Source: Candidatus Woesearchaeota archaeon
Lineage (GTDB): Archaea; Nanobdellota; Nanobdellia; SCGC-AAA011-G17; UBA489
Assembly (NCBI GenBank): GCA_964366415.1
Contig: CAYITG010000001.1
Coordinates: 650,195-714,194, forward strand
Direction: 5' to 3'
Length of the DNA stretch: 64,000 bases
The notes below the pieces were generated by a model, which had not been told where the DNA came from, made no database searches, and worked only from the letters and a program-made list of their open reading frames with translations. The translations under genes and the position numbers were made by a program. Below are positions 1 to 64,000 of this stretch, in pieces. Position 1 is the first letter of the stretch, and the number at the start of each line of letters is the position of its first letter.

Positions 1-1
1 A

Positions 2-1006
2 CAATTCAACATGACTTTGAGTTTACCTGGTGGAATGGATTCCACTTACTATGTCCGATGCACTGATGTCAATGGCAACTCCAATGTGCAAGAATATACA
101 ATTCAATTTGGCACTACTGATGAACCAGACTTAACTCCTCCAGTCATTGAATTAACAAGTATTCCTAGCGGTGCGTATCTTTCTGCTAATTTTACAAGTA
201 CGCCTTTATGGCTGGAACTGAATGAACCTGCTTCTGACTGTTGGTGGAATAAAGGAACTGATGTTGATCGCAATGCTGTTAATATTACCCAAACATTCCT
301 TTGTGGCAATTCCTTAGAACAGCCAGGCGCTTCTTTTAATTTCTCTTCTGGATGGAGCACTTCCTGCGTTGGATTATTGACTGGCATTACTCAAGGAGCT
401 GGTCAGAATAATCAATATTACTTCCGATGCATTGATCTTGCCAACAATTCCATGCAGCAAGGATATTCTTTTGTGTTGAAGGGAAGCACTCCTCTTACTA
501 TTACGCAGACTGCACCAGCAGGCACACTTTATATCAATGATGTCACGTTAAGTGCTAGCACCCTTGGAGGAGCAGAACAAGGTAAAGCACGATGTCGTTA
601 TGCGCAACAATCAGTTTCTGCTTTTATTGACTTTTTTTCCACTGGTGGCAGCCAACATACACAATCTTTTACTGATTTGTTACGCGGGCATTATCAATAT
701 CGCATTCATTGTGAAGATATTGCTGGAAATATTGCCGATGGTCAAACTTCATTTACTGTTGATGTCGATATGATTGCGCCTCATCTTGTGTGGGTGTATA
801 GTGTTGGCACAGCAGTGACTGTTGTATTGAATGAACCTGCTACTTGCCGCTATAGTACTGATACTCTGGCTTTTGTTTTTGCTGATGGAACGCTTGCAGG
901 CACCGATAGCACAACACATATTCTTGCAGAAGATAGTCCTGTTTATTATCTTCAATGTCAAGATCAGTTTGGCAATATGATGGATGAGGTGGCTATTTAT
1001 GCGTAA
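2..1006 (+). CDS. C-terminal part of a large secreted repeat protein (5' end cut by the window edge); paralog of the C-terminal ~330 aa of the 1827..5282 product
   Basis: The frame is open back to position 2 with no upstream stop. It has the same module order as the C-terminus of the 1151-aa protein: DLTPPVIE, then repeated NEP(S/A)xC...Y(Y/F)xRCxDxxGN modules. It carries N-x-S/T sequons. Confidence 0.6.
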   Translation, partial: QFNMTLSLPGGMDSTYYVRCTDVNGNSNVQEYTIQFGTTDEPDLTPPVIELTSIPSGAYLSANFTSTPLWLELNEPASDCWWNKGTDVDRNAVNITQTFLCGNSLEQPGASFNFSSGWSTSCVGLLTGITQGAGQNNQYYFRCIDLANNSMQQGYSFVLKGSTPLTITQTAPAGTLYINDVTLSASTLGGAEQGKARCRYAQQSVSAFIDFFSTGGSQHTQSFTDLLRGHYQYRIHCEDIAGNIADGQTSFTVDVDMIAPHLVWVYSVGTAVTVVLNEPATCRYSTDTLAFVFADGTLAGTDSTTHILAEDSPVYYLQCQDQFGNMMDEVAIYA

Positions 1007-1064
1007 AGCACAATCTTTATATAAATCAGCAGAAGACGAATACTCTCAGAAGAGGCGTATTCCT

Positions 1065-1823
1065 ATGGGAACAAAGAGGCGTGGACAAATCAGTGGTTTT
1101 GCAATCTTAGGGGTTGTTGTTTTAGCACTTGTTGTGCTTCTTTTCTTCTTACGCGACCAATTGGGTATTGTTCTTCCAGGACCTTTAGGTGGCAAACCTG
1201 CGGATATCGGAGAGCATATTCGTCAATGTTTACACGAAACAGCTCCAGAACTCATCGAACGGATGGGCAAACAAGGTGGATTTTTGAGCACTCCTGATGG
1301 AACTTTTAAGTTATATCAAGATATTCCTATTAGTTATCTTTGTTACAATATAGATGGTGAAGAAACGTGTCGCAATCGCATGCTGACTTTAATAGACATG
1401 CAACAAGAATTGGGAGATGCCATTGACAAAGGATTAACGACATGCATTGATTATGGCGCATTCAGAAAGAGAGGATATGATCTTACCATAGGACAACGCA
1501 ACATTGTTGTTGATGTTGGACGTGATGCAACACTTGTGACGGTGAAACAACCATTAAAAATGACGCGAGGAGACACGGTTGTCAATTTTGATGAAGTTGC
1601 AGAATCTTTTTCCTATCCTCTTGGGAGATTGTATGATGTTGGACAAGACGTTGTTGATACGGAAACTACTGCAGGAGAATTTGACCAGTTACCTTACATG
1701 CTTGCCCATCGAGGACAATATCTCATTGAGAAAAAGAGACCTTATCCTGATAAGTTATATATCTTACAAACGAAAGATCATCCTTTTATTTTTCAATTTT
1801 TTGTTCAAGGAGAACCTAGTTAA
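1065..1823 (+). CDS. archaeal type IV pilin-like protein (class III signal peptide)
   Basis: An internal Met start follows a GGAGG-like RBS. The N-terminus reads MGTKRRG|QISGFAILGVVVLALVVLLFF: a basic stretch, Gly, then Gln at +1 and a ~20-aa hydrophobic helix. The mature part has 4 Cys. The upstream Met at 984 would overlap the previous gene. Confidence 0.55.
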   Translation: MGTKRRGQISGFAILGVVVLALVVLLFFLRDQLGIVLPGPLGGKPADIGEHIRQCLHETAPELIERMGKQGGFLSTPDGTFKLYQDIPISYLCYNIDGEETCRNRMLTLIDMQQELGDAIDKGLTTCIDYGAFRKRGYDLTIGQRNIVVDVGRDATLVTVKQPLKMTRGDTVVNFDEVAESFSYPLGRLYDVGQDVVDTETTAGEFDQLPYMLAHRGQYLIEKKRPYPDKLYILQTKDHPFIFQFFVQGEPS

Positions 1824-1826
1824 CTT

Positions 1827-4800
1827 ATGACTTCATGGCGTGCAATACTCTTTGGAATTTTTTTTGTGATTTTGCTAGCTGGACTTCGTGATGTTGATGC
1901 ACAACAAAAAGTATGCTGCAGCGAAACTGTCAGCGGCAGTCATTGTGATTATGTTCCTGCTAATGAATGTCAACCTGGAGCATTGATGGCTGCGACTGCG
2001 TGCGAACAAACAAGTTTTTGCAAATTAGGATGCGGCTATGATCAAGGTTCTGGCAAATGCTTCAAAAATACTCCGAAATTTAACTGTGAACAGCAAGGAA
2101 ACTGCAGTTGGAGCGCGAGTTCGAGTTGTGATATTCCGCAATGTGGGAAGGGATGCTGTGTGTTGAGTAATGAATGCAGTTACATCACACAACTTCAATG
2201 TAAAAAAACTACTAGTTTGTATCCTGATGTTGAGATGACGTTTAAGGAAGAGATTACCAACGAACTTGATTGTGTCAATCAATGTCGCAGCTTTGAACGT
2301 GGAGCATGTGTTAAGCCAGATGGCAGTTGTACGTTTACTACTCGCGAAAGTTGTTCAGAAACTTCTACAACATTAAATGTGAGCGGACCTCTTGTTGGTT
2401 TTCATCCTGATAAATTATGCAGCCATCCACAGTTAGGAACAGAATGCGCATCACAACACACCACAGGATGTTTGCCTGATGGCGATGAAGTGCACTGGTT
2501 TGATAGTTGCGGAAATCCTGAAAATATTTATGATAGCAATAAAGTTCGAAGCTTCAATAATGGTTTTGTTTTGAGCAAAGATCAAAGTTGCAATGCTAAC
2601 AGCAACAATGTCAACAATCCTCAATGTGGTAACTGTAATTATCCTCAAGGAACTCTCTGCGGCGTTGCTGATAGAAGTGTTGATCCTGCTTTTGGGGATT
2701 ATGCTTGCGTTGATGTCAATTGCGGAATTGATGATATTACTCAAGATCCTTACAGCCCAGCTTCTACCTCTTCGAAAAAGTTTGGAGAAAGCTGGTGTGC
2801 TTATGATAGCGTGCCTGGAAGCGGACAAGATCCTGTTGGCAGCAGACAATATCGTCGCGTATGTATTAATGGACAAGAACTTACAGAAGATTGCAAAGAC
2901 TTTCGTGAAGAAATCTGCGTGCAAGGTGTAGCTGGACAACCGCCTCTTCCTACAGGGGCTTCTTTTCAAGTCAGTCAAGGATCATTTTTGAGTGCTGGAT
3001 GCCGTGACAACAGATGGCAGACGTGCGGTGATGCGAAGAATGAATTTGATTGCGTGAATGTGCAACAGCGAGATTGTATGTGGTATGGCGTTAGTTCATA
3101 TGGTAATAAACAACCTGGTAATCCTGATGCAGACACGAAAGCAAAAGCAAATAAAAAAGGGCAATGCGTTCCTTTTGTACCTCCTGGCTTGAAATTCTGG
3201 ACCGATGAAAGTGTTGGACAGACACCAACTGCTGATGCAACAGCAACATGCGCAAAAGCAAATTCAGAATGTACCGTCGTGTATGAGATTAGTGGATGGG
3301 GAGACAAGAAATGTGTCGCTAACTGCGACTGTAAAAAGAAAGAATGGTTGTTAGCACAAAATAGTGTTTGTGTTGCACAAGGAGATTGCGGAGCATGGGT
3401 GAACATTCGTGGCAAAGGAACGACGCATGGTTTTACTGTGAGTCCGAATCATGATTATACTTTGACTGGAAGCGACATTAATTCTTTTGGACAAACTGTT
3501 TTCTTGAAAGAACATGGTAAGGAGTATGACAATAAGTTTGGTGCTTTCTTCAAGAAATCTTGGATACCAACTGCATACTTTGCAACTGTTTATGTTTCTA
3601 CCGTAATTGCTACTGGTTGGGGTACTGCTGCTTCATCTATAGGATTAATCGAAGGAACTTGGTTAAGTGCGCTTGGGGCAAAAAATACTTTATTTTCTGA
3701 ACTTGAAAAAACAGCACTTAAAGAAGGAGGTAAATATGGATTTTCTAATATACGACTATTTGCATACATTAATACTCTTGCATGGATTTGGATGATCTAT
3801 AATCTTATTGATGTTGTCCTTGCTGATACTGAAGAAGATGTTTATAGTGTGCAATGTTTACCCTGGGTAGCACCTGTTGGCGGCGATGACTGTGAGAGTT
3901 GTGGCGATGATGGCAAGGAATGCAGCGAATATCGATGCAAGAGTTTGGGACAAGCGTGTAAACTTTTGAATCCTGGCACTGCAAAAGAAGTTTGCACCAA
4001 TGCGCATCCTAATGATGTTACGTCGCCCATTATTACTGCTGATCCGAGTGCGCTTGAACGTGGATACACCTTGAGTGAGAAAGCCAATGAAGGATATGTT
4101 GTCAATCCACAAGTTGAACCTTTCACTGCTGTCAGTTTAGGTATTAAAACAAATGAACCTTCGCAATGTAAGTTCAGTTTGAATCACTCGATGAGCTATG
4201 ATACCATCACAACGTTCTTTGGCGACAGCTTGTATGATTACAATCATAGCATGACCTTTTCCATCCCTGGAGAGCTTGCAGAGAACCCTGAAATCTTGAA
4301 ACTTACTAACGGCGGGCAATTCACGTTGTATGCCCGATGCCAAGATGGCAATGGCAATAAGAATGAACGTGATTATTACATTAAGTTTGCTGTGAAAAAA
4401 GGTCCAGACTTGACACCGCCCGTGATTGAAGCAACAGGCATTGCGAATGGAGCATATGTTCCTTCAGGCGTGAATTCCACTCCCTTTGTCATGTATGTCA
4501 ATGAACCTTCAGAATGTAAATGGGATGATCTTGATGCAGACTTTGCAAGCATGACGCATGGCTTTACGTGCAAGACACAAGGATTGCCAACATCAAGTTT
4601 ATTCTATGGATTGTATGAATGCGCAACTGTTCTTGACGATTTGGAATCGAACAAAAATAATGCATTTTATTTCAGATGCAAAGATCAACCTGGACAACCA
4701 GAATCAGAGAGAAATGTGAATGAGGAAAGCTATATTTATACTTTGAGAGGAACTGTGCCTTTAGAAATTACAAGCGTTAGTCCAACACAAGGCACGCAAC

Positions 4801-5282
4801 TTATGACGCAAGATCCAGAATTGAAAGTGATTACCTCTCGCGGAGCACAAAACGGTGTTGCTGTATGTGGCTATAGTTTTATTGACAACAGTTTTGGATC
4901 ATCTATTGAATTTGCCATTACGAATAGTACCGTTCATTCACAATTATTCAGCGATCTTAATCCTAGCTCTTACAATGCCTATATCAATTGTGTTGATGCG
5001 GCAGGAAACTTAGCGCAAGCCCAAACAAGTTTCAGCGTTTCGATTGATGCTGGAGGACCTGCTATTGCTCAGGTCTATACTGAAGGAAGTTTGTTGACTG
5101 TTGTGATGAATGAACCATCCACGTGTGAGTATAGCACGACAGGTTTCTTTACGTTCGGAAGCGGCGTGCAAATGACAGGACCCGACACATTTATTCATCA
5201 AGCTCCTTTGGACAGCGACATTTATTATCTTGTTTGTCAGGATAGCTTAAGTAATGAAGGACGCTACACGCTTTATGTGTAA
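1827..5282 (+). CDS. giant (1151 aa) secreted Cys-rich surface or adhesin-like protein with a C-terminal triple repeat module
   Basis: It has an N-terminal signal peptide (MTSWRAILFGIFFVILLAGLRDVDAQQ). Residues ~28-560 are extremely Cys-rich. Two hydrophobic segments sit at ~aa 578-612 and 642-666. The C-terminal ~360 aa are paralogous to ORF 2..1006 (DLTPPVIE; NEPSxC...YxRCxD motifs). An RBS AAGGAGA lies upstream. Confidence 0.6.
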   Translation: MTSWRAILFGIFFVILLAGLRDVDAQQKVCCSETVSGSHCDYVPANECQPGALMAATACEQTSFCKLGCGYDQGSGKCFKNTPKFNCEQQGNCSWSASSSCDIPQCGKGCCVLSNECSYITQLQCKKTTSLYPDVEMTFKEEITNELDCVNQCRSFERGACVKPDGSCTFTTRESCSETSTTLNVSGPLVGFHPDKLCSHPQLGTECASQHTTGCLPDGDEVHWFDSCGNPENIYDSNKVRSFNNGFVLSKDQSCNANSNNVNNPQCGNCNYPQGTLCGVADRSVDPAFGDYACVDVNCGIDDITQDPYSPASTSSKKFGESWCAYDSVPGSGQDPVGSRQYRRVCINGQELTEDCKDFREEICVQGVAGQPPLPTGASFQVSQGSFLSAGCRDNRWQTCGDAKNEFDCVNVQQRDCMWYGVSSYGNKQPGNPDADTKAKANKKGQCVPFVPPGLKFWTDESVGQTPTADATATCAKANSECTVVYEISGWGDKKCVANCDCKKKEWLLAQNSVCVAQGDCGAWVNIRGKGTTHGFTVSPNHDYTLTGSDINSFGQTVFLKEHGKEYDNKFGAFFKKSWIPTAYFATVYVSTVIATGWGTAASSIGLIEGTWLSALGAKNTLFSELEKTALKEGGKYGFSNIRLFAYINTLAWIWMIYNLIDVVLADTEEDVYSVQCLPWVAPVGGDDCESCGDDGKECSEYRCKSLGQACKLLNPGTAKEVCTNAHPNDVTSPIITADPSALERGYTLSEKANEGYVVNPQVEPFTAVSLGIKTNEPSQCKFSLNHSMSYDTITTFFGDSLYDYNHSMTFSIPGELAENPEILKLTNGGQFTLYARCQDGNGNKNERDYYIKFAVKKGPDLTPPVIEATGIANGAYVPSGVNSTPFVMYVNEPSECKWDDLDADFASMTHGFTCKTQGLPTSSLFYGLYECATVLDDLESNKNNAFYFRCKDQPGQPESERNVNEESYIYTLRGTVPLEITSVSPTQGTQLMTQDPELKVITSRGAQNGVAVCGYSFIDNSFGSSIEFAITNSTVHSQLFSDLNPSSYNAYINCVDAAGNLAQAQTSFSVSIDAGGPAIAQVYTEGSLLTVVMNEPSTCEYSTTGFFTFGSGVQMTGPDTFIHQAPLDSDIYYLVCQDSLSNEGRYTLYV

Positions 5283-5291
5283 GAGGCCGTC

Positions 5292-5789
5292 ATGATTCGT
5301 CTTCATAAAAAGGGAGTTGAGATGCAGGTTTTTACTTTTATTTTTGCCCTCATCTTAATTGTTTTCATCTTAGCTTATGGATTGCGAAGCATTTCCCGCA
5401 TACAAGGCGTGGGTGAAAATGTTGACCTGGGAGATTTTGTCTTTCGCTTGCGAGATCAGGTTGACATGATGGTTTCTTTTGAAATTGACAGCACGAAACA
5501 AGTGAAATTATTTTTACCTAACAAAGTGACACAAGTGTGCTTCTTCAATGGGGAGCACGAGATTACTTTGCATGATGATGACTTAGACCTTTATTTTGAG
5601 ACTAATTTAGGAAAAAATGTTTTTGTTGCACCTTTTTCATTTGCTCAGAATATTTTTTTGATTGAACATTTGCGACCTGACCATGCAGGAGATAACCCTC
5701 TTTGTTTTGCAACCAAAGGCGTTCTTCAGTTTACCTTGACCACTGTTTTAGGAGACGATGATAACATTTATGTAGAAGTCAGTCGTTGA
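5292..5789 (+). CDS. small pilin-like or signal-anchored secreted protein
   Basis: The N-terminus MIRLHKKG|VEMQVFTFIFALILIVFILAY has a basic stretch, Gly and a hydrophobic helix. It sits in the tight operon with other class III signal peptide proteins. Confidence 0.4.
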   Translation: MIRLHKKGVEMQVFTFIFALILIVFILAYGLRSISRIQGVGENVDLGDFVFRLRDQVDMMVSFEIDSTKQVKLFLPNKVTQVCFFNGEHEITLHDDDLDLYFETNLGKNVFVAPFSFAQNIFLIEHLRPDHAGDNPLCFATKGVLQFTLTTVLGDDDNIYVEVSR

Positions 5790-5796
5790 TGTCCTT

Positions 5797-6765
5797 ATGT
5801 TTTTTAAAAAAAAAGGGTTGAGCGGAGATCTTTTTACGTGGATTCTTGCTACCATCGCTGGCGTTTTTATCTTAGTCTTTTTTTATCGGTTTGCTACCCA
5901 ACATATTGATGTCAGCGAAGACTTGACCGATAGACAGACAGCCGAATACTTGATCGATGAACTTGATGCTTTCAGCACTGGAGAAAGTTCTACGAATTAT
6001 CTCAACTTTCGTACGCCCTTAGATGTGACGTTTCAGTGCGGTAGCGTTGGCTTCCGTGATTTTGCGAAAGATTTGGATAGACTTGTCTTTGCACCTTCAG
6101 AGATACATGATGATGAGATTGCGATGTGGACAGAAGTGTGGAAATTTCCTTTTCCCATTACTCCTGTATATTATCTTACTACAAAACGATCTCGCACCAT
6201 TATTATTTATGATGATCGCAGCGTTGATTTCATCCAGCGTCATTCTTTTCCTAGTACGATGGGCATTCAGAGCGTTCATATTAAGTCTCTTAAGCTTGAT
6301 CAACTTCGCCAACAGACCTCTGGACTTGACAGTCTTCATTTGATTTATCTTATTCCTGTACGCGATGTGAACATTATATCAGAAGCATTTCCTTCTTTGA
6401 AACCAGACATTCTTGAAGTAGATTTAGAGAAACATACGGTTCGCTATCACAACTATCGCATTGATGGCTTTTATTTAGGCGATGAGATGTTATATGGCGC
6501 ATTCTTTGCACCTGAACAATTTCCCTGCCTTCAACGCAAGGCTTTAGAACATCTTTGGCGAGCAGCTCACCTTCTGGAGCAACGCGCGCGATTATTACAA
6601 GGAAAAATAGCAGATCCTGCTTGCAGTGAGCTATTTTTCTCTTTGAGCACTGCTTATCATGGCTTCATTGGCGTTGATGATTATGATCTTCTCTATGAAC
6701 AGATGGAACGTGTTGATCAATATGATTCTTTACTTCAGCGACAGGGTTGTGGAGGAGCGTATTAA
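5797..6765 (+). CDS. pilin-like protein (class III signal peptide-like N-terminus)
   Basis: The N-terminus is MFFKKKG|LSGDLFTWILATIAGVFILVFF. It is tightly spaced in the operon. Confidence 0.45.
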   Translation: MFFKKKGLSGDLFTWILATIAGVFILVFFYRFATQHIDVSEDLTDRQTAEYLIDELDAFSTGESSTNYLNFRTPLDVTFQCGSVGFRDFAKDLDRLVFAPSEIHDDEIAMWTEVWKFPFPITPVYYLTTKRSRTIIIYDDRSVDFIQRHSFPSTMGIQSVHIKSLKLDQLRQQTSGLDSLHLIYLIPVRDVNIISEAFPSLKPDILEVDLEKHTVRYHNYRIDGFYLGDEMLYGAFFAPEQFPCLQRKALEHLWRAAHLLEQRARLLQGKIADPACSELFFSLSTAYHGFIGVDDYDLLYEQMERVDQYDSLLQRQGCGGAY

Positions 6766-7283
6766 TGAACAAACAAGGTCAGTTAGGAATGCAGGAAATC
6801 CTGTTGGTTACTTTCATCCTTGTTATTCTTTTCGTTCTTGGCTTAGTCCTTTATTTCAAATTTTCTTTGGCTCATGTTCAGACTATTGGAGAAACATTGA
6901 GTGAGCAAGAAACAACTATTCTTCTCTCTCGGATTCATTCTTTACCTGAATTACGCTGTCGAGATCGGGTTTGTTTAGACACGAGCAGGTTTATCCCTTT
7001 TCAAACTCTCACGCAGCGTCATCAGGAGTATTATGCAAATTTTTTAGGTTATAAGAAAATCGTTGTGACTCAACTGTATCCTGCGCCTGAAACACGTGAG
7101 CTATGCACTTTAACAACGTATGAACAAGATGCTTATCCTCAAAACTGCTTTTCTTGGACACTTTATGATCACAAACCTCAAAAGGTTCGCCAACAGATCA
7201 TTGTCCGGACCTTTGTTTCTTTATATTATCCTGAATTGGAAGAATATCGTCTTGGGGAGATTGAGGTGATTACGTATGCCTAA
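6765..7283 (+). CDS. pilin-like protein (class III signal peptide, Gln +1)
   Basis: The start was moved to the internal ATG that overlaps the upstream stop (TAATG). The N-terminus is MNKQG|QLGMQEILLVTFILVILFVLGLVLYF. Confidence 0.5.
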   Translation: MNKQGQLGMQEILLVTFILVILFVLGLVLYFKFSLAHVQTIGETLSEQETTILLSRIHSLPELRCRDRVCLDTSRFIPFQTLTQRHQEYYANFLGYKKIVVTQLYPAPETRELCTLTTYEQDAYPQNCFSWTLYDHKPQKVRQQIIVRTFVSLYYPELEEYRLGEIEVITYA

Positions 7284-7707
7284 GAAAGGGCAAGCAGAAG
7301 CTATGGGCATTTTGATTTTGCTTATTATTATACTCCTCTTGGCATTCCTGTACTTACGTTTCAGCTTGCGTGGCGACAACAAAGACTATGCCAGCGTGCG
7401 GGAAAGCATTGCCGCCCATGACCTTTTACGCGCATTACTTCAATTACATATTCGAGAAGAATCCTTCCAGGAACTCACTGTAGGTTGTTATTATGACTCT
7501 GCTTCTTGTGATCTTCTACGGCAACGTGTCAAGAGTATATTTACCAATATCTTTACTGGGCCAGAGACTTATCATCTTCTCTTGAAAGCAGAGGACCAGA
7601 CTCTCGTGGATGAAGGAACATGTTCCCAAGGCATTGTTGGACGGATCCCTTATACTGTTGATGGGGTTCTTTATGAGGGTATTTTGACGCTTTGCGGCCG
7701 TTCTTAG
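7276..7707 (+). CDS. pilin-like protein (class III signal peptide, Gln +1)
   Basis: An RBS GGAGGTGATT precedes the ATG. The N-terminus is MPKKG|QAEAMGILILLIIILLLAFLYL. Confidence 0.5.
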   Translation: MPKKGQAEAMGILILLIIILLLAFLYLRFSLRGDNKDYASVRESIAAHDLLRALLQLHIREESFQELTVGCYYDSASCDLLRQRVKSIFTNIFTGPETYHLLLKAEDQTLVDEGTCSQGIVGRIPYTVDGVLYEGILTLCGRS

Positions 7708-7830
7708 CTTCTTTTTTATGTTTCACTTTTAGAGTGGTGACATAACTTTATCAGCTTATTTTTCTTAAGTTGCTTCATTATGGCTAAAAACCTCGAATTT
7801 CGACAGAATACTATGAATATTACTTGTCTG

Positions 7831-7852
7831 GCATATAAATGCTTATAAATGA
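7831..7852 (+). promoter_or_regulatory. putative archaeal TATA/BRE promoter of the surface protein gene
   Basis: Two tandem ATATAAAT / TTATAAAT elements lie in the 250-bp intergenic region upstream of 7958. A strong SD sequence (GGAGGTG) sits 7 nt before the ATG. Confidence 0.3.
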
Positions 7853-7957
7853 GGTGGAGCCCCCTATCCATGCTTAGTATGATATGTAGAAAGAAAAGTC
7901 TCAGTCATACCGGGCTAAACGGAGAAAAAAAATCATACTCATACGGAGGTGTGATAC

Positions 7958-10639
7958 ATGCAAAGATTACGAAGAGCAGTTAAAAAAATAGCTGCTATTA
8001 GTGCAGGAGTTGCCATGCTTGGCGCTACTATGACGAGCGCAGTTGCATTGGATCTTGCAGATTACCCAGCACCATTCGTCACGGATGGTACATATAACAC
8101 GGACACAGCCGTTGTTGTGGGAAGAGATGCAGCAGCATCCGATACTATCGGAATTGCTAATGTTATCAAAGGCTTGCAATTTGAGAGCAAAGTCTGTACG
8201 CCAGGACAGTCTGTCGGTGGCGGAGTCAGTATTTCTGGAGATGCAGTTGAAATCTCAGACGCAAGTGACTTGCTTGAATTGCGAGAAAACATTGGAAGCG
8301 TACGCGAAACCATTACAGAAGTTGAATTAGATGGTTTAGCAGGTGGTTTGGTTACCACAAATGAAGGAACAACTGAGTTTAACCAATATTTGCGTTTTAG
8401 AAACACAGTTACTGGCGTCAACACTTTGACGAATTCCCCTTCTATAAACTTTACCGAGAATGATGCTCCTACTTCTGAAGTAGGCGACTACTTGGTCATT
8501 CGAGAAGGCTCAGCAGCAAACACTAGTTTCTTTGAATATGAATTGGAATTCGAAGATGGTTTGGAATCTGACATTGCTTCCAGTAAATTGGAAGATTTGG
8601 AAGATGAAGAACTTATCATCTTGGGAACTACATACACCTTTGTCGACACACGTGTTGACACTAGTGCAAATTCAGTCGAACTTGACATGTTAGGTGGAGC
8701 TGAATATGCAGTTTTGGAAGAAGGTGAAGTACGAACATTTACCATTGATGGTAAAGAGTACGAAGTTGAAGTTTTAATTATTGAGGACACCAATCCTCCT
8801 ACCGCAACTTTCAAGATCAACGGCGAGATCACAGATCAGCTTGTTGATGGTGAAACTGAAATCCTTAAGGATGGAACCTTAATTGGTATTTCTGACATCA
8901 TCTTGAATGAAGCTGGTGAAGCTGGATCTGGCGACTTAGTTGAACTCTTTGTTGGAGCTACAAAACTTCAATTAAAAGACACTAACTACAGTAATTCTGA
9001 AGTAGGAGCCGGCGGACCAACATTAGGTTACTTCCAAGGTGTTGAAATTGATGAAGAACCTATTGAAGATGCCTTTGTGCAAATTCAAGCTAATCTCATC
9101 TCAGCTACAGAGCTTGAGTTGTTGAGCATCAAGTACAGACTTTCCGCAGACGCCTTACCCGGTCAACGAGACATTTTTGTTGCAGCTGGCCACGGAGTTC
9201 GTGAATACCTAGACGAACCTCAGGGTATGCTAGGCTTTGATTGGGACATCCGTTACGAAGGGTTAGACGATGTTGGAGTATCCATCATCAAATTAGATCC
9301 TAGTGGCGATGATGAATACCAGATCGAAGTTGAAAATAAACAAGGAAAGGTTTACAAGTGGCCTTTAATTACCAATGAAGGTGGAACTTTCAAATATGGA
9401 GACAACAATGATGACTTCGTATGGATTGAAGGTTTTATCAATACCACTGCTGCGGCAAACAACTTAACTGGAAGCAAAGACGATGGAACTCCAGATATCT
9501 TTAACGTCGGTCGATTGGACTATTTTATCTTAAGTGACATGGACCGAGCGTTTGATGATACTGCTGTATCTCATATTTTGAGGTATAATTCTATCGATGT
9601 TGCATCTGCACAGTTGCAGTTTGATGACCTTGCAACTGGAAGCAAAGACTTCATCTATGAAGCTGCAGGAAAGCTTGACGCTCTTGGACGAGCTGACATC
9701 GTGATTGGTGGAAGTACTTATACACTTTACATCGCTAACGTGACAGCTGGATTAGCAGGAGACGCACCTTTAGCTATTGATGCGGATGGAGATGGCGTTT
9801 TTACTGAACGTCAAGTCATACGTTTCACCACTAACGGTGGAGGTATTTTGACTTTTGGTCGAAATGGTGCGGTAAGTGATGGAGCTAATGTCTCTGCGAC
9901 AGGTGCAGCTACACAGGCATCATCCATTGCTGCAGGAAATAGTATTGCTGGTAACACAGCTGCTACTTTTATGAACCTTACCACTCTTAGCGAAAATTTC
10001 GATGAGAATGGACCATCTGCAACTGGAGACCCACCAACAAATATCAATGAGGACTTGCAATTTGCAGTTCAGCAAAGAGCTAATAATAGAATTGGAATTA
10101 GCACTGCGGCCTCAAACTGGTCTTCATTAGGCGGTTTTGCCTTAGTCCAACCAGACGAAGACGATGACCACTACTATGGTATGACTGACTATGGTGCACT
10201 CGTTACATTGTTTGATCCTGAAGGAACAGATGATGCTGAAACAGTCACCATTGAGTATCCACTCATTCAACGTGGTGCTCGTGCATTCATTACCATGGGC
10301 GAGACTACTGCAACTAAGACTACTGCAGGCGAAGTTTGTACTGTTGCATCGATTGATGTGAATACATTATTCGATGATGAAGTTACAGACCCAACCATGT
10401 ATGATATGATCCTCGTTGGAGGACCATGTATCAACGATGCAGTTGAGAAAGTCCCAGGTTTAACAACTTGTGATGAATTCAGATCACAGTATGCACCTGG
10501 AGATGCAATTGTCCAATTGGTTGAGAATGGCGATCATGTTGCCATGCTTGTCTCTGGTTACAATGCAGAAGACACCTTAGCAGCTGCAAAAGCAGTTGAG
10601 AAGGGAACTGGCATCAGTGGTACCTTAGCCACCATCTAA
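7958..10639 (+). CDS. putative S-layer or major surface glycoprotein (893 aa, acidic)
   Basis: It has a signal peptide (MQRLRRAVKKIAAISAGVAMLGATMTSAVA). It is rich in Asp/Glu/Thr/Gly and carries many N-x-S/T sequons. It is a monocistronic unit with its own promoter region and a hairpin plus T-tract downstream. AglB lies 7 kb away. Confidence 0.55.
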   Translation: MQRLRRAVKKIAAISAGVAMLGATMTSAVALDLADYPAPFVTDGTYNTDTAVVVGRDAAASDTIGIANVIKGLQFESKVCTPGQSVGGGVSISGDAVEISDASDLLELRENIGSVRETITEVELDGLAGGLVTTNEGTTEFNQYLRFRNTVTGVNTLTNSPSINFTENDAPTSEVGDYLVIREGSAANTSFFEYELEFEDGLESDIASSKLEDLEDEELIILGTTYTFVDTRVDTSANSVELDMLGGAEYAVLEEGEVRTFTIDGKEYEVEVLIIEDTNPPTATFKINGEITDQLVDGETEILKDGTLIGISDIILNEAGEAGSGDLVELFVGATKLQLKDTNYSNSEVGAGGPTLGYFQGVEIDEEPIEDAFVQIQANLISATELELLSIKYRLSADALPGQRDIFVAAGHGVREYLDEPQGMLGFDWDIRYEGLDDVGVSIIKLDPSGDDEYQIEVENKQGKVYKWPLITNEGGTFKYGDNNDDFVWIEGFINTTAAANNLTGSKDDGTPDIFNVGRLDYFILSDMDRAFDDTAVSHILRYNSIDVASAQLQFDDLATGSKDFIYEAAGKLDALGRADIVIGGSTYTLYIANVTAGLAGDAPLAIDADGDGVFTERQVIRFTTNGGGILTFGRNGAVSDGANVSATGAATQASSIAAGNSIAGNTAATFMNLTTLSENFDENGPSATGDPPTNINEDLQFAVQQRANNRIGISTAASNWSSLGGFALVQPDEDDDHYYGMTDYGALVTLFDPEGTDDAETVTIEYPLIQRGARAFITMGETTATKTTAGEVCTVASIDVNTLFDDEVTDPTMYDMILVGGPCINDAVEKVPGLTTCDEFRSQYAPGDAIVQLVENGDHVAMLVSGYNAEDTLAAAKAVEKGTGISGTLATI

Positions 10640-10640
10640 A

Positions 10641-10676
10641 AGAGAGATTAACTCTCTTTCTTTTTTCTTTTTCATT
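10641..10676 (+). terminator. hairpin plus oligo-T terminator after the surface protein gene
   Basis: AGAGAG-attaa-CTCTCT inverted repeat followed by TTCTTTTTTCTTTTTC. Confidence 0.45.
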
Positions 10677-10741
10677 TTTATGACCCTAGTGAATACTTTG
10701 TGGAAAACTTTATATAGTCGCATTCAAGGTGATGTGTTAAC

Positions 10742-11167
10742 ATGATTGTTGGATTTAATCTTACAAAAATTTTAGTTGAGCGTAAGAAACCCGTGCAAGG
10801 AAAGATCAAAGTCAATCACGATTTGCGCATTGACAATGTTGAACAACGACCCTTACCTCTTAAAGACAAAAAGAATGCTCTTATCTTTGAGTTTGTTTTT
10901 AATATTAACTATGAACCTGGCGTAGGCGAAGTCGCTTTACAAGGAAATGTTTTGTATTATGATGATCAGAAGAAGCTTGATGCTATTGCTCAGCAATGGA
11001 AAAAGACCAAAAAAGTTGCTCCAGAAGTTTCTGTTGAAGTCATTAATGTTATCTTTGCTCGCTGTAATATCCGTGCTTTGGAACTTAGTCAAGAACTTAA
11101 CTTACCTGCACATCTTCCTTTACCTCAGATTAATCTGAAAGAAGATCCTAGTAAATACATTGGTTAA
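10742..11167 (+). CDS. hypothetical cytoplasmic protein
   Basis: ORF with an RBS (AAGGTGATG) and no recognisable motifs. Confidence 0.45.
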   Translation: MIVGFNLTKILVERKKPVQGKIKVNHDLRIDNVEQRPLPLKDKKNALIFEFVFNINYEPGVGEVALQGNVLYYDDQKKLDAIAQQWKKTKKVAPEVSVEVINVIFARCNIRALELSQELNLPAHLPLPQINLKEDPSKYIG

Positions 11168-11766
11168 TGTTTTCTATGAAAACTCGAGCTTCTCCAGGAG
11201 AGCAACGTGAGACCAAGAAGCTCTTTCTACCACTTTTTATTGCTACCATTCTTATCATGAGTACGTTTGGTATTATTCTTGGTGGATTTTCCTCTGAAGA
11301 ATCAACAACCACTCAAGGAGAGAATATTGGTGGCGCTTACTTCAGCCTTTCTAATGGCCGATGGATTGTTCAGGGCAGCGGATATACTTTGAATTTGCAG
11401 TATGGTCCTGAAGCTCTTCGCGCTGTTGAACCTATTGATGTTAACTCTTTACGTCAAGTCTCTAAAGTTTATATTAGTTACAAAAGCGGAGAGAATACTT
11501 TAAATGCGATTCCTGACTTTTATCAAAATATGAAACAATTTGTTAAAGTGACTCCAGCTTGCGTGGAAGATGGATCTGGATGCGAAGAACTTCCCTTAAA
11601 GACTTGCGCAGATGCAGATTCTTCTGTTGGCGTTGTTATGATCACTCTTTCTTCTGAACAACATATTACTCAAGAAGGAACATGTATCCACATTCAAGGT
11701 GATGCAGAATATATTACTGCTGTTGTTGACAGAATTCTTTTGACTTATGTTGGAGTTACTTTATGA
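11167..11766 (+). CDS. membrane-anchored hypothetical protein
   Basis: It has an N-terminal signal anchor. Its C-terminal motif DRILLTYVGV is shared with the next ORF, so the two are paralogs. Confidence 0.45.
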   Translation: MFSMKTRASPGEQRETKKLFLPLFIATILIMSTFGIILGGFSSEESTTTQGENIGGAYFSLSNGRWIVQGSGYTLNLQYGPEALRAVEPIDVNSLRQVSKVYISYKSGENTLNAIPDFYQNMKQFVKVTPACVEDGSGCEELPLKTCADADSSVGVVMITLSSEQHITQEGTCIHIQGDAEYITAVVDRILLTYVGVTL

Positions 11767-12368
11767 AACCTCATGAAAAACAGCTCATGATTATTTTTGT
11801 CATTCTTGGGATTTTATTTCTTGGTCTGATTGGTGGCATTATGTATTATAAAAAAGAATATCAAAAAAGTTATTTTACCTATCGTGGTTTTGACTTCAAA
11901 CAAGTTGCTGGAGGATATCAGATTACAGTCTATATCAATGAACAACAGATTCCACGCACACTTACTTTACGGTCAGACCCTCGTGACATCGAAGATATTC
12001 CTGTCGAGACAGACGTACGTTCCTTAATAAAAAAGAAAGAGATCTTCGTAACGATTAATCCTTATGATAATCTTACCGGGCTCACCACCATGGCAGTGTT
12101 AGAACTTGATAAAGTTTTAGATAATCCTAATTTGTATAACATTCCTTTGAATGCTTCTTTTACAGAACTTTATCCAAAAGGAGGATTAAGCGTGAAGACA
12201 TGTGTTGATGCTACTCCCGATATCGCTGTCTTATGGTTTAAACTTGAAGAACGCACGCGCATTTATGAGAATGAGGGATGTATTATTATTGCTGGAGAAC
12301 AAGAGGAAGATCTTGTTGAGGTCGCGGATAGAATTATTTATACACTCTTGGGCATTATGGATTCCTGA
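11763..12368 (+). CDS. membrane-anchored hypothetical protein (paralog of 11167..11766)
   Basis: It has an N-terminal TM helix, a 4-nt overlap with the upstream gene, and a conserved C-terminal motif ADRIIYTLLGI. Confidence 0.45.
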   Translation: MKPHEKQLMIIFVILGILFLGLIGGIMYYKKEYQKSYFTYRGFDFKQVAGGYQITVYINEQQIPRTLTLRSDPRDIEDIPVETDVRSLIKKKEIFVTINPYDNLTGLTTMAVLELDKVLDNPNLYNIPLNASFTELYPKGGLSVKTCVDATPDIAVLWFKLEERTRIYENEGCIIIAGEQEEDLVEVADRIIYTLLGIMDS

Positions 12369-12385
12369 TTACTTTTTTTAGAATA

Positions 12386-12527
12386 CGCCGGGAGCAGGAT
12401 TTGAACCTGCATATCCTTGCGGAAACAGGCTGACCTGATATGTACTCAAGGCATACGCAATAAGAACCTAGGTTCTTATCAACTCCTAGACTTATTTCTG
12501 CGCACTACCAGGTTATGCGATCCCGGC
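12386..12527 (-). tRNA. intron-containing tRNA gene (142 nt; isotype not resolved)
   Basis: On the minus strand it reads 5'-GCCGGGA-T-C-GCAT-AACCTGGTA-GTGC.... The 3' end is GCAGG-TTCAAAT-CCTGC-TCCCGGC-G, giving a perfect 7-bp acceptor stem, a canonical D-arm and a canonical T-arm (GGTTCAAATCC). About 65-70 nt of extra sequence lie between the D-arm and T-arm, so there is at least one intron. CCA is not encoded. Confidence 0.6.
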
Positions 12528-12550
12528 TTTAGAATATTTTTACCTATCGG

Positions 12551-12562
12551 TTCTTTTAAACC
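12551..12562 (-). promoter_or_regulatory. putative TATA box for the tRNA gene
   Basis: TTTAAAAG on the minus strand lies ~26-30 nt upstream of the tRNA 5' end. Confidence 0.3.
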
Positions 12563-12563
12563 T

Positions 12564-13619
12564 TTAGGTATCTCGCTCTAAAATGTAAATGTCTAAGAAT
12601 ACGTTGAAGATGGCAAAGATTAATGGACCAAGAATGATACCTAATAATCCGAACACACGAATACCACCTAAAACTCCTAATAACACGAGAACGGGATGGA
12701 TTTTTCCTTTTGATCCGATCAGCTTTGGACGAATAACATTGTCTATTGTACTTACAATGAATACTCCATATAAGATTAATCCGATGCCATTAAATGTTTC
12801 ACCAGTAAATAATTTATACACTGCTGCAGGGAACCACACAAAAGAAGCTCCAACGAAAGGCAGCATTGATAAGATAATCATGACCAATCCCCATAGGAGT
12901 GGCGATGGCACATTAAAAATCCATAAACCAATAGCGCCCACTGTCCCTTGAATAAATGCTGTCATAACCAACCCATATAAACTTGCATAAATAACGCTGC
13001 TAAATTTTTTTGTAATATGTTTCTTATGCACTTCGCGCAAGGGAATATGATCTTGAATTTGTTGAACGACATTTTGGCCTTCCTTAAACAAATAGAACAT
13101 GATAAATAACATGGCAAAAAATTGCAGCACTTTTCCTGGAAGGGAAATTACAAAGTCTGATGTCTCTTTTGCAAGTGATAATGCCAACCTGTTTAATAAT
13201 TCTTTGAATTGATCTTGAATGTCTACGTTTGCGCTCACATACTTTGCAACAAACGCTTCTACCTGGCCTACATCAATTTCACGGACACGATAAAAGAAGT
13301 CGATCGATTGGTTGATCAATGCATTGGCAGCAAAAATTAAGGGAATAATGATAATGAAGACAATAATAATTACTGTGATAAGCGATGCCAAATTCTCACT
13401 ACGCACACCAGACTTAATCTTTAGATATAAGGGATAAAAAATATATGCCAGTAATATTGCGCTGATAATTGTCGTAATAAATGGTTTTAGGAGATACAAT
13501 GAAACTATTGCAATAATGAGAAAACACACAATAAAGAAATATTTCGAATGTTTTTGAAACGCCCCGTCTTCCATACTTTCGTAAGAGTTACTTTTCTTTA
13601 TAAGTCTTTTTGTAAACAA
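12564..13619 (-). CDS. AI-2E family (UPF0118, PerM-like) transporter-like membrane protein
   Basis: It is 351 aa with ~8 TM segments. Its length, topology and composition are typical of AI-2E family permeases. Confidence 0.45.
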   Translation of the reverse strand: MFTKRLIKKSNSYESMEDGAFQKHSKYFFIVCFLIIAIVSLYLLKPFITTIISAILLAYIFYPLYLKIKSGVRSENLASLITVIIIVFIIIIPLIFAANALINQSIDFFYRVREIDVGQVEAFVAKYVSANVDIQDQFKELLNRLALSLAKETSDFVISLPGKVLQFFAMLFIMFYLFKEGQNVVQQIQDHIPLREVHKKHITKKFSSVIYASLYGLVMTAFIQGTVGAIGLWIFNVPSPLLWGLVMIILSMLPFVGASFVWFPAAVYKLFTGETFNGIGLILYGVFIVSTIDNVIRPKLIGSKGKIHPVLVLLGVLGGIRVFGLLGIILGPLIFAIFNVFLDIYILERDT

Positions 13620-13662
13620 GAACCTTTAAAAAAGCCTTTATCCTTCTTTTATAAGGAGCTTT

Positions 13663-14022
13663 ATGGTTGTATCCCCAGATAAAACTATTGTCGGTCTTGT
13701 TGAAGAAGTTGAAATTAACAATCAGATTTTTCTCGCACGTATTGATACAGGAGCAGCTACAAGTTCTATTGATTTAGGATTGGCATCTGAATTGCAACTA
13801 GGGCCTTTAATTGCCAAGCGCACTGTACGCTCTGCTCAAGGAAAAGCTATTCGGCCTGTCGTCAAAGTGTCTGTGCGCATTAAAAACCGCAGAATGCGCG
13901 CTTCTTTTACTGTCATTCATCGGGCGCATATGGATTATCCCATCCTTATCGGGAGAAATCTTTTGAAAAAAAACTTTCTTATTGATCCAGCATTACCGTT
14001 ACCTACACGGAAAATCTCATGA
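13663..14022 (+). CDS. retropepsin-like aspartic protease (COG4067-type, RimK-associated)
   Basis: It carries the D-T-G-A active-site motif (ARIDTGAATSS). It is 119 aa and overlaps the downstream ATP-grasp gene by 4 nt. Confidence 0.65.
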   Translation: MVVSPDKTIVGLVEEVEINNQIFLARIDTGAATSSIDLGLASELQLGPLIAKRTVRSAQGKAIRPVVKVSVRIKNRRMRASFTVIHRAHMDYPILIGRNLLKKNFLIDPALPLPTRKIS

Positions 14023-15092
14023 AACTCTGTGTCATCAGCCTTGGCGGAAAAAGTAGTTTGCATATTGCGAAAGAAGCTGAACATTACTTTGATCATGTTG
14101 ATGCTGTTGATCTTCGCACGTTAGAAGTTCATGCTTCCTCAGAAGGACTGGATGTTTTTTCTGGAAAAAAACAACTTAAGGATTATGATTGTATTTACAT
14201 TCGTGGATCGTTCAAATATACTCTTCTTCAACGCGCCATTAGCCGAGCATTTTACAATGAGGCGTATTTACCCATTAAACCTTTAGCATTTTCTATTGCT
14301 CATGATAAATTTCTTACCTTGCTTGAACTTTTGAAGAATGGAGTGAATACTCCGAAGACATATTTTGCTGCAACCACTCCTGCTGCTAAAAAAATCCTTG
14401 AAGACGTTCAATACCCTATCGTGATGAAGATTCCTTTTGGCACCCAGGGAAAAGGCGTCATGATGGCAGATTCTTTGATGGGCGCAAAAACGATGTTGGA
14501 TGCTTTAGAAACTTTCAAACAACCTTACATTATTCAGGAGTTCATTGATGCGGACTTTACAGACATTCGTGCTGTTGTCATTGGCAATAAAGTCATTGCT
14601 ATGAAAAGACGGGCTGCTTCAGAAGAAATGCGCGCCAATATTCATGCTGGCGGGAAGGGAGAACTTGTTGAGATTAGTCCTGATATTGAACAAATTGCCT
14701 TAAAATCTGCGAAAGTATTAGGGGCAGACATTTGCGCCGTTGATATTATGGAGGGTAGAAAACCTTCCGTTATTGAAGTGAATCTTTCTCCAGGCCTTGC
14801 AGGCATTACCAAAGCCACTAAAAAAAACGTTGCGCAATCTATTGCCAAATACCTTGCAGAACAAACTCAGGATTATCTCAAGAAAAAGAAAGCAGCTCAA
14901 CAGGGAAAGATCATGAATGCACTTCCACGCCGCAATACTAAAATCCTTTCTACTCTTGATGTTCGCAATGGCATGATCCGTTTGCCTAAATTTGTTACTG
15001 ATCTCAGCGAGTTCACTATGAATGATGAAATCACCCTTATTGTGGACAAAGGAAAAGTCGAAATTCGAGACACTAAGATCAAGAAAGAATAG
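14019..15092 (+). CDS. RimK-like ATP-grasp alpha-L-glutamate ligase family protein
   Basis: ATP-grasp motifs are present (KIPFGTQGKGVMMAD; IIQEFID...DIRAVVIGNKVIAMKRRA). It is paired with a retropepsin-like protein as in RimK loci. Confidence 0.7.
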   Translation: MKLCVISLGGKSSLHIAKEAEHYFDHVDAVDLRTLEVHASSEGLDVFSGKKQLKDYDCIYIRGSFKYTLLQRAISRAFYNEAYLPIKPLAFSIAHDKFLTLLELLKNGVNTPKTYFAATTPAAKKILEDVQYPIVMKIPFGTQGKGVMMADSLMGAKTMLDALETFKQPYIIQEFIDADFTDIRAVVIGNKVIAMKRRAASEEMRANIHAGGKGELVEISPDIEQIALKSAKVLGADICAVDIMEGRKPSVIEVNLSPGLAGITKATKKNVAQSIAKYLAEQTQDYLKKKKAAQQGKIMNALPRRNTKILSTLDVRNGMIRLPKFVTDLSEFTMNDEITLIVDKGKVEIRDTKIKKE

Positions 15093-15173
15093 ATTTGTAG
15101 TGAACAACGAGATAATTTTAATTTTATATATCCTCGTAACAATATTTATAAATTCGCGCTTCATTTTTCTTTT

Positions 15174-15725
15174 ATGGACATTGAAGAAGCATTGCAAAAG
15201 AAAGGACTTGTTAACATCCAGTCCATTAATAACCATATCCGTTTGGACCTACGTTATGCTACTGCGAATAATATAACAAAAAAGAAATTGTATTCCAGAC
15301 CACTCTGTTTTTTCAGAGAAGAAGTTGCTGAAAACCTTTCATTCGTTCAGCAAGAATTAGAGAACAAAGGATTAACTTTAATTATTTGGGATGGCTACCG
15401 GCCACTTCGCATACAAACATCCATCTGGAACGCATTTCCTCATCCTACTTACAATACAAAAATTTCTTCTCACAATAAAGGAATTGCTGTAGATCTTACT
15501 TTAGGAGATAAGGATGGCAATCCTCTTCCTATGCCAACAGCATTCGATGTTTTTGGAGAACAAAGCCATCATGGATTTGGTAAACTTCCAGAAACTGTCA
15601 TAGCAAATAGAGAGACGCTAAAGGATGTTATGGAACGACATGGTTTTGAACGTTTTGAATTTGAGTGGTGGCATTATACCTACACTAAATTAAAGGATGT
15701 AGAGGTATTAGACATTCCGATTTAA
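15174..15725 (+). CDS. D-Ala-D-Ala dipeptidase (VanX/DdpX, M15D peptidase)
   Basis: It has an SxHxxGxAxD motif (SSHNKGIAVDL) and a C-terminal EWWH (FEFEWWHYTY). The length is 183 aa. Confidence 0.65.
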   Translation: MDIEEALQKKGLVNIQSINNHIRLDLRYATANNITKKKLYSRPLCFFREEVAENLSFVQQELENKGLTLIIWDGYRPLRIQTSIWNAFPHPTYNTKISSHNKGIAVDLTLGDKDGNPLPMPTAFDVFGEQSHHGFGKLPETVIANRETLKDVMERHGFERFEFEWWHYTYTKLKDVEVLDIPI

Positions 15726-15774
15726 ACTAACCTTTTCCAAAGATTTATAAACACTTTTTTCTCCTTCTTTTTTT

Positions 15775-16479
15775 ATGAATGTCGCCGTTATGTATTCTGG
15801 TGGAAAGGACAGCACTTTTGCTATTCAGCACTGCCTTCAGAAAGGATGGACTATCAAATACCTATTGAGTGTTAAACCAACGCGCAATGATTGTTACCTT
15901 TTCCACTTTGCAACTGTTGAATATACTAAAGAATTATCGAGCATGTTAGGGTTTGACCATATTTACACTACTTGTGATGTTGCCGATCCTGAACAAGAAG
16001 CCCAGATTATTAAAAACATTGTTCGCGACAATATGGTTGATGCTGTTGTGTTAGGTGGCGTTGGATTACAAGAAACGCAGATTAAATCTTTACGTGATGC
16101 CTTATTTGATTTAGGCGTTGAAGTTTTTGCCAGTCATACCGGACAAGATCATGGGGTTTTGATCCAGCAGATGATTGCTGATGGTTATGATATCCGCATT
16201 ACTCAAATTGCAGCTGACGGATTACATAAAGGATGGCTTGGAAAGAAGATTGATGCCAGCACTTTTGGTGAATTGAAAGCTTTATCAGAACGCTATGGGT
16301 TCCATTTTGGAGCTGAAGGCGGGCATTATGACACTTTAGTTGTTGATGGACCTATTTTTCAGCGACGCTTGGAGATTTTAGATTCTGAACCTGTCATGGA
16401 AACACGTTGTAGTGGACATTTACATGTCAAGAAGATAGCTATCGTTGAAAAACACCCTCTTGTACGCGCTTATCCTTGA
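15775..16479 (+). CDS. MJ0570-family PP-loop ATP pyrophosphatase (diphthine-ammonia ligase Dph6-like)
   Basis: The N-terminus MNVAVMYSGGKDSTFAI contains an SGGxDS PP-loop. Its length (~234 aa) and layout match the MJ0570 family. Confidence 0.7.
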   Translation: MNVAVMYSGGKDSTFAIQHCLQKGWTIKYLLSVKPTRNDCYLFHFATVEYTKELSSMLGFDHIYTTCDVADPEQEAQIIKNIVRDNMVDAVVLGGVGLQETQIKSLRDALFDLGVEVFASHTGQDHGVLIQQMIADGYDIRITQIAADGLHKGWLGKKIDASTFGELKALSERYGFHFGAEGGHYDTLVVDGPIFQRRLEILDSEPVMETRCSGHLHVKKIAIVEKHPLVRAYP

Positions 16480-16542
16480 TATTTTTTCTCTTTTCGTAGT
16501 TAGAACACAATCTATATAAAGTAAGTTTGGCCTTTTTTTCTT

Positions 16543-17409
16543 ATGGTTTTGGAATCCTTAACCACTCCTCAAAAAGCAGAAAAGAGCCCGTGGGATCTCA
16601 TTTTTATTGGCGCCATGTATGCGGCCATTGGCGTATTCTTATCTATTTGGGTGTTTAAGGAAGAAGCGAGCATCGTGATGGTGTTATTAACTGTCATTGC
16701 TACAGTGCCCCTCGTGTTTAATACCATGCAATATGAAGAAAGCAAGGACATGGTTATTGCAAAAGAGCGAGCGCTCTTACGTGAACATGCCAAAGCTCTG
16801 ACTTTTTTTACCTTTATGTTTATGGGTTTTGTTTTTGCCTTTTCTTTTGCTTATATCTTTCTACCAGAAGAGCTTGTTACCGATATTTTTGACGCGCAAC
16901 TTAGCACTATTCAAAATATCAACAGCAAAGTTTCAGGAAGTGGTAGCTTAGAAGGTTCTTCTGTCGGTGGAACATTATTCTTACAAATTCTGGCTAATAA
17001 CTTGAAAGTTTTACTTTTTTGTTTATTTTTTGCTTTCTTCTATGGCGCTGGAGCCATGTTCATCCTCATTTGGAATGCATCAGTTATTAGCGCTGCCATT
17101 GGCACTTTTTTCAGGGACCACATCAGCGAATATGTCAGCCAGATTGGTTTTGCTAAGATTGCCGGCTATTTTCATATCTTTTCGTTAAGTTTATTAAGGT
17201 ACTTTATCCATGGAATCCCAGAAATCCTTGGATATTTCATCGGGGGGTTAGCAGGAGGAATCATTTCAGTTGCAGTGATTCGACATGATTTTGGCACACC
17301 ACTTTTCAATCGCATTTTGGTTGATAGTATGTATCTGATTATGTTGGCTATATTTGTTCTTGTCATTGCAGCGCTCATTGAAGTGTTTGTCACTCCTCTT
17401 TTCTTTTAA
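16543..17409 (+). CDS. SpoIIM/DUF95-like integral membrane protein
   Basis: It is a multi-TM protein with a central motif ILANNLKV...FYGAGAMFILIWNASVI that resembles stage II sporulation protein M family proteins. Confidence 0.4.
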   Translation: MVLESLTTPQKAEKSPWDLIFIGAMYAAIGVFLSIWVFKEEASIVMVLLTVIATVPLVFNTMQYEESKDMVIAKERALLREHAKALTFFTFMFMGFVFAFSFAYIFLPEELVTDIFDAQLSTIQNINSKVSGSGSLEGSSVGGTLFLQILANNLKVLLFCLFFAFFYGAGAMFILIWNASVISAAIGTFFRDHISEYVSQIGFAKIAGYFHIFSLSLLRYFIHGIPEILGYFIGGLAGGIISVAVIRHDFGTPLFNRILVDSMYLIMLAIFVLVIAALIEVFVTPLFF

Positions 17410-17410
17410 T

Positions 17411-20029
17411 ATGGAAACAGCTACAACTTTGGAACAGCGAAAACAGAAGCTTCTCTCTTTTTTTACTCAGAGAAAAAATCTTTTAGTTTACGTTGGCTTA
17501 TTTTTCATTCTTCTTTTAAGTTATATCATGCGTATACGTAACTTGCCCCTCTTGAAAGATGTGACGACTGGAAATTATATTCCTGTAGAACTTGATTCTT
17601 TTGCTTTCTTACGTTATGCACAATATATTCTAGAACATGGGCATATTATGGATTTTGATCTTATGCGTTATTATCCTAATGGATATTATCCTGCAAATGA
17701 ATTTTCTTTTGTTTCCCATTTTATTGTGTGGTTGTATAAATTTTTGCACATGTTTAATTCCAACCTCACTTTAGAGTATGTAGATGCTATTTATCCACCT
17801 CTCGCTTTTGTTGTTGGATTAATTTTCTTTTTCCTTCTTGTTCGCCGCCTTTTTGACTGGCGTGTTGCTCTTTTGGGTAGCGCATTCCTTGCCGTTATTC
17901 CTCCCTATATCTATCGCACTATGGCAGGATTTTCTGATAAGGAAGCATTAGGAATGATGTTTTTCTTTGTATCCTTGTATTTATTCACTGCTTCTTGGCA
18001 AACATCTTCTCTCAAAAAATCCCTCTCTCTTGCTGCTCTTTCAGGGATTATGACTGCACTTATGGCACTCTCTTGGGGGGGAGTTTACTTTGTTTTTCTT
18101 ACTATAGGACTCTATGCCCTTTATATGGTTGTTTTTGACTATTTTACTCCAAAAGAATATTATGATTATGCCACGTGGTGTATTTTTTCTATTCTTTTCT
18201 CGACGGTTGTTTTTACCACTAGATTTACTCTTTCCGGAGCGTTTAATTCCCTCCTCTTTATTCCTTTAAACTTGGCTCTTGTTGTCGGATTCTTTCGCTA
18301 TCTTATTTTACGTTATAACTTCTTTAATCTGCAACACCGCTTCCAAAAATTCTTTCCCTTAGGCATTACTACTGCGATCATCTCTTCACTTCTTATTTTA
18401 CTTCTTTTTGTCTCTACACATGGTTTCCAAAGTCTTTTTTACCGCGTACAAGATTTTATCACGAGCATTTTAACACCTTACGCTGCTAGCCGTTGGGGTG
18501 TTACTGTAGCTGAGAGCCATCAACCTTACATTAGCGATTGGTTTTCTCAATTTGGCAATTTTTATTTTTGGACATTCCTGATTGGCGTTTTACTTTTTGT
18601 TTTTTACACTTTTATTGTACGACTTAAACATCGCCTCCTTATCACTTCCGGATATGTCATTTTTCTTGTTTTCTTCCTCATGAGCAGATACTCTTCTCAA
18701 CCTCCATTTGATGGTGTTTCATCTTTAGCACGCCTTTTCTATTTTGGTTCTCTTCTCTTTTTTGTAGCCGGACTTCTTTTTATTTATTGGTACAGCTATA
18801 AACATCATAAGGAGTTATACTCTCAACTCTTTTCTTTGAAAAAAGAATATATCTTTGTTTTTGTATGGCTTTTTGTTCAACTTGTCACTGCACGCCTTGC
18901 TATTCGACTCCTTTTTGTTTTTGCTCCTCTTACTGCAATTATTGTAGCATTTCTTTATGTTAAAATCTATGATCTTTCTCGTTCCATCCCTTCAACCTTT
19001 GCTCGTTACGCTTTTGTCCTCGCTGTCGTTTATCTCTTATTTTCTCCTTTTGTTTCTATAAGCCTGGTTTCTTATTACCAACAAGATTTACGAACAGTGG
19101 GTTATAGTGGGCCGGCATATACTCAACAATGGCAAATTGCTATGGACTGGGTGAGAAAGAACACTCCTGAGGATGCCGTATTCGCTCATTGGTGGGACTA
19201 TGGATACTGGGTTCAGGGCGGCGGACAACGAGCCACGCTTACTGATGGTGGAAACTCAGGAGGTCCGGCATTAAATCATTTTATGGGGCGTAATGTTATT
19301 ACTGGAGCTAACTCAACAGAGGCCCTTGAATTCTTGAAAGTAAAGAAAGCAACACATCTCTTGATTATTTCTGATGAAATCGGCAAGTACGGCGCTTTTT
19401 CAAGCATCGGCTCTAACCAGACTTATGACCGTTTTTCTGTCATTCCCACTTTTACTCTTTCTCCATCAGAAAGTAAGGAACAACGTGATCAAACACTTTT
19501 TGTCTATCGTGGTTCTGCCGCATTTGATGAAGACATTTACTTTGATGGACAACTGTTCCCTGCACGCAGCTCAGGCATTGCTGCCATTATGGTTCCTATC
19601 TCTGTCAAAGATAACCGCACCAGCATCCAGCAACCTCGAGCAGTTGTTGTTTACCAAAATCAACAATATTCTATTCCTCTGAAATGTGTTTTTGTGGACC
19701 GCAAAGAAATCGTTTTCCCTGAACCAGGGATACGAGCATGCCTCCAGATTATTCCTGCTATCGAAGGAAATTCTGTCAATGTTCTTGGGGGAGGATTATA
19801 TCTTTCACAAAAAGTTTGGAACACACTCTTTACCCACATGTACCTCTTCGACCAGAAATGGGAAGGATTTACTTTAGCCTATACTGACGAACAATCTGTG
19901 CCTCTTGCCTTATATAATGGTCGAACTTTTGGGCCTCTTAAAATTTGGAGCATTACTTATCCTGATTCTATTCCCTATAACCCTCATTATGAAGAACTTG
20001 AATTAGATGCTTCTTTATCTTTAGTTTGA
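17411..20029 (+). CDS. aglB: oligosaccharyltransferase AglB (STT3 family)
   Basis: The N-terminal ~13 TM region is followed by a soluble C-terminal domain carrying the catalytic WWDYGYW motif. The start was moved to the internal ATG (METATT...) to avoid overlap with the upstream gene. Confidence 0.85.
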   Translation: METATTLEQRKQKLLSFFTQRKNLLVYVGLFFILLLSYIMRIRNLPLLKDVTTGNYIPVELDSFAFLRYAQYILEHGHIMDFDLMRYYPNGYYPANEFSFVSHFIVWLYKFLHMFNSNLTLEYVDAIYPPLAFVVGLIFFFLLVRRLFDWRVALLGSAFLAVIPPYIYRTMAGFSDKEALGMMFFFVSLYLFTASWQTSSLKKSLSLAALSGIMTALMALSWGGVYFVFLTIGLYALYMVVFDYFTPKEYYDYATWCIFSILFSTVVFTTRFTLSGAFNSLLFIPLNLALVVGFFRYLILRYNFFNLQHRFQKFFPLGITTAIISSLLILLLFVSTHGFQSLFYRVQDFITSILTPYAASRWGVTVAESHQPYISDWFSQFGNFYFWTFLIGVLLFVFYTFIVRLKHRLLITSGYVIFLVFFLMSRYSSQPPFDGVSSLARLFYFGSLLFFVAGLLFIYWYSYKHHKELYSQLFSLKKEYIFVFVWLFVQLVTARLAIRLLFVFAPLTAIIVAFLYVKIYDLSRSIPSTFARYAFVLAVVYLLFSPFVSISLVSYYQQDLRTVGYSGPAYTQQWQIAMDWVRKNTPEDAVFAHWWDYGYWVQGGGQRATLTDGGNSGGPALNHFMGRNVITGANSTEALEFLKVKKATHLLIISDEIGKYGAFSSIGSNQTYDRFSVIPTFTLSPSESKEQRDQTLFVYRGSAAFDEDIYFDGQLFPARSSGIAAIMVPISVKDNRTSIQQPRAVVVYQNQQYSIPLKCVFVDRKEIVFPEPGIRACLQIIPAIEGNSVNVLGGGLYLSQKVWNTLFTHMYLFDQKWEGFTLAYTDEQSVPLALYNGRTFGPLKIWSITYPDSIPYNPHYEELELDASLSLV

Positions 20030-20863
20030 CTTCTGAGCTATCACGTATAGTTCGTCGTAAAAATTACACGACATGCTTATTTTCATGAAGCTTGCCGGAA
20101 CAATTTTTTCTAATACTCTCATTTCTTTCCACACTCTCTGGCCCTTTTGAATAATTGTTCCCATCTTCCTCCATCTTCCTATATGCTTCATCTCTTTTAT
20201 TACAAACCCTTCACTTTCTAGCACTTTTCTTAATGTTTTTCTTGAAAAATATATAAGATGTTCATTTGGCTTGAAGTGTGGCCACCTTTTTTTTAGAACT
20301 TTAGCAGCATAACTGCCAACATCTGGAGTTACGATAAAGATTATTCCTTGAGGTTTTACTACTCTTTTTACTTGTTGTAATAATTCTTGCGGATTATGAA
20401 CGTGCTCAATCAAATCATTCATGATAACAGCATCAAAAAAATTTTTTTGAAATTTTACTTTTGCTACTGTTCCCTTGAAGAATTTTATACCTTTTTTGAG
20501 GCATTCTTTTTTAACTCCCTCATTAATGTCGATGCCATATGTTTTCCAACCAGATTCTTTAGCAACCTCAAGAAATGTTCCTATATTGCACCCTATGTCC
20601 AATATCTTTCCTTTTTCTGCATATTTTTCTATTATTTGTAACCTTTTTTGGAATGTAATATAATCTTCCTCTTTTGTTTCCTTATAATACACGCTCGGAG
20701 ATATTACCTCAGCATTATACAATCTTTGACTTTCTTTTACTGTTAGACGTGGATTGACATATACCAGTGAACATCTCTTGCACTTGACTACATCAAAACT
20801 TTCTTTATTGAATAGTATTTTATCGTCTCTTTCCTTGCATAAAGGACAGGCTGTTTCTTCCAT
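20021..20863 (-). CDS. class I SAM-dependent methyltransferase with an N-terminal zinc ribbon
   Basis: The N-terminus has CPLC...CKRC. Motif I is ILDIGCNIGTF, followed by the acidic motif II. Confidence 0.75.
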   Translation of the reverse strand: MEETACPLCKERDDKILFNKESFDVVKCKRCSLVYVNPRLTVKESQRLYNAEVISPSVYYKETKEEDYITFQKRLQIIEKYAEKGKILDIGCNIGTFLEVAKESGWKTYGIDINEGVKKECLKKGIKFFKGTVAKVKFQKNFFDAVIMNDLIEHVHNPQELLQQVKRVVKPQGIIFIVTPDVGSYAAKVLKKRWPHFKPNEHLIYFSRKTLRKVLESEGFVIKEMKHIGRWRKMGTIIQKGQRVWKEMRVLEKIVPASFMKISMSCNFYDELYVIAQKSN

Positions 20864-20921
20864 TTTCTTTCTTAACTCCTTCTTGGCGTTAATATTATAA
20901 AGCTTCCTTATTTTTTATATC

Positions 20922-21659
20922 ATGGTTTTCCCTATGGCAAAAAAACAAAGCGTCGCTATTGTTATTCCCGTGTATTACAAAGAGGCACCTACATTAGCTG
21001 ATCGCATCAAAGAGCAACTTCGTTTTTATCAAAAGGCACTTCGTAACTATAATTGGACTATTGTCATAGCTAATAATGGCCCTCGGAAAGATGTTCTTCC
21101 TGTTGTGCAGAGCCTTATGAAAAAAAATCCTCATCTTACTTATACCGATATTGATACGCCTGGAAGAGGCATCGCGCTTCGCCATACTTGGCTTCAGAGT
21201 AAATGTGACTTCCTTACTTATATGGATGCAGACCTTGCTACAAACCTTAACTCTTTTCCCCATATGCTTTCTCTTCTTTCAACAACACATGATGTTGTCA
21301 TTGGATCCCGATATGCTGCTGGAGCTCAAATACGTCGTACTTTTACTCGTTTGTTTTTATCTAAAGTATACAACTTCCTTCTTAATGTAGTACTTGACCT
21401 GGACATTGCTGACTCGCAATGTGGTTTTAAAGGAATTCGCAGAGAAGTTGCACAAAAAGTTATTCCCCATATCAAAGATCAAAAGTGGTTTTTTGATACA
21501 GAACTCCTTTTTGTAGCAAAAAAAATGGGATATTCTCTTCATGAAATTCCTGTTGAATGGTATGAACAGAATGAAACAAGCGTTAAACTCATTTCTGTTT
21601 CTTTGGACTATATCAAAAATATCTTACGATTACGCTTCCATCCTCCCACTACCACTTAG
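20922..21659 (+). CDS. GT2 glycosyltransferase, polyprenyl/dolichyl-phosphate sugar synthase-like (DPM1/GtrB-like)
   Basis: It has a DAD motif (YMDADLAT) and a C-terminal ELLFVAKKMGYSLHEIPVEW. The length is ~245 aa. Confidence 0.7.
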   Translation: MVFPMAKKQSVAIVIPVYYKEAPTLADRIKEQLRFYQKALRNYNWTIVIANNGPRKDVLPVVQSLMKKNPHLTYTDIDTPGRGIALRHTWLQSKCDFLTYMDADLATNLNSFPHMLSLLSTTHDVVIGSRYAAGAQIRRTFTRLFLSKVYNFLLNVVLDLDIADSQCGFKGIRREVAQKVIPHIKDQKWFFDTELLFVAKKMGYSLHEIPVEWYEQNETSVKLISVSLDYIKNILRLRFHPPTTT

Positions 21660-21730
21660 GAGCAAATTTTTTTCTCTTAATTTTTTATGACGCAATCTTT
21701 ATTAAGGACTAATCAGACTTCCTTATTTCT

Positions 21731-23299
21731 ATGCCCCGTCCTTCCCGCACCTCTTTACAGGTTATCCAAACTCCTGATTTTGTTAGTCATGCATCTGAAA
21801 ACAATAAAGTTGATATAGCCAAAACTTCTTATCAACAATTCCTTCTTTCACGTAAAGGTTTTCAAAAAAAGAAACTTTTACTTGTTATTCCTAACATTGT
21901 TGGCGATAAGATTGCCGCAACAGCCCCTTTGCCGGGCGTTGCTTATATTGCTGGGTTTGTGAGATCTGTAGGACATGATGTCCGTGTTGTTGATATGCGT
22001 GTTGATAGTCATATCAATCACCTTTACAGTTCTATTCGCGAATACCAGCCTGATTTTATTGGTCTTAGTTTTATGACGCAGCATGAATTTGATAAAATTT
22101 TTGAATTTATCAGCAATTTACATCAAACCTACCCTCAAGCGAAACTAGTTGTTGGAGGAGCCGGAGCATCAGGACTATATGACCGCGTCTTGCGTGAAAC
22201 TGCGGTTGATTATGTCATTACCCGTGAAGGCGAATACACTCTTGTTCAACTTATGGACCATATCCTTGATATAAAAAATATTAGTGGACTCATTTGGAAA
22301 CAAAATAGTGAGATTATCAAAAACCCTCATCGCAAATTTGAATTCAATGTTGATGAATTACCTTTTCCAGCGTATGATTTATTCCCCATGCATGCTTATG
22401 TTGATCGCAAGATTCCTGTCGTAACATCGCGTGGCTGCCCTTACAAGTGTACATTCTGTGCGAACAAAGCTTCTATGGGTGTCGCTTGGAGACCGCGTAG
22501 CCCTGAAAATATTTTACAAGAACTTAGTTTTTGGTATAACAAAGGATTTAACGTATTCCACTTTGTTGATGATAATTTCACCCTCGATATGCAACGCGCA
22601 GAAAAGATTTGTGATCTTATTATTCAGAGCGGTATCAAAATTAAATGGGATTTACGAAATGGTATCCGTGTAGATCGTGTCAATGAACAACTCCTAACGA
22701 AGATGAAACAATCTGGCTGTTTCTATTTTGCTTTTGGAATAGAATCTGTAGATCAAGATGTCTTAGATAAGATGAAGAAAGATTTGGCTGTTGAAAAAAT
22801 TGAGGAAGGAGTACGCGTAGCCGAGAAAGTTGGCATTCCCTTTGGCGGATTTTTTATTATAGGCCTTCTTGATGACACTTTTGAAAAATTCCTCAAGCTA
22901 TATAACTTTGCTCAATCGCATAACTTTTCTGAAGTACGTTTTTATAATCCTATTCCTTTTCCAGGAACTGAACTTTATGAAGAGCTCGTACAACGAAAAT
23001 TATTGCTTGTCGATCCTTCTGATTACTTGAATTATAACTCTAAGTTTAATGACGAACCTGTCTTTGCCACTCCAGAATTCACCTATGAAGAACGTAAAAA
23101 AGCCTTACGCATGGGACAAGATCTTGTTATGTCAAAATTTTTGAAGAAGGAATTTGGCTCTCTTCTTGGAACGTTTGCCTATCATGTTTGGAAAATGCCC
23201 TTGCTACGCCCTATCGCACAAGATGCGGGCATGTTCGCTTGGAAAACACTTCGGAAATTACGTCGAAGCTCCTTGCATGAGGGTTGGGCAACACATTAA
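21731..23299 (+). CDS. B12-binding domain radical SAM protein
   Basis: An N-terminal cobalamin-binding-like domain is followed by CPYKCTFC (Cx3Cx2C). Confidence 0.8.
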   Translation: MPRPSRTSLQVIQTPDFVSHASENNKVDIAKTSYQQFLLSRKGFQKKKLLLVIPNIVGDKIAATAPLPGVAYIAGFVRSVGHDVRVVDMRVDSHINHLYSSIREYQPDFIGLSFMTQHEFDKIFEFISNLHQTYPQAKLVVGGAGASGLYDRVLRETAVDYVITREGEYTLVQLMDHILDIKNISGLIWKQNSEIIKNPHRKFEFNVDELPFPAYDLFPMHAYVDRKIPVVTSRGCPYKCTFCANKASMGVAWRPRSPENILQELSFWYNKGFNVFHFVDDNFTLDMQRAEKICDLIIQSGIKIKWDLRNGIRVDRVNEQLLTKMKQSGCFYFAFGIESVDQDVLDKMKKDLAVEKIEEGVRVAEKVGIPFGGFFIIGLLDDTFEKFLKLYNFAQSHNFSEVRFYNPIPFPGTELYEELVQRKLLLVDPSDYLNYNSKFNDEPVFATPEFTYEERKKALRMGQDLVMSKFLKKEFGSLLGTFAYHVWKMPLLRPIAQDAGMFAWKTLRKLRRSSLHEGWATH

Positions 23300-23353
23300 T
23301 AAATCCCTTCTTCTACGAAACCTTTAAAAGTTTCTTTCTTTGATGCCTTTCTT

Positions 23354-24772
23354 ATGCGCATCGTCTTTATTACTCCACCTTATAGCATTAGCGAACGCTA
23401 CCACACCAAAGCTAAAATCAATAAAGGTTATCTTCCTCCTTTAGGTTTAGCTTCTATAGCGACAGTACTCAAAGAAGCAGGACATCATATAAAAATTCTT
23501 GATCTCCAAGTGCTTAATTACTCTTTAGAGAACATTCGTCAAGAGCTCACCGCATTTTCACCAGATCTTATTGCACTTTCTGCTGTTACTCCCACCATTG
23601 ATAAAGCATATCTTCTTGCAAATTTTATTCGTACTCATTTTGGTGTTCCCCTTATATTTGGCGGAGTACATCCCTCTATGTATCCGGAACAGACCCTTAA
23701 AGAATGCGTAGCTGTCGATGTCGTCGTTATTGGAGAAGCTGAATATACTTTCCGCGAACTTGCTGCCCTGCTTGAAAAGGGGACTCCTCTTAACAATCTA
23801 AAAGATGTACGAGGGGTTTGCTATAGAAATAAAAGTGGCAAAATAATAAGGAATTTACCACGTCCACTTATCATGAATCTTAATGAATTACCTATAGCCT
23901 CGCGTGAATTTTTTGATATGGACAAATACATTCCCTTACCAAATCAATACAAAATTCTTCCTGTTACCAATATGATGGTTGGCAGAGGGTGTCCTTATGG
24001 GCAATGCACTTTCTGTTTTGAAGCTGGAGATTTTAAACCTCTTTATCGTCGTGTTACTGTTGATAGGGCTATTGAAGAGATTCAAATGCTTATACATAAA
24101 CATGGCATTCGAGAGATTTCTTTTTGGGATGATGTTTTTCTTATTGGAACACGGTGGACCACTGATTTTTTTGAAGCTTTAAAACGAGAAAAGATAGATA
24201 TACAATGGTCTTGTTATGGATACTTTAATTATCTTACCCATGATATGCTGAAACAAGCAGCTTCTGTTGGGTGTTGGAATATTTTCTTTGGTATTGAAAG
24301 TGGAAATCAAATGTTGCTTGACACCATCAAAAAAGGATTTAATTTAGACAAAGCAAAGCAAGTGATTGCTTGGACACGTGAAGCAGGCATTGAAACACGA
24401 GGTTCTTTTATTTTAGGATTGCCAAATGAAACACCCAAACTTGCTATGGAAACTATCAACTTCGCTATTGATCTTGATTTAGACTACGCGCAGTTTACTC
24501 TTAATACCCCCTTCCCTGGAACTGAGATGTGGAAAACAGGTGGACGATATGGGGCGATTGATACTACATTTAAAGATTACTCCGTTCATAATCCTGTTTA
24601 TTTACCGAAGGGTTATTCTACTAAGGAAGAACTTCTTGCCATGCAGAAACTTGCTTATCGTAAATTTTATTTCAGACCACATTATATCCTTAAGCACCTC
24701 AAGAGAATTCGTACTTTTACTGATGTTAAAAAATATGCTTCTGGACTACGTTTCTTAATAGGTATGCAGTAA
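23354..24772 (+). CDS. B12-binding domain radical SAM protein
   Basis: An N-terminal B12-binding-like domain is followed by CPYGQCTFC. The Cys spacing is the variant Cx4Cx2C. Confidence 0.75.
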   Translation: MRIVFITPPYSISERYHTKAKINKGYLPPLGLASIATVLKEAGHHIKILDLQVLNYSLENIRQELTAFSPDLIALSAVTPTIDKAYLLANFIRTHFGVPLIFGGVHPSMYPEQTLKECVAVDVVVIGEAEYTFRELAALLEKGTPLNNLKDVRGVCYRNKSGKIIRNLPRPLIMNLNELPIASREFFDMDKYIPLPNQYKILPVTNMMVGRGCPYGQCTFCFEAGDFKPLYRRVTVDRAIEEIQMLIHKHGIREISFWDDVFLIGTRWTTDFFEALKREKIDIQWSCYGYFNYLTHDMLKQAASVGCWNIFFGIESGNQMLLDTIKKGFNLDKAKQVIAWTREAGIETRGSFILGLPNETPKLAMETINFAIDLDLDYAQFTLNTPFPGTEMWKTGGRYGAIDTTFKDYSVHNPVYLPKGYSTKEELLAMQKLAYRKFYFRPHYILKHLKRIRTFTDVKKYASGLRFLIGMQ

Positions 24773-24848
24773 CTGAACCTCCTTCTTCTTTCTTTTGAAA
24801 TGTTTTTATTGGTAACCTTTATAAAACTCTTTTAAACCTCTCTTCTCT

Positions 24849-26447
24849 ATGGGCAACCTCAAACACTTTTTTTATGAACATCGCATTTTTTTCTTTTTGT
24901 TACTTCTTGCCCTCATTTTACGCCTCATTTTCCTTCCTTATGCAAAATTTGAGAATGAAACTGCTCGCGACCTTGTTCTTGCCAATGAAATGATAGATCA
25001 TCATAATCTCCGCCTAAAGGGACTTTCCCCGGAAGTTGATCCCGGTTCTCTACAACAATCTTTTGGGCCCATCTTTTATTACTTCTTAGCATTTTCTCAG
25101 TTTATTTTTAGGCATCCTTATTCTGCAGTGGTTCTCATCACTCTCTTTACTCTCTTAGGGATTTTCCTTTTTTATCTCTTTGTCGATCGTTACTACGGAC
25201 GAAAAGCCGCCATTCTTTCTGCAGCATTCTTTTCCTTCAATCCCTGGATTTTTGCTTTTGTTTCCTTGAATTTTGCAAATCCGAGTTTCCTTCTTCCTTT
25301 TGTTATTCTCCTTTATTTTTCACTTCATAAAATTATTATTGATCATCAAGACGCCTACCTTATCTTAACTGCTGTTTCTCTTGCCTCGCTTTTACAGTTT
25401 CATCTATCTTCTTTGCTTCTTTTACCCATTGTCTTTCTTTTTTTGATTCTTTTCCGTCCTTCTCTTTTTCTTAGCAAATATTTTTTCCTTGCTTTAATTG
25501 TTGGATTATTATTCTTTATCCCTTACATCATTTATACTTTGCAGCATGATTCTCTTGCACGAACATTAGATTTTGTTTTTACTTCACGTTATGAAGCAAC
25601 ACGTTTCGAAAACTTTCGTGATTCTGTTAGTATTCCTTTTATGTTGGCAACAACGTATCTTGGCCCTTACCTTCTTGGCTCTTTTCACATTTTCAATAAT
25701 ACCTTTTTTGAATACTTCTTCCTTTTTTTAGATCTTGTTATCTCTTCTTTTATTGGCTTAAGCATCCTTTTTATTCTTCGTACACTTTTTTCGCGACCTT
25801 TTTTTACACGAGACCATCTTAAAGCATTTTTACTCCTTGGATGGTTCCTTTTCCCCATTATTCTTGCTATTATTCCTGGAACTAATGTTTCGCCGCACTA
25901 TTTATTCATCACTTATCCTTCACAATTTCTTCTTCTTGCTCTTTTTTTCCTTCGCCCCTCTTTTTCAAAATATCTTCGTTTTTCCTTTATCGCCCTCACA
26001 CTTCTTGCTTATATTATCTATAATATCTCTTTTTATATTTCCATTATTGCTTATGGGGGAACAGACGGCATCTATGGAATTCCCCTCCAGAGCAAAATTA
26101 ATGTCCTCACTTATGTTAACGCTGCACAACCACAAGGTACTTTGCTTTTCTATGGTTATGTGAAACCAGAGTATGAGTACTTGCAACCTTACTATGCACA
26201 GCATATCACTCTTGATGTTATTGATCATTATACAAAGAACATGACTGGCTACATCCTTCTTGACTTTTATAGCAGAGGCAACTTTGCTGAACGGAATATG
26301 ACTCATGAAGAACGCGCTTTTTACCAAAATCTTCCTTCTGTTCATGTAGGACATATCCGACTTGTTTCTCTTGAAGATTATGCATCTGTGATATCCATAG
26401 ATAACTTTAAAAGGACATCTCTTAGGCAATCTTTAGATGATTTATGA
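24849..26447 (+). CDS. GT-C fold membrane glycosyltransferase (ArnT/PMT-like, family 39/83-like)
   Basis: It is 532 aa with >10 TM segments. An acidic ENETARD motif sits in the first external loop. Confidence 0.45.
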   Translation: MGNLKHFFYEHRIFFFLLLLALILRLIFLPYAKFENETARDLVLANEMIDHHNLRLKGLSPEVDPGSLQQSFGPIFYYFLAFSQFIFRHPYSAVVLITLFTLLGIFLFYLFVDRYYGRKAAILSAAFFSFNPWIFAFVSLNFANPSFLLPFVILLYFSLHKIIIDHQDAYLILTAVSLASLLQFHLSSLLLLPIVFLFLILFRPSLFLSKYFFLALIVGLLFFIPYIIYTLQHDSLARTLDFVFTSRYEATRFENFRDSVSIPFMLATTYLGPYLLGSFHIFNNTFFEYFFLFLDLVISSFIGLSILFILRTLFSRPFFTRDHLKAFLLLGWFLFPIILAIIPGTNVSPHYLFITYPSQFLLLALFFLRPSFSKYLRFSFIALTLLAYIIYNISFYISIIAYGGTDGIYGIPLQSKINVLTYVNAAQPQGTLLFYGYVKPEYEYLQPYYAQHITLDVIDHYTKNMTGYILLDFYSRGNFAERNMTHEERAFYQNLPSVHVGHIRLVSLEDYASVISIDNFKRTSLRQSLDDL

Positions 26448-27448
26448 AACGTTCTCTTGTGCAATATCTGATCTGTCCTGTTTGTAAACACGAATCCCTT
26501 CGTCTTCATCCTTTTATTCATCATAAAGATGACACTCAAGAGGGTATTCTTCTTTGCGCATCGTGCAATCAATGGTATCTTATTGATGATTATATCTTAG
26601 AGATTTTACCACTTAATCTGAACATTCCAAGAAGAAAACAATTCTATCAAAAAAATATCCACTATTTCAAAGATCTTCATCTTCGTGAGTCTTCATTATC
26701 TCATTCTGATCATGCTACCCTTGAAAAAATTAAACAATCTACTTTTTTCGATGATTTCTCTGGCCACTATGTTCTTGAAACTCAAACCTTTTGGAGAGTT
26801 TATTATGAACGCACGCTTCATTTCTTTCAACGCACTCTTGGAAGGAAAAGCTTTATTCTTGATATTGGATGCGGCAATGGACTTGGCTCTGCTTCGCTTT
26901 TACAAGATCATACTGTGATTGGCGTTGATATCTCCCGCAGTATGGTTAAGAATGCTCTCAAACGACTTGCTGCGCAACCACACTCTCTAAGCACTTACCT
27001 TATTGCTGATGCTGAGAACTTGCCTTTCAAGAAAAATATTTTTGATGCTTGCATAGGCTTTGGCATCTTACATCATGTTGTTCATCCAGACACTTGTATT
27101 GGAGAAATTTCCCGCACTCTGAAAAAAGGTGGATCTTACTATGGACATGAAAATAACAAAACTGTTTTTCGTCCTTTTTTTGATTTTTTGATGAAAATCT
27201 TCACCTTGTGGTCAGAGGAAGCAGGTGAGCATCAACTTCTTTCTTCTGATGAACTTCGCCTCTTATGCAAACGCTATGGTTTGGCTGTAGATATACACAC
27301 TTGTATTTTCCTTCCTCCCCATATTTTTAATTTCCTTGATTATTCCTTTGCTAGAAAACTTATGGACTGGAGCGACAACCTTTTTCATTCTTTCCCCTGG
27401 TTACGACAGCAGGGCGGAACTCTTGTTTTTCGTGCGCGCAAATATTAA
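26444..27448 (+). CDS. SAM-dependent methyltransferase with an N-terminal Trm112-like zinc-ribbon domain
   Basis: It has CPVC...CASC (Trm112/UPF0434-like) and a motif I ILDIGCGNGLGS. Confidence 0.7.
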   Translation: MKRSLVQYLICPVCKHESLRLHPFIHHKDDTQEGILLCASCNQWYLIDDYILEILPLNLNIPRRKQFYQKNIHYFKDLHLRESSLSHSDHATLEKIKQSTFFDDFSGHYVLETQTFWRVYYERTLHFFQRTLGRKSFILDIGCGNGLGSASLLQDHTVIGVDISRSMVKNALKRLAAQPHSLSTYLIADAENLPFKKNIFDACIGFGILHHVVHPDTCIGEISRTLKKGGSYYGHENNKTVFRPFFDFLMKIFTLWSEEAGEHQLLSSDELRLLCKRYGLAVDIHTCIFLPPHIFNFLDYSFARKLMDWSDNLFHSFPWLRQQGGTLVFRARKY

Positions 27449-28974
27449 TTTGCTGCATTTGTTGTGTTTATAGTATACAAACAAACTTCTTCGTCCTTTT
27501 TTATTTCTTCAAAATCACATTCTTTAAATCTTTGGCATTGCGGGTCTATGGCAAGGATATTTGTCGTATTAAAAAACATCATTTCATTCCTAAACTCCAT
27601 GCACGTCAGATTGTCATTTTGTTTTGTGAATTTTTCTAACCTTAACAAGTACTCACTAGATGCTAAGGGCGGCGACCATCCTTCCGGAGTGCTTAGATTG
27701 TGGTAAATGCTTGCGTATGCATATAGTGGCTTTGAGTATGGTGTCGGATACTCTGCCGTATCTAAGGGGCCTAGAATAATAAATTTGTCATTTACCTCTG
27801 AAAATATCTCTATCATTCTTTTCTCTAAAGGAGTATTTTCTCTGAACCAGGGTGTGTATAGCATATTCATCCCAACACTCCCTATTATCACTGCAATCAT
27901 GAACCCAGGAATAATTTTTTTCTTTATGCCTTGCATGATCCATTGTTCTTCCTTGAAAAAGACTGTTAAAATGCAAAATAAGAAAAACATCAAATAAGGA
28001 TCTTGAGAAATGTTTCTTAAAAGTGGAATTAAGGTTGTTATTCTCGATGTGTATGCTGCTGCGAGTATGCCTATCGGCACATAAAACATCCTTTCTCTCC
28101 TTGGTGTATCTGTTCTTTTAAGGTAAGCATAGATAAGAATGATTAATATTAGGGGAATAATGAATGCCAGCATGTTTGTTATCATTGTTTCTTTCGTAAA
28201 TTCAAACACTCTCTTTCCTTCATGAAATGCAAGCAAAGAAGAAGCACTTAAACCCTTAAGAAAATCCAGGATCCACCATGACGCCAGCACAAATGATAAC
28301 AAGAAACTACTAACAATCATCATCCTTTCTTTTTTGTCTTTTTTATACAAGAAAAGAGAGAGAAAAAATACTGCTGCTAGAATTGTTTCTTGATAATGTG
28401 TTATTAACATTGCTGCATAAATCACGCTGCTCAAAAGAAAAATCTTGTTTATTCTCTTTTCTTTGAAATACCATATTATAGAGAATAGCAGCACTAATAA
28501 AATCAAATTTAACATTGCATGCTGCCTGCCATTCCTGATCACACTTCCTATCATTGATGCATTTGCGAAAAATAATATAAACCACGCCAGGCTACTTGTT
28601 CTTGTCAGACGCATTCTTTTACCAAAGTAAAGACTGACCAATCCAGCAATGATAAAGAGAGCAACCATAGAAGCATATGTTGCAACATTCACATTACCAA
28701 AAAGCGTATACAAAGGATATGCGAAGAAATACCATCCAGGAGAGTTTATTTGAAGGTGAATGAATCCATTATACCAATAGTGACAAAATTCATGAAAACC
28801 ACATACTTTTAGAAAATGCAGTTGCGCCATATACGCGCTGAGATCATTTGTAGCATCGAATGGAAATGTTCCTATTAATTTTGCCTGATTGACTAATCTT
28901 ACTATCAGATTTATACTTCCTATGAGTATAATGGCAATTTTCCAATGTTTTTCCACTCCTTCTTGGATTGACAT
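27445..28974 (-). CDS. polytopic membrane protein (possible GT-C glycosyltransferase or polymerase-like)
   Basis: It is 509 aa with ~12 TM segments and sits in the glycosylation island. It has no diagnostic motif. Confidence 0.35.
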   Translation of the reverse strand: MSIQEGVEKHWKIAIILIGSINLIVRLVNQAKLIGTFPFDATNDLSAYMAQLHFLKVCGFHEFCHYWYNGFIHLQINSPGWYFFAYPLYTLFGNVNVATYASMVALFIIAGLVSLYFGKRMRLTRTSSLAWFILFFANASMIGSVIRNGRQHAMLNLILLVLLFSIIWYFKEKRINKIFLLSSVIYAAMLITHYQETILAAVFFLSLFLYKKDKKERMMIVSSFLLSFVLASWWILDFLKGLSASSLLAFHEGKRVFEFTKETMITNMLAFIIPLILIILIYAYLKRTDTPRRERMFYVPIGILAAAYTSRITTLIPLLRNISQDPYLMFFLFCILTVFFKEEQWIMQGIKKKIIPGFMIAVIIGSVGMNMLYTPWFRENTPLEKRMIEIFSEVNDKFIILGPLDTAEYPTPYSKPLYAYASIYHNLSTPEGWSPPLASSEYLLRLEKFTKQNDNLTCMEFRNEMMFFNTTNILAIDPQCQRFKECDFEEIKKDEEVCLYTINTTNAAN

Positions 28975-29026
28975 TTCTTTTCCTTTATTCGAAATCCTTT
29001 TATATACTTTGTTTACGCCTTTTATT

Positions 29027-30031
29027 ATGCTCCTTATCTTTTTTTGTGCATTTTTGAGCTTTATCGTAGTTTGGCTTCTTACTCCTTGGCTTATTCGTTA
29101 TTTACGTCGTATTGGACTTCTTGTTCAAGATGCGAATAAGGAACATAAACCTCTTGTTCCCTTGTCAGGAGGGCTTGTTGTTTTTTCTGGCTTTTTTACT
29201 GGCATGATGTTTTTTATTTTTCATCGTACTTTTCTCTCTCAACATGTTACTGGAGGCATCCTTTTAGATACATATGATCTTCTTCTGCTCTTAAGCGGGA
29301 TTACCACTATTCTCATTATTACTTTTGTTGGATTTCTCGATGATCTTGTCATCAAAGCAAATAAAGAAAGTTCTTCTGGTTTACGTCAATGGCAAAAACC
29401 ATTACTCACTCTTGTTGCTGCTGTTCCTTTGATGGTCGTCAATGCAGGTGTTGACACCATGATTGTTCCTTTCATTGGCCGCGTTAATTTTGGCATTCTT
29501 TATCCTCTCTTACTCGTTCCTTTGGGTATTGTTGGGGCTTCGAATATGGTCAATATGCTTGCTGGTTTTAATGGCATGGAAACCGGCATGGGGCTTGTTT
29601 ATATTGGCATGTTGGGACTCTATGCTTATACTCATGATCGCTACCTTGCCGCGTTGATTGCTCTTCTGTTATGGGTTGCCCTCCTTGCGTTTTTTTTCTT
29701 TAACAAATATCCTGCAAAGATTTTGCCGGGAGATTCATTGACTTATCTCTTAGGCGGAAGTTTGGCCGTCATTGCTATCTTGGGAAATATGGAACGAGCC
29801 GCCATTATTGCTTCTATTCCCTTCTTTATTGAATTCCTTTTGAAGATGCGTGGCAAATTAAAAGTAGCTAGTTATGGATACTACAAGAATGGTTGCGTGA
29901 TGTCACATTATACTAAAATCTATTCTATCCCTCATTTCTTCACTATCACCGGCAAATTCACGGAACGACAAATCACTTTGTTTATGATGCTCATCTCTCT
30001 TTTCTTTTCCTTATTGATGTGGGTCGTGTGA
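29027..30031 (+). CDS. UDP-GlcNAc:dolichyl-phosphate GlcNAc-1-phosphate transferase family (AglH/WecA/MraY-like)
   Basis: TM1 is followed by RRIGLLVQDANKEHKPLVPLSGGL. It has a DDxxD-like motif (FLDDLV) and an NMVNMLAGFNGME motif. The start was chosen at the internal ATG because the longer ORF would overlap the 5' end of the divergent gene. Confidence 0.75.
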   Translation: MLLIFFCAFLSFIVVWLLTPWLIRYLRRIGLLVQDANKEHKPLVPLSGGLVVFSGFFTGMMFFIFHRTFLSQHVTGGILLDTYDLLLLLSGITTILIITFVGFLDDLVIKANKESSSGLRQWQKPLLTLVAAVPLMVVNAGVDTMIVPFIGRVNFGILYPLLLVPLGIVGASNMVNMLAGFNGMETGMGLVYIGMLGLYAYTHDRYLAALIALLLWVALLAFFFFNKYPAKILPGDSLTYLLGGSLAVIAILGNMERAAIIASIPFFIEFLLKMRGKLKVASYGYYKNGCVMSHYTKIYSIPHFFTITGKFTERQITLFMMLISLFFSLLMWVV

Positions 30032-30032
30032 T

Positions 30033-31301
30033 ATGGACTTACGAACATTACTTAAAAAAAATGGACTTGTTCGAGATAATATTATTTTTTTCATTACTTC
30101 GATGGCTCTTAATTTGATTGGATTTTTTTATCATGCATATATGGGCAGAGTTCTTGGACCAACTCAGTATAGCATTTTAGGCGTATCACAGACTTTGTTA
30201 TACCTCCTTAATGTCATTCTCAATGTCATTCAAACTTCTATTGCCAGATTTATTTCAAAATATAAAGCACTTAAAGATGAGGCTTCTATGAACTATTTAT
30301 TTGTGCATGGACTTTCTTATCTTTTTTTCTGGGGAGTTCTTTCCTTGGGACTATTCTTGCTCTTAGGTGTTTTTTTAACTGATTTTTTACATATCCCTTT
30401 TGTTGTTTACCTTTACTTAGGGTTGATTGTTCCCTTTGTATACCTGCTTGCCCTTACGCGTGGGCTTTTACAAGGATTGCAATCTTTTATTAGTTTAGGA
30501 TTGAATAACATTAGTGAAGGCGCTATTAAGCTTGCTGTAGGCGTTGGACTTGTTGTTTTTGGATGGGGTGTTGGTGGAGCTGTTTTAGGTGTTACACTTT
30601 CTTATGTCGGCGCTTTTCTTTTTTCATTATATCCTTTGCGCCACCTCTTTGGACGCCCACAGAAAAAAGTTGAACGCAAGCTCTTAATAGATTATTCACT
30701 CCCAGTATTATTTGTTTTGTTAACACTCACTGCTTTGTATAGTTTTGATGTTCTTTTAGTGAAGCATTACCTTACTGAGCATGAAGCAGGACTTTATGCC
30801 GCTGCTTCCCTTATTGGAAAAATAGTTTTCTTTGCCACACTTTCTGTTGCTATGGTCATGTTTCCCAAAGTTGCAGAATCTTTCGAACGCAAATCTGCTG
30901 TCCATGTCAAGAAAGTGCTTAATACTTCTTTGTTCTTTATTTTTCTCATGTCTTTAGGCATTTTTGTTTTTTATCTCTTATTTCCTCAATTTATTGTTCT
31001 TGTACTCTTTGGAAAGAATTATCTTGAGATTACGCCTATTTTGTGGTTGTTTGCTTTATTGTATTGTATCTTTTCGTTTATTTATTCATTAAGTATGTAT
31101 AACCTTTCTATTCACCGTTATTCTTTTGTTTATTTTATCATTCTGATGAACATCGTTGAGGCTGGATTGATTGTATTGTATCATAACACCCTTCGTACTG
31201 TCTTAACTGTTGTTGTTAGCGTTATGGCTGTGTTGTTGATGTATTTGGTGTGGTACACTTATAGTTATAATCTTGAAGAGAAGATGAGAAGCAACGCATG
31301 A
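30033..31301 (+). CDS. MOP-superfamily oligosaccharide flippase (Wzx/AglR-like)
   Basis: It is 422 aa with ~12 TM segments and an N-terminal motif typical of polysaccharide biosynthesis protein flippases. Confidence 0.6.
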   Translation: MDLRTLLKKNGLVRDNIIFFITSMALNLIGFFYHAYMGRVLGPTQYSILGVSQTLLYLLNVILNVIQTSIARFISKYKALKDEASMNYLFVHGLSYLFFWGVLSLGLFLLLGVFLTDFLHIPFVVYLYLGLIVPFVYLLALTRGLLQGLQSFISLGLNNISEGAIKLAVGVGLVVFGWGVGGAVLGVTLSYVGAFLFSLYPLRHLFGRPQKKVERKLLIDYSLPVLFVLLTLTALYSFDVLLVKHYLTEHEAGLYAAASLIGKIVFFATLSVAMVMFPKVAESFERKSAVHVKKVLNTSLFFIFLMSLGIFVFYLLFPQFIVLVLFGKNYLEITPILWLFALLYCIFSFIYSLSMYNLSIHRYSFVYFIILMNIVEAGLIVLYHNTLRTVLTVVVSVMAVLLMYLVWYTYSYNLEEKMRSNA

Positions 31302-32062
31302 AAACAACCATTATCATTCCTGCATACAATGAAGAACGTCGCATTATTCCCATGCTCGAGGATTATTGCAGCTACTTCTCTCGACTCCCTAGGAAAGACA
31401 TCGATCTTTTTGTTATACTCAATGGATGCAAGGATCACACTTTAGATATTGTGAAGCGCTTTGCAAAAAAATATTCTTTTTTGCATTACATTAATATTAA
31501 AGAAGGCATTGGCAAGGGTGGAGCAGTTCTTGAAGGCTTCAAGCGTGCACGCAGCTATTTTGTCGGATTTGCGGATGCAGATGGATCTACACGGGCGCAA
31601 TATTATCATGATTTAATGAAGAAGATTGGTGATGCTGATGGCATTATTGCTTCGAGATGGATGAAAGATTCCGTTGTTGAACCTCGACAACCTTTTTCTA
31701 GGAGATTTGCTTCACGTGCGTTTAACATTCTTGTTCGTATTTTCTTTGGATTGCGTTATCATGACACTCAATGTGGCTTTAAATTGTTTAAAACAAAAAC
31801 TATTCACACCATTTTACCTTATTTGGGAATGACGCGTTGGGCTTTTGATGTTGATGTTTTATATCATTTGAAAAAACATGGATTTACTGTCAAAGAAATT
31901 CCTACGGTGTGGAAAGATAGTGTTGGTTCTACCATTCGTGTGCCTAAAGTTTCTTTTGAAATGTTTTTAGCCCTTGTTCGCTTACGTTTATTATATTCTC
32001 CCTTTCGCTTTTTAGTGGGTGTTTATAACCGCCTTTTTTCTGCTTTTGGCATTAAGTTTTAA
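31298..32062 (+). CDS. GT2 glycosyltransferase, Dol-P-sugar synthase-like
   Basis: It has TIIIPAYNEERRI, an ADADGS (DxD) motif, and a C-terminal WAFDVDVLYHLKKHGFTVKEIPTVW. Confidence 0.75.
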   Translation: MKTTIIIPAYNEERRIIPMLEDYCSYFSRLPRKDIDLFVILNGCKDHTLDIVKRFAKKYSFLHYINIKEGIGKGGAVLEGFKRARSYFVGFADADGSTRAQYYHDLMKKIGDADGIIASRWMKDSVVEPRQPFSRRFASRAFNILVRIFFGLRYHDTQCGFKLFKTKTIHTILPYLGMTRWAFDVDVLYHLKKHGFTVKEIPTVWKDSVGSTIRVPKVSFEMFLALVRLRLLYSPFRFLVGVYNRLFSAFGIKF

Positions 32063-32097
32063 TAAGTTTTATAAATTGGGTCTTTGGCAGGAGTATC

Positions 32098-33858
32098 ATG
32101 GATCATTACATCCTTGGCATGACTTTAGGACACAATGCAACTGCAGCCATTTCTCATAATGGCCATATTATTGCCTGCGCTAGCGAAGAAAGATTTGCAC
32201 GAATAAAAAACATTTATGGCTATCCTGAAAAAGCTGTGCGCTATTGCTTGCATCAGACAGGCATCACCCCTGCGGAATTGAGCTTGGTTGTTTTATCTAG
32301 CCATATCACTCCTCCTTTGAAATTAACTTCTGGAGGATTACGAGAAGAATCGCGTGAGGATTCTTTAAGTTGGTTTACTCTCTTTTCAAAAATTAGGAAT
32401 CATGCAGGAAAAGTGAAGTCCTTTGAAACTTTTGGATATAAAAATATTGCACCTCTTTTATCTAAAATGACTCATAAAAAAAGAGTTGCTATTTTAAGTT
32501 CCTTACTTGAGATACCTCCGGAGAAATTTGTTTCTAGTGAACACCATCTTACTCATGCCTTCTCCGCTCTATTCTCTAGCCCTTTCTTTCAGACATCTCA
32601 ACAGAAAATCCTTGCAATTACTGTTGATGGAGAAGGGGACATGCTCTCTTCAAGTGTAGGCATTTTTGATCCTGCGACCTTATATTATCATCGCATTGCG
32701 CAATCCTCTTACTCGGAATCCTTAGGACATTTTTATAGCGCAGTGACTTCCTATTTGGGAATGAAAGTTTTAGAGCACGAGTATAAAGTTATGGGACTCG
32801 CTCCTTATTCATATACTCCGCAGGCAGATACTCTTTACAATAAACTTAAAGAATACTTATGGGTTGATGATGATTTACGCATTCGAACCAAGATTCATAG
32901 CCATCATTTTCATACCTTATTTCAGGATCTTTTCAAAGGTATACGGTTTGATTATATTGCTGCAGCTGCGCAAAAACTTGTTGAAACACTTCTTGTTGAC
33001 CTTGTTAAAAAAGCAGTCAAAAAAACTGGCTTGTCCACTGTTGTTTTAGCGGGAGGAGTTTTCATGAATGTCAAGGCAAATCAGGAAATCTTGAAATTGG
33101 AAGAAGTGAAAAAACTTTTTATCATGCCTAGTTGTGGAGATGAATCTTTGCCCATTGGTAGCTGCTATTATGGTACATGGCTTCAACACAAGGAATTACT
33201 TAAAACTTTGCAGCCTTTAACAAATCTTTATTTAGGACCAGAGTATTCCCAGGAAGATATCGAACGTGCACTGCAACACCATTCTTTTGATTATAAAAAC
33301 TATGACAAAAAAATTAATATTGAGGTATCGCGATTATTAGCTGAAGGACATATTGTTGCGCGCTTCGATGGCAGAATGGAATTTGGAGCTCGCGCTTTGG
33401 GAAATAGGAGCATCTTAGCCGATGCGTCGAATGGTGATGTTATTGATATTATCAATCGCATGGTTAAGATGAGAGATTTCTGGATGCCTTTTGCTCCTTC
33501 TGTCTTAGAAGAATATGCTCAGCTTTATATTAAAAATCCTGAACTTCTTCAGAAAACTCAACCCTATTTTATGATGCACGCCTTTGAAACTACTCCTTTA
33601 GCGCAAAAAGATTTGAAAGCAGCTATGCACCCTTATGATAAAACTATTCGCCCCCAGATTGTTCACAAGGCTCATAACCCTAAATATCACGAACTCTTAA
33701 CCTATTACATGAAAAGAACAGGAAGATATGGCTTCCTTAATACCTCTTTCAATATTCATGGCGAGCCCATTGTATGCAGCCCTGAAGATGCACTCCATAC
33801 GCTTAAAAATTCTGGTTTACATTATCTTTCTCTGGGTAATTTTTTAGTTTGGAAGTAA
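32098..33858 (+). CDS. carbamoyltransferase (NodU/CmcH family)
   Basis: The N-terminus reads ILGMTLGHNATAAISHNGHIIACASEERFARIKN, the classic NodU start. The length is 586 aa. Confidence 0.8.
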   Translation: MDHYILGMTLGHNATAAISHNGHIIACASEERFARIKNIYGYPEKAVRYCLHQTGITPAELSLVVLSSHITPPLKLTSGGLREESREDSLSWFTLFSKIRNHAGKVKSFETFGYKNIAPLLSKMTHKKRVAILSSLLEIPPEKFVSSEHHLTHAFSALFSSPFFQTSQQKILAITVDGEGDMLSSSVGIFDPATLYYHRIAQSSYSESLGHFYSAVTSYLGMKVLEHEYKVMGLAPYSYTPQADTLYNKLKEYLWVDDDLRIRTKIHSHHFHTLFQDLFKGIRFDYIAAAAQKLVETLLVDLVKKAVKKTGLSTVVLAGGVFMNVKANQEILKLEEVKKLFIMPSCGDESLPIGSCYYGTWLQHKELLKTLQPLTNLYLGPEYSQEDIERALQHHSFDYKNYDKKINIEVSRLLAEGHIVARFDGRMEFGARALGNRSILADASNGDVIDIINRMVKMRDFWMPFAPSVLEEYAQLYIKNPELLQKTQPYFMMHAFETTPLAQKDLKAAMHPYDKTIRPQIVHKAHNPKYHELLTYYMKRTGRYGFLNTSFNIHGEPIVCSPEDALHTLKNSGLHYLSLGNFLVWK

Positions 33859-34914
33859 ATGAAAAAAATCATCATCTTGATGCTGGCTGGAATTGGGGAC
33901 AGCTTGTTAGCTACACCTATGCTTACTTCCCTTCGGAAAATGTATCCTGATGCACACATTTCTGTTTTGGTTATGTATGATGCTGTCCGTGATACTCTCC
34001 TCAGAAACAAAGATATTGACGAGGTAATCTTTTTTGATTTTATGCGGCAAGGATATTGGAAATCTCTTTTCTTTGCTCTTCGCCTGAGAAAAAATCATTA
34101 TGATCTTAGTATCTTGGCTTATCCTGCAAATCGATTTCAGCACAACTTCCTCAGTTTTGTGATAGGTGCCAGGAGACGCATCGCGCACCTTTATGATGTT
34201 CATCGTTTACGATCATTAAGCTTCTTGGAAACAGAACGCCTTCCCATAAATGCACAAACCCACACCATTGATGAGAACTTAAAACTCCTCACGTTTTTAG
34301 ATCACGATGTTCCAACATCCTCACGAAAAATGACTTTTTCTTTAACTCAGGAAGAGAAAAATTTTGCTGAAAATTATTTAAAAGAACGTGCCATTACAAA
34401 ACATGATTTTATTATTGGGATCCACGCCGGATCAAGTGAATTAGCAGGAATGACTTTAAAACGTTGGCCAGCAGAAAAATTTGCCCAGCTCTGCGATCGA
34501 CTCATTGAGCAAAGAAAAGCAAAAATTCTTCTTTTTGGCGGTAACAACGAAATTGCTCTCAAGCAGGAAATTGCTGACCTTATGACACATAAACCTCTTT
34601 TTGTCAATAGCATTACTTTTTTTCAAAGTGTAGCATTAATTTCTCGATGTTCCGGATTTATATGTAATGATACTGGTCTTATGCACCTCGCCTCATTCTT
34701 TAATATTCCTACTGTTGTTGTTACTGGGCACATCAATCCTATCAAGACACAGCCACTACATCATCGTTCACGTATTCTTGTTCCTGATTTTGTTTGCAAG
34801 CCTTACCATATTGGTGAAAACTTAACTTGTCTCTATCAGGGAACTCCAAATTATTGCCTTAATAGGATTTCTGTTGATGATGCTTATCGCGCCTTTATGG
34901 GGGTACTATCATGA
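33859..34914 (+). CDS. GT9 family glycosyltransferase (heptosyltransferase-like)
   Basis: The N-terminus has LAGIGDSLLATP and the C-terminus has CNDTGLMHLASFFNIPTVVV (DTGxxHLA). Confidence 0.65.
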   Translation: MKKIIILMLAGIGDSLLATPMLTSLRKMYPDAHISVLVMYDAVRDTLLRNKDIDEVIFFDFMRQGYWKSLFFALRLRKNHYDLSILAYPANRFQHNFLSFVIGARRRIAHLYDVHRLRSLSFLETERLPINAQTHTIDENLKLLTFLDHDVPTSSRKMTFSLTQEEKNFAENYLKERAITKHDFIIGIHAGSSELAGMTLKRWPAEKFAQLCDRLIEQRKAKILLFGGNNEIALKQEIADLMTHKPLFVNSITFFQSVALISRCSGFICNDTGLMHLASFFNIPTVVVTGHINPIKTQPLHHRSRILVPDFVCKPYHIGENLTCLYQGTPNYCLNRISVDDAYRAFMGVLS

Positions 34915-35702
34915 AACCTCGCGTTTCTATTATTCTTACTACAAAAAATAATGAACACATTATTGAACGATGTTTGCGCTCTGTTGCTGAGCAAACGTAT
35001 CCTTATATTGAACTTATTGTTGTTGATAATTTTAGCATAGACCAAACACTTACAATTGCGCAACGCTTTACAAAGAAGACTTATTCTCACGGCCCTGAAC
35101 GAAGTGCACAACGTAACTATGGTTTTCGTCATGCGCAAGGAGACTATTTATTTTTTATTGATTCTGATATGGAACTTCAGCGTGATACTGTTCAAAAATG
35201 TATGCATATTACTAAGCAAGGCCATGGAGCCCTTATCGTTGATGAGCAGTTTATTGGCAGAGGATATTGGTCTCAGTGCAAAGCCTTGGAGAAACGATGC
35301 TATACTGGAACACAAGATGCAGAAGCGGCACGCTTTGTCAAAAAAACTTTATTTTTAAAGATCAAAGGATATGATGAACTTCTTACTGGCCCTGAAGATC
35401 TTGATCTTCATAAACGACTCATGCCTCTTACTTCTCTAGGACGTGCGTCTGGGATTATTCATCATGATGACTATTTGACATTCTCTTCTTTGCTCAAAAA
35501 ACGATTTTACTACTCGAGATCATTACGACGCTATTTTGCGAAACATCCGCAAGCGAAGCAACAAGAATTTCGCTTTATTCGTGTAGCTTTTTTGAAACGA
35601 TGGAAAATTTTAGCTGCTGATCCTTTTCATTCTTTAGGCCTCATCTTTCTCCGTGTAGGCGAGGGATTTGCTACTATACTTGCTCTCTTGAGGACACGTT
35701 AG
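34911..35702 (+). CDS. GT2 glycosyltransferase
   Basis: It has VSIILTTKNNE...VVDNFSIDQT and a DSDM DxD motif. Confidence 0.75.
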   Translation: MKPRVSIILTTKNNEHIIERCLRSVAEQTYPYIELIVVDNFSIDQTLTIAQRFTKKTYSHGPERSAQRNYGFRHAQGDYLFFIDSDMELQRDTVQKCMHITKQGHGALIVDEQFIGRGYWSQCKALEKRCYTGTQDAEAARFVKKTLFLKIKGYDELLTGPEDLDLHKRLMPLTSLGRASGIIHHDDYLTFSSLLKKRFYYSRSLRRYFAKHPQAKQQEFRFIRVAFLKRWKILAADPFHSLGLIFLRVGEGFATILALLRTR

Positions 35703-37239
35703 CAGTATATATTGCAGGATTTATTGAGAACACCGTTAGAATAGGAATCTTCTGCTCTTCATCAATAAATGGCCTGTAGCTTATCTCTGGTTTGAAAATG
35801 TGCTGGTTTATGTAAGGGAATACTATCTTCCATTCGTTTGCAGCATTGATATTTGCAAATATATTCATCACAATATACTTCGGTTTGTCTTTTTTCATTG
35901 CTTCAATTAATTCTTCCGGTGAGTTTCCAGGTATACCTCTAACTTCTCGTACCGCTGCATATTGCAACTCTGCTTGCGTGTGGTAAGAGTATATTTTATC
36001 TTCTGGAGATGAATGCTCTTTAATCCATTGGCCTGCTTGTTTTACCTGAATAAATGACATACTTTTTTCATCAATGACTTTATTTGTATGTATCATATTC
36101 TGGTAAAATCCAATAGCTAAAAATGCCACAACAATTGCTATGGCAATGGCTTTGTTGTATCTTTTAACATGATCAAATATCGACATCAAACCTTTTCCAG
36201 CAATAATAAACATAAAGGGGTACATTAAGAACAAATATCTCTCTTCAATATATGTGCCATATCCAATGCTGACAATGTACAGAAATGGAATGAGGAATGT
36301 TAGTAAGACTAGCAAATTAGATTTTAATTTTTTTTCTTTATTTTTCCATAAGAGATCAAATCCTATAGTCAATTCAATTAAGAGCAGTGCAATCCCTATA
36401 ATGAACAGCGTCAAAAAGGCATAATGCACGTGCGGAAATGTTGTATTGATATAATCCATTAACGTTTGCCATAATGAGCGGGGACTTTCGGCTCTTCCAC
36501 CAATGGCGCTTACGTAGAAAGCAAAAGGATGTCCAAACTTTTTTATTTCATATATTAAAAATGGAAGAGCAGCAAGCACCCCTAATCCTAGACTTATCCA
36601 AAGATCTTTATTTTTTAATGGTTTTAGTTTATCTGTCACAAGAAGATATGCTATTAAAATGAATCCTAACAATGCTCCTGTAAATTTCATTAAGAATGCT
36701 AATACGATTACAGGAATGCATAGCCACAATGCCCACTTTTTTTTATGATCATACCCTTTGACGAACAACCATACTCCAAGTAACCATAGTGTTGCAACCG
36801 GCACATCAACCAATAAGCGATAACTGAAAAAAGTGAATGACCAAAATGACGATAGCATAAGAGCCGCAATCAAACCAACATGTTTGTTGTATAATTCTTT
36901 TCCAATGAGATATGTAAGGATAATCGCTACTATAGATGATACGAATGGAACGAGACGCATTATCATTTCTGGAAGATGCGCCTTGAACATCGTCGCTAGC
37001 ATTAATGGAAGCAATAAGGGACGTAGCGGATTAATGTCCCATGATGGTGTTCCGAAGGCCCACATACGAGCAATGTTCAAGTAATCTCCTTCATCCCACC
37101 AGACTGGTTGATCCCATGTTACGAAGAAATAATACAGTCGTATTGACAACATGATAACGGCAACAACAATAATGAAAGAACGATGAGGGTCTTTAATCCA
37201 TTCTAAAACCTTTTTTTCACTCTTTTTTATATCTACCAT
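35674..37239 (-). CDS. GT-C fold membrane glycosyltransferase (ArnT/PMT-like)
   Basis: It is 521 aa with >10 TM segments. A WWDEGDY acidic motif sits in the first external loop. Confidence 0.5.
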   Translation of the reverse strand: MVDIKKSEKKVLEWIKDPHRSFIIVVAVIMLSIRLYYFFVTWDQPVWWDEGDYLNIARMWAFGTPSWDINPLRPLLLPLMLATMFKAHLPEMIMRLVPFVSSIVAIILTYLIGKELYNKHVGLIAALMLSSFWSFTFFSYRLLVDVPVATLWLLGVWLFVKGYDHKKKWALWLCIPVIVLAFLMKFTGALLGFILIAYLLVTDKLKPLKNKDLWISLGLGVLAALPFLIYEIKKFGHPFAFYVSAIGGRAESPRSLWQTLMDYINTTFPHVHYAFLTLFIIGIALLLIELTIGFDLLWKNKEKKLKSNLLVLLTFLIPFLYIVSIGYGTYIEERYLFLMYPFMFIIAGKGLMSIFDHVKRYNKAIAIAIVVAFLAIGFYQNMIHTNKVIDEKSMSFIQVKQAGQWIKEHSSPEDKIYSYHTQAELQYAAVREVRGIPGNSPEELIEAMKKDKPKYIVMNIFANINAANEWKIVFPYINQHIFKPEISYRPFIDEEQKIPILTVFSINPAIYTANVSSREQV

Positions 37240-37306
37240 TCTATGAATTGGCCTCTTTTATCTATAAAAAGTTATGGATTGCTTCGCATTTTCCTCTCCT
37301 TGATAA

Positions 37307-38362
37307 CTATCGTGCTGTTGCAATTCTTGTCCATTTGTCATTATATTGGCTACGTAGAATTCTTGTTTCATAGAATACTCTTATCCACATATATAATCTT
37401 GCTACCATGAGCAACGCTGTCCATCCATATTCTTTTATTGTATGCGGATAAGACCATGCTAAAAAAAATCCTTCTATCATTTCATTTGTAAATGATTTTA
37501 CTCGTGGTATTTCTTTTATATCAACATATTTTTTCAATGTTTCATGGGCTTTTGCTGTGCGCACCCTTTGCTTTAACCAGTCATCCCAGGTTGTTGGATT
37601 CTTCACAAGAACTTGCGCGTGCTCCGCATATGCAATATCATACTCTTTCTTTCTGAACATGTATGGGATGATTGTATCTTCCGCAACATCAACTGGGATT
37701 TCCTTTATTACATGATTGCGGCATGCGAATAAATATCCGGTGCACTCAAGAAACTTTTTTTCAGACTCACGTTTTCTTATTTCATGCGCACCTGCATCTG
37801 CCAAAAGATGCGACCAATATCCCAACATTGTATTTTTCGCATTTGCAGATATAACACGACCGGATACACAACCTACTTTTGAATTTTCAAATGGCCTGAT
37901 TATTTCGTTAATTGCATGCGGAAGCAGAGTTACATCACCGTCAGTAAATACTATAATCTTTCCTTTCATCTCTTTTAGCGCATCATTGATGGCTGCAGCT
38001 TTTCCCTTTCCTTGATCTTTTATCCAATGCACTGGATATCCTCTTTGTGCATACATGTGTGTGAGATCCTCTGCTTCTTTATCCGGAGAAACGATGACTA
38101 TTTCATAAGCAGCTTTAATCTCTTGAGTTATGATTGCCTGAATAGCGGCTGCAAGATGAGGCTCATGATGGGAGGTCATCATAATAGAAATATCTGGCTT
38201 TTCCGATGTAGAGTGCTTGTTTGAGAGGGATTTTAAGGCCATTTTTTTGCCTTTTGAAGGACTTTCTTTCATCCTATTGTTTCTTCTTTTCATTCGTGTG
38301 ATGGCTTGCTTTCTATGCATATCCTGTTCTTTACTCTTACTATGATGATCTTTTTTTAGCAT
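37307..38362 (-). CDS. GT2 glycosyltransferase with a basic N-terminal extension
   Basis: The GT2 core has a DGD motif (IIVFTDGDV). The N-terminal ~60 aa are Lys/Arg/Ser-rich and low-complexity. Confidence 0.6.
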   Translation of the reverse strand: MLKKDHHSKSKEQDMHRKQAITRMKRRNNRMKESPSKGKKMALKSLSNKHSTSEKPDISIMMTSHHEPHLAAAIQAIITQEIKAAYEIVIVSPDKEAEDLTHMYAQRGYPVHWIKDQGKGKAAAINDALKEMKGKIIVFTDGDVTLLPHAINEIIRPFENSKVGCVSGRVISANAKNTMLGYWSHLLADAGAHEIRKRESEKKFLECTGYLFACRNHVIKEIPVDVAEDTIIPYMFRKKEYDIAYAEHAQVLVKNPTTWDDWLKQRVRTAKAHETLKKYVDIKEIPRVKSFTNEMIEGFFLAWSYPHTIKEYGWTALLMVARLYMWIRVFYETRILRSQYNDKWTRIATAR

Positions 38363-38445
38363 TTTTATGATTACTTCTTTTCTGTATAAAAAGGTTATTA
38401 CTTACAAGTAAAAAGTTTTATAAGAATCAGCATGATAGCATTGTT

Positions 38446-39345
38446 ATGGCAGAGAAGATTTTAGTTGTATTACTACATGGCATTGGAGATAGTTTGATGG
38501 CGCAACCGGCGCTTCATGCTCTCAAGAAAAAATATCCTGATAGTTCTTTAACCATCATGACGATCAAAAATAATGTATTCAAGGATTTGTGGAGCATGGA
38601 TAAAACTGCTGATGAGGTATTATTTTCTTCTTTAGAACATAATCCTTCTTATGGCAATCCTTTATTCTGGATTGGAGACTATTGGACAATACGACGTGAC
38701 ATTCGGCGTGCAGTGAAGGCTCACGGATTTACGCGCGTGTATTTTGTGAAAATGTTTTTGATGTCTGCTAAGATTTATTCTTTTTTACATTTACCGCGTT
38801 ATGAAGAACATAAAACATTGAAAATTGCACGTGAACTTGATGTTGTACTCAGTGACCAACGTTATTCGCTTGCTTATCATAACGACGATCGCATGTGGGC
38901 AAAGACTTTTTTGTCTGAACGAAAGTTGGACCCAGATGTTTTAATCGGCATTCACACTAGTGGATCGCATCCATCGAAATCTTTGTCTGCTGAAACTATA
39001 AAATCTTTGGTTGAAACTCTTCGTTCTTTAGGATACCAGATTGTTGTTTTTCATAGTGCATCCTCTTATGAACGTGATAAAAAAAGCTTGCCTCCTGACG
39101 TTCCAGTTTGCATGCCTGATTCTTTACTGCATACTGCCGCTGTTGTTGATCAGTGTAAAGCTTTGATCTGTGTTGACTCTGGCATTGGGCATCTTGCAGC
39201 TGCATTGAATAAAAAAGTGTTAAGTATTTATTTTAAAAATGTGTGGATGAAGAATTCTTTAGCCTTGGGAGATCACATTGTACCTTATTTGTACACTAAG
39301 AATATTCCTCGCTTATTAGAATATGTGCAATCATTTCTTCAATAA
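38446..39345 (+). CDS. GT9 family glycosyltransferase (heptosyltransferase-like)
   Basis: It has LHGIGDSLMAQP and CVDSGIGHLAAALNKKVL. Confidence 0.55.
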   Translation: MAEKILVVLLHGIGDSLMAQPALHALKKKYPDSSLTIMTIKNNVFKDLWSMDKTADEVLFSSLEHNPSYGNPLFWIGDYWTIRRDIRRAVKAHGFTRVYFVKMFLMSAKIYSFLHLPRYEEHKTLKIARELDVVLSDQRYSLAYHNDDRMWAKTFLSERKLDPDVLIGIHTSGSHPSKSLSAETIKSLVETLRSLGYQIVVFHSASSYERDKKSLPPDVPVCMPDSLLHTAAVVDQCKALICVDSGIGHLAAALNKKVLSIYFKNVWMKNSLALGDHIVPYLYTKNIPRLLEYVQSFLQ

Positions 39346-40458
39346 TGTTCGTGCTTTTGTGATTACTTCATCTGGCGTGATTGATCGCATGCATTCGTAA
39401 CCTTTGTTGTATATACAGAAATAACGCCGACAGCCCACACACCCTTCTTCTTTCCATATATATGCGGGGCTCTTTCCTGTTGGACCCCAAAATGTTGGAA
39501 TGGTAGGACCAAATAATGTCAAGACAGGCTTGTCAAATGCTGAGGCAATATGTGTTGCTGAAGAATCAATGGTGATAAGCAGGTCTAGATTTTTTATTAA
39601 CGACATGAACTCATCGAATGTTGTCTTTCCTGTTAGATTAACTGTTCCTTTAACATTGGAGAGTTCATTGAGAATGCTTTGCACTTGGTCTCTTTCTTGC
39701 TTTACTCCCATCATGATTATTGTTGCTTTTCTTTTTTGGTAATATTCTATCACTTCTTTCCATTTTTCTTTATACCATCGTTGAGAATAATGCGCAGATG
39801 CAGCATTGATCCCTATCCAAGGCCGAGGATATTTCTTCAGTATTTTTTTTATTCTTTTTTCTGCCACTGTTGATGGAAAGAGTTCAAGATGTTTGTCTTT
39901 CGTTTCGATGCCAATACTTCTGATGACATCGAGATTATCTTCTATTTTATGTTGCTCTTTATTATTTGGAAATATTTTTTTGTTGAGAAAAAATCCTTTG
40001 CCATATGTTATTCCTGTTTTTGTGCCGCCAATCCTATACTTTACTTTTCCAAGCAATAACAATAAACTTATTTTCCATGATCCTGGATGGAGCATGATTC
40101 CCAGATCATACTTTTTTTCCCTTAGTATATCCTTTGTTCGTGAAAATGTTACGTATGGAATACACTGTTTAATGTTTTTGTTTCCTTTTAGGACATCTTC
40201 CTTTCCTTGTTTTATTAACACGTCAATTTCTGCATCTTTGAAGTGTTGCTTCAATGCTTTTAATGTAGGCGTACTAACGATGAGATCCCCATAGTTCAAT
40301 AATTCAACAACAAGAATTCTTTTAACGCTCTTAGGAAATGACTTAAACTTAAATGGATTTACTAATAAATAGATAAGATAATCTATGTTCTGCATGCTAT
40401 CTCGTATGTAGTCTTCTATTTTTTTTATTATGTAAATGCCCATAACATATCCATTCAA
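39331..40458 (-). CDS. GT9 family glycosyltransferase (heptosyltransferase-like)
   Basis: It has LNYGDLIVSTPTLKAL and TIDSSATHIASAFDKPVLTLFGPT. A C-terminal Cys cluster reads CVGCRRYFC. Confidence 0.6.
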   Translation of the reverse strand: MNGYVMGIYIIKKIEDYIRDSMQNIDYLIYLLVNPFKFKSFPKSVKRILVVELLNYGDLIVSTPTLKALKQHFKDAEIDVLIKQGKEDVLKGNKNIKQCIPYVTFSRTKDILREKKYDLGIMLHPGSWKISLLLLLGKVKYRIGGTKTGITYGKGFFLNKKIFPNNKEQHKIEDNLDVIRSIGIETKDKHLELFPSTVAEKRIKKILKKYPRPWIGINAASAHYSQRWYKEKWKEVIEYYQKRKATIIMMGVKQERDQVQSILNELSNVKGTVNLTGKTTFDEFMSLIKNLDLLITIDSSATHIASAFDKPVLTLFGPTIPTFWGPTGKSPAYIWKEEGCVGCRRYFCIYNKGYECMRSITPDEVITKARTLLKK

Positions 40459-40521
40459 GAGGAACTTTATAAAACCGCTCTTCCATCATCTTTTTAAGCC
40501 CCTTCTTTTTCTTACTCTCTT

Positions 40522-41703
40522 ATGAATATTCTTTATGTTGCCCCGGAAATTACGCTTCCTGGTTCAGATGGCGGATCTGCCCATGTTGCAGGAAAACTTT
40601 TATCTCTCCAAAGATTAGGCCATTTTATTATTCTTCTTTGTAAACATTCACCAGGACAAACATTTTTCGAACGAAAACATTCTATTTTTACTCTTCGCAT
40701 ACCTCTTCCTGACATTTTTCTTTTAAAAAACCTTGAACTTATTCTTCTCCCTCTTTTCATTCTCCCCTTTTTTTTAATACGATATCGTATCGATCTGGTC
40801 TATGAACGAGGGAGAATATTTGGAGGTATTGGCGTATTTTTAGCATTTTTGTTTCATATACGCTCAATTTATGAACTTAATGAACCTTATTCGGATATTC
40901 CCTTACTTCTTGGAAGATTTTCTTCTACATCTCTGATCAGTAAATTTATGCAGAAATGGCATCAATGCGCTGTTCGTCTGGCGACTCTTGTTACAGTCAC
41001 GCATGCATCACTTATTCGTCACGGTATTGCCCCAGCAGAAAAAACTATCGTTATTGACCATGGCGTTGATACGTCCCTATTTTTTCCAACTCCTTCACAC
41101 ATACGTCGTAAATATCATCTTCAAAAGAAATTTGTTATTCTCTATAGCGGTAGTTTCGCACCTTGGCACTCTTGCGATCGCATAATTCTAGCTGCACAAC
41201 TTCTTCGTGAACAAAAAGATATTGTTTTTATCCTTGTAGGCAAGGGCGACATGTTTGAACGCTGTCGTATGCTTGTAAAACAATTTGGTTTAGAGCGTTC
41301 TGTTATATTCTCAGGCCCTGTTCCTTATCGTGCTATGCCTGCATATATTAATGCTGCTGATGTTTGCCTTGCACTTTTTGATCGCACTTATCCCCCATTC
41401 TTAAAATATTCTTTTTTTTATTCTCCCATGAAGATTAATGAGTATCGTGCATCCGGTAAACCAGTTATTGCCAGCAATTTTGGCAAGCTCACAACTCTTA
41501 TTACTCATGGCCGCCATGGACTCTTAGTTAATGAGCAGCACCCTCAAGATGTTGCTTCTTCTATTATAAAATTGTTTCATAATCCTTCTCTCTGTAAAAA
41601 AATAGGAAATAACAACCTTAAAGATATTCAACAACATTATCTATGGGATCTTATAAACCGCCGCATCTTACGTGAGCTTCAGCAACGAACGTCATCTTTT
41701 TAA
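40522..41703 (+). CDS. GT4 glycosyltransferase
   Basis: The N-terminus MNILYVAPEITLPGSDGGSAHV and the C-terminus EYRASGKPVIASNFG...HGRHGLLV are typical of GT4. Confidence 0.75.
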   Translation: MNILYVAPEITLPGSDGGSAHVAGKLLSLQRLGHFIILLCKHSPGQTFFERKHSIFTLRIPLPDIFLLKNLELILLPLFILPFFLIRYRIDLVYERGRIFGGIGVFLAFLFHIRSIYELNEPYSDIPLLLGRFSSTSLISKFMQKWHQCAVRLATLVTVTHASLIRHGIAPAEKTIVIDHGVDTSLFFPTPSHIRRKYHLQKKFVILYSGSFAPWHSCDRIILAAQLLREQKDIVFILVGKGDMFERCRMLVKQFGLERSVIFSGPVPYRAMPAYINAADVCLALFDRTYPPFLKYSFFYSPMKINEYRASGKPVIASNFGKLTTLITHGRHGLLVNEQHPQDVASSIIKLFHNPSLCKKIGNNNLKDIQQHYLWDLINRRILRELQQRTSSF

Positions 41704-41727
41704 AGTATTTTCATTGATTTTGTCCTT

Positions 41728-42459
41728 ATGAACCCCTCCTGGAAAAAAATTGTGGTCATGTTGCCTACTTATAATGAGGCGACGAATATTGCGCCCCTCA
41801 TAGAAGCATTGCTTGCTTTGCATATCCCCTCTTTACATGTTCTCGTTGTTGATGATGCTAGCCCAGATGGCACTGCACATATTGTTAGATCCCTCATGAA
41901 AAAATATCATCAGGTGCATCTTCTTGTACGACATACTGATAAGGGAAGAGGAACAGCAGGTATTGCCGGTTATAAAAAAGCCTTAGAAATGGGGGCTGAC
42001 GTTGTTTGTGAGATGGATGCTGACTTTTCTCATGATCCTCGTTTTTTACCTTTTTTATTGCAAAGATTGCATTCTACAGATATTGTCCTAGGATCTAGAG
42101 CTGTTCACGGCGGGAGTGACATTGACCGACCTTTTTTTCGTCAAATTCTTACTAAACTTGCAAATCTTTACATTGCTCTTCTCTTGGGATTACATGTGAA
42201 AGATTGTAATTCGGGGTATCGTTGCTTTCGGAGATATGTTCTTGAATCTTTGAATCTTGATTCTCTTACCTCGAAAGGCCCTGCTATTGTGCAAGAAGTT
42301 CTCTATCGTGCTCACCTTAAAGGGTTTTCCATTGATGAGGTGCCCATCACCTTTGTTGAGCGTCGTAGGGGAACATCAAAGCTTGGTTTTTCTCACCTTT
42401 ATCAAGGGTATTTATTTATCATTAAATTAAAAATGCTTCACCTTTTGAGAAAAATTTAA
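41728..42459 (+). CDS. GT2 dolichyl-phosphate mannose synthase-like (DPM1-like)
   Basis: It has IVVMLPTYNEATNI, VLVVDDASPDGT, DADFSHDP, and a C-terminal VPITFVERRRGTSKL. Confidence 0.8.
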   Translation: MNPSWKKIVVMLPTYNEATNIAPLIEALLALHIPSLHVLVVDDASPDGTAHIVRSLMKKYHQVHLLVRHTDKGRGTAGIAGYKKALEMGADVVCEMDADFSHDPRFLPFLLQRLHSTDIVLGSRAVHGGSDIDRPFFRQILTKLANLYIALLLGLHVKDCNSGYRCFRRYVLESLNLDSLTSKGPAIVQEVLYRAHLKGFSIDEVPITFVERRRGTSKLGFSHLYQGYLFIIKLKMLHLLRKI

Positions 42460-43487
42460 TTATTGTTTTTAAAAATGTGTTCGAGCATTTTATAATTTTT
42501 TATTAAATTTTTTGTTTCCGTGAGAGAAGGCATACTGCGCCCAGGTGCAGGATTATATGCAAATGCATCCATGTCTAATGCCTCATGATCTTCTTGTAAC
42601 TCCGCAATTTCTTGCTTTATTTTCATTTTTTTGTAGTTGTATTGAATACGAGCATCCATCTTTTGAGGCAATATTTTTCTTATCGTCAGATAATGTTTCA
42701 TCAGAAAAGTTACTACGCTTTTTTTGTAGCCACTTGATTTTGTCAGACTTTTTTCTTTGAACATTATTCTTGCCTCCTTATTATAACATCTTATCACTTC
42801 TTCCCATGTCCATTGTGGGTGATTTGTTAATGTGTATATCCCAGGTCTTACTTCTTTCTTCATACATTTTATTATTGCTTCGGTGATTGTTACCGTATGT
42901 ACAATATTCGATGGTTTATTTAGCGGTACTGTTATTTTTATTACCGAAGCTGATGCTATTTTCTGGCACAATTGTTTTGTTGCTTGTTGGTTTATACCAA
43001 ATACATGGCCTAGACGAAGTATATATCCTTGCTTTTTTTCTTTCCTGCACACTGCTTGTAATTTTTTTTCAAGATGTCTCTTTTCCTTATCATAATATGG
43101 TTTTGGGCCCAGAAAATGAATTCTTGGATCAATTTTCTTAGATAAAGCTCTTATTGAACTGAAATATATAATGGAAGCATTTGACTTGGCATATTTAACT
43201 GCATTCTCTACTAACTTCTCATTTATTCTCCAATTTTCTTTTGCAGACATTTGTAACTGTGGCCACATATATGCCGCGATCACAACACTGTCGCAATCTC
43301 GTAGCGCTCTCTTTGCATCTTCTTCATTCGTTATATCTTCGATCCGACACGAAAAATTATGATGCTGCAGAAAAGCTGTTCCCATTACATTTCTTACAAT
43401 AGGAATGACTTCATACCCTGCGAGGTTCAACATGAAACATATCTCTGTTCCTACTTGACTATTTGCTCCAACTACTCCTATTTTCAT
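42456..43487 (-). CDS. NAD(P)-binding Rossmann-fold protein (epimerase/dehydratase or NmrA-like)
   Basis: It has an N-terminal MKIGVVGANSQVG glycine-rich loop. It overlaps the upstream Gfo/Idh/MocA gene by 4 nt. Confidence 0.5.
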   Translation of the reverse strand: MKIGVVGANSQVGTEICFMLNLAGYEVIPIVRNVMGTAFLQHHNFSCRIEDITNEEDAKRALRDCDSVVIAAYMWPQLQMSAKENWRINEKLVENAVKYAKSNASIIYFSSIRALSKKIDPRIHFLGPKPYYDKEKRHLEKKLQAVCRKEKKQGYILRLGHVFGINQQATKQLCQKIASASVIKITVPLNKPSNIVHTVTITEAIIKCMKKEVRPGIYTLTNHPQWTWEEVIRCYNKEARIMFKEKSLTKSSGYKKSVVTFLMKHYLTIRKILPQKMDARIQYNYKKMKIKQEIAELQEDHEALDMDAFAYNPAPGRSMPSLTETKNLIKNYKMLEHIFKNNN

Positions 43488-44467
43488 TGCCTTTTTCCTT
43501 TCGCATATATGTCCGTTATTAATTGCGTTGTTGCAAGAGATGTTTCTGTTATCGCGTCTAGCTTTCGCTGGTTTACTGCTTTTTCAAGGAAAAACTTCCA
43601 TTTTAAATAAAAAGATTGGTAAAATGTTGTCGCCCACTTTCTATCATGGTTTAATATCATTACTTCTTTTTTTTCTTTTTGTTGAAACACTGTGATTTGA
43701 GCATCTGCGCTTACATGGTTAAATGATAGCATAGCGTTATCAAAATGATACACTGATTCTGTTTTCATTGGCCTGATTAAACTCAGGTTATATGTGATGG
43801 GCACAACTTCTTTACCTTTTGTTGCTTTTATTGTTGCTTGGACATCACTATCAAAATTATTTATGTACTCAATCTCTGATTGTCTGACCACGAAGGCGTG
43901 ATCTTTTAGAATATTTGTAACTTGACTTAATGTGTGGCATCCTGATTCCATAAGAATACCGCCGCCACTCATCTCCGATTTTGTTTGATAATGCTCTTTT
44001 CCTTTCTTTGTTTTTCCAGCAATACCTCCTTCTTCGATATCAATTGCATTTAATTTTCCAAAAATTCCTGAGGCTATAATTTCTTTTATTTGATGAACTG
44101 AATTGTAGTATATTCTCATATAATTTGCAGTTATTTTATCTGAAAAAGAGAGCAGTCTCTTATGCATCTCTGTATCTGTGGCAAATGGCTTTTCAGTAAA
44201 AATGTATGTATTTCTTGCCCCAAATTCTCGGATATACCTTTCGCGAACACCTACTGGCGTTGTAAGCAATAGAATATCACATTCTGGCAATTTTTCTGGA
44301 TTTTCAATCTTTATTCTTTCTGTTTTTATTTGAACATTTGGGATCTTCACATCTGCAACATACTTGATACTCACATTGTCGAAACATGAGAGCAAAGGAA
44401 TATGCGTACTTGTCGCAATTTCTCCTGCTCCAATAATCCCCACCTGTAATTTTTTATTCTTTTCCAT
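43484..44467 (-). CDS. Gfo/Idh/MocA family oxidoreductase
   Basis: The N-terminus reads KLQVGIIGAGEIATSTHIPLL. Confidence 0.75.
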   Translation of the reverse strand: MEKNKKLQVGIIGAGEIATSTHIPLLSCFDNVSIKYVADVKIPNVQIKTERIKIENPEKLPECDILLLTTPVGVRERYIREFGARNTYIFTEKPFATDTEMHKRLLSFSDKITANYMRIYYNSVHQIKEIIASGIFGKLNAIDIEEGGIAGKTKKGKEHYQTKSEMSGGGILMESGCHTLSQVTNILKDHAFVVRQSEIEYINNFDSDVQATIKATKGKEVVPITYNLSLIRPMKTESVYHFDNAMLSFNHVSADAQITVFQQKEKKEVMILNHDRKWATTFYQSFYLKWKFFLEKAVNQRKLDAITETSLATTQLITDIYAKGKRQ

Positions 44468-44518
44468 ATCCTTTTCTTACTCGAAACCTTTTTTAACCTT
44501 TTTACTTCTTCCCCGAGC

Positions 44519-45349
44519 ATGAATATGCTTTTCCGTCGGCCACATGAGAGCAATTCAAAGATTAAGAACTTTTTTTATAGAACCTTTGGAGTCCCTCATG
44601 TGGGCACGCGGTTGAGGGGCCGTGCTGTTTTTTCACTTTTTCCTCATTCAAAAAAACCCCTATGTATACTGGATATAGGATGCGGGGCAGCTTATTTCTC
44701 TTATGAACTACAAAAACACGGACACCATGTTACAAGTCTCGATTCGTTAAAGGGTATGAACAAAGAAGACATCAAAAAATTTGAAACTATCTTCAAGAAA
44801 GGTGGACAAACTTTTCATTTTGTCGAGGGAAATGCAACACATTTGCCTTTTCCAGAAAAATCTTTTGATGTCATTATTATTGCTGATGTGATAGAGCATA
44901 TTGATGATGAAGATAAAGTGATGAAAGAGATACGTCGTGTCTTGAAACCTCAAGGATACTTTATCGCATCTACGCCAGCCACAGGGTTTCATCGTGGAAA
45001 ATTCAAACGTTTTTTCAGATTTTTACATCAACACACTTTCCTCAGGACGCTCCCTTTTTGGGACACTGTTCAGCTGTACCCTGAAAGCCATATGAAATCC
45101 GAAGGGCATCTTCGAGAATATTCTCTTGCATATTGGAAACTGCTTTGCAAACAACACCATTTTTCTTTAGAAGATTGGACATATGAATACAAACTCTTTA
45201 GCGCATTTTTTGTAGAATTATACCACACTTTTGCTTTTATTGATCGCTATGGCAATTATCTTTTTCCGTTCATGTACCCTTTTACCTTTCTTGATTCTCT
45301 CCTACCAATTAAAGGAACTGGCATCGCTATCCGTGCAAGAAAAATTTGA
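44519..45349 (+). CDS. class I SAM-dependent methyltransferase
   Basis: Motif I is ILDIGCGAAYFS and the acidic motif is IIIADVIEHIDD. Confidence 0.75.
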   Translation: MNMLFRRPHESNSKIKNFFYRTFGVPHVGTRLRGRAVFSLFPHSKKPLCILDIGCGAAYFSYELQKHGHHVTSLDSLKGMNKEDIKKFETIFKKGGQTFHFVEGNATHLPFPEKSFDVIIIADVIEHIDDEDKVMKEIRRVLKPQGYFIASTPATGFHRGKFKRFFRFLHQHTFLRTLPFWDTVQLYPESHMKSEGHLREYSLAYWKLLCKQHHFSLEDWTYEYKLFSAFFVELYHTFAFIDRYGNYLFPFMYPFTFLDSLLPIKGTGIAIRARKI

Positions 45350-46848
45350 AACGTTTTATTTATAAACTATCTTTCTCTCTTTTGCTCATGCTTCGTGCGA
45401 CCTTGAAAGGAACATTGTACATCACTTTTAGTTTAGCTCTTGTTAAGTTACTTTCTTTAGTTTATACTTCCATGATAGCTCGCGCTTTAGGGCCAGAAGG
45501 ATTAGGCGCTTTGAATTTAGCCATGCTAATGGTTCCTTGGTTCATTGCAGGCTCCTCTTTCTCCTTGCAAACTGTTGCCACACAAGTCATTGCTTCATTC
45601 AAATCGCGAAAACTCGATATTATACCTGTCATGCGCGGCCTCTTTCTCTTAACTTTTCTTTCTGGATTAGGCGCAACTTTGCTTCATTTTTTTGTCTCTC
45701 CTTTTGTTGCACGATTCTTTTTTCATGATGATCATTTAGCATGGCCCATTGCCTTGGCTTCTCTTATTATCCTTTTTTCTGTGTTGTACAATGTTCTCTT
45801 AGGCGTCGAGCGCGGATTGAAACGCTTTAGATCTTACGCTTTTCTCGAATTCCTTAAACAGATCTTTCTTGTTGTTGCCACTTTTTGCTTTATTGTTTAT
45901 TTTGGTTATGGAGTCAAAGGAGCTCTCTATGCCCTGATTTTTTCTCCAGCTCTTGTCATTTTTCTCTATCTTCTTCGTCATCGTCGATTATTTGCGCATG
46001 GTGCTGTGAATAAGGAAGGGATGCTTTCTTTTGGTTTTTCCCTGACCTTTGTAGGATTACTTCTCTCTTTGTTTTTATCCCTTGATCGATTTATCTTGGG
46101 ATTTTTACAATCTCAAGAAACTGTTGGTTACTACGCTGCGAGTTTGACTCTTCTTAATTTAGGTTTTTATTTTGTTGGTGGAATAAAAAATACGGCTTTT
46201 CCATTTTTGTCTGAAAAATTTTCTCAAACAAAAAACCTCAGTGATCATCGCGTTATTGACTATTTTTCTAAGATCACCACTTATACTCTTCTTTTTATTG
46301 GTGTTATCATGATAGGCCTCATGATGTTTCGTCATGAACTCATTTTTTTAATTTTTGGCAGTGATTATTATCTTTCCATTGACCTTTTGATGATTATGAT
46401 TTTTTCTCTTCCTTTTTTGACTCTTTACATTCTTATTCACACTTTGTCTATCAGCATTCAACGTATTCGTGAAGCAACTCTTGCTAGCGCCATAGCACTC
46501 ATTGTTGGGGTCGTTATCTTTTATATTTTTACTCGCACTTGGAATGTGACTGGAACTGCTTATGCTCTTGTCGTGAGTTCTATGATTCTTAGCATTTTTT
46601 ATTATATTCTTACTATGACGTCTGTTAGAATTCGCTTTGCACCTGTTTTTTTCGTTGTTTTATACGTTACTCTTTTTACCTTTGCCCTCTCTTTTGTAGA
46701 AGGTTCTTTTTTGTTTCGCGTGTTTATTTTCCTCTTTGCTCATCTTGTTTATCTATTACTTTCTCTTCTTTTTCGATTTATTGAATGGGCAGAACTTCTT
46801 TTTGCTTTCTCGAGAATCTCTGCTTATTTTCGCTCTTTCATACGATAA
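45346..46848 (+). CDS. MOP-superfamily polysaccharide flippase (Wzx-like)
   Basis: It is 500 aa with ~12-14 TM segments. The N-terminus has the flippase-typical ...MIARALGPEGLGALNLAM. Confidence 0.6.
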   Translation: MKRFIYKLSFSLLLMLRATLKGTLYITFSLALVKLLSLVYTSMIARALGPEGLGALNLAMLMVPWFIAGSSFSLQTVATQVIASFKSRKLDIIPVMRGLFLLTFLSGLGATLLHFFVSPFVARFFFHDDHLAWPIALASLIILFSVLYNVLLGVERGLKRFRSYAFLEFLKQIFLVVATFCFIVYFGYGVKGALYALIFSPALVIFLYLLRHRRLFAHGAVNKEGMLSFGFSLTFVGLLLSLFLSLDRFILGFLQSQETVGYYAASLTLLNLGFYFVGGIKNTAFPFLSEKFSQTKNLSDHRVIDYFSKITTYTLLFIGVIMIGLMMFRHELIFLIFGSDYYLSIDLLMIMIFSLPFLTLYILIHTLSISIQRIREATLASAIALIVGVVIFYIFTRTWNVTGTAYALVVSSMILSIFYYILTMTSVRIRFAPVFFVVLYVTLFTFALSFVEGSFLFRVFIFLFAHLVYLLLSLLFRFIEWAELLFAFSRISAYFRSFIR

Positions 46849-46890
46849 GAAAGGACACATTTTTAAATATCCTTACTTGGACTTATTTTT

Positions 46891-47817
46891 ATGAAACCTC
46901 GAAAATGTACTATCAGTGCTATTGTACCCGTCTATAATGGAGAATCTTTTATTGCAGAAACTCTCCAAAGCCTTCTTGACCAATCTAGACCTTTCGATGA
47001 AATTATCGTTGTTGATGATGGCAGTACAGATAGAACTCCTACTATCGTTAATACTTTCAAAAAAGTCAGATTGATTCGCACTTCTCATGTTGAACGCGTT
47101 GCTGCCCGCAATATCGGATGGAGAGCTTCCAAAGGAAACATCATTGCCTTTATTGACAGCGATCTTGTTCTTGTCAAAGACTGGCTTAAAGAAGTCCTTA
47201 AGGGATTTGATCAAGGTCATGTTGCTGTTGTTGATCGAAGAGCAGTGTATAAACCTACAACCTACATTGCAAAAATGAACGACCATTTTTTTGATCTTCG
47301 CTTTACTGAAAAATATAAACCCTTTACTGCATGGGTTATTCAACGTGATGTTTTTGAAAAACTAGGAGGATTGGATGAAAGCGCTATTGGTTTCGAAGAT
47401 ATTAATCTCGGAGATGCCCTGTACAAAAGTGGTTATGACATCTATTTTGCACAGAAAGCCATAGCTTATCACAAAGGAGAACCAACCAATTTCAGAACTG
47501 AAATGCGCAGACATTTTTGGTTTGGCTCTCATGCCTTACCTTATTGGAAAAAGAGAAGGCCTTTAGGGAAACCCCTCAAAGTTGTTCTTTTTTCTCTCTT
47601 AACTTTGTTCTTTTTTATTTTTCCTCTTTGGATACTTAGCATTATCTTTTTGCTTTATTCTTATGTTTTTTTGAAGGATCTCTTTGTCTGGAAGATGAAC
47701 CTTCGTTATCTGTTTGTTCATCCTTTCATTGCCGTTGCTTCTGAATTTGCTTATGCTTATGGTGTTCTCTATGGATTTCTTTTTGGACCTCTAACCTTGG
47801 TTAGAAAACATATCTGA
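46891..47817 (+). CDS. GT2 glycosyltransferase with C-terminal TM helices (copy A)
   Basis: It has SAIVPVYNGESFIAETLQSL, VVDDGSTDRT and DSD. The C-terminal two thirds are identical to copy B. Confidence 0.75.
   Translation: MKPRKCTISAIVPVYNGESFIAETLQSLLDQSRPFDEIIVVDDGSTDRTPTIVNTFKKVRLIRTSHVERVAARNIGWRASKGNIIAFIDSDLVLVKDWLKEVLKGFDQGHVAVVDRRAVYKPTTYIAKMNDHFFDLRFTEKYKPFTAWVIQRDVFEKLGGLDESAIGFEDINLGDALYKSGYDIYFAQKAIAYHKGEPTNFRTEMRRHFWFGSHALPYWKKRRPLGKPLKVVLFSLLTLFFFIFPLWILSIIFLLYSYVFLKDLFVWKMNLRYLFVHPFIAVASEFAYAYGVLYGFLFGPLTLVRKHI
47124..47749 (+). repeat. 626-bp block 100% identical to 48094..48719 (segmental duplication or gene conversion inside tandem GT2 genes)
   Basis: Line-by-line comparison at an offset of 970 nt shows no mismatches. 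Identity starts at AGCTTCCAAAGG and ends at CTGAATTTG. Confidence 0.9.
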
Positions 47818-47860
47818 TGATGAGATACTTTTATAAATAAATAATTTATCAATCTTCTTT

Positions 47861-48820
47861 GTGAAAAAAAAGTATACTGTCAGTGCCATCGTTCCCGTCA
47901 ATAATGGTGCTTCTTATATTGCAGAAACTATTCAAGGCCTTCTTGATCAATCTAGACATTTCGATGAAATTATCGTCATTGATGGTAAAAGCACAGATGA
48001 TACTGCAAACATTGTCAAAAAATTCAAAGGGGTGAAGTTTATTCAGCTTGGCTATGACCCTGAAAGGATTGCAAAACGTAACATTGCTTGGAAAGCTTCC
48101 AAAGGAAACATCATTGCCTTTATTGACAGCGATCTTGTTCTTGTCAAAGACTGGCTTAAAGAAGTCCTTAAGGGATTTGATCAAGGTCATGTTGCTGTTG
48201 TTGATCGAAGAGCAGTGTATAAACCTACAACCTACATTGCAAAAATGAACGACCATTTTTTTGATCTTCGCTTTACTGAAAAATATAAACCCTTTACTGC
48301 ATGGGTTATTCAACGTGATGTTTTTGAAAAACTAGGAGGATTGGATGAAAGCGCTATTGGTTTCGAAGATATTAATCTCGGAGATGCCCTGTACAAAAGT
48401 GGTTATGACATCTATTTTGCACAGAAAGCCATAGCTTATCACAAAGGAGAACCAACCAATTTCAGAACTGAAATGCGCAGACATTTTTGGTTTGGCTCTC
48501 ATGCCTTACCTTATTGGAAAAAGAGAAGGCCTTTAGGGAAACCCCTCAAAGTTGTTCTTTTTTCTCTCTTAACTTTGTTCTTTTTTATTTTTCCTCTTTG
48601 GATACTTAGCATTATCTTTTTGCTTTATTCTTATGTTTTTTTGAAGGATCTCTTTGTCTGGAAGATGAACCTTCGTTATCTGTTTGTTCATCCTTTCATT
48701 GCCGTTGCTTCTGAATTTGTTTATGCCTGGGGATTTGCTTATTCTTTGATTAAAGGGCCTATTACTCACGCTCGTTCGAGTGATGCAGAAGTAACAAAAC
48801 AAACTGCATCTCACCAGTAG
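47861..48820 (+). CDS. GT2 glycosyltransferase with C-terminal TM helices (copy B, GTG start)
   Basis: The N-terminal ~90 aa are ~60% identical to copy A. Residues from ~aa 79 onward are identical to copy A up to the extreme C-terminus. Confidence 0.75.
   Translation: MKKKYTVSAIVPVNNGASYIAETIQGLLDQSRHFDEIIVIDGKSTDDTANIVKKFKGVKFIQLGYDPERIAKRNIAWKASKGNIIAFIDSDLVLVKDWLKEVLKGFDQGHVAVVDRRAVYKPTTYIAKMNDHFFDLRFTEKYKPFTAWVIQRDVFEKLGGLDESAIGFEDINLGDALYKSGYDIYFAQKAIAYHKGEPTNFRTEMRRHFWFGSHALPYWKKRRPLGKPLKVVLFSLLTLFFFIFPLWILSIIFLLYSYVFLKDLFVWKMNLRYLFVHPFIAVASEFVYAWGFAYSLIKGPITHARSSDAEVTKQTASHQ
48094..48719 (+). repeat. second copy of the 626-bp identical block
   Basis: See 47124..47749. Confidence 0.9.
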
Positions 48821-48866
48821 AAACTTTTTTAAATGCACTATTAGTAGAACTCTTAAGGGGTATTTT

Positions 48867-49880
48867 ATGAGTACTGTTATTAAGGTATCTGTTCCTGGAC
48901 GTGTTTGCTTAGTTGGAGAACATTGTGATTATGCTAAGGGAATGTCTATTGCCTTACCACTTCAACACCATATCACTTTGTATGGAGAAAAACGCCCTGA
49001 TCAAACTGTTTTATTTCTTACTGCTATGGAAGATAATGCATATAAATTAAGTTTTCCTCTTCATGATATTTCCATACCGGATGATAATCCTTTACGTTAT
49101 TCTGCTGCTGTTGTTGATGTCATGAAAAATCGTGGTTATTCTATCGGAGGCGTTGAAGCCATAATGAAGAGCAATTTACCTTTTAAAAAAGGCTTGGCCT
49201 CTTCTGCCGCTGTTGAAGTTGCCACTGTTCGCCTTTTCGATACACTTTATCGCCTTGATTTATCTCTCGATCAGATTGCTGAAATTGCTTATGATGCAGA
49301 ACGAAATCGTCTTGGAATTGGTTGCGGCAGAATGGACCAACTTGTTGCTGCTTATGAATCTTTGATAGCGATAAATTATGAAAAAGATACACCTACTGTA
49401 ACACGATTACAACATTCTCCCGTTCCTATGTATCTTCTTGTAGGTATTCCTCTTGTTACTAAACGCGCTTTACAGCTGATGCTTACGGAATCTAATCGTG
49501 CTTATTTACACCCGCAATCGCAAACAGATCGCGACTTTGGCAGAGCACTTGATGACCTGATCCCCAATGAAGTTGTTCGCCCATTCATTGACGCAGTTCA
49601 GCAAGGTAATATTTCAGCTGTTGGTGATCTTTTCAGAAAAAACCAAGAAATTTATGATCAATATTTTGTTCCCGTCTGTGAAAGCTTTGATTCTCCCATC
49701 CTTTCTTCTTTTTTGAAAATTGCACTACAACATGGAAGCATTGGGGAGAAATGGACTGGCGCTGGAGGTTCAGGCGCTTTTATCTGTCTCGCTGAATCTG
49801 AGGAAGCAAGAATAGACCTTCAACAAGCTATAGAACGCCAATCTTCTATTGATGTTAAATTTGTAACTGCAACTCTCTAA
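48867..49880 (+). CDS. GHMP-family sugar kinase, galactokinase-like (sugar-1-kinase)
   Basis: Motif 1 PGRVCLVGEHCDY resembles the GalK signature GRVNLIGEHTDY. Motif 2 is KKGLASSAAV. Confidence 0.75.
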   Translation: MSTVIKVSVPGRVCLVGEHCDYAKGMSIALPLQHHITLYGEKRPDQTVLFLTAMEDNAYKLSFPLHDISIPDDNPLRYSAAVVDVMKNRGYSIGGVEAIMKSNLPFKKGLASSAAVEVATVRLFDTLYRLDLSLDQIAEIAYDAERNRLGIGCGRMDQLVAAYESLIAINYEKDTPTVTRLQHSPVPMYLLVGIPLVTKRALQLMLTESNRAYLHPQSQTDRDFGRALDDLIPNEVVRPFIDAVQQGNISAVGDLFRKNQEIYDQYFVPVCESFDSPILSSFLKIALQHGSIGEKWTGAGGSGAFICLAESEEARIDLQQAIERQSSIDVKFVTATL

Positions 49881-49882
49881 CT

Positions 49883-50848
49883 ATGACTCTTTTCCTCCTT
49901 GATTTACCGCAACAAAGAATTTCTCTTGAAGAGCTATGTTTCTCTTTAACATCCTGTCAACATACCTTTACTGAAGAAATTCGTGACACTTACCGAGAAC
50001 TTATTCAACGTTTTTATGAAGATCATCGAAAAAGCACTCCACTACAATATGACCCTGATTCTAACCCTATTTTTACCTTAGATTCTTTTTGTTCTTCTGG
50101 AAAAAGAACCTTTTCTTTAGGCAGTGTTGAATTTAAGGACTATTTTGCTTTACGCAATCTTCTTTATCGGACAAAGGAAGATGGACGTTTACTTCGACAA
50201 TTTGTTCCTTTAAGCATGACTGCTACTTTAGAAACTGCTGACCATTTTTTGGTGCTTGGACATCGCAAAGGAAATCATCTTTCTGATCGCTATTTACCCC
50301 CTGCTGGTTTTTTGCAGTATTGTTCAAATATCACTTCGGATTACTTCAGACAGAAATGCGCTGAAGAATTTTCTGAGGAGTTAGGCATAGATTTTAATGA
50401 TGTTTCCTATATTGGCCTGACAGGTGATACTCGAGATTCGTTCCTCGACACTTGTACTTTTTATGGCCAGACTTCTTTGACAAGAGCCGAAGTTCAGAAA
50501 GCTTGGGAGTCTCGCGGTGCTAAGGATGAACATTCTCATCTTATTTACATTCCTTCTTCCTTAGAAGCCATTAGTGCATTCCTCCATGGAACTTTTACTG
50601 GAGAAGTTAATCCTTCTATGAATATTCATTTTGAGAATGGTATTTGTATTTCCGGTCCTCGAGAAATTTTAGGCAAACGCTATCAACAGATTGAAAATGG
50701 TGTTGGCGCTTATGCAGCTTTCCTTTCTTTGTCTCAACCTCTTGCTGAAGTCCAGTCATTACTTCATTCCCTTGCTTCTGCAGGCATTATTGAAGGAGTT
50801 GTAATGAAAAATATTAATGATGAACAGCCCTATCTTCTTTCTTCTTAA
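49883..50848 (+). CDS. hypothetical protein (possible degenerate Nudix-like fold)
   Basis: It starts 2 nt after the kinase gene. The segment LVLGHRKG..YLPPAGFL...DYFRQKCAEEFSEELGI loosely resembles the Nudix box but lacks canonical residues. Confidence 0.35.
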   Translation: MTLFLLDLPQQRISLEELCFSLTSCQHTFTEEIRDTYRELIQRFYEDHRKSTPLQYDPDSNPIFTLDSFCSSGKRTFSLGSVEFKDYFALRNLLYRTKEDGRLLRQFVPLSMTATLETADHFLVLGHRKGNHLSDRYLPPAGFLQYCSNITSDYFRQKCAEEFSEELGIDFNDVSYIGLTGDTRDSFLDTCTFYGQTSLTRAEVQKAWESRGAKDEHSHLIYIPSSLEAISAFLHGTFTGEVNPSMNIHFENGICISGPREILGKRYQQIENGVGAYAAFLSLSQPLAEVQSLLHSLASAGIIEGVVMKNINDEQPYLLSS

Positions 50849-51620
50849 GAAATTCTTGCGCAAGTTTTATACTTTCAACATTTCCCACATCGAATATTTC
50901 TCTGTCTGTTATGTAAGCATATGCCTCTTTTCCTTTCATTAGAAACCATGGAACTATATTCCCCATATTTCCATCGTTCTTAGTTTCTTTTATATACTGC
51001 TTGATCAGTTCGCTGCATTCTTTATCAAAAATAAATGTTGGTGTGGCCGCATAAATTGATTTTGGATTTTGTGGTTTTTCTTCATATGACAGAATTTTCT
51101 GTTCTTTGTTAAATTCAGCTACGCCACGTAAACGAATGAATTCTGGCCTTTCTTTATGCACCACTATTGTTGTTTTTTTCCTTTTTTGATATGACTCAAG
51201 TACACTACCAAGATCATAATCAAATATGGTATCTCCAGCTAGAATAAGAAGGTCGTCATTCACTTTTTCCTTTTCTAAGATGTATAGCACTCCACCAAAT
51301 ACTCCTTGCCCATATGTATTGTCTGGAGACCCATCACTTATTAGTTTAATATTGAGTTTTCCCCCATACCTCTCTTTCCATTTCCTAAATTCATTTATAT
51401 TATCATTATTTACGCGTACAAAAACATCAGATATGGTTGTTTTTTCAACTTTTTTTATGATTCTCGAGAAAATTGGTTCTCCTGCTATTTTCAAGAGTGG
51501 TTTGGGGACATCAAGAAATTCTTTATACTTTTCATATTCTTTTGAATCTATTTCTTTTAATTTTTTAATATCTTCCTGAAGACGCGTTCCGTACCCTCCG
51601 GCGAGAATTATTGCTTTCAT
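50814..51620 (-). CDS. sugar-1-phosphate nucleotidyltransferase
   Basis: The N-terminus MKAIILAGGYGTRLQ is the G-x-G-T-R nucleotidyltransferase signature. The length is 268 aa. Confidence 0.75.
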   Translation of the reverse strand: MKAIILAGGYGTRLQEDIKKLKEIDSKEYEKYKEFLDVPKPLLKIAGEPIFSRIIKKVEKTTISDVFVRVNNDNINEFRKWKERYGGKLNIKLISDGSPDNTYGQGVFGGVLYILEKEKVNDDLLILAGDTIFDYDLGSVLESYQKRKKTTIVVHKERPEFIRLRGVAEFNKEQKILSYEEKPQNPKSIYAATPTFIFDKECSELIKQYIKETKNDGNMGNIVPWFLMKGKEAYAYITDREIFDVGNVESIKLAQEFLKKKEDRAVHH

Positions 51621-51644
51621 CCTTCAAAAATTTTTTAAATGAGT

Positions 51645-53171
51645 TTAAATGCTTTGCCCCATTGAATGTTCAATACTCTTTTTTGGATCTGTGCGATCAT
51701 GCCTCTGCAGCCCGTATCTGGTGCGTATTTTATCATCAATTTCTTGACGTAATTCAAGGAAATCTTGTGCGCTCACCTTTTCTGTTCTAACATATACTAC
51801 ATTCTCGCCGGGAGCTGTTTTGTATGGTGCTGTCTCTCTTGCAAAATCAATGGCACGCACATATAATTCTCCTTCTCCTAAAACGCGTTGGAATTCATCA
51901 CTATGCTTTCCTCTATTTGGCCTCAGACCATCATACACGCGCGATCCTGGATAGGGGGTTAAAATTGTCAAATCGAAATCCCACTTCATGTTATACTGTT
52001 GTGCAAGTTTTCCTAATCTTTCGAGGAATTTTTCTGTCATGCGAATATCGTCTACTGTTTCTGTTGGTTGCCCCATCATTGTCAACGCTTTCATTTCTAT
52101 TCCATGCTCAAAAGCCAATTTTGTAGCTTGATAGTTAATCTCTGCCGTTGTATTCTTTTTCACGTAATCTTTCAGTATTCTATCTGATCCACTTTCGAAA
52201 CCTGAGAGCACAATATGAAACCCGGCACGCTTCATCGCAGGCGCAACTTCCGGATGCCTCACAAAAAGTTCCGATTTAATAAATCCCCTATATGAGAATG
52301 GCCTCTCATCTTTTGCCATTCTTTCTTTGTTATTTCTCTCAAGAACTTCCAACAATTCCATTGTTGCTCTTGCGTCTAAGTTTAGTTCATCATCATAAAA
52401 CATGAATCCTGTTACCGAAGGAAATTTTTCATTAATGTGGTTTAGCTCTGCGACAACTCTTTCAGGGCTATATGCACGCCTTCTTCCCGTCGTTTTACTT
52501 TTTACGAAACGGTATTGAGGAATATTTCTCCCAGAACAAAAATTACAGTTAAAGGGACAACCGCGCTGAGATAGGATGCTTGTAGCTGGACCGCCATCAA
52601 TATCAAATTTTGGAGACCCATCGTCTTTGAATAAATAAGCTTGCATATCGATAAGCTCACGTGGCAAGAAAGGAAGCTTATCAAGATCATCGAATGTTCC
52701 AGAATATACCCACCTTGAGGACTGAGGTTTATTTAATCTCTTTAATGCTTCAAAGATTCCTAATTCTTCTCCTTCAATGATCTGGTCGAATATCTCCAAA
52801 GAATGGAAATTTGCATCACCTTCATATAACTCACTTTCTTTCACCATAGACTCTAATCTTCTTTTTCTTAGACTTGCAAACATTGTTGCATGCGGACCAC
52901 CAATCACTACATTGGCATGCGGATGCACTGCTTTAATTGATGAAAGTATACTTACTGCGTAACTAAACTGCGGAGATGTTGCTGTAATTCCATAAATATC
53001 AAAATTTTGTTGCGCAATTTGTTGCGCTTTGGTTTCATAGTCTCCATACCCTGCCAAATCAAAAAGCTTTACTTCATGCCCTGCTTTTTGCGCTATTCCT
53101 GCAATACTTAGCAGACCGAGTGAGAAAAATACTTTATCATCTGTAAGAAAAAATGACGGCGGATTAATCAA
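51645..53171 (-). CDS. B12-binding domain radical SAM protein
   Basis: An N-terminal B12-binding-like domain is followed by GCPFNCNFCSG (Cx3Cx2C). Confidence 0.8.
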   Translation of the reverse strand: MINPPSFFLTDDKVFFSLGLLSIAGIAQKAGHEVKLFDLAGYGDYETKAQQIAQQNFDIYGITATSPQFSYAVSILSSIKAVHPHANVVIGGPHATMFASLRKRRLESMVKESELYEGDANFHSLEIFDQIIEGEELGIFEALKRLNKPQSSRWVYSGTFDDLDKLPFLPRELIDMQAYLFKDDGSPKFDIDGGPATSILSQRGCPFNCNFCSGRNIPQYRFVKSKTTGRRRAYSPERVVAELNHINEKFPSVTGFMFYDDELNLDARATMELLEVLERNNKERMAKDERPFSYRGFIKSELFVRHPEVAPAMKRAGFHIVLSGFESGSDRILKDYVKKNTTAEINYQATKLAFEHGIEMKALTMMGQPTETVDDIRMTEKFLERLGKLAQQYNMKWDFDLTILTPYPGSRVYDGLRPNRGKHSDEFQRVLGEGELYVRAIDFARETAPYKTAPGENVVYVRTEKVSAQDFLELRQEIDDKIRTRYGLQRHDRTDPKKSIEHSMGQSI

Positions 53172-53338
53172 CGCAATTTTCTTTGGTCCATCTTCTATAC
53201 TCTCACGTATTGCGCGCTCAAGTTTGCTTTCCTCGTCCGTAGTTGATATGATAGAAATAATCTCGCCTTCCTCTTTTCGCCCCCATTTTTTGGTTTATAT
53301 GAAATGTTGATCTGTAACATATACTTTCTAGTATACTG

Positions 53339-54706
53339 TTATTTTTTTGTTGTCAAACCGCGCTTTAGAAGGTAATCAATGACTTTTATGTCAAGGAACC
53401 TGTCTGTTCGTGTGCCGACAAAAGGAATTGCTTTTCTCATTAAAGCTGCATAAAAGTCATTATATGCAGAAAATTGTTTCCTTTTATCAAATACATACTT
53501 TTTTTTACTTTGCACATACATCGCCTCTACACTTTCATTATATGTGCCATCTGCGCATTTTATTTCGCAAGGGAATTTTCCTTCCTCTTCCAGGATTGTT
53601 ACTTTTGAAGGAAGGAGCTCTGACAATAATCTTAATACTTTATCGTTCCATCCTACCACAGGAAGAATGTCTCGCCAACATGGTTTTCCTATGTACGTTT
53701 GATCCTTGTTTTTAAGATTCATTCCATAACTTGTCATGAATCCACCTGTTGGCAGTTGGTGACGAATTAACCATTGTATATCTCTCTCAACTATCTTTTT
53801 CTCCCCGAGCAAGAAAAGCGCACGAGTAATATCGGCGCTTCCTGCAATAAATATAGGATACTTAAAACGTTTCCATCCTTTCTCCGTCTTCAAATAACCA
53901 AAATCATATCCTCCTTTTGCATTACGCATCTTCTTCAAAAATACTCCTGCTTGCTGAGCTGCTCTTAGATACTTCTTATCTTTTGTTATAGCATAGACTT
54001 TTAGTAATGCAGGAATGCATCTTGCTGTATAGATGCTGATGATATGCTTGTGCTTTTCTGTTTGATAAATGCCTCCGGCCATTGTTGTTGTGTCTTGATG
54101 CTGAAGGATATACTCTGCATTTGCAATAACTACCTCATAATATTTCTGTTCTTTGGTAAGATCATATATCATTAATAATAACTCTATGAGTGTCGCAATC
54201 TTGTTTGGAACATGAAGATTTTGTTTGTCATAATGATACTGACGGAAGATTCCTGTTTTTTTGTCATAAAGAAAATTAAAATGGTAGTTATCGAGATTCT
54301 TCTTTGCCGCCAGAAGATATTTTGTTCCTTTTTCCCTTAGGTATCTTGCCAGATATGCTAGTCCTAAGGCTGCGGCTGTATCATGCGGTGTGCTGCCTCT
54401 TCCGAGAGATGGATTCGCTTCAAAGTGTGAGTTGAGGAAGATACCATTCGACAATTGATTCTTCAGAAGATCATCTCCTGCTTGCTGAGCTAGCGCAAGG
54501 AACTTGTCATTCTTTGTTTTTTTGTGTAGTCTGAGAAATGCGTCTATTAACCCTTCATAACACCAGTTCATGCTTGGGCCGGTATAATTAAGACAATCTT
54601 GCCAGTAATGGATGACTGGCCCTGCATATCCTCCTGGTTGATGCATCGTTTTCAACCACGCTACATTTTTTGCTATAGCATCTTTGAGGGCAGTTTTTTT
54701 CTTCAT
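53339..54706 (-). CDS. hypothetical protein with QxxxGG(F/Y) repeats (alpha/alpha-toroid, prenyltransferase/terpene-cyclase-like)
   Basis: Repeated motifs include QPGGYAGP, QLSNGIF, TMAGGIYQ, NAKGGYDFG and QLPTGGFMTSYG. It has no signal peptide. Confidence 0.35.
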   Translation of the reverse strand: MKKKTALKDAIAKNVAWLKTMHQPGGYAGPVIHYWQDCLNYTGPSMNWCYEGLIDAFLRLHKKTKNDKFLALAQQAGDDLLKNQLSNGIFLNSHFEANPSLGRGSTPHDTAAALGLAYLARYLREKGTKYLLAAKKNLDNYHFNFLYDKKTGIFRQYHYDKQNLHVPNKIATLIELLLMIYDLTKEQKYYEVVIANAEYILQHQDTTTMAGGIYQTEKHKHIISIYTARCIPALLKVYAITKDKKYLRAAQQAGVFLKKMRNAKGGYDFGYLKTEKGWKRFKYPIFIAGSADITRALFLLGEKKIVERDIQWLIRHQLPTGGFMTSYGMNLKNKDQTYIGKPCWRDILPVVGWNDKVLRLLSELLPSKVTILEEEGKFPCEIKCADGTYNESVEAMYVQSKKKYVFDKRKQFSAYNDFYAALMRKAIPFVGTRTDRFLDIKVIDYLLKRGLTTKK

Positions 54707-54763
54707 TTCATGATAGTAAATCTAACAAAAGGCTTATAAAAATTTGCTTCCCTCTTCTTTTCT

Positions 54764-56884
54764 ATGAAACAGGTTTTCCGCGATCGACGGGGTAAAGTCA
54801 AAATTGAGGATCTTCCACCACCCTCATTACAAGAAGGAAGAGTCTTAGTGAAAACACATTATTCACTTATCAGCAGCGGAACTGAAACGCGGTCTCTTCG
54901 CGACTCACAACGCGGAGGCGTTGTTGAACATGCTGTGAAGAAGCGTAAACAAGTACGCGCTTTCCTTGGACATTCTTTACGCGTTGACCCTGCTTATGCA
55001 TATCGTCTCTTTAAGGGAAAAGCCCATGAGCTAGCAACGTTAGGTTATAGTTGTGTAGGAGAAGTTATTGACAAGGATCCTGCTCTGAGCGATATCAACA
55101 AAGGCGATCTTGTTGTGTGTGGCGGATACGAATATGCACACCATGCCGATATTGTTTCTGTTCCACGTAATCTTGTCTATCCTGTCCCTGCTGGTGTTGA
55201 TCTTAAAGAAGCTACATTTTCTCCTCTTGGAGGAATAGCACTACATGCCATTCGAAGAGCACAACTTTCTCTCGGTGAAAGCGTGCTTGTTGTAGGGCTG
55301 GGATTAATCGGACAATTGGCAATCCAACTTTTGCGCCTGCAGGGATGCACTGTAGTAGGCATTGATCCTTCTGCAGCGAAAACAAAAATCTCTCATGCTT
55401 TTGGGGCTAAAACCTACACTGCAAAAAAAGATTTTGCATCTTCTGTTCTTGCCTTGAATGGTGGACCTTTCGATGTTGCTCTTTTGTGCACGAAGATTGA
55501 TGATCCTGCGAACCTTGATGAAATTATTGATGTTGTTCGCAACAAAGGAAAGCTTGTTGCAATAGGAGACTTATTAGTGCCTTACCCTTTCTCGAAACTT
55601 GTGAGAAAAGAAATTGACATTTTAGTTTCTCGCTCCCATGGTCCTGGACGTTTTGACAAAGAATATGAAGAAAAAGGCAAAATTTATCCTCTTGAACATG
55701 TACGCTGGACAAGCGATAGAAACATCAATGAGATCCTTCATTTACTTAAAGAAAAGAAACTTTCTGTTCGTGAACTTATCAGCGCAGAGTTTGATATGAC
55801 TCAAGCAGAAAAAGCATATTCTTTGTTGATGAAACGACCAGATACTATTGGTGTTGTGCTTGCTTATGAAAAGAATAATCCTACACAAACAATGTATCCC
55901 GTCCTTCCGATCACTAAGAAGAAAGGAACTTTGGGCGTTGCTTTGGCTGGATTGGGTGCACATGCTCAAACTGTTTTATTACCTTATATTATGAAAGAAC
56001 CATCATTTTCTCTTCAGAATGTTGTGAGCTCAAATGGGCTCAGAGCTAAACAACTTGCCACTCTTTTCAAGGCGCGATCTTGCACTACTCGTTTTGCAGA
56101 TGCACTCACTGATCCAGAAGTTGACCTTGTTTTTATTTCCACGAAGAACAAACAACATGCAGAGATGACTGTTCAAGCTGCTGAAGCTGGAAAACATATT
56201 TATCTAGAAAAACCTATGGCCCTTACTGAAGAAGAATGCGAACGTATTGTCGATGCCGTGAAGAAACACAACATCATTTTTACTCTTGGGTTGAGTAGGC
56301 GCTTCGCTCCTCTTGTTGAAAAAGCAAAATCTTTGATGCTAGAACATCAACCTGCTGCTATTAATTATCATCTTGTTGAACAGAAGAAACAGGAAAAAGA
56401 GTGGGTTGATGAAGAGGGAGGGAGAATTGTTTACATGTTTTGCCATCTTATTGATGTAGCAACCTATCTTCTTGGCAGTGAACCAACTTCTATTTATGCA
56501 ACACGGGGACAGACCCAAGATAGTGTTGTTGCTCTTGTGACTTATGAGAATGGTTCTCTTTTAAATATTTTTTATCATATCTCTGCAGCACCATTTCATA
56601 AAGAACACATCGAGATTCATCAGGGAGACACTTCTCTTTTTATTACTGATTTTAAAGATCTTCTCATTCATGCTGGAAACAAGCAACACTCTTTATCTCT
56701 TAAACAGGCTGATAAAGGGCATACCAACCAACTCCGTGAGTTTGCTAAAGTATTGCAAGGTCAACCTGCTCCTCTTGTTACTCTGAACGACGCTGTCCGC
56801 GCAACTCTTTTCCCTTTTTATGTGATCAAAAGCCTTCATACAGGTAAGCTAGTTTCTTTTGATTGGAAACAATTTTTGAAGTGA
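54764..56884 (+). CDS. bi-domain oxidoreductase (N-terminal MDR/zinc-dehydrogenase-like plus C-terminal Gfo/Idh/MocA-like)
   Basis: The N-terminus has SLISSGTETRSL and a Rossmann motif VLVVGLGLIGQLAIQLL. The C-terminal half has LGVALAGLGAHAQTVLLPYI and ...DLVFISTKNKQHAEM. Confidence 0.7.
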   Translation: MKQVFRDRRGKVKIEDLPPPSLQEGRVLVKTHYSLISSGTETRSLRDSQRGGVVEHAVKKRKQVRAFLGHSLRVDPAYAYRLFKGKAHELATLGYSCVGEVIDKDPALSDINKGDLVVCGGYEYAHHADIVSVPRNLVYPVPAGVDLKEATFSPLGGIALHAIRRAQLSLGESVLVVGLGLIGQLAIQLLRLQGCTVVGIDPSAAKTKISHAFGAKTYTAKKDFASSVLALNGGPFDVALLCTKIDDPANLDEIIDVVRNKGKLVAIGDLLVPYPFSKLVRKEIDILVSRSHGPGRFDKEYEEKGKIYPLEHVRWTSDRNINEILHLLKEKKLSVRELISAEFDMTQAEKAYSLLMKRPDTIGVVLAYEKNNPTQTMYPVLPITKKKGTLGVALAGLGAHAQTVLLPYIMKEPSFSLQNVVSSNGLRAKQLATLFKARSCTTRFADALTDPEVDLVFISTKNKQHAEMTVQAAEAGKHIYLEKPMALTEEECERIVDAVKKHNIIFTLGLSRRFAPLVEKAKSLMLEHQPAAINYHLVEQKKQEKEWVDEEGGRIVYMFCHLIDVATYLLGSEPTSIYATRGQTQDSVVALVTYENGSLLNIFYHISAAPFHKEHIEIHQGDTSLFITDFKDLLIHAGNKQHSLSLKQADKGHTNQLREFAKVLQGQPAPLVTLNDAVRATLFPFYVIKSLHTGKLVSFDWKQFLK

Positions 56885-57942
56885 TGAATATGCATGAAAC
56901 ACTCCTTGAACGAATGAAGCATGGACTCTTAGCTTTACGACAAGAAGATGGATCTTATCGTGATGGTTCTTTAGTAGACATTAGGCCAACTGCCGAGATT
57001 GTACATGGATTATTGCGTCTTCATATAGAGGAAGGAGTGGAGCAATCTTTACGTTGGCTTTTGAGCAAACAGCACTATAATGGAAGCTGGGGCGAAGAAA
57101 TGCATCATGCAACCATACGCGAGAACACACTTGCGACAGCCGTGATTGGTGAAACTCTCCTTGCCGCGCATCGTCGTTTTCATGATAAACGATATGCCGA
57201 CGCAGCACGTAAAAGTTTTACTTTCCTTCTTTCCCAAGAAATGCAACCCGGCTCTTTTGCTAAAATACCGGAGCACAAAGAAGATATTTTGAATGTTGAT
57301 GCGGCTTGCGCTTCTTTTTTCCATGCTTTTTATCTTATCTTCAAAGAACAGCGCGCTGCTGATGCTCGCGACCGCATTTTGCGCCACCTCGAAAAAAGTC
57401 AATTAGAAGATGGCGCTTATCCCTATAGCGTTGTTGAAAAAGATTCTCCACAACAGATTCCTTTGCGAGATCCCTATTATCATGCTTTGACACTTTTTTT
57501 TATTATGAGAACACAGCAATATCCGTCGCTCTCTGTTTCGATACGTCGCGCCTTTGCGTGGCTTGATGCTCAACTTTATCGTGGGCGGTTCAGATGGGAT
57601 AATTCTGATGTTCTCTTTTCTTTGGGCAGTACGCCTGCTTATGCTTTTAGTGCTGCTTGTTTTCATGCTGCCAAGCTCTCTTCTTTACCTCTTACTTTGT
57701 CAAGGCTACATGTACTTCAACGACGCGATGGACTTTTTGACCCTTTCGAGCATGTCGGTTCTTGGCAATCTCTTCAGGGATTATATCGTGAAATTACTGG
57801 ACAATTACCTTTAGCTGCCAAGATGCAGCACATAAAAGAACGATGCAAGAGAATTGTGAAATCTCGTTCTTCTCACCCTGACCTTTTTTATCACTCTCAA
57901 ATTTTTTATGCTCTTAGCACATTACAAGGAGAACTCTTATGA
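56884..57942 (+). CDS. prenyltransferase/squalene-oxidase repeat (alpha/alpha-toroid) protein
   Basis: It has QxxDGS(W/Y) repeats: QEDGSYRD, QHYNGSWGEE, QLEDGAYPY and RRDGLFDP. The start was set at the ATG that overlaps the upstream stop (TGATG). Confidence 0.5.
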   Translation: MNMHETLLERMKHGLLALRQEDGSYRDGSLVDIRPTAEIVHGLLRLHIEEGVEQSLRWLLSKQHYNGSWGEEMHHATIRENTLATAVIGETLLAAHRRFHDKRYADAARKSFTFLLSQEMQPGSFAKIPEHKEDILNVDAACASFFHAFYLIFKEQRAADARDRILRHLEKSQLEDGAYPYSVVEKDSPQQIPLRDPYYHALTLFFIMRTQQYPSLSVSIRRAFAWLDAQLYRGRFRWDNSDVLFSLGSTPAYAFSAACFHAAKLSSLPLTLSRLHVLQRRDGLFDPFEHVGSWQSLQGLYREITGQLPLAAKMQHIKERCKRIVKSRSSHPDLFYHSQIFYALSTLQGELL

Positions 57943-59108
57943 ACATTCTTCTTCTTTCTACATCGTATTTTCCAGAGCATAATGGAGCATCATTAAGAGT
58001 TGAAGGATTATGCAAAGGGTTGAAAGCTTTGGGACATCATGTTGTTGTGATGGCACCGGGACCTTCCTTCATGAAGGAACATTTTGCCCATTGTGTTGTC
58101 TATCGTATTCCTCTTCATCGACATTTATTCTCTGCGATCTTTGAGAGTTTTACTAAGTTTCATATTTCGCGCTATTTTGCTTTTAAACATTATCTTCCTC
58201 GCATTATCATGGATGAGCATATCGAAATTATCCACACCAGACAACCTCTTGATTTATTTGCTCTTGGTTCTTATGTAAAGAAACATTTTGGACTTCGTTG
58301 GATCACAGAAGCACACAAATTCCTTAGCAGAACAGAGTATGACACCGGTCAACGTTCTTTTCTTTCCTATAAATTCCTCCTTTTTTTTGAAAAATTCTTT
58401 TTGAACAAGAGTGATGGCGTTGTTGCTCTTTCTTCATCTGGAAAAGACAGACTTTATCATGAAGGTATTCATGTTCCTCTTGCCGTTGTTGAAAATGCCT
58501 CGCATCCGCCGCATAAAAAACATCAATGTGTAAAAACAAAGAATCTCGTTTATGCAGGTACCCTTCGTGAGATTGAAGGCCTTGATGTCCTTCTTGATGC
58601 CTTCGCACTCATTCACACATCTTATCCTGATGTTAAGTTATATCTTGTAGGCGGCGGCAAAAAAGACTGGCTTGAAAAAAAGGCTCAACATCTTGGTATT
58701 TCATCTCACGTGATCTTTACTGGAGAAGTTGAACATGAACGCGTTTTTGATTATCTTGCTTCAGCATACCTTTTTGTCTACCCAAGAAAAGATGTTCCTT
58801 ACCATCACGATATTATTGGTCTTAAAATTTATGATGCTTTTGATATACATCTTCCTCTTGTCACGAGTGATGTTGGGGAACTTGGATCGCTTGTTACTAC
58901 GCACCGGCTTGGCCTTGTGTGCAAACCTGAAGATCCTCATGATTTTGCACGACAAGTGGCGAAACTTCTTGATGATAGGAAACTTTATGCTTCTCTTGTC
59001 TCTCATTTGAAACACTATCAACAGCGACATACTTGGAAATCTGTCTGTTCCCATCTTCTTCCTTTATATCCGCGCCATACTACTATGAGAACACCTAAGA
59101 ACCTTTAA
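57939..59108 (+). CDS. GT4 glycosyltransferase
   Basis: It has an N-terminal MNILLLSTSYFPEHNGASLRVEG and a C-terminal GT4-like block. Confidence 0.65.
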   Translation: MNILLLSTSYFPEHNGASLRVEGLCKGLKALGHHVVVMAPGPSFMKEHFAHCVVYRIPLHRHLFSAIFESFTKFHISRYFAFKHYLPRIIMDEHIEIIHTRQPLDLFALGSYVKKHFGLRWITEAHKFLSRTEYDTGQRSFLSYKFLLFFEKFFLNKSDGVVALSSSGKDRLYHEGIHVPLAVVENASHPPHKKHQCVKTKNLVYAGTLREIEGLDVLLDAFALIHTSYPDVKLYLVGGGKKDWLEKKAQHLGISSHVIFTGEVEHERVFDYLASAYLFVYPRKDVPYHHDIIGLKIYDAFDIHLPLVTSDVGELGSLVTTHRLGLVCKPEDPHDFARQVAKLLDDRKLYASLVSHLKHYQQRHTWKSVCSHLLPLYPRHTTMRTPKNL

Positions 59109-59134
59109 ATAGGATTTCTTGTTTTTAGTCATCT

Positions 59135-60178
59135 ATGAAACAAATAGTCAGAGTAGGAAATGCCATTGCTATTCGCGATGTACCCATTCCTCACGCTTCG
59201 CCAGGATTTATTGTAGTACGAAATTCCTATTCTTTAATCAGTACTGGTACAGAAACGAGATCTTTACGAAACTCTTCTGCTTTAGTTAAAGGCATCACAA
59301 CCATATCCAGAAAGATTTTTGCACCTCAGAAAGCATATGCTAATCTTGGATACACCTGTGCAGGTGTCATAGAAGAGATTGGAGAGGGCGTACATGGATT
59401 TGCTCTTGGTGATCGTGTTTTGTGTGTTGGCTTTGATTATGCAGTTCATGCCGAAATTGTAAAAGTCCCTGCTCCTTTAGTTTTCCATCTTCCGCAGACT
59501 ATTTCTTTTACTCATGCTCCTTTTGCTGCCCTAGGAAGTGTGGCGCTACATGCTCTTCGCAGAAGCAATATCGCTTTTGGTGAAAAAGCCCTCGTGATAG
59601 GATTGGGACTTACTGGACAACTCTTAGTCAGACTTTTACTGCTTAATGGCTGCTCTGTTATTGGTGTTGATCCTAATGATTATAAGATTACATTAGCGCA
59701 AAAAGCTGGCGGAGAGTATATTAAAGGAAAACGTGACTTTGCTCAAACTGTTCTGGATAAAACAGGACATGGTGTTGATGTTGCTTTTGTGTGCACCGAT
59801 ATGCACGACAACGAAAATCTTGAGGAAATTATGACTACGATACGTGATAGAGGAAAACTTGTTGCTGTAGCTAACATCACTTGTTCTTTGCCCTTCCCAC
59901 TTTTTTTTCGTAAGGAACTTGACCTTATTGTATCGCGATCCTTTGGCCCTGGACGTTTTGACAAAGAATATGAGGAAAAAGGCATTGATTATCCTTTAGG
60001 ATATGTGAGATGGACTGAACGGAGAAACATCGAAGAAGTTCTTCGTCTTCTTGGCGAGCAGAAACTTGTTGTTGATCCTTTGATCAGTGCAGAGTATCCT
60101 ATCCAACATGCTCAACAAGCATATCATTCCCTGCTTGGAAGAACTAGGCCCGTGGCGCTATTATTAAAATATTCTTAG
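59135..60178 (+). CDS. MDR (zinc-binding alcohol dehydrogenase-like) oxidoreductase, paralog of the N-terminal half of 54764..56884
   Basis: The N-terminus SYSLISTGTETRSL and the Rossmann motif LVIGLGLTGQLLVRLL are shared with the bi-domain enzyme. The C-terminus has RSFGPGRFDKEYEEKG, as in its paralog. Confidence 0.7.
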   Translation: MKQIVRVGNAIAIRDVPIPHASPGFIVVRNSYSLISTGTETRSLRNSSALVKGITTISRKIFAPQKAYANLGYTCAGVIEEIGEGVHGFALGDRVLCVGFDYAVHAEIVKVPAPLVFHLPQTISFTHAPFAALGSVALHALRRSNIAFGEKALVIGLGLTGQLLVRLLLLNGCSVIGVDPNDYKITLAQKAGGEYIKGKRDFAQTVLDKTGHGVDVAFVCTDMHDNENLEEIMTTIRDRGKLVAVANITCSLPFPLFFRKELDLIVSRSFGPGRFDKEYEEKGIDYPLGYVRWTERRNIEEVLRLLGEQKLVVDPLISAEYPIQHAQQAYHSLLGRTRPVALLLKYS

Positions 60179-61791
60179 CTGCTTTCTATAAGGCTTTTTA
60201 TGTTTGGCACTGTCTGTATTGTTTCTGGAGATTTTTCGATTGCTTCTTCGTGAATATGACCATCATGTGCTTTGAGTTTGATCATTGTTTTTCTGTAAAG
60301 ACGAAGACCATGGTTCTTTGCAAGACGCGTCATGAAAAATGGAAGTAATGATAATCCTTTCAGCTTCTTCGTTGCGCTTGATGAGAGTTTCCATCCTTTG
60401 TTTAATTCTTCAAGAAACATTTTCAAATCTTTCTTCGATTTAATAGTGAAATGGTAAGGAGTATAATCATTTTTGAACAGATAAAAATAATCCCCCTTAT
60501 CTTGAAGATCAAATAATCTTCCTAATGCAAACCTCATGATAAATCTACGCGAGTATTCTCGCATATCTTTCTCTGGGAGATTGCTGTTTTGGAATCTTGG
60601 CACAGGAAAGCCGCTAAAGTTACGCTTATCTGCCTGCGCCCATGAGAAATCTTTTGGGATATACCCTTGAAGGATTGCCATATCGTACAGTGCTGTGCCA
60701 GGTATAGCATCGGTGAGCGTGAATGTGACTGCATCTCCTCGTAACTGGAAAGCCAGATCAAATGTTTCTTGAAGTGTTTCTTTAGTTTCACCAGGATGTC
60801 CAATCATAAAAAAGGTTCCTACTCCTATGCCTGCTTCTTTTGCCAATTTAATGGCATTAATCACCATAGATTTCACAATGCCTTTGCTGATAGTTTTCAT
60901 GAGCCCCTCATTTCCTGTTTCTATTCCAAATTCAATCAGCCTGCATCCTGTGCGTTTCATGATGGCAAGGATATCTTTGTCTACCAGATTAACACGAGTA
61001 AGGCATTCCCATTCGACGTTAAGTTTTCTCCTTTCCATCTCCAACATCACTGCCTTTGCCCATTCTTTGTCTGCCGTGAAGACGTCATCTTTCATGTGAA
61101 TTACTTTTTTTCCATACCTTGTGACCAACAATTCTATCTCGTCAACTACTTTTATCGGATCTCGCGTGCGTAATTTTCTTTTCCAAAATTGAGGTGATCC
61201 ACAGAAATTACAGCTATATGGGCATCCTCTTGTCCCCATGATTCCATAATATCTATATTGTGCTGTTGGAAAGAGATCATATGCTGGCATAGGGATATTT
61301 GTAATATCCATGAATTCACGATCTGGATTGCACACGATATTTCCTTTCTTGTCTCTATATGACACTCCTTTCACATTGTTTAGACTTTTTCCCTTTTCAA
61401 ATTGCCCTATAATTTCGGCCATTGTTTCTTCTGCTTCTCCTCGTACAATGAGATCAATCCAGGGAATATGCTGCAATGTGTCCTTATCCATGAATGTTGT
61501 GTGCTGGCCTCCAAAAATTACATATGCGCCGGTTTCTTTTGCCATCTTAGCGAGGTCAAATCCATCAAAACGGTTGTAACTGAACGCAGAAATGCACACT
61601 ATATCTGGCTTTTTTGCTTTTAATGCGTTTTCTGCTTCTTGTTTGGTTAATTTCAATACGTCTAAATCAAACACTTCTTGCTCAATATCCGGATAGCGCT
61701 CTTTCAAATAACTTGCAATAAACCCTATCCCCAAAGGTGGTTCATACATTTCTCCTGAAAGGAACGGACGCATATAGATAACTTTCATCAT
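60175..61791 (-). CDS. B12-binding domain radical SAM protein
   Basis: An N-terminal B12-binding-like domain is followed by GCPYSCNFCGS (Cx3Cx2C). Confidence 0.8.
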   Translation of the reverse strand: MMKVIYMRPFLSGEMYEPPLGIGFIASYLKERYPDIEQEVFDLDVLKLTKQEAENALKAKKPDIVCISAFSYNRFDGFDLAKMAKETGAYVIFGGQHTTFMDKDTLQHIPWIDLIVRGEAEETMAEIIGQFEKGKSLNNVKGVSYRDKKGNIVCNPDREFMDITNIPMPAYDLFPTAQYRYYGIMGTRGCPYSCNFCGSPQFWKRKLRTRDPIKVVDEIELLVTRYGKKVIHMKDDVFTADKEWAKAVMLEMERRKLNVEWECLTRVNLVDKDILAIMKRTGCRLIEFGIETGNEGLMKTISKGIVKSMVINAIKLAKEAGIGVGTFFMIGHPGETKETLQETFDLAFQLRGDAVTFTLTDAIPGTALYDMAILQGYIPKDFSWAQADKRNFSGFPVPRFQNSNLPEKDMREYSRRFIMRFALGRLFDLQDKGDYFYLFKNDYTPYHFTIKSKKDLKMFLEELNKGWKLSSSATKKLKGLSLLPFFMTRLAKNHGLRLYRKTMIKLKAHDGHIHEEAIEKSPETIQTVPNIKSLIESS

Positions 61792-61861
61792 AGTAACTTG
61801 CTATTAACCTCTTTTATATCTTTTCCTTTTATGGCTTTTTTGGGAAAATGTTTAAAAGCTT

Positions 61862-63070
61862 ATGCCTAAAAGAAGAGATATGCGCGTCTGTATCCTTACT
61901 ACATCGTTTCCCGCACATAAGGACGATATTCGAAGTCCCTTCATTTTAGAATTATGCAAGGCTCTGAGACAGCACGATGTCGGGGTAGATGTTATTGCTC
62001 CGCGATATTCCCATTCTTCTTCTGAAGATGTCATTGATGGAATTCACATTCATCGTTTTTCTTATTTTATACCTTCTTCTCTGCAAGTATTAACTGAGGG
62101 AGGAGGCATTCCATCTGCCCTCAAAAGATCGTGGCTAGCAAAATTACAGTTTCCTTTATTTTACCTTTCTTTTTTGATGAAAGCTTTGAGGCACGCCAAA
62201 CAATGTGAGGTCATTCATTGCCAATGGTCTTTCTCTGCGTTGGTTGGTCTTGTGTTAAAAATAGCTTATAGAAAACCCTTAGTGATGACTGAACGTGGAG
62301 CATCAGCACATCTCGCAATGGGAAATTGGTTGATGAGGTATGTTTTGTCTTTTGTAGCAAAACGCTGTGATTTTGTAACGGCGAATAGCATACAACAAGC
62401 CTCCTTGTTTGTTGACTTGGGTGTTCCTCGACATAAGGTAGCTACTATCCTGAATGGAATTGACACCATGCGTTATCGACCTTTACCAAAAACAACAAGC
62501 AGGAATGCATTGAATCTCTTACAAAAAAATAAAATAGTACTTTTTGTTGGCTGGCTTATCGAACGAAAGAACGTCAAATCACTGATTGAAGCCATGAAGA
62601 TTATTACAAAAAAACATAACGATGCCTTTTGCGTTCTTGTTGGTGAAGGAGAGCGGAGACATTCTCTTGAGGCACTGGTAAAAAAGAATAAACTAGAACA
62701 CGTTGTATCTTTTGTTGGAAGCGTGCCGCCAGCAAAAATTCCTTTGTATATGAGTGCTGCTGATGTCTTTGTATTACCTTCTCTTTCTGAGGGAAAGCCT
62801 AATGTGGTTGCTGAAGCAATGGCTTGCGGTGTGCCTGTTGTTGCTACTAATGTCGCTGGAACAAAAGAGATTGTCCATCATGGGAAAAATGGATTGCTTG
62901 TACATGTGAATAATGATGCTGAACTTGCAGCAGCTATCGTGAAAGTACTCTATCATAAAAAACTTGCCAAGACACTTTCTCAACAGGGGTTACGAACCAT
63001 ACAGAATGCTGCACTCACGTGGAAAACCTGCGCTAAGAAATATCTTGATATTTACCAAAAAATTTTGTGA
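61862..63070 (+). CDS. GT4 glycosyltransferase
   Basis: The C-terminus has SEGKPNVVAEAMACGVPVVATNVAGTKEIV. The N-terminus MRVCILTTSFP is typical. Confidence 0.8.
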   Translation: MPKRRDMRVCILTTSFPAHKDDIRSPFILELCKALRQHDVGVDVIAPRYSHSSSEDVIDGIHIHRFSYFIPSSLQVLTEGGGIPSALKRSWLAKLQFPLFYLSFLMKALRHAKQCEVIHCQWSFSALVGLVLKIAYRKPLVMTERGASAHLAMGNWLMRYVLSFVAKRCDFVTANSIQQASLFVDLGVPRHKVATILNGIDTMRYRPLPKTTSRNALNLLQKNKIVLFVGWLIERKNVKSLIEAMKIITKKHNDAFCVLVGEGERRHSLEALVKKNKLEHVVSFVGSVPPAKIPLYMSAADVFVLPSLSEGKPNVVAEAMACGVPVVATNVAGTKEIVHHGKNGLLVHVNNDAELAAAIVKVLYHKKLAKTLSQQGLRTIQNAALTWKTCAKKYLDIYQKIL

Positions 63071-63469
63071 TTATTCTTGAATGTATTCCTGGCCCGTTGC
63101 AAGCGCCATCTCTGCCTTTTTCAGTTCTTTACCTAAATATGCTGCGTGATCAAGCCTGGTGATATATTTTCTTTCATTTAACATGAAATAATAGATCTGT
63201 TGTGCAATTTTTCCACGAAATTCCTCTACAAGCTGATTTTGGTAATTACATATGCCGGCAATAATCTCTTTGCTCTCTCTGTCGATGTCAACTAAGATGT
63301 AGCAACTAGGATCTTGGTGATAATCCCGAATGTGGTCATATTCTGGGCATTGCGTTGATTTAAATTCTGAAACTTTTTTTATACTTTTTGTCCAGCTTTT
63401 TCCTTTTTCTATATTTTTCTTTAGTTCTTCTTCATTTTTATAATTTGGATTTGTCATCTTTGGAGACAT
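63071..63469 (-). CDS. small hypothetical protein
   Basis: ORF of 132 aa with no recognisable motifs. Confidence 0.4.
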   Translation of the reverse strand: MSPKMTNPNYKNEEELKKNIEKGKSWTKSIKKVSEFKSTQCPEYDHIRDYHQDPSCYILVDIDRESKEIIAGICNYQNQLVEEFRGKIAQQIYYFMLNERKYITRLDHAAYLGKELKKAEMALATGQEYIQE

Positions 63470-63575
63470 TTATTTCGCGTTTATAAATTTATAGGCTTGT
63501 TTGCTTCGCTACAATCCCTCTTTGCAAAAAGAATTATCTCGAAACATTCTTAAATCGTTTGAAATTGTTTTGTGT

Positions 63576-64000
63576 ATGGCTTTGATTAAACGTACCATTA
63601 TTCGCGTTGTACAACTTCTTGTTAGTGCTCTCCTCTTTGCCGGTATCATTTTTTACATAGGCCCTTCTGTCATTTATCAAACTCTTACTTCCGTAAACAT
63701 TTTCTATCTTCCCTTCATTTTTTTATTACTCTTACTAAGCATTCTTTTTACTCCTTTTTCTCTTCTCGTTCTCTATAGAAATATAACCTATCCTAACCTT
63801 TCTCTTCGTCGACTCTATAATCTTCGGCTGATGACCTCTTTTTTAGGTCTCTTCACGCCAGGGAGGTTGGGGGACTTTTCTATCTTGCTTTTTCTTAAGA
63901 AACAGTATCATGTTAACATTCTTCCCATTTTTTATATTCTCATGCTTGACAAATCTCTCACTCTCTTACACGCTCTTTTCTTTTCTTTCCTTGGTTTTAT
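63576..64000 (+). CDS. flippase-like/UPF0104 (LPG-synthase TM domain-like) membrane protein, 3' end cut by the window edge
   Basis: It begins MALIKRTIIRVVQLLVSALLFAGIIFYIGPS and contains PGRLGDFS. The frame has no stop before the window end. Confidence 0.45.
   Translation, partial: MALIKRTIIRVVQLLVSALLFAGIIFYIGPSVIYQTLTSVNIFYLPFIFLLLLLSILFTPFSLLVLYRNITYPNLSLRRLYNLRLMTSFLGLFTPGRLGDFSILLFLKKQYHVNILPIFYILMLDKSLTLLHALFFSFLGF

Follow-up and report, generated by a model that had tools for sequence, protein, structure and literature searches.

Closest described systems

The Epd locus of Methanococcus maripaludis (archaeal TFF 'system 1') encodes the EppA-processed EpdA-E and two large adhesin-like proteins. 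In the Epd pilins, a short basic leader precedes Gly at -1 and Gln at +1, the latter being essential for processing by EppA (PMC4390842), and several distinct minor pilins are encoded per transcription unit, together with the two large secreted proteins (PMC4858521). Minor pilins are commonly found alongside two large adhesin-like proteins and an S-layer-like protein in archaeal T4P loci, and the pilin genes of archaea often lie away from those for the machinery (PMC4858521). In bacteria, four to five pilin-like genes that are not homologous to one another stand in a fixed order in the T4aP operon fimU-pilVWXY1E and in T2SS GspG-K, with the ATPase and platform genes genetically separate; the T4aP operon also includes a co-transcribed non-pilin protein of >1000 aa, PilY1, that is displayed by the pilins. 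Class III-type N-termini mount non-filament proteins on the cell surface in the substrates of the Sulfolobus bindosome (Bas), or are carried by S-layer-binding proteins, as in ArlF and ArlG. In modular type IV pilins, such as PilB and PilC of Streptococcus sanguinis, a class III signal and a pilin module precede a large adhesive module (PMC8179133).

The operon described here looks like an unannotated, undescribed form of this type IV pilin and adhesin theme. With a probability of roughly 0.5, we read its seven genes as encoding a cell-surface attachment complex in which the pilin-type proteins pil1-pil5 carry giant adhesins.

Gene organization

The window, the whole 64,000-nt stretch that was analyzed, comes from a groundwater Woesearchaeote, matching the DPANN-type archaeon that the earlier note had expected; its class consists of tiny archaea with a probably symbiotic lifestyle. 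All seven ORFs at positions 1-7707 were confirmed, as was their tight packing on the plus strand, with spacers of 58 nt at most and overlaps of 1 and 8 nt (Table 1). The paralogue of the giant protein thought to run off the 5' edge is real and, over its full length, shares 32% identity with giant2. For pil1, an alternative gene-caller start (ATG at 999) overlaps giant1. Read by eye, an oligo-T run lies immediately 3' of the pil5 stop codon, in an intergenic region that may end the operon; further on come a TATA-like box and, for the S-layer gene, a GGAGGT Shine-Dalgarno sequence. A TATA-like 'TTTATATA' about 35 nt 5' of giant1 (L001 5883-5890) was also read by eye.

Table 1 Features of the operon and its 3' neighbours (window positions; the slash precedes residue +1)
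Feature	Position (nt)	Strand	Remarks
giant1, C-terminal 334 aa	2..1006	+	Full protein 1083 aa, L001 5929-9180 on the longer contig
pil1, 252 aa	1065..1823	+	MGTKRRG/QISGFAILGVVVLALVVLLFFL; predicted cleavage after Gly7 (nt 1083-1085)
giant2, 1151 aa	1827..5282	+	
giant2 Sec signal peptide	1827-1901 (aa 1-25)	+	
giant2 Cys-rich ectodomain	1905-3506 (aa 27-560)	+	47 Cys
giant2 amphipathic/hydrophobic helix pair	3561-3818 (aa 579-605 and 642-664)	+	
giant2 Cys knot and four to five Ig-like domains	3825-5279 (aa 667-1151)	+	
pil2, 165 aa	5292..5789	+	MIRLHKKG/VEMQVFTFIFALILIVFIL
pil3, 322 aa	5797..6765	+	MFFKKKG/LSGDLFTWILATIAGVFILVFF; biggest of the pil block, Q least conserved
pil4, 172 aa	6765..7283	+	MNKQG/QLGMQEILLVTFILVILFVLGL
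pil5, 143 aa	7276..7707	+	MPKKG/QAEAMGILILLIIILLLAFLYL
Intergenic region, probable end of the operon	7708..7957	+	Read by eye
S-layer protein, 893 aa	7958..10639	+	PF05124; TIGR01564 above cut-off
o141, o199 and o201, conserved trio	10742..12368	+	3' of the S-layer gene; neighbours only

Conservation of the locus

The order giant1-pil1-giant2-pil2-pil3-pil4-pil5 is kept in about 100 loci of Woesearchaeota and Pacearchaeota, representing dozens of species in two orders, and in the relatives the operon is flanked by PCNA, TFS and signal peptidase I genes on one side and an S-layer gene on the other. We propose that Woesearchaeales and Pacearchaeales share this operon as a core feature. Upstream of the operon, where assembly genes had been suspected, lie PCNA, TFS, RpoL and signal peptidase I, and 10 kb of upstream sequence contained no assembly gene.

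An integrated virus or mobile element encoding structural or entry proteins would agree with a GC content of the operon (0.40-0.41) slightly above that of most of the window, with giant Cys-rich proteins lacking known relatives, and with the small wHTH/HEPN-like cassettes that interrupt the operon in some genomes. These cassettes, however, vary in insertion site between genomes and lie outside the conserved gene set. Integrase, repeats and tRNA were not found, none of the seven proteins had a PHROG match, and tblastn against phages with pil1 gave none. Because the operon keeps one position in dozens of species of two orders, with PCNA/TFS/signal peptidase I on one side and the S-layer gene on the other, an origin of this kind is effectively refuted.

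Family and fold searches on pil1-pil5

The pil proteins and the giants are unannotated everywhere and have no Pfam, NCBIfam or PDB relatives, which bears out the earlier view of an undescribed system. Pfam and NCBIfam HMMs for pilins, archaellins and class III signals did not match any of the five pil families, an outcome that the earlier note had named in advance as counting against its proposal, and no PDB sequence relatives of these families were found. They resemble neither the Epd pilins nor Class_IIIsignal (PF04021, formerly DUF361) by sequence or HMM. A match of the pil4 N-helix to a Geobacter pilin domain was non-significant (E = 1). In the full protein database, searched for pil5 alone of the pil families, 96 homologues were found, with lengths of 102-169 aa that mostly fell within 137-169 aa, all hypothetical and, where the organism was named, every one of Woesearchaeota type; pil5 homologues missed by BLAST are present in most loci. 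This protein is the smallest of the set and the most like a major pilin in size.

The pil1 protein has an N-terminal helix, a Pro/Gly-rich linker and an alpha/beta domain, and its fold is only weakly pilin-like. Weak structural matches to GspI/EpsI, XcpV, PilX and PilE link it to the T4aP and T2SS sets, which belong to another domain of life and share no sequence homology with it. Its helix is joined to the globular domain by a disordered linker, in contrast to the continuous alpha-1 helix of pilins. It also differs from ArlF, which is a beta-sandwich, and archaellum genes are absent nearby.

Prepilin-type N-termini

The five N-termini quoted in the earlier note as class III-like (KRRG/QISGF, KKG/VEMQ, KKKG/LSGD, KQG/QLGMQE and KKG/QAEAM) are exact, and in all five families a short basic leader is followed by G/A/S, by a +1 residue that is usually Gln, and by a hydrophobic helix of about 20 aa. 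The motif [KR]x?[GAS]Q, scored immediately N-terminal to the first hydrophobic helix, was present in 80/84 homologues of pil1, 22/23 of pil5, 26/36 of pil4, 22/35 of pil2 and 6/35 of pil3; without the Q requirement, pil2 and pil3 reached 35/35 and 31/35, respectively. It was found in none of 134 giants, none of 29 o199/o201 proteins and about 2 of the 427 remaining N-terminally anchored ORFs of the pil loci, the last count being made after 21 unrecognised pil genes had been taken out. The motif is therefore far more frequent in the pil families than expected by chance, and Gln at +1, which had been taken as an EppA-type feature, is conserved in the families across deep divergence.

A FlaFind-like pattern missed two proteins of the window, pil2 (Val at +1 and Glu at +2) and pil4 (Gln at -2); orthologues of the former read K[KR]G/Q[IL][LVM]G[QM]P. 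Homologues of pil4 have Q6 and E11 (the nearly invariant Glu at +6) at >=90%, and four invariant Cys in the globular part, while in pil5 Gln +1, Gly +6 and four Cys are invariant and Glu +3 is nearly so. Simple membrane anchors do not usually conserve a Glu within the helix, as pil5 does at +3 and pil4 at +6. This residue is reminiscent of Glu5 of bacterial pilins; its placement does not follow the QxSxExxxL pattern, a further difference from Epd.

These features bear on a different possibility, an S-layer-associated envelope scaffold without type IV filament machinery. In such a scaffold, pil1-pil5 would be uncleaved, N-terminally anchored (type II) membrane proteins that, with the giants, build pillars or anchors for holding or organising the S-layer within the pseudoperiplasm, and the G-Q motif would be a lineage-specific feature of the helix start. 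The tether-like linker after the pil1 helix and the failure of the pilin HMMs speak for it, as do ArlF and ArlG, in which pilin-like N-termini belong to S-layer-binding proteins. However, since five unrelated families share a small residue and Gln at one place and the other anchored proteins do not, an uncleaved anchor leaves the motif unexplained, and likewise the conserved intramembrane Glu. Moreover, a genuine type IV filament operon of a relative (L085) contains pilin-like small ORFs whose N-termini are related and have Gln at +1 (KRG/QVNT, KRS/QSSLEY and KKN/QVLLEF).

Giant proteins and their link to pil1

The Cys-rich N-terminal domain and two central hydrophobic segments described for giant2 were both recovered, 47 of its 64 Cys falling in the first 560 residues. 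Its C-terminus had been described as a triple repeat. Repeated domains are indeed present, but they number four to five rather than three: the Ig-like sandwiches were clear in the AF2 model (pLDDT 84, beta-rich C-terminus) and in fold searches, whereas BLAST detected no C-terminal sequence repeats. Fold searches returned Ig/Fn3 matches only, the C-terminus resembling tandem-Ig adhesion molecules, and none for the N-domain; a Pfam or PDB relative was not found. The 252 homologues (about 1100-1500 aa) are all hypothetical, with dozens of invariant Cys. Full-length giant1 has a Sec-type N-terminal signal/anchor, a Cys-rich ectodomain, a strongly hydrophobic helical hairpin (aa 550-597), a Cys knot and an Ig-like array; its Pfam match to Flp1_like is spurious, as it covers only the TM helix 575-599 and is below cut-off. 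The model and the fold searches support the giants as secreted, Cys-rich, Ig-array proteins that appear adhesin-like. No domain common to them and the DUF2341 proteins of Epd was detected. Unlike PilY1, they are not beta-propeller/vWA proteins; they contain a hydrophobic hairpin, occur in split form or are fused to pilin, and there are two of them, each preceded or separated by pil1.

The proposed association of pilins with giants proved much stronger than the sequence alone could reveal. A giant gene directly follows pil1 (within 150 nt) in 66 of 82 cases, and another secreted protein of at least 500 aa does so in 5 more. A profile search with pil1 matched 8,234 clusters, and among the 147 best newly retrieved representatives, 52 were pil1 fused to the giant core (giant2 aa ~316-1071). 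In these, and at 53 metagenome loci, prepilin signal, pil1 and giant core form a single polypeptide, in which the pil1 helix is the sole hydrophobic segment. Judged from sequence, these fusions are giant modular pilins and provide Rosetta-stone evidence for the pil1-giant link. Their architecture is exactly that of PilB and PilC, except that the appended part (~800-1000 aa) is far larger than in known modular pilins and the pil1 module is not recognisable as a pilin by HMM; in the window, pil1 and giant are separate genes. The giant of Pacearchaeota comes as two secreted halves, neither with a membrane anchor, and another component must therefore hold them at the surface. In the window, each giant brings its own Sec signal peptide and a hydrophobic hairpin in its centre, which makes a pilin anchor unnecessary here.

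Assembly machinery

From -8 to +73 kb around the window, no ATPase, platform or A24/prepilin peptidase gene was found, and at 78 orthologous genome loci there was no ATPase or platform homologue within 10 kb; about 100 orthologous operons likewise showed no assembly gene within that distance. The operon itself encodes neither an ATPase nor a platform protein nor a dedicated peptidase, and in this respect differs from Epd. The lack of such genes within ~20 kb was the second outcome named in advance against the earlier interpretation, which is partly supported: the pilin-type N-termini and adhesin-like giants stand, while the guess of assembly genes just upstream was wrong. Like the failure of the pilin HMMs and the only weakly pilin-like pil1 fold, the lack of assembly genes speaks against a canonical pilus. 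We do not take it as refuting because archaeal pilin genes are often encoded apart from their machinery.

Reports on related genomes point in both directions. FlaI, FlaJ and FlaK have been reported in Woesearchaeota (PMC8407392), as has high archaellin expression (PMC11606122), and DPANN are reported to have TFF 'system 1', which includes two platform genes (bioRxiv 10.64898/2026.04.22.720090), whereas He et al., in a groundwater study, reported that DPANN genomes lack T4P components (bioRxiv 10.1101/2020.05.14.094862), which favours the scaffold. A type IV filament ATPase was near fusion genes at only 2 of 53 loci, about chance level. In L085, the fusion gene adjoins an ATPase resembling FlaI, TadA and the bindosome BasE, together with two platform genes, as in Epd-type system 1.

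The L085 ATPase could also indicate a pseudopilus-type device for secretion or assembly, like the type II secretion system or the bindosome, in which pil1-pil5 would be a short piston or platform exporting or positioning the giants, and possibly the S-layer protein, rather than an adhesive appendage. Five distinct single-copy pilin-like genes in fixed order, like GspG-K, the mere 96 proteins returned for pil5 and the nearby S-layer gene agree with this. On the other hand, the Sec signal peptides of the S-layer protein and of both giants are ordinary ones, and the operon and its surroundings contain no secretin-like or dedicated ATPase/platform genes. The pil1-giant fusions also argue that the pilin module carries the giant, as opposed to a cargo for release. 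Overall, we regard such a device as quite improbable. The bindosome differs further in its sugar-binding domains and ABC transporter, which have no counterpart here.

Relation to the S-layer gene

The S-layer gene is syntenic with the operon in at least 31 loci, and the operon adjoins a very large glycosylation island as well. The S-layer protein has a signal peptide and no C-terminal membrane anchor or TM segment. This fixed position, the missing TM segment and the absence of assembly genes nearby in about 100 loci suit the envelope scaffold, but fusion-type genes occur alone, remote from any S-layer gene, and we consider the scaffold somewhat unlikely overall. The S-layer protein is a conserved neighbour that is only possibly a member of the system.

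Proposed mechanism

In the attachment complex that we favour, the five non-homologous pil proteins would be made as prepilin-type precursors, in which about 4-7 leader residues precede G/A/S at -1, a +1 residue that is usually Gln and a hydrophobic helix of about 20 aa, and would be cleaved by an unlinked class III (EppA/PibD/FlaK-type) signal peptidase, the ATPase and platform also being encoded elsewhere. Their N-terminal helices may come together in a bundle, giving a short stalk like a type IV filament or a tip/priming complex, akin to the minor pilin sets of bacterial T4P/T2SS and the Epd minor pilins of Methanococcus. Here pil1 would serve as the adaptor bearing both giants, which, with a Cys-rich head and four to five Ig-like domains, may act as adhesins through or past the S-layer, presumably toward a host cell or a surface. 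Of the tip-adhesin pilus suggested earlier, adhesin-like giants and their pilin link are retained, while the pilus form is one of several readings.

Downstream neighbours

A family search with o141, o199 and o201, downstream of the S-layer gene, returned no family. The last two are paralogues (hhalign 99.7%), lacking the G/Q motif and starting with an N-terminal TM helix.

Organization of the operon

As the earlier note had described, seven ORFs were found on the plus strand at window 1-7707, encoding two large Cys-rich secreted paralogues (giant1 and giant2) and five small proteins (pil1 to pil5), and checking of the ORF positions gave exactly this arrangement. The intergenic gaps were 58 nt at most, down to overlaps of 1 nt and 8 nt. 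Giant1 had been said to run off the 5' edge; in L001, a longer public contig with an identical giant2 and 8 kb of additional upstream DNA, the full protein was indeed found, with 1083 aa. Read by eye, a TATA-like box is located approximately 35 nt 5' of giant1, pil5 is followed by an oligo-T run, and the S-layer gene downstream has a TATA-like box and a Shine-Dalgarno sequence of its own; from these signals, one transcription unit spanning giant1 to pil5 is predicted.

Positions of the genes and regions described, in the window and in loci retrieved from other contigs (L-numbers)
Sequence	Feature	Position	Strand	Remarks
Window	giant1, C-terminus	2-1006	+	ORF
Window	pil1	1065-1823	+	ORF; gene caller chose ATG at 999
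Window	giant2	1827-5282	+	ORF
Window	pil2	5292-5789	+	ORF
Window	pil3	5797-6765	+	ORF
Window	pil4	6765-7283	+	ORF
Window	pil5	7276-7707	+	ORF
Window	S-layer protein region	7958-12368
Window	Aspartyl protease, RimK and dipeptidase genes	13663-15725
Window and L080-L082	Glycosylation island	17354-64000 + 10 kb		AglB/STT3, >12 glycosyltransferases, two Wzx-like flippases, three PMT_2, five B12-binding radical-SAM enzymes, carbamoyltransferase, sugar-nucleotide enzymes
L010	Inserted two-gene cassette	13978-16734
L016	Inserted two-gene cassette	17993-18930
L029	Inserted two-gene cassette	6098-8035
L053	Inserted two-gene cassette	4741-5675
L056	Inserted two-gene cassette	789-1717
L057	Inserted two-gene cassette	1688-2616
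L079	Inserted two-gene cassette	8805-9828
L084	Gene of 1645-aa secreted protein	14104-19041
L085	Type IV filament operon next to the fusion gene (P0393)	1-9904	-
L109	Other proteins headed by pil1 module	8062-9630 and 13573-15096
L110	Other proteins headed by pil1 module	13636-15966 and 21639-23732
L136	Other protein headed by pil1 module	6710-8821

Prepilin-type N-termini of the small proteins

Upon alignment of homologues on the first hydrophobic helix, all five families displayed, in approximately 100 loci, the class III-type N-terminus claimed from the sequence, with a short basic leader, Gly, Ala or Ser at -1 of the predicted cleavage site and, immediately after that site, a hydrophobic helix of about 20 residues. 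The patterns were M-x-[KR]-[KR]-[G/A/S]-Q-[VIAL]-[TS]-hydrophobic for pil1; K[KR]GQ[IL]xG[QM]P for pil2; [KR][KR]G followed by 4-6 polar residues for pil3; KKGQ....E for pil4, with Gln at +1 and Glu at +6 at least 90% conserved; and [KR][GA]Q.E..GL for pil5, with Gln at +1 and Gly at +6 invariant and Glu at +3 nearly so. The motif [KR]x?[GAS]Q, immediately N-terminal to the helix, was counted in 80/84 homologues of pil1, 22/23 of pil5, 26/36 of pil4, 22/35 of pil2 and 6/35 of pil3 (31/35 if Q was not required). It was present in none of 134 giants and none of 29 homologues of o199 and o201, two small ORFs 3' of the S-layer gene. Among other N-terminally anchored ORFs of the same loci it occurred in 23 of 448, and 21 of these 23 were unrecognised pil genes inside the clusters. 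A FlaFind-like regular expression matched pil1, pil3 and pil5 of the window; pil2 and pil4 of the window deviate, and their orthologues match.

The globular parts of pil1 to pil5 had no detectable mutual homology (hhalign, all <3%), and the proteins are not recent paralogues. Since these parts are not detectably related, the motif was not inherited from a common gene; its origin would be best explained by a shared constraint of processing or assembly. Archaeal prepilin peptidases tolerate leaders of only 3-5 residues, and the leaders of the pil proteins, 4-7 residues long, fit this tolerance. Gln at +1 is essential for the pilin-specific peptidase EppA of M. maripaludis (PMC4390842).

Searches were made in Pfam with the window proteins (E ≤ 0.1) and with 76 pil1 members (E ≤ 10), and in NCBIfam with 10 proteins (E ≤ 10). 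Neither Pilin_N nor Class_IIIsignal of Pfam, nor the archaeal flagellin N-terminal domain of NCBIfam, matched the pil families; the support from HMMs for class III signal peptides to which the earlier note had tied its reading was thus lacking, with no pilin, archaellin or class III model matching even permissively. With profiles for pil1, giant, pil5 and pil4, no significant match was obtained among PDB sequences. In the pil1 model, which is confident (pLDDT 91.5), a helix (11-32) leads through a disordered Pro/Gly linker (33-45) to a second helix, which packs on beta-sheets; this arrangement is better matched by a tethered domain than by a continuous alpha-1 helix. Given the tether-like linker of the model and the lack of an HMM match, a textbook pilin would describe pil1 poorly. 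Compared with archaeal type IV pilins, the five families have the N-terminal signature, and neither recognition by HMMs nor genetic linkage to assembly genes was found. The proteins pil1 to pil5 are thus regarded as prepilin-like and were not filed as pilins.

Structure of the giant proteins

The AF2 model of giant2 (pLDDT 84) showed, in order, a Sec signal peptide, a beta-rich ectodomain of approximately 530 aa with 47 Cys, in which a hairpin motif, C-x(4-9)-C-x-aromatic-x(3-8)-C, recurs four to five times, two helices (579-605 and 642-664) forming a hairpin with a disordered loop between them, and a C-terminal part in which a Cys knot is followed by four to five Ig-like sandwiches. Tandem beta-sandwich domains of this kind are those of Ig-like adhesin arrays (Big_13-like). 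No homology to PilY1 was detected, as the giants had no Pfam match to its C-terminal beta-propeller or to DUF2341 of its archaeal analogues and no propeller was among the structural matches. A match of Flp1_like (PF16982) to giant1 was rejected, being below the cut-off and covering only the second TM helix (aa 575-599). In Pacearchaeota, a giant was split exactly at the helical hairpin; its first half ends without a TM segment, and the second starts with a Sec-type signal peptide (...VSA↓Q, the arrow marking the predicted cleavage site) and a Pro/Thr/Gly linker. Since both halves are secreted, a partner is needed for them to stay on the cell.

Conservation in Woesearchaeota and Pacearchaeota

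One genome per GTDB species was scanned with the giant alignment, and the window proteins were compared by BLAST with the ORFs of the 78 loci obtained from Woesearchaeota and Pacearchaeota. Homologues were found for pil1 in 66 loci, pil2 in 35, pil3 and pil4 in 37 each, pil5 in 24 (and, undetected by BLAST, in about 10 more), the S-layer gene in 31 and PCNA in 36. The constant order was signal peptidase I-TFS-PCNA-(variable genes)-giant1-pil1-giant2-pil2-pil3-pil4-pil5-S-layer-o141-o199-o201, and the same gene order was observed in approximately 24 further metagenome loci. In Pacearchaeota, the pil1-giant modules are repeated, and pil2-5-like genes are also there. Because the order is the same across loci, gene content and synteny indicate that the operon is a core, vertically inherited feature of the class and not an island. 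An origin from a virus or mobile element is extremely improbable, as synteny effectively excludes it; besides the conserved order, none of the seven proteins matched a PHROG, no phage match was obtained for pil1 by tblastn, and neither tRNA genes nor Rfam elements were present in the window.

Two-gene cassettes (winged-helix plus HEPN-like, toxin-antitoxin-like) were inserted at differing points of the operon in several genomes. Genes inserted in the operon elsewhere were considered as the missing assembly machinery and rejected, being these cassettes. The locus L056 (JAUYPF010000021.1) carries the full archaeal operon and was deposited as 'MAG: bacterium', a label or binning that is probably wrong. 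A DUF1554-like secreted protein encoded just 5' of giant1 was found in one other locus only and was excluded from the system.

pil1 as a probable carrier of large surface proteins

A giant gene was located within 150 nt 3' of pil1 in 66 of 82 cases, and another secreted protein of at least 500 aa in 5 more. An exhaustive search with the pil1 profile gave 8,234 clusters, defined at 50% identity, at E ≤ 1e-3 and 5,231 at E ≤ 1e-10. Among the best 147 newly retrieved pil1 representatives, 52 were fusions of 670-1350 aa, in which the first 250 residues or so are pil1, including MKKGQ..., and the remainder aligns with the giant core (giant2 approximately 316-1071). The N-terminal helix was the sole hydrophobic segment in nearly all of them, and the NCBI labels were Nanoarchaeota or Woesearchaeota. 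By Rosetta-stone logic, pil1 and the giant act as one unit because they are fused in relatives. The fused form has the modular-pilin architecture, as in Streptococcus sanguinis (PMC8179133), with a very large appended module; this architecture requires one polypeptide, which the fusion relatives have, and in the window pil1 and the giants are separate ORFs. The fusions provide a testable rule that a pilin-type module carries a giant adhesin.

The pil1 module with a KKGQ leader was also observed at the head of other proteins of 500-780 aa, with C-terminal parts that had no Pfam match; pil1 thus seems to serve a variety of surface domains as a general carrier. Pfam gave nothing for other large proteins fused or adjacent to pil1. 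Directly 3' of the pil1-giant fusion in L084 lies the gene of a secreted protein of 1645 aa that matches C1q and, faintly, H_lectin, and directly 5' of the fusion gene in L086 that of a 1940-aa unannotated protein.

Search for assembly machinery

The earlier note had suggested that assembly genes may lie upstream; none was found in the 8 kb upstream, the window or the 10 kb downstream. No gene from -8 to +73 kb had a Pfam annotation of Peptidase_A24, T2SSE or T2SSF. Searches by phmmer with one ATPase and two platform proteins of L085 detected no such gene in the 10-kb flanks of the 78 orthologous genome loci, nor in approximately 24 window-type metagenome loci. These phmmer searches constitute the valid negative, which applies to the ATPase and platform genes only.

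In L085, the gene of P0393, a pil1-giant fusion protein, is back-to-back with a complete type IV filament operon that encodes a FlaI/TadA/BasE-like ATPase, two T2SSF platform proteins and a wHTH protein. It also contains five small ORFs whose leaders are class III-like, Gln occupying +1 in three (KRG↓QVNT, KRS↓QSSLEY and KKN↓QVLLEF). This operon sits between the fusion gene and that of a 6948-aa protein with Laminin_G_3 and subtilase domains. In L104, a second fusion locus, an ATPase and a large polytopic protein are encoded 6 kb away. Fusion-type loci (n = 53) were obtained from a metagenome scan seeded with fusion proteins and from the look-up loci L084-L089, and an ATPase or platform gene was nearby in 2 of the 53 (L085, directly adjacent, and L104). 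By rough estimate, about as many would arise by chance if a ~1-Mb genome has one to three such loci, and the proximity was therefore taken only as proof of possession, not of linkage: organisms with the pil1 family can have the machinery together with pilins carrying related Gln-at-+1 motifs. As a decisive link to type IV pili, the adjacency in L085 was rejected, having failed in the 78-locus metagenome sample and standing at 2/53 overall (78 loci plus L084-L089).

For Woesearchaeota, annotation of FlaI, FlaJ and FlaK (PMC8407392) and high expression of archaellins (PMC11606122) have been reported, and for DPANN, the cited literature records the archaeal TFF system 1, which has two platform genes. 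In a groundwater study, type IV pilus components were stated to be missing in DPANN genomes (bioRxiv 10.1101/2020.05.14.094862). The pil1 family is a large dark-matter family missed by current pilin predictors and HMM libraries; censuses in which DPANN appear to lack components of type IV pili may therefore count too few pilin-like substrates.

An uncleaved membrane scaffold associated with the S-layer, which would match both the genomic position of the operon and the absence of machinery, is possible, if somewhat unlikely; it leaves the shared G↓Q site and the conserved intramembrane Glu unexplained.

Proposed mode of action

At a probability of roughly one half, we favor a mechanism in which pil1 to pil5 would carry class III signal peptides that are cleaved off by an A24 peptidase encoded at an unlinked site, their helices would bundle, in dependence on an ATPase, to form either a short, heteromeric stalk or the tip/priming complex of a type IV filament, and pil1 would hold the giants as Cys-rich/Ig-array adhesins projecting through the S-layer. 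Such a mode of action would resemble those of the Epd (system 1) pilus locus of Methanococcus, the bacterial minor-pilin/PilY1 set and the T2SS pseudopilin set. Of its elements, the genes with their conservation, the specificity of the motif, the pairing and fusion of pil1 with the giants and the Ig arrays were observed, and cleavage, bundling, the need for an ATPase and adhesion are predicted. A pseudopilus or bindosome-like device serving export or positioning is quite unlikely.

An unlikely reading of wider consequence is a core organelle of Woesearchaeota and Pacearchaeota for host attachment or spanning of the envelope, assembled non-canonically from pilin-like subunits. Either no dedicated type IV ATPase and platform would be needed, or the hairpin of the giants would co-assemble with the pilin helices, making the giants integral stalk subunits and not passengers. 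The hairpin, the split and the pil1 fusion would then be alternative ways to dock a protein of ~1000 aa into a helix bundle, and the pil1 module (>8,000 clusters) a general, unrecognised anchor for large surface proteins of DPANN. Presence or absence of the machinery in these genomes would separate an ordinary or divergent pilus set from a new use of pilin-like proteins.

None of the seven families is annotated, and literature searches found no paper on the operon or its families. The theme of pilin-like proteins with large adhesins is already known, and this form of it is new. Among uncultured archaea, Woesearchaeota and Pacearchaeota rank with the most abundant in groundwater, lakes and sediments; they are thought to be attached to other cells. 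Because the operon is syntenic across both orders, adjacent to the S-layer gene and wholly unannotated, it is a concrete candidate for their main surface-interaction device. Its interest lies in being general to two abundant uncultured orders, in its place at the heart of the cell-envelope gene region and in exposing a very large family of pilin-like carriers.

Surroundings of the operon

Homologues of the giants were all named 'hypothetical protein' and came from MAGs of Candidatus Woesearchaeota, Nanoarchaeota or Nanoarchaeia; the contig names point to 0.1-μm filtered Hainich groundwater. Upstream of the operon, L001 encodes PCNA, TFS, archaeal signal peptidase I (TIGR02228), RpoL, a PMT_2 protein and a radical-SAM enzyme. 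Directly downstream is the S-layer protein gene (PF05124, TIGR01564), followed by three small conserved ORFs (o141, o199 and o201) and then by genes for an AI-2E transporter, RimK, a D-Ala-D-Ala dipeptidase, diphthamide synthase and AglB/STT3, after which a glycosylation island extends to the window end and 10 kb further.

The S-layer protein is without a C-terminal membrane anchor. In many genomes, the neighboring trio keeps its synteny with the operon. Two of its members, o199 and o201, are paralogues (hhalign 99.7%); each has a TM helix at the N-terminus, and neither was assigned to a family. The three could be S-layer anchoring factors. Genes for a retropepsin-like aspartyl protease (RimB-like), the RimK ATP-grasp ligase and the D-Ala-D-Ala dipeptidase (Peptidase_M15, VanX-like) are direct neighbors. 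For an archaeon, a dipeptidase related to peptidoglycan is unusual and may be linked to a bacterial host or food source. The glycosylation island was unusually large. GC content was 0.39-0.43 in the operon and S-layer region (1-12000) versus 0.35-0.38 across most of the island (12000-54000), climbing again at 54-60 kb; high expression of the genes may account for the higher values around the operon and S-layer gene.

Follow-up and report, generated by a model that had tools for sequence, protein, structure and literature searches.

How does a tRNA gene with intact outer arms and an over-long middle yield a tRNA, and which tRNA does it yield? The question is raised by 142 nt at positions 12386..12527 of the 64-kb stretch of DNA analysed here (the window), which belongs to a contig of 813,862 bp (ENA ERZ1292616; Hainich groundwater, 0.1-um fraction). 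A first-pass annotation had recognized a tRNA gene of this length with canonical acceptor, D and T arms and had argued that no single intron at the canonical position 37/38 restores its anticodon arm; both statements hold, and the gene lies on the minus strand. Comparison with relatives points, with a probability that we put at about 93%, to a tRNA-Ser(UGA) gene that is functional in its host, a Woesearchaeota-like DPANN archaeon of the Hainich groundwater, and whose two introns would be removed by archaeal protein splicing. The earlier reading was partly supported, being right in kind and wrong in detail.

Results

Gene structure and predicted mature tRNA

Read from 12527 to 12386, the 142 nt, which include the discriminator G73 and encode no CCA, are arranged as GCCGGGA-TC-GCAT-AACCTGGTA-GTGC-G-CAG↓AAATAAGTCTAGGAGTTGATAAGAACCTAGGTTCTTATTGCGTAT↓GC-CTTGAG↓TACATATCAGGTC↓A-GCCTG-TTTCCGCAAGGATAT-GCAGG-TTCAAAT-CCTGC-TCCCGGC-G, where arrows mark the predicted splice sites; the acceptor stem (GCCGGGA/TCCCGGC), the D arm and the T arm are as described before. 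Exon 1 (RNA nt 1-30; 12498..12527, minus strand) comprises the 5' strand of the acceptor stem, the D arm, G26 and C27-A28-G29 of the anticodon stem. It is followed by intron 1, 45 nt long, at the non-canonical position 29/30 (12453..12497, minus strand). Exon 2 has 8 nt (12445..12452, minus strand) and supplies G30, C31 and the anticodon-loop nt 32-37 (CUUGAG), with the anticodon UGA (nt 34-36) at 12446..12448 on the same strand. Intron 2, 13 nt long (UACAUAUCAGGUC; 12432..12444, minus strand), occupies the canonical position 37/38, and exon 3 (12386..12431, minus strand) carries A38, the 3' strand of the anticodon stem (GCCUG), the variable arm, the T arm, the 3' strand of the acceptor stem and G73. 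Intronic sequence amounts to 58 nt (45 + 13), less than the ~67 nt (65-70) first estimated, the mature tRNA being of class II and 84 nt long.

Removal of both introns, with predicted junctions ...GUGCGCAG↓GCCUUGAG↓AGCCUG... in the mature RNA (CAG↓GCC and GAG↓AGC), leaves an 84-nt class II RNA with a valid cloverleaf. ARAGORN and RNAalifold show the three arms (D, anticodon and T) together with a 7-bp acceptor stem; all five base pairs of the anticodon stem are intact (CAGGC/GCCUG, from CAG↓GC and GCCUG in the gene) and the loop CUUGAGA has U33, the anticodon UGA and a purine, G37, at position 37. Serine identity in archaea is conferred by a long variable arm (>10 nt, with a stem of its own) and the G73 discriminator. 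The predicted tRNA has both: G73, and in place of the 4-nt variable loop proposed earlier a variable arm of 15 nt (UUUCCGCAAGGAUAU; 12411..12425, minus strand) with a UCC/GGA stem and a GCAA loop, which is seen in the RNAalifold consensus. A TATA-box-like TTTAAAA (12554..12560, minus strand) lies 27-33 nt upstream of the mature 5' end, and an equally spaced element (TTTTAAA, TTTAAAA or TTTATAAA) is present in 18/18 orthologous or paralogous loci inspected; the box at -27..-33 is the probable promoter.

The gene is poorly visible to standard detectors. Rfam at gathering thresholds returned nothing for it, and at E<=10 the unspliced gene gave a local T-arm match alone (RF00005, 14.4 bits). The ARAGORN run that had been recommended gave a mixed outcome: at default settings it reported no tRNA in the 64-kb window, in intron mode it read the unspliced sequence as a tRNA-Arg(CCU) with one 64-nt intron after nt 33, and tRNA-Ser(tga) was obtained only with the spliced 84-mer. 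The program is too permissive to tell models apart, as it also takes versions of the gene spliced to tRNA-Val and tRNA-Glu.

Splice motifs of the two introns

We scanned every position pair for a BHB motif, defined as a central helix of 4 bp in which each strand is followed on its 3' side by a bulge of 3 nt, with the cut after the second bulge nucleotide. The top candidate, 30↓31...75↓76, removes RNA nt 31-75 and has all four central-helix pairs (H 4/4, GCGC/GCGU), an intron-internal helix h' of 6 bp (AAUAAG/CUUAUU) and no outer helix (h 0). Its exon strand Ha is G24 C25 G26 C27 (GCGC; 12500..12503, minus strand), which pairs with the intron strand Hb, GCGU (12455..12458, minus strand), followed by the 3' bulge A-U↓G. 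The 5' strand of h', AAUAAG (12491..12496, minus strand), runs on into UCUAGG/CCUAGG, and its 3' strand is CUUAUU (12459..12464, minus strand). Both splice sites of intron 1 fall in opposite 3-nt bulges, A28 G29↓A and A U↓G30 (AG↓A and AU↓G), so that the motif has BHB geometry, in the relaxed HBh' and not the strict hBHBh' form because h is 0 bp. The local MFE fold (nt 25-77, -13.3 kcal/mol) contains the H helix and a long hairpin, AAUAAG-UCUAGG / CCUAGG-uu-CUUAUU, and is BHB-competent; forming the central helix needs the D-stem pairs 10:25 and 11:24 and the pair 27:43 to be melted. A register shifted by +1 (CGCA/UGCG, 31↓32...74↓75) also reaches H 4/4 but was rejected, as its CAGA+UGCC product breaks the anticodon stem and conflicts with the orthologues.

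Intron 2 was recovered by the same scan as RNA nt 84-96 (83↓84...96↓97), with H 4/4 between the loop nt 32-35 (CUUG) and intron CAGG, two opposite 3-nt bulges (AG↓U and UC↓A) and the anticodon stem as outer helix. Its h' has <=1 bp, which makes the motif hBH-like and not strictly hBHBh'. ARAGORN detects intron 2 after removal of intron 1, and the canonical-intron central helix has at least 3/4 pairs in 16/17 distinct genes tabulated, the window gene having 4/4. BHB folding, which had been proposed as a check, gives a motif at each of the two introns (relaxed HBh' at 29/30, and at 37/38). The expectation of two introns, one of them non-canonical, was borne out; the positions foreseen for them, 25/26-26/27 and a ~20-nt intron in the loop, were replaced by 29/30 (45 nt) and 37/38 (13 nt).

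Dozens of 4-bp central helices arise by chance in 142 nt. Because of these, and because ARAGORN accepts rival spliced forms, the assignment of splice sites rests on comparative data and not on the scan; scan and ARAGORN by themselves decide nothing, and the comparative evidence is decisive.

A search of the 64-kb window for further copies of intron 1 matched only intron 1 itself. Other readings of the introns were rejected for their small size and for want of the expected motifs. C/D box sRNAs, exemplified by the Haloferax tRNA-Trp intron, carry a C box (RUGAUGA) and a D box (CUGA); direct reading of intron 1 found UGAUAA as the nearest motif and no CUGA, and 45 nt is too short for such an RNA. 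Group I and group II ribozyme cores take hundreds of nt, Rfam matched neither in the window or region, and the introns have 45 and 13 nt.

Orthologous loci and covariation

A 25-nt string from the T arm and acceptor stem recurs exactly in 12 species-representative genomes, all DPANN (Nanoarchaeota/Woesearchaeota, Aenigmatarchaeota) and always at tRNA-Ser, which places the gene far beyond chance, and a variable-arm/T-arm pattern search added 21 metagenome loci. The S-layer gene, p141, p199, p201 and the tRNA recur together at orthologous loci, and the closest group is also syntenic downstream (AI-2E permease, aspartyl protease and RimK, 69-81% amino-acid identity). Judged by this gene order, the tRNA-Ser(UGA) loci are positional orthologues.

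Several of these orthologues have the 37/38 intron only. In L010, L018 and L025 the sequence GTGCG-CAGGC-CTTGAG is contiguous, and in L015, L022 and L024 (CGGGC/GCCCG) and L016 (CGAGC/GCTCG) the anticodon stem is uninterrupted. The contiguous sequence of intron-1-free orthologues agrees exactly with the join of exons 1 and 2 predicted in the window gene, and the boundary of exon 1 is set both by L010, L018 and L025, which carry contiguous GTGCGCAGGCCTTGAG, and by the BHB scan. Rfam recognizes intron-1-free orthologues as full-length tRNAs (L015, 48.2 bits; L025, 47.2 bits). All spliced products (30/30) are 84 nt or near, and for 17 relatives, spliced or intronless, RNAalifold yields a class II cloverleaf as consensus, with a hairpin in the variable arm. 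The anticodon-stem pair 28:42 appears as AU, CG, GC and UA, also where intron 1 splits the strands (L017, CCG↓GC/GCCGG; L034, CTG↓GC/GCCAG).

An intron of 21-48 nt at exactly 29/30 is found in eight distinct genes: the window gene, L007 (= L019), L020, L026, L033, L035, L017 and L034. The interiors of the eight introns are largely unrelated, and their alignment was fixed in register by distance from the splice sites. In this fixed register 90% of the H and h' cells are paired, vs 30-61% with the 3' partners slid by 1-3 columns (n=8); 6/6 h' pairs change on both sides in a compensatory manner, and 0/500 shuffles match the observed covariation score (n=8). Ha is invariantly GCGC across orthologues, and its partner strand is GCGU, GCGC or GUGG. 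The minimal form is seen in L017 (A-UCCUU-UUUU-AAGGA-GCGU-AA); for intron 1, L020 and L026 have 3/4 central-helix pairs, and L026 has 2/4 for intron 2. The gene and its exon/intron boundaries, the conservation and covariation of its motif and its orthology are direct observations from these alignments.

The history of the 29/30 intron was followed on a neighbour-joining tree of p201 (about 170-200 residues, no support values), in which intron-bearing and intron-free loci are interleaved: L035, with the intron, is sister to L015, without it; the sister of the window and L026 is a clade free of the intron; and the intron-bearing L034 is outermost. The tree tentatively suggests several gains or losses of the intron.

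Rival readings of the locus

The locus could be a decaying pseudogene, a tRNA-Ser broken by an insertion and no longer spliced. Failure of the standard detectors, the relaxed BHB of intron 1 and a palindromic hairpin that is thermodynamically favoured in isolation agree with such a view. On the other hand, L020 and L026 have identical exons, and the only differences from orthologues that lack intron 1 are at stem positions that covary; the splice motif has been kept by compensatory changes in eight lineages, the promoter-like box is conserved and the position is orthologous and syntenic. We consider decay very improbable.

Still less probable is the model of the first-pass annotation, a class I tRNA with the anticodon stem CCUUG/CAAGG, a 4-nt variable loop, an intron of ~48 nt at 25/26-27/28 and another of ~20 nt in the loop. 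The 5-bp complementarity is real, and ARAGORN takes two spliced versions as tRNA-Val(tac) or tRNA-Glu(ttc), but their loops, AGUACAG (G33) and AUUUCCG (C37), are both non-standard and neither splice-site pair is among the BHB candidates. In the tRNA-Ser(UGA) structure CCTTG is C31 plus the loop nt 32-35, and CAAGG comes from the variable-arm hairpin UCC-GCAA-GGA, where it belongs to the loop and the 3' strand, as intronless tRNA-Ser(CGA) genes (L009, L014, L006) carry the same string, TTTCCGCAAGGAT, in their variable region. The CCUUG/CAAGG pairing shows no covariation, 261/500 shuffles pairing equally well, and it breaks at 37:55 in 6/17 sequences with other anticodons; as CAAGG belongs to the variable arm, the match is coincidental. 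Orthologues without the first intron, in which CAGGC is contiguous with G26, already refute the class I model.

The tRNA-Arg(CCU) with its single 64-nt intron after nt 33, the sole model that ARAGORN -i gives on the unspliced sequence, is already excluded by the orthologue comparison and deserves practically no credence, since its anticodon stem (CAGAA/UUCCG) would contain an A.C mismatch and its variable loop 9 nt, it has no BHB at its junctions, it takes an invariant variable-arm sequence (UUCCG) for a 3' stem strand, and the entirely different intron 1 sequences of L017, L034 and L035 cannot be reconciled with it. No model with a single canonical intron works, and the two-intron tRNA-Ser(UGA) is the reading followed below.

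The palindrome and the competing folds of intron 1

Intron 1 contains a perfect 20-nt palindrome, ATAAGAACCTAGGTTCTTAT (12460..12479, a self-match), whose core is the 12-mer GAACCTAGGTTC (12464..12475). The 12-mer had been noted before as a feature of the first intron; it is present there and joins the intron hairpin, but it is not conserved in orthologues. The palindrome is replaced by CAGCCTGGGTTC in L007 and is also lost as a palindrome in L033. The suggestion that it might be a homing-endonuclease-like target fails on size, since a 45-nt intron can neither encode nor host one.

Intron 1 also holds an imperfect internal duplication, AUAAG-UCUAGG ... AUAAGAA-CCUAGG, and the 3' strand CCUAGG-UU-CUUAU is able to pair with either duplicate. 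The BHB-competent long hairpin arises when the upstream copy is used, and a palindromic 9-bp hairpin when the adjacent one is; the latter is favoured in the isolated intron and in the global MFE, and the two folds are mutually exclusive. The precursor as a whole has an MFE fold of -52 kcal/mol that differs from both the cloverleaf and the double-BHB fold (-36 to -45 kcal/mol) and favours the palindromic hairpin, a competitor of h'; this global fold is uninformative, local and constrained folds alone being useful. In L007, UCUAGG/CCUAGG has become CUCAGG/CCUGGG, a compensatory change. Because L007 loses the palindrome yet keeps the pairing by compensation, the conserved element is the BHB-competent hairpin, and on this comparison the perfect palindrome is a lineage-specific by-product. 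A more speculative thought, which we rate as rather unlikely, is that the 29/30 intron may be actively turning over in groundwater Woesearchaeota-like DPANN; its presence or absence among sisters would then record recent gain or loss of a BHB intron, and the two exclusive folds could gate the order or efficiency of splicing.

Further tRNA genes among the recovered loci

The searches also recovered tRNA genes of other architectures. A single sample, ERZ1292623 (Hainich well H51), holds three configurations of tRNA-Ser(UGA): L019 with introns of 47+12 nt, L021 with 12 nt only and L035 with 26+34 nt. The tRNA-Ser(UGA) of L018 (Ga0114944_1027532) has an A3.G70 mismatch in the acceptor stem (GCAGGGA vs TCCCGGC), which could be a sequencing error, a mark of a pseudogene or tolerated. 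Those of L008 and L013 (Aenigmatarchaeota), 174 nt long, carry an insertion of ~88 nt in the D-loop region and are otherwise intronless. The tRNA-Ser(GGA) genes L023, L031 and L036 have, besides the canonical intron, a 44-nt intron at 20/21 in the D loop (helix CCCG/CGGG, inner CAGAG/CUCUG), from which L028-L030 are free while otherwise identical; the D loop reads CCCGG only in the copies with the 20/21 intron and CCTGG otherwise, and CCCGG improves the central helix. L004, a contig of 6.8 kb, bears three tRNA genes at 139-237 and 1009-1209 on the minus strand, two of them one base apart (1009-1094 and 1096-1209); its two over-length genes (99 and 114 nt) probably contain introns.

Genomic surroundings

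The block at 7958-12368 (plus strand) consists of an S-layer-like gene (PF05124) followed by p141 (10742-11167), p199 (11167-11766) and p201 (11763-12368), and is syntenic across Woesearchaeota-like loci. p141, p199 and p201 had no Pfam match, and p199 and p201 appear to be paralogues. On the other side lie a RimK ATP-grasp/aspartyl-protease pair (13663-15092) and, adjoining it, a VanX-like D-Ala-D-Ala dipeptidase gene (15174-15725, plus strand; PF01427, E 1e-33), in an archaeon; this enzyme might bear on how the archaeon interacts with bacterial cell walls. A Pfam scan of the 56 window ORFs further showed that ~46 kb (17411-63469) are taken up by one very large cluster for glycosylation and the cell surface, a large share of the ~0.8 Mb genome. 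It contains AglB/STT3, many GT2, GT4 and GT9 (heptosyltransferase-like) genes, two PMT_2, two Wzx-type flippases, a carbamoyltransferase and sugar nucleotide enzymes, together with three B12-binding radical-SAM proteins (21731-23299, 23354-24772 and 60175-61791) and another radical SAM protein (51645-52883).

Discussion

From the established archaeal pathway we infer how the tRNA would be made. The 142-nt precursor body would be transcribed from the minus strand. At intron 1, G24-C27 (GCGC) would pair with GCGU near the 3' end of the intron as the central helix while the intron hairpin supplies h'; at intron 2, the anticodon stem would act as the outer helix and CUUG would pair with CAGG. Both motifs can form at once because their nucleotides do not overlap. 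EndA would recognize both BHB-like motifs and cut at G29↓A, U↓G30, G37↓U and C↓A38, an RtcB-type ligase would join the three exons into the 84-nt tRNA, and the product would be serylated. The Pfam scan found no gene for EndA or the ligase (RtcB) among the 56 ORFs of the 64-kb window. An EndA of strict specificity would not be expected to cut here, because intron 1 lacks an outer helix and intron 2 essentially lacks h'. Relaxed BHB forms of both types have already been described, and are reported to need endonucleases of broad specificity: (alpha-beta)2, epsilon2, or DPANN alpha4 with an L3 loop (PMC5829648, PMC3239211).

For annotation the consequence is practical. With neither default ARAGORN nor Rfam detecting a tRNA at this locus, and ARAGORN in intron mode proposing Arg(CCU), automated annotation of this DPANN genome would show tRNA-Ser(UGA) as missing or wrong, the tRNA needed to read UCA codons. 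The syntenic orthologues, without the 29/30 intron or with one of 21 to 48 nt, form a small clean comparative data set that supports the relaxed HBh' motif by covariation and is usable for studying intron gain and loss in DPANN. Knowledge of tRNA splicing is unchanged by this locus, whose main value is the annotation correction and a covariation-supported HBh' example in DPANN.

Among archaea the window gene is ordinary, 29/30 introns and multi-intron DPANN tRNAs being already described. Multi-intron tRNA genes with non-canonical BHB introns were reportedly described in Crenarchaeota/Thermoproteales by Marck & Grosjean in 2003 and by Sugahara et al. in 2007 and 2008. The window gene resembles those of Crenarchaeota/Thermoproteales in combining a 37/38 intron with a second one elsewhere in the gene, in its relaxed HBh'/hBH motifs, in position 29/30 being among the known sites and in its patchy occurrence among relatives (PMC4090602). 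It differs in that those hosts are thermophilic TACK archaea whereas the window host is a mesophilic groundwater DPANN, and in that no near-identical intron copies across tRNA genes were found here, the window having one tRNA gene. A marked rise in disrupted tRNA genes, with multiple and non-canonical introns, has been reported for DPANN including Woese- and Pacearchaeota (PMC5829648). In ARMAN-2 (Ca. Micrarchaeum), pre-tRNAs with non-canonical or double introns are cut by an epsilon2 EndA (PMC3239211, PMC3488258); the window gene shares with them a DPANN host, relaxed BHB motifs, short (13-nt) introns and two introns in one tRNA, but the ARMAN-2 introns lie in the T loop (53/54, 59/60) and intron 1 lies in the anticodon stem. 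Methanopyrus kandleri pre-tRNA-Glu(UUC), like the window gene, pairs one strict-position intron with one of HBh' type, and experiments suggest that its canonical intron leaves first (PMC5829648); its second intron is in the D loop and not at 29/30, the isotype is another one and the host is a euryarchaeal hyperthermophile. Position 29/30 itself is a listed non-canonical intron position and a split-tRNA site in Caldivirga (review PMC4090602). In the split tRNA-Ala(CGC/UGC) of Caldivirga maquilingensis, 29/30 is likewise a BHB-processed junction, but there the halves are separate genes joined in trans, whereas the window holds one contiguous gene with an intron in cis (PMC4090602).

Follow-up and report, generated by a model that had tools for sequence, protein, structure and literature searches.

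A probable AglB-anchored N-glycosylation super-cluster in a DPANN groundwater woesearchaeon

Gene content and extent of the locus

The window (the whole 64,000-nucleotide stretch analyzed) contains a real and very large protein-glycosylation gene cluster. Between positions 17,411 and 63,070, with a coding fraction of 97.5%, lie 37 genes assigned to families with Pfam scans and NCBIfam models. Glycosyltransferases of all types account for 18 of these 37 genes and for none of the 17 upstream genes (Fisher p = 3e-4). The Pfam scans reproduced the families listed in a preliminary description of this DNA, and the tally stands at AglB, one AglH/MraY-family initiating transferase, seven GT2, three GT4, three GT9, three GT-C-type enzymes and two Wzx flippases, accompanied by three methyltransferases, one carbamoyltransferase, four oxidoreductases and one kinase/nucleotidyltransferase pair. 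To that inventory we add four B12-binding radical SAM genes, two alpha/alpha-toroid genes and one NUDT22-like Nudix gene. No island protein reaches an NCBIfam equivalog cut-off, and the assignments therefore specify neither donor nor acceptor nor linkage. [quoted passage not shown]

17411..20029 (+), AglB/STT3 oligosaccharyltransferase, 872 aa (PF02516, E 2.4e-19)
29027..30031 (+), AglH/WecA/MraY-family polyprenyl-phosphate sugar-1-phosphate transferase, 334 aa (PF00953, E 3.3e-33)
30033..31301 (+), Wzx-type flippase 1, 422 aa (PF01943, E 1.2e-15)
45346..46848 (+), Wzx-type flippase 2, 500 aa (PF01943 and PF13440, E about 2e-17)

AglB has approximately 14 TM helices and a WWDYG motif at residue 594; these glycan families around a PF02516 protein uphold the earlier view of a glycosylation locus anchored on AglB. 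Homologs number 590 confirmed in reference genomes and 178 in the protein database, and the relatives among those listed from reference genomes are DPANN MAGs, mostly Woesearchaeota. Since the AglB relatives with 36–61% identity are DPANN, the host, from Hainich groundwater, is a woesearchaeon, which we take to have a small genome.

Contrary to what had been proposed, the island does not end at 63,070: at least 10 kb of further glycan genes follow on the same contig in other assemblies, and the cluster measures, as a lower bound, at least 56 kb and at least 47 genes. Two further genes begin within the window:

63071..63469 (-), DUF4346 pterin-binding-domain protein (PF14251)
63501..64000 (+), N-terminal part of an LPG_synthase_TM membrane protein (341 aa; identical contigs L084/L085)

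The DUF4346 gene, which adjoins AglB or SpoIIM in relatives L006, L046, L060, L064, L065 and L067, is a backbone gene inside the cluster and not a glycan gene. Past the window, L084/L085 encode a PglF-like dehydratase, a 478-aa membrane protein, an rSAM-SPASM protein, a formyltransferase, FdtA, a second NUDT22-like protein, a HAD protein, a fourth PMT_2 protein and a methyltransferase.

Conserved core and exchangeable modules

Across a comparison set of 80 related genomes or loci around AglB, two elements recur: a SpoIIM–AglB backbone, with SpoIIM flanking AglB in 36 loci, and a core triplet of AglH, Wzx (here flippase 1) and a DPM1-like GT2 (here the gene at 31298, found in 43 loci). In 39 relatives AglH has a homolog (median identity 56%) no more than 10 kb from AglB; the NCBIfam matches of the protein in the window are solely to MraY-family models and below threshold, which leaves the GlcNAc specificity named in the preliminary description presumptive. 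The two genes are directly adjacent in 18 related loci and separated by 0.4–9.4 kb in 16, with inserts that carry DPM1-like GT2 (11), GT-C (7), B12-binding radical SAM (6) and methyltransferase (6) genes.

Outside this backbone and core, gene content is swapped or permuted among the 80 relatives, close relatives and strains included. L091 retains the exact gene order of the window from 20 to 30 kb and L094 the entire 48.8–61.8 kb block, the modules of which are present in permuted order in L095. A different cassette occupies L092 between flanks that are 80–88% identical, and a 98.9%-identical strain carries other genes in the region past the window. The replacement of cassettes between such close relatives thus supports the earlier suggestion of a hypervariable glycosylation locus. 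We consider it likely, with good confidence, that the locus is an AglB-anchored N-glycosylation super-cluster of this lineage, in which a lineage-wide core is combined with exchangeable modules. Loci of this type are already known, and the present one stands out mainly by its size, its shuffled modules and its four B12-binding radical SAM genes.

Glycosyltransferases and tailoring enzymes

Three short GT2 proteins and three membrane proteins could together supply and use lipid-linked monosaccharides:

20922..21659 (+), DPM1/ArnC-like GT2, 245 aa, soluble, candidate Dol-P-sugar synthase 1 (PF00535)
31298..32062 (+), DPM1/AglJ-like GT2, 254 aa, candidate Dol-P-sugar synthase 2, core gene (PF00535)
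41728..42459 (+), DPM1/AglJ-like GT2, 243 aa, candidate Dol-P-sugar synthase 3 or Dol-P-linked initiating enzyme (PF00535, E 3.8e-25)
24849..26447 (+), GT-C membrane glycosyltransferase, PMT_2 family, 532 aa, about 10 TM (PF13231, E 1.2e-10)
35674..37239 (-), GT-C membrane glycosyltransferase, PMT_2 family, 521 aa, about 10 TM (PF13231, E 2.9e-16)
27445..28974 (-), PTPS_related polytopic membrane protein, 509 aa, about 9 TM, probable GT-C (PF10131, 29.9 bits, cut-off 26.4)

Profile searches of the three GT2 proteins against the PDB gave the P. furiosus Dol-P-Man synthase 5mlz as best match (E 5e-30), followed by ArnC and GtrB, in agreement with their first description as DPM1/GtrB-like synthases. 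Their NCBIfam matches are all sub-threshold: Dol-P-hexose transferase, PgfS and ArnC for the protein at 20922; PgfS, AglJ, PpgS and ArnC for that at 31298; and, at the top for that at 41728, AglJ, PpgS and Dol-P-hexose transferase. The proposed pairing of such synthases with GT-C enzymes held in number, three against three, and in co-occurrence across related loci (p = 0.018); the GT-C genes adjoin the GT2 genes loosely, and of these three GT2 genes only the one at 20922 stands in the same co-directional stretch as a PMT_2 gene. Homologs of the PMT_2 gene at 35674 occur in 13 of the 80 loci, and the PTPS_related gene lies near AglB in 18. The latter protein is probably a GT-C enzyme, as the profile of its family can be aligned with PMT_2 across the N-terminal 200 residues, a stretch that contains the conserved Asp of the loop (hhalign 78.6%, E 1.7e-5).

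The remaining glycosyltransferases are:

33859..34914 (+), GT9 (PF01075, E 1.9e-27; heptosyltransferase II model 106 bits, below the 134.6 cut-off)
34911..35702 (+), GT2, 263 aa, one C-terminal TM, elongating type (PF00535, E 1.7e-25; MftF/EpsD/PglI-like, sub-threshold)
37307..38362 (-), GT2, 351 aa, no TM, co-directional with and upstream of a PMT_2 gene (PF13641, E 9.5e-20)
38446..39345 (+), GT9 (PF01075, E 5.9e-15; 47% homolog in L095)
39331..40443 (-), GT9 (PF01075, E 8.6e-38; 51% homolog in L095)
40522..41703 (+), GT4 (PF00534, E 4.7e-24)
46891..47817 (+), GT2, 308 aa, first of a tandem pair (PF00535, E 9.2e-34)
47861..48820 (+), GT2, 319 aa, second of the pair (PF00535, E 7.3e-26)
57939..59108 (+), GT4 (PF13692, E 6.3e-28)
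61862..63070 (+), GT4 (PF00534, E 7.6e-46)

The tandem GT2 proteins are 86% identical, with residues 78–286 identical and the N-terminal 77 residues of the second diverged. Interspersed are two toroid genes and genes with likely roles in sugar supply and tailoring:

20021..20863 (-), class I SAM-dependent methyltransferase (PF13489, E 4.9e-29)
26444..27448 (+), SAM-dependent methyltransferase with Trm112p-like N-terminal zinc ribbon (PF08241, E 1.3e-21; PF03966, E 7.5e-5)
44519..45349 (+), SAM-dependent methyltransferase (PF08241, E 2.1e-23)
32098..33858 (+), NodU/CmcH-family O-carbamoyltransferase, 586 aa (PF16861, E 3.5e-56; PF02543, E 9.7e-41)
42456..43487 (-), RmlD-like SDR epimerase/reductase (PF01370, PF04321)
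43484..44467 (-), Gfo/Idh/MocA oxidoreductase (PF01408)
48867..49880 (+), galactokinase-like GHMP sugar-1-kinase (PF00288, PF10509)
49883..50848 (+), NUDT22-like two-domain Nudix protein, 321 aa (fold match)
50814..51620 (-), sugar-1-phosphate nucleotidyltransferase (PF00483, E 3.7e-26)
53339..54706 (-), alpha/alpha-toroid protein, 455 aa (weak matches to Pectate_lyase_2, GH127, LanC, GH76)
54764..56884 (+), bi-domain oxidoreductase, Zn-ADH fused to Gfo/Idh/MocA, 706 aa (PF00107, PF01408)
56884..57942 (+), second alpha/alpha-toroid protein, about 352 aa (weak Pec_lyase match)
59135..60178 (+), Zn-dependent alcohol-dehydrogenase-family reductase (PF00107)

The methyltransferase at 20021 has a counterpart at the same position in L091 (52% aa identity), and the carbamoyltransferase follows the core triplet both here and in L095. 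For the GHMP kinase, galactokinase models are sub-threshold and HddA reaches just 28.6 bits. The NUDT22-like protein has 12 homologs only, no sequence match in Pfam, NCBIfam or PDB, and a Nudix-box-like EEFxEExGI motif; the best fold match of its AF2 model (pLDDT 80.9) is human NUDT22 (E 8.5e-11, TM 0.51–0.57). Its gene adjoins a nucleotidyltransferase gene in all four loci examined (window, L088/L089, L090, L094), and the modeled fold suggests that it is probably an NDP-hexose pyrophosphatase. The toroid gene at 53339 is kept in L094 and L095; the toroid at 56884, distantly related to that protein (hhalign 93% between the two toroid families), follows the bi-domain gene also in L094, L095 and L100.

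Proposed glycan assembly and alternative readings

The families, order, conservation and variability of the genes are observations; from them we infer a pathway, with all of its substrates, order of steps, targets and enzymatic activities. The AglH-type enzyme would prime dolichyl phosphate on the cytoplasmic face, and soluble or peripheral GT2, GT4 and GT9 enzymes would extend the glycan from NDP-sugars, supplied in part by the galactokinase-like kinase and the nucleotidyltransferase and probably checked by the NUDT22-like hydrolase. Methyltransferases, the carbamoyltransferase, oxidoreductases and B12-binding radical SAM enzymes may tailor the sugars, and a Wzx flippase would translocate the lipid-linked glycan. 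The three DPM1/ArnC-like GT2 enzymes could make Dol-P-monosaccharides for use on the outer face by the PMT_2 and PTPS_related enzymes, following the same logic as AglD/AglS and ArnC/ArnT, and AglB would move the glycan onto Asn of surface proteins.

Possible, though we hold it to be somewhat doubtful, is a composite locus that makes several glycoconjugates, with N-glycosylation served only by AglB, AglH, Wzx and some glycosyltransferases. The PMT_2/DPM1-like modules would then act in protein O-glycosylation or lipid glycosylation; for PMT_2 enzymes, whose family takes its name from protein O-mannosyltransferases, O-glycosylation of proteins and modification of lipids are equally plausible activities. 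The second Wzx would serve a separate surface glycan together with the bi-domain-oxidoreductase/toroid/GT4 module; nothing equivalent to this flippase and its neighbors is present close to AglB in any of the 80 relatives. Homologs labelled "bi-domain-containing oxidoreductase" occur in DPANN and many Bacteria, in the latter within Wzx/Wzy exopolysaccharide loci, where the module found here is typical. The presence of two Wzx and four PMT_2-family genes, counting the downstream region, also fits such a division; that the two Wzx genes stand for two lipid-linked oligosaccharide pathways is conjecture. However, the Pfam matches in the window include neither a Wzy polymerase nor genes for chain-length regulation or export, a second initiating phosphoglycosyltransferase is absent, and in L095, as in other loci, the modules keep their linkage to AglB or AglH. 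The second Wzx is moreover explicable as a Dol-P-sugar flippase, the role of AglR in Haloferax.

Within the preferred reading of one N-glycosylation super-cluster, the substrates of four genes deserve separate consideration:

21731..23299 (+), B12-binding radical SAM enzyme, 522 aa (PF02310, PF04055; 77% aa identity to its L091 counterpart)
23354..24772 (+), B12-binding radical SAM enzyme, 472 aa (PF02310, PF04055; 78% aa identity to its L091 counterpart)
51645..53171 (-), B12-binding radical SAM enzyme, 508 aa (PF04055, PF02310), most divergent of the four (71% homolog at the same position in L094)
60175..61791 (-), B12-binding radical SAM enzyme, 538 aa (PF04055, E 1.3e-25; PF02310; homologs in L094, L095, L099, L100)

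The first, with a CxxxCxxC motif, is BchE/HpnJ-like under every equivalog cut-off; the second scores 197 bits with BchE and 195 with HpnJ, and the fourth 191 and 179 bits, all sub-threshold. Further sub-threshold NCBIfam matches are to models for lipid-biosynthesis B12 radical SAM enzymes, HpnR and the HpnP type, and the characterized archaeal enzymes GrsA/B and Gmm act on isoprenoid lipids (PMC11214058). It is nonetheless unlikely that the four modify lipids, as archaeal GDGT ring synthases and methylases do, or the dolichol carrier, rather than sugars: 35 of the 80 relatives together have 50 such genes no more than 10 kb from AglB, their neighbors are enriched for methyltransferase, GT-C, GT2 and Wzx genes, and a pair with the Zn-ADH-family reductase recurs in three loci (window, L094, L095). 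Pfam scans of the window found no lipid-synthesis genes; lipid synthesis is commonly missing in DPANN archaea. Sugar-acting precedents include HpnJ, GenK/GenD1 and AprD4 (PMC9204698, PMC5461906). We found no description in the literature of B12-binding radical SAM genes linked to AglB.

The preliminary description had also called the island AT-rich and hence perhaps horizontally acquired. Numerically, its GC (0.375) is below that of the first 10.7 kb (0.412), but it equals that of the adjacent housekeeping block at 10,701–17,410 (0.376). Given this equality and the lack of mobility marks—we found no tRNA genes in the window, no flanking or inverted repeats at the island, and no integrase or transposase families among the Pfam matches—recent horizontal acquisition is not supported and appears very improbable, even though the GT9, bi-domain oxidoreductase and carbamoyltransferase families are mainly bacterial and relatives differ in gene content. 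Codon-position shifts are small (GC3 0.296 in the island, 0.327 in housekeeping and 0.312 in surface genes), with GC1 and GC3 only borderline significant (p = 0.03–0.07); tetranucleotide usage is uniform along the island (r 0.96–0.98), and its modules are found again in other Woesearchaeota at 40–80% aa identity.

Turning to the surface proteins named earlier as glycan targets, the four pilin-like proteins contain no N-X-S/T sequon, and this part of the proposal is not supported. The upstream S-layer protein has nine sequons, which are not enriched (z = 1.0); its gene is syntenic in L006 (63% identity), and it is the obvious candidate target of AglB.

Gene content and extent of the glycosylation cluster

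The locus adds an unusually large, modular example to the known class of archaeal AglB-linked glycosylation clusters. A six-frame ORF listing combined with a Pfam scan of each gene gave 55 genes for the whole window, in which surface-protein and housekeeping genes precede the 37 genes of the glycosylation island.

Arrangement of genes in the window and beyond its end
11–12,368: genes 1–11, surface-protein genes, an S-layer protein among them
7958–10639: S-layer protein (PF05124)
12,564–17,409: genes 12–17, housekeeping genes (AI-2E transporter, retropepsin-like protease, RimK, M15 dipeptidase, diphthine–ammonia ligase, SpoIIM)
17,411–63,070: island, beginning with AglB (17411–20029)
Past the window: LPG_synthase_TM protein, PglF-like dehydratase, 478-aa membrane protein, SPASM radical SAM enzyme
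Past the window: sugar formyltransferase, FdtA ketoisomerase, second NUDT22-like protein, HAD phosphatase
Past the window: fourth PMT_2 protein, methyltransferase

Each gene between 17,411 and 63,070 belongs to a glycan pathway or has a plausible tailoring function, and glycosyltransferases of any type account for 18 of the 37 island genes versus none of the 17 genes upstream (p = 3e-4). The inventory offered in the preliminary description, which had read this region as a protein-glycosylation island, was borne out: the island encodes AglB, one PF00953 protein, seven GT2, three GT4 and three GT9 enzymes (13 Leloir-type glycosyltransferases), three GT-C proteins and two Wzx proteins, as well as a tailoring and activation set of three methyltransferases, one carbamoyltransferase, four oxidoreductases, a GHMP kinase and a nucleotidyltransferase. 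AglB (PF02516, E 2.4e-19) has about 14 transmembrane helices and carries the WWDYG catalytic motif at residue 594; the PF00953 initiating transferase, AglH (29027–30031; E 3.3e-33), is encoded 9 kb downstream. None of the proteins reached an NCBIfam equivalog cut-off, and their sugar specificities, GlcNAc-1-P for the initiating transferase included, are predictions only. The scans also identified two distantly related alpha/alpha-toroid proteins (starting at 53339 and 56884) absent from the preliminary description; a single-sequence structure model of the first (53339–54706) was poor (pLDDT 47.9).

The three DPM1/GtrB-like enzymes claimed earlier correspond to short soluble GT2s starting at 20922, 31298 and 41728, for which the best NCBIfam matches, all sub-threshold, were Dol-P-hexose transferase, AglJ, PpgS, PgfS and ArnC; the four remaining GT2s resemble elongating enzymes, either MftF/EpsD/PglI-like or PgaC-like (NCBIfam). 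A joint profile of the three short GT2s matched the Dol-P-Man synthase of P. furiosus in the PDB (5mlz, E 5e-30), as well as ArnC (approximately 4e-17) and GtrB (7e-14), although the C-terminal membrane helices of these enzymes are missing here. Among the GT-C proteins, Pfam matches above cut-off were obtained to PMT_2 for two genes (24849 and 35674) and to PTPS_related for one (27445), while PDB sequence searches gave no useful match. Profile–profile comparison of PTPS_related with PMT_2 covered the N-terminal 200 residues and a conserved loop Asp (78.6%, E 1.7e-5), and it is reasonable to view the PTPS_related protein as a probable GT-C. With three DPMS/ArnC/GtrB-like short GT2s and an equal number of GT-C-type proteins, the island resembles the ArnC/ArnT, GtrB/GtrC and PpgS/GT-C two-step systems, and DPM1-like GT2s and GT-Cs co-occur per locus among relatives (p = 0.018). 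It differs from these systems in having two B12-binding radical SAM genes between synthase and GT-C and in encoding no GtrA or ArnE/F-type small flippase; either the second Wzx or the LPG_synthase_TM protein could act as a dedicated lipid-monosaccharide flippase. Of the three candidate synthase genes, only that at 20922 forms part of a co-directional run that includes a PMT_2 gene; the others lie 2–5 kb from the nearest GT-C gene.

Two known kinds of glycosylation locus provide points of comparison. As in the Haloferax volcanii agl cluster, pathway genes flank the oligosaccharyltransferase gene; AglB is there accompanied by AglJ, AglG, AglI and AglE, and the use of a DPM1-type GT2 with a polytopic transferase after flipping would have a parallel here, the post-flipping mannose being reportedly supplied from a Dol-P-sugar by AglD, AglR and AglS. 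The Wzx-like flippase candidate and the glycan-tailoring SAM methyltransferase of Haloferax also have counterparts. In contrast to Haloferax, the present cluster measures at least 56 kb, several times the size there, has an AglH/MraY-family (Dol-PP-type) initiator, and contains three DPM1-like, four PMT_2-type and three GT9 proteins, a carbamoyltransferase, and four B12-binding and one SPASM radical SAM enzymes; none of its proteins reached the halobacterial equivalog cut-offs. Bacterial Wzx-dependent O-antigen and capsule loci likewise hold a conserved position while their content is swapped cassette-like, and they share with this cluster Wzx, sets of GT2 and GT4 enzymes, sugar-nucleotide genes, and the combination of a bi-domain oxidoreductase, a heparinase II/III-like toroid protein and a GT4. 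However, the cluster described here is archaeal and contains no Wzy, Wzz or ligase gene, AglB serves as its final acceptor transferase, and dolichol is the presumed carrier.

Position 63,070, previously taken as the right end of the island, does not mark the end of the cluster: Hainich groundwater contigs that are 100% identical at the window end carry at least 10 kb more of it. Because glycan genes run at least 10 kb past the window end, the cluster spans at least 56 kb, and the DUF4346 gene at 63071, considered as a right-hand backbone border, was rejected in that role on the same grounds; it is a backbone gene embedded in the cluster. This gene, encoding a pterin-binding domain (63071–63469), lies here 43 kb downstream of AglB, and directly adjoins AglB or SpoIIM in six related loci (L006, L046, L060, L064, L065 and L067).

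Supply of the three GT9s by a GDP- or ADP-heptose pathway was also rejected: the GHMP kinase, encoded beside the NUDT22-like gene, is galactokinase-like rather than HddA (28.6 bits versus a cut-off of 600), HddC scored 41 bits versus 300, and neither GmhA nor GmhB was found in the window. Two tandem GT2 genes (46891–47817 and 47861–48820) encode proteins that are 86% identical overall and 100% identical over residues 78–286, with a 300-nt DNA stretch at 96% identity, whereas the N-terminal 77 residues, comprising the nucleotide-sugar-binding part, have diverged (DDGSTD versus DGKSTD). The pair appears to result from a recent event, either duplication or gene conversion, with the changes restricted to the donor-binding end. 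The stand-alone Zn-ADH gene is a paralogue of the Zn-ADH half of the bi-domain oxidoreductase: over 104 nt (59912–60015 in the former, 55607–55710 in the latter) the two are 78% identical.

Conserved position and exchanged cassettes

The window proteins were compared with 80 species-level AglB loci, each with a 10 kb flank on either side. The AglB homologues belong to DPANN archaea, mostly Woesearchaeota or Nanoarchaeia, and the best AglB match among the GTDB representatives searched was 46%. An upstream backbone recurs in the order S-layer, AI-2E, protease, RimK, Dph, SpoIIM and AglB; in 36 of the 80 loci SpoIIM adjoins AglB. In 39 of the 80, AglH (median identity 56%) is encoded within 10 kb of AglB, and the genes that usually come after it are those for Wzx and a DPM1-like GT2. 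AglB and AglH are direct neighbours in 18 of the 80 loci and are separated by an insert of 0.4–9.4 kb in 16, these inserts carrying a DPM1-like GT2 (11/16), a GT-C (7), a B12-binding radical SAM gene (6) or a methyltransferase (6). Counterparts of most genes in the 33–63 kb region were absent near AglB in the 80 loci.

The proposal that the locus is hypervariable held when synteny was examined: cassettes differ between two of the related loci, L091 and L092, modules are permuted in a third, L095, and strains switch content in L087. L091, in which AglB is 56% identical, keeps the exact gene order of window positions 20–30 kb, with radical SAM proteins more conserved than AglB. In L092 the flanking genes are 80–88% identical, and the AglB–AglH cassette consists of an epimerase, a DPM1-like GT2, one B12-binding radical SAM gene and a small ferredoxin. 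The entire 48.8–61.8 kb block is kept in L094, and the same modules occur in a different order in L095. At closer range, a contig from another sample (L087, positions 1–2202, compared with L085, which matches the window end) represents a strain that is 98.9% identical over 2.4 kb (LPG_synthase_TM, DUF4346, GT4); past LPG_synthase_TM, L087 encodes an unrelated hexapeptide acyltransferase and a toroid protein, versus the PglF-like dehydratase of the window's strain. This switch is a strain-level replacement breakpoint, and overall the content turns over in cassette fashion while the chromosomal site is conserved. Such module-by-module rebuilding between relatives and strains is the pattern expected for a surface structure under diversifying selection by hosts or viruses. 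The second N-glycosylation cluster of Haloferax is similarly strain-variable, with gene content unlike between close strains (PMC11407970).

AglB itself is less conserved than its neighbours, with 56–61% identity to its closest relatives in L091 and L092, compared with 74–88% for SpoIIM, Dph, AglH and Wzx and 77–78% for two radical SAM proteins. Farther upstream, the pair formed by the retropepsin-like/Zn_protease and RimK ATP-grasp ligase genes (13663–15092) keeps its adjacency upstream of AglB in at least 10 related loci, and the next gene in the window encodes an M15 D-Ala-D-Ala dipeptidase (15174–15725).

The preliminary description had further suggested that the island is AT-rich and thereby compatible with horizontal acquisition. 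Its GC content (0.375) is indeed below that of the first 10.7 kb (0.412 over 1–10,700), but equals that of the adjacent housekeeping region (0.376 over 10,701–17,410), with 0.362 beyond the window; the compositional outlier is the surface-protein genes, not the island. Codon-position tests were only borderline (p = 0.03–0.07), with GC3 of 0.296 for the island, 0.327 for housekeeping and 0.312 for surface genes and GC1 of 0.484 for the island versus 0.516 for surface genes, and tetranucleotide usage within the island is uniform (r 0.96–0.98). No tRNA genes, flanking or inverted repeats, or integrase or transposase families (Pfam) were found in the window, and composition gives recent acquisition no support. 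Across the 10 kb flanks available for each relative, position is conserved, and differences in content take the form of replacement or permutation, not of presence versus absence. Some modules belong to mainly bacterial families, namely the GT9s and the bi-domain oxidoreductase with its toroid protein and GT4, the oxidoreductase being located in Wzx/Wzy loci in bacteria; for these, old inter-domain exchange is therefore plausible.

B12-binding radical SAM genes

Four genes not listed in the preliminary description (starting at 21731, 23354, 51645 and 60175) encode proteins with an N-terminal B12-binding domain (PF02310, 46–88 bits; cut-off 32.1) and a radical SAM core (PF04055, 67–91 bits), and the CxxxCxxC cluster motif is invariant in all four. 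Their best models were BchE and HpnJ, the latter with 179–195 bits for two of the four genes, and the characterised equivalogs (BchE, HpnJ, HpnR, AprD4, Mmp10-type and others) scored at best 62–197 bits against cut-offs of 360–775. The best solved relative of a four-gene profile was AprD4 (6fd2, E 2e-42). HpnJ catalyzes ring contraction of a lipid-linked glucosamine, and GenK, GenD1 and Fms7 catalyze C-methylation of aminoglycoside sugars (PMC9204698); AprD4, together with the reductase AprD3, effects sugar deoxygenation and is a radical SAM dehydratase distinct from cobalamin-dependent diol dehydratases (PMC5461906). These enzymes have the same PF02310 and PF04055 architecture as the four proteins here; however, the scores obtained here are far below the equivalog cut-offs, and the setting is archaeal protein glycosylation rather than hopanoid or aminoglycoside biosynthesis. 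Because AprD4, the best solved relative, is set apart from the cobalamin-dependent diol dehydratases, cobalamin use should not be assumed from the domain. An Rfam scan returned no RNA families, and hence no cobalamin riboswitch.

Within 10 kb of AglB, 50 such ORFs were found in 35 of the 80 relatives (4.2% of 1,187 ORFs), and 53 of 54 sequences belong to one loose family at ≥30% identity. Methyltransferases (10 versus 3.3 expected), GT-Cs (7 versus 2.7) and elongating GT2s are enriched among their neighbours, whereas the unlabelled neighbours are heterogeneous and include LPG_synthase_TM proteins, SDR epimerases, GT2s, Wzx and SPASM radical SAM genes. For one subfamily, the neighbour in the window and in both L094 and L095 is a gene of the Zn-ADH family, a conserved pairing with a reductase that recalls AprD4 and its partner AprD3. 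A metagenome scan with the protein encoded by 60175–61791 returned only two loci. A fixed operon running from Dol-P-sugar synthase through radical SAM gene to GT-C was considered and set aside, its support across these heterogeneous neighbourhoods being weak; a DPM1-like GT2 occurs within three genes of a radical SAM gene in 44% of cases versus a background of 24%, and the per-locus association of radical SAM gene and Dol-P-sugar synthase is not significant (p = 0.36). In L092, a Fer4_15 ferredoxin gene (7634–7900) is immediately downstream of and co-directional with the B12-binding radical SAM gene, and its product is a candidate electron donor.

We infer that the B12-binding radical SAM enzymes of the cluster would tailor sugars. 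Possible, if short of probable, is a broader reading in which this diversified family forms a regular, undescribed part of N-glycosylation tailoring in Woesearchaeales, acting on lipid-linked sugars (Dol-P-monosaccharide or Dol-PP-glycan) or nucleotide sugars to give C-methylated, deoxygenated or ring-rearranged residues, with one subfamily using a Zn-ADH-type reductase as in AprD4/AprD3-like deoxygenation. On this broader reading, cobalamin-type radical chemistry would be one element in the surface coat of a symbiont that is genome-reduced and presumably scavenges its cofactors. In the literature searched, the combination of radical SAM with AglB, with DPANN or with Woesearchaeota yielded only the GDGT-modifying enzymes as relevant, and a search on sugar C-methylation gave nothing informative. 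Modification of the lipid or dolichol in the manner of Grs or Gmm (PMC11214058) is a less likely alternative.

A NUDT22-like family and the surface proteins

The locus offers two testable leads, the AglB-linked B12-binding radical SAM enzymes and a putative archaeal family of NUDT22-like sugar-nucleotide hydrolases invisible to current domain libraries. The window's member of the latter, encoded by 49883–50848, had no match in Pfam, NCBIfam or PDB sequence searches. A structure model built from an alignment with 11 usable homologues (pLDDT 80.9, pTM 0.80) gave human NUDT22 as all six best PDB matches in Foldseek (E 1e-9 to 8.5e-11, TM 0.51–0.57), and the family conserves an EEFxEExGI acidic motif resembling a Nudix box. 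Only 12 homologues were found, the named ones all from DPANN archaea.

Members of the orphan family
Window, 49883–50848
L088 (related locus), 608–1579
L090 (related locus), 8001–8999
L085, 2635–3507

In every locus examined, two of which have housekeeping surroundings, the family adjoins a sugar-1-phosphate nucleotidyltransferase (NTP_transferase). Human NUDT22, a UDP-glucose/galactose hydrolase, converts UDP-glucose to glucose-1-phosphate and UMP (PMC10101856) and shares its two-domain Nudix fold with the modelled protein, although the two are only 18–20% identical. The protein is a candidate NUDT22-like UDP-hexose hydrolase, its one support being the conserved adjacency to NTP_transferase. 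A second protein sharing the PPAGY...EFEEEIGL motif of this family is encoded just past the window, beside a HAD hydrolase.

Attachment to hosts is the lifestyle assumed for DPANN archaea, whose scarcely characterised surface glycans are likely to shape this contact. In this woesearchaeon a single glycosylation cluster takes up a considerable part of the DNA: approximately 5% if the genome measures about 1 Mb, like those of other Woesearchaeota MAGs (PMC11606122), and at most 7.4% of the 756-kb contig carrying AglB.

Regarding the acceptors, the S-layer protein has nine N-X-S/T sequons, not above shuffled expectation (z = 1.0), and could reasonably be an N-glycan target. The pilins, also named as targets in the preliminary description, do not qualify, with no N-X-S/T sequon in any of the four pilin-like proteins. 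That description correctly identified the kind of locus and its hypervariability, and was wrong or unsupported on AT-richness and horizontal transfer, the right boundary and the pilin targets. The 1151-aa secreted protein encoded by 1827–5282, which has a Cys-rich N-terminus and no Pfam match, contains fewer sequons than expected (6 versus 11.2), and a 41% homologue is encoded upstream of AglB in L018. The four pilin-like proteins, encoded by consecutive small genes (5292–7707), lack Pfam matches and have N-termini of the form K-K-G plus roughly 20 hydrophobic residues, an archaeal type IV pilin-like signal; homologues are encoded upstream of AglB in L007, L018 and L028.
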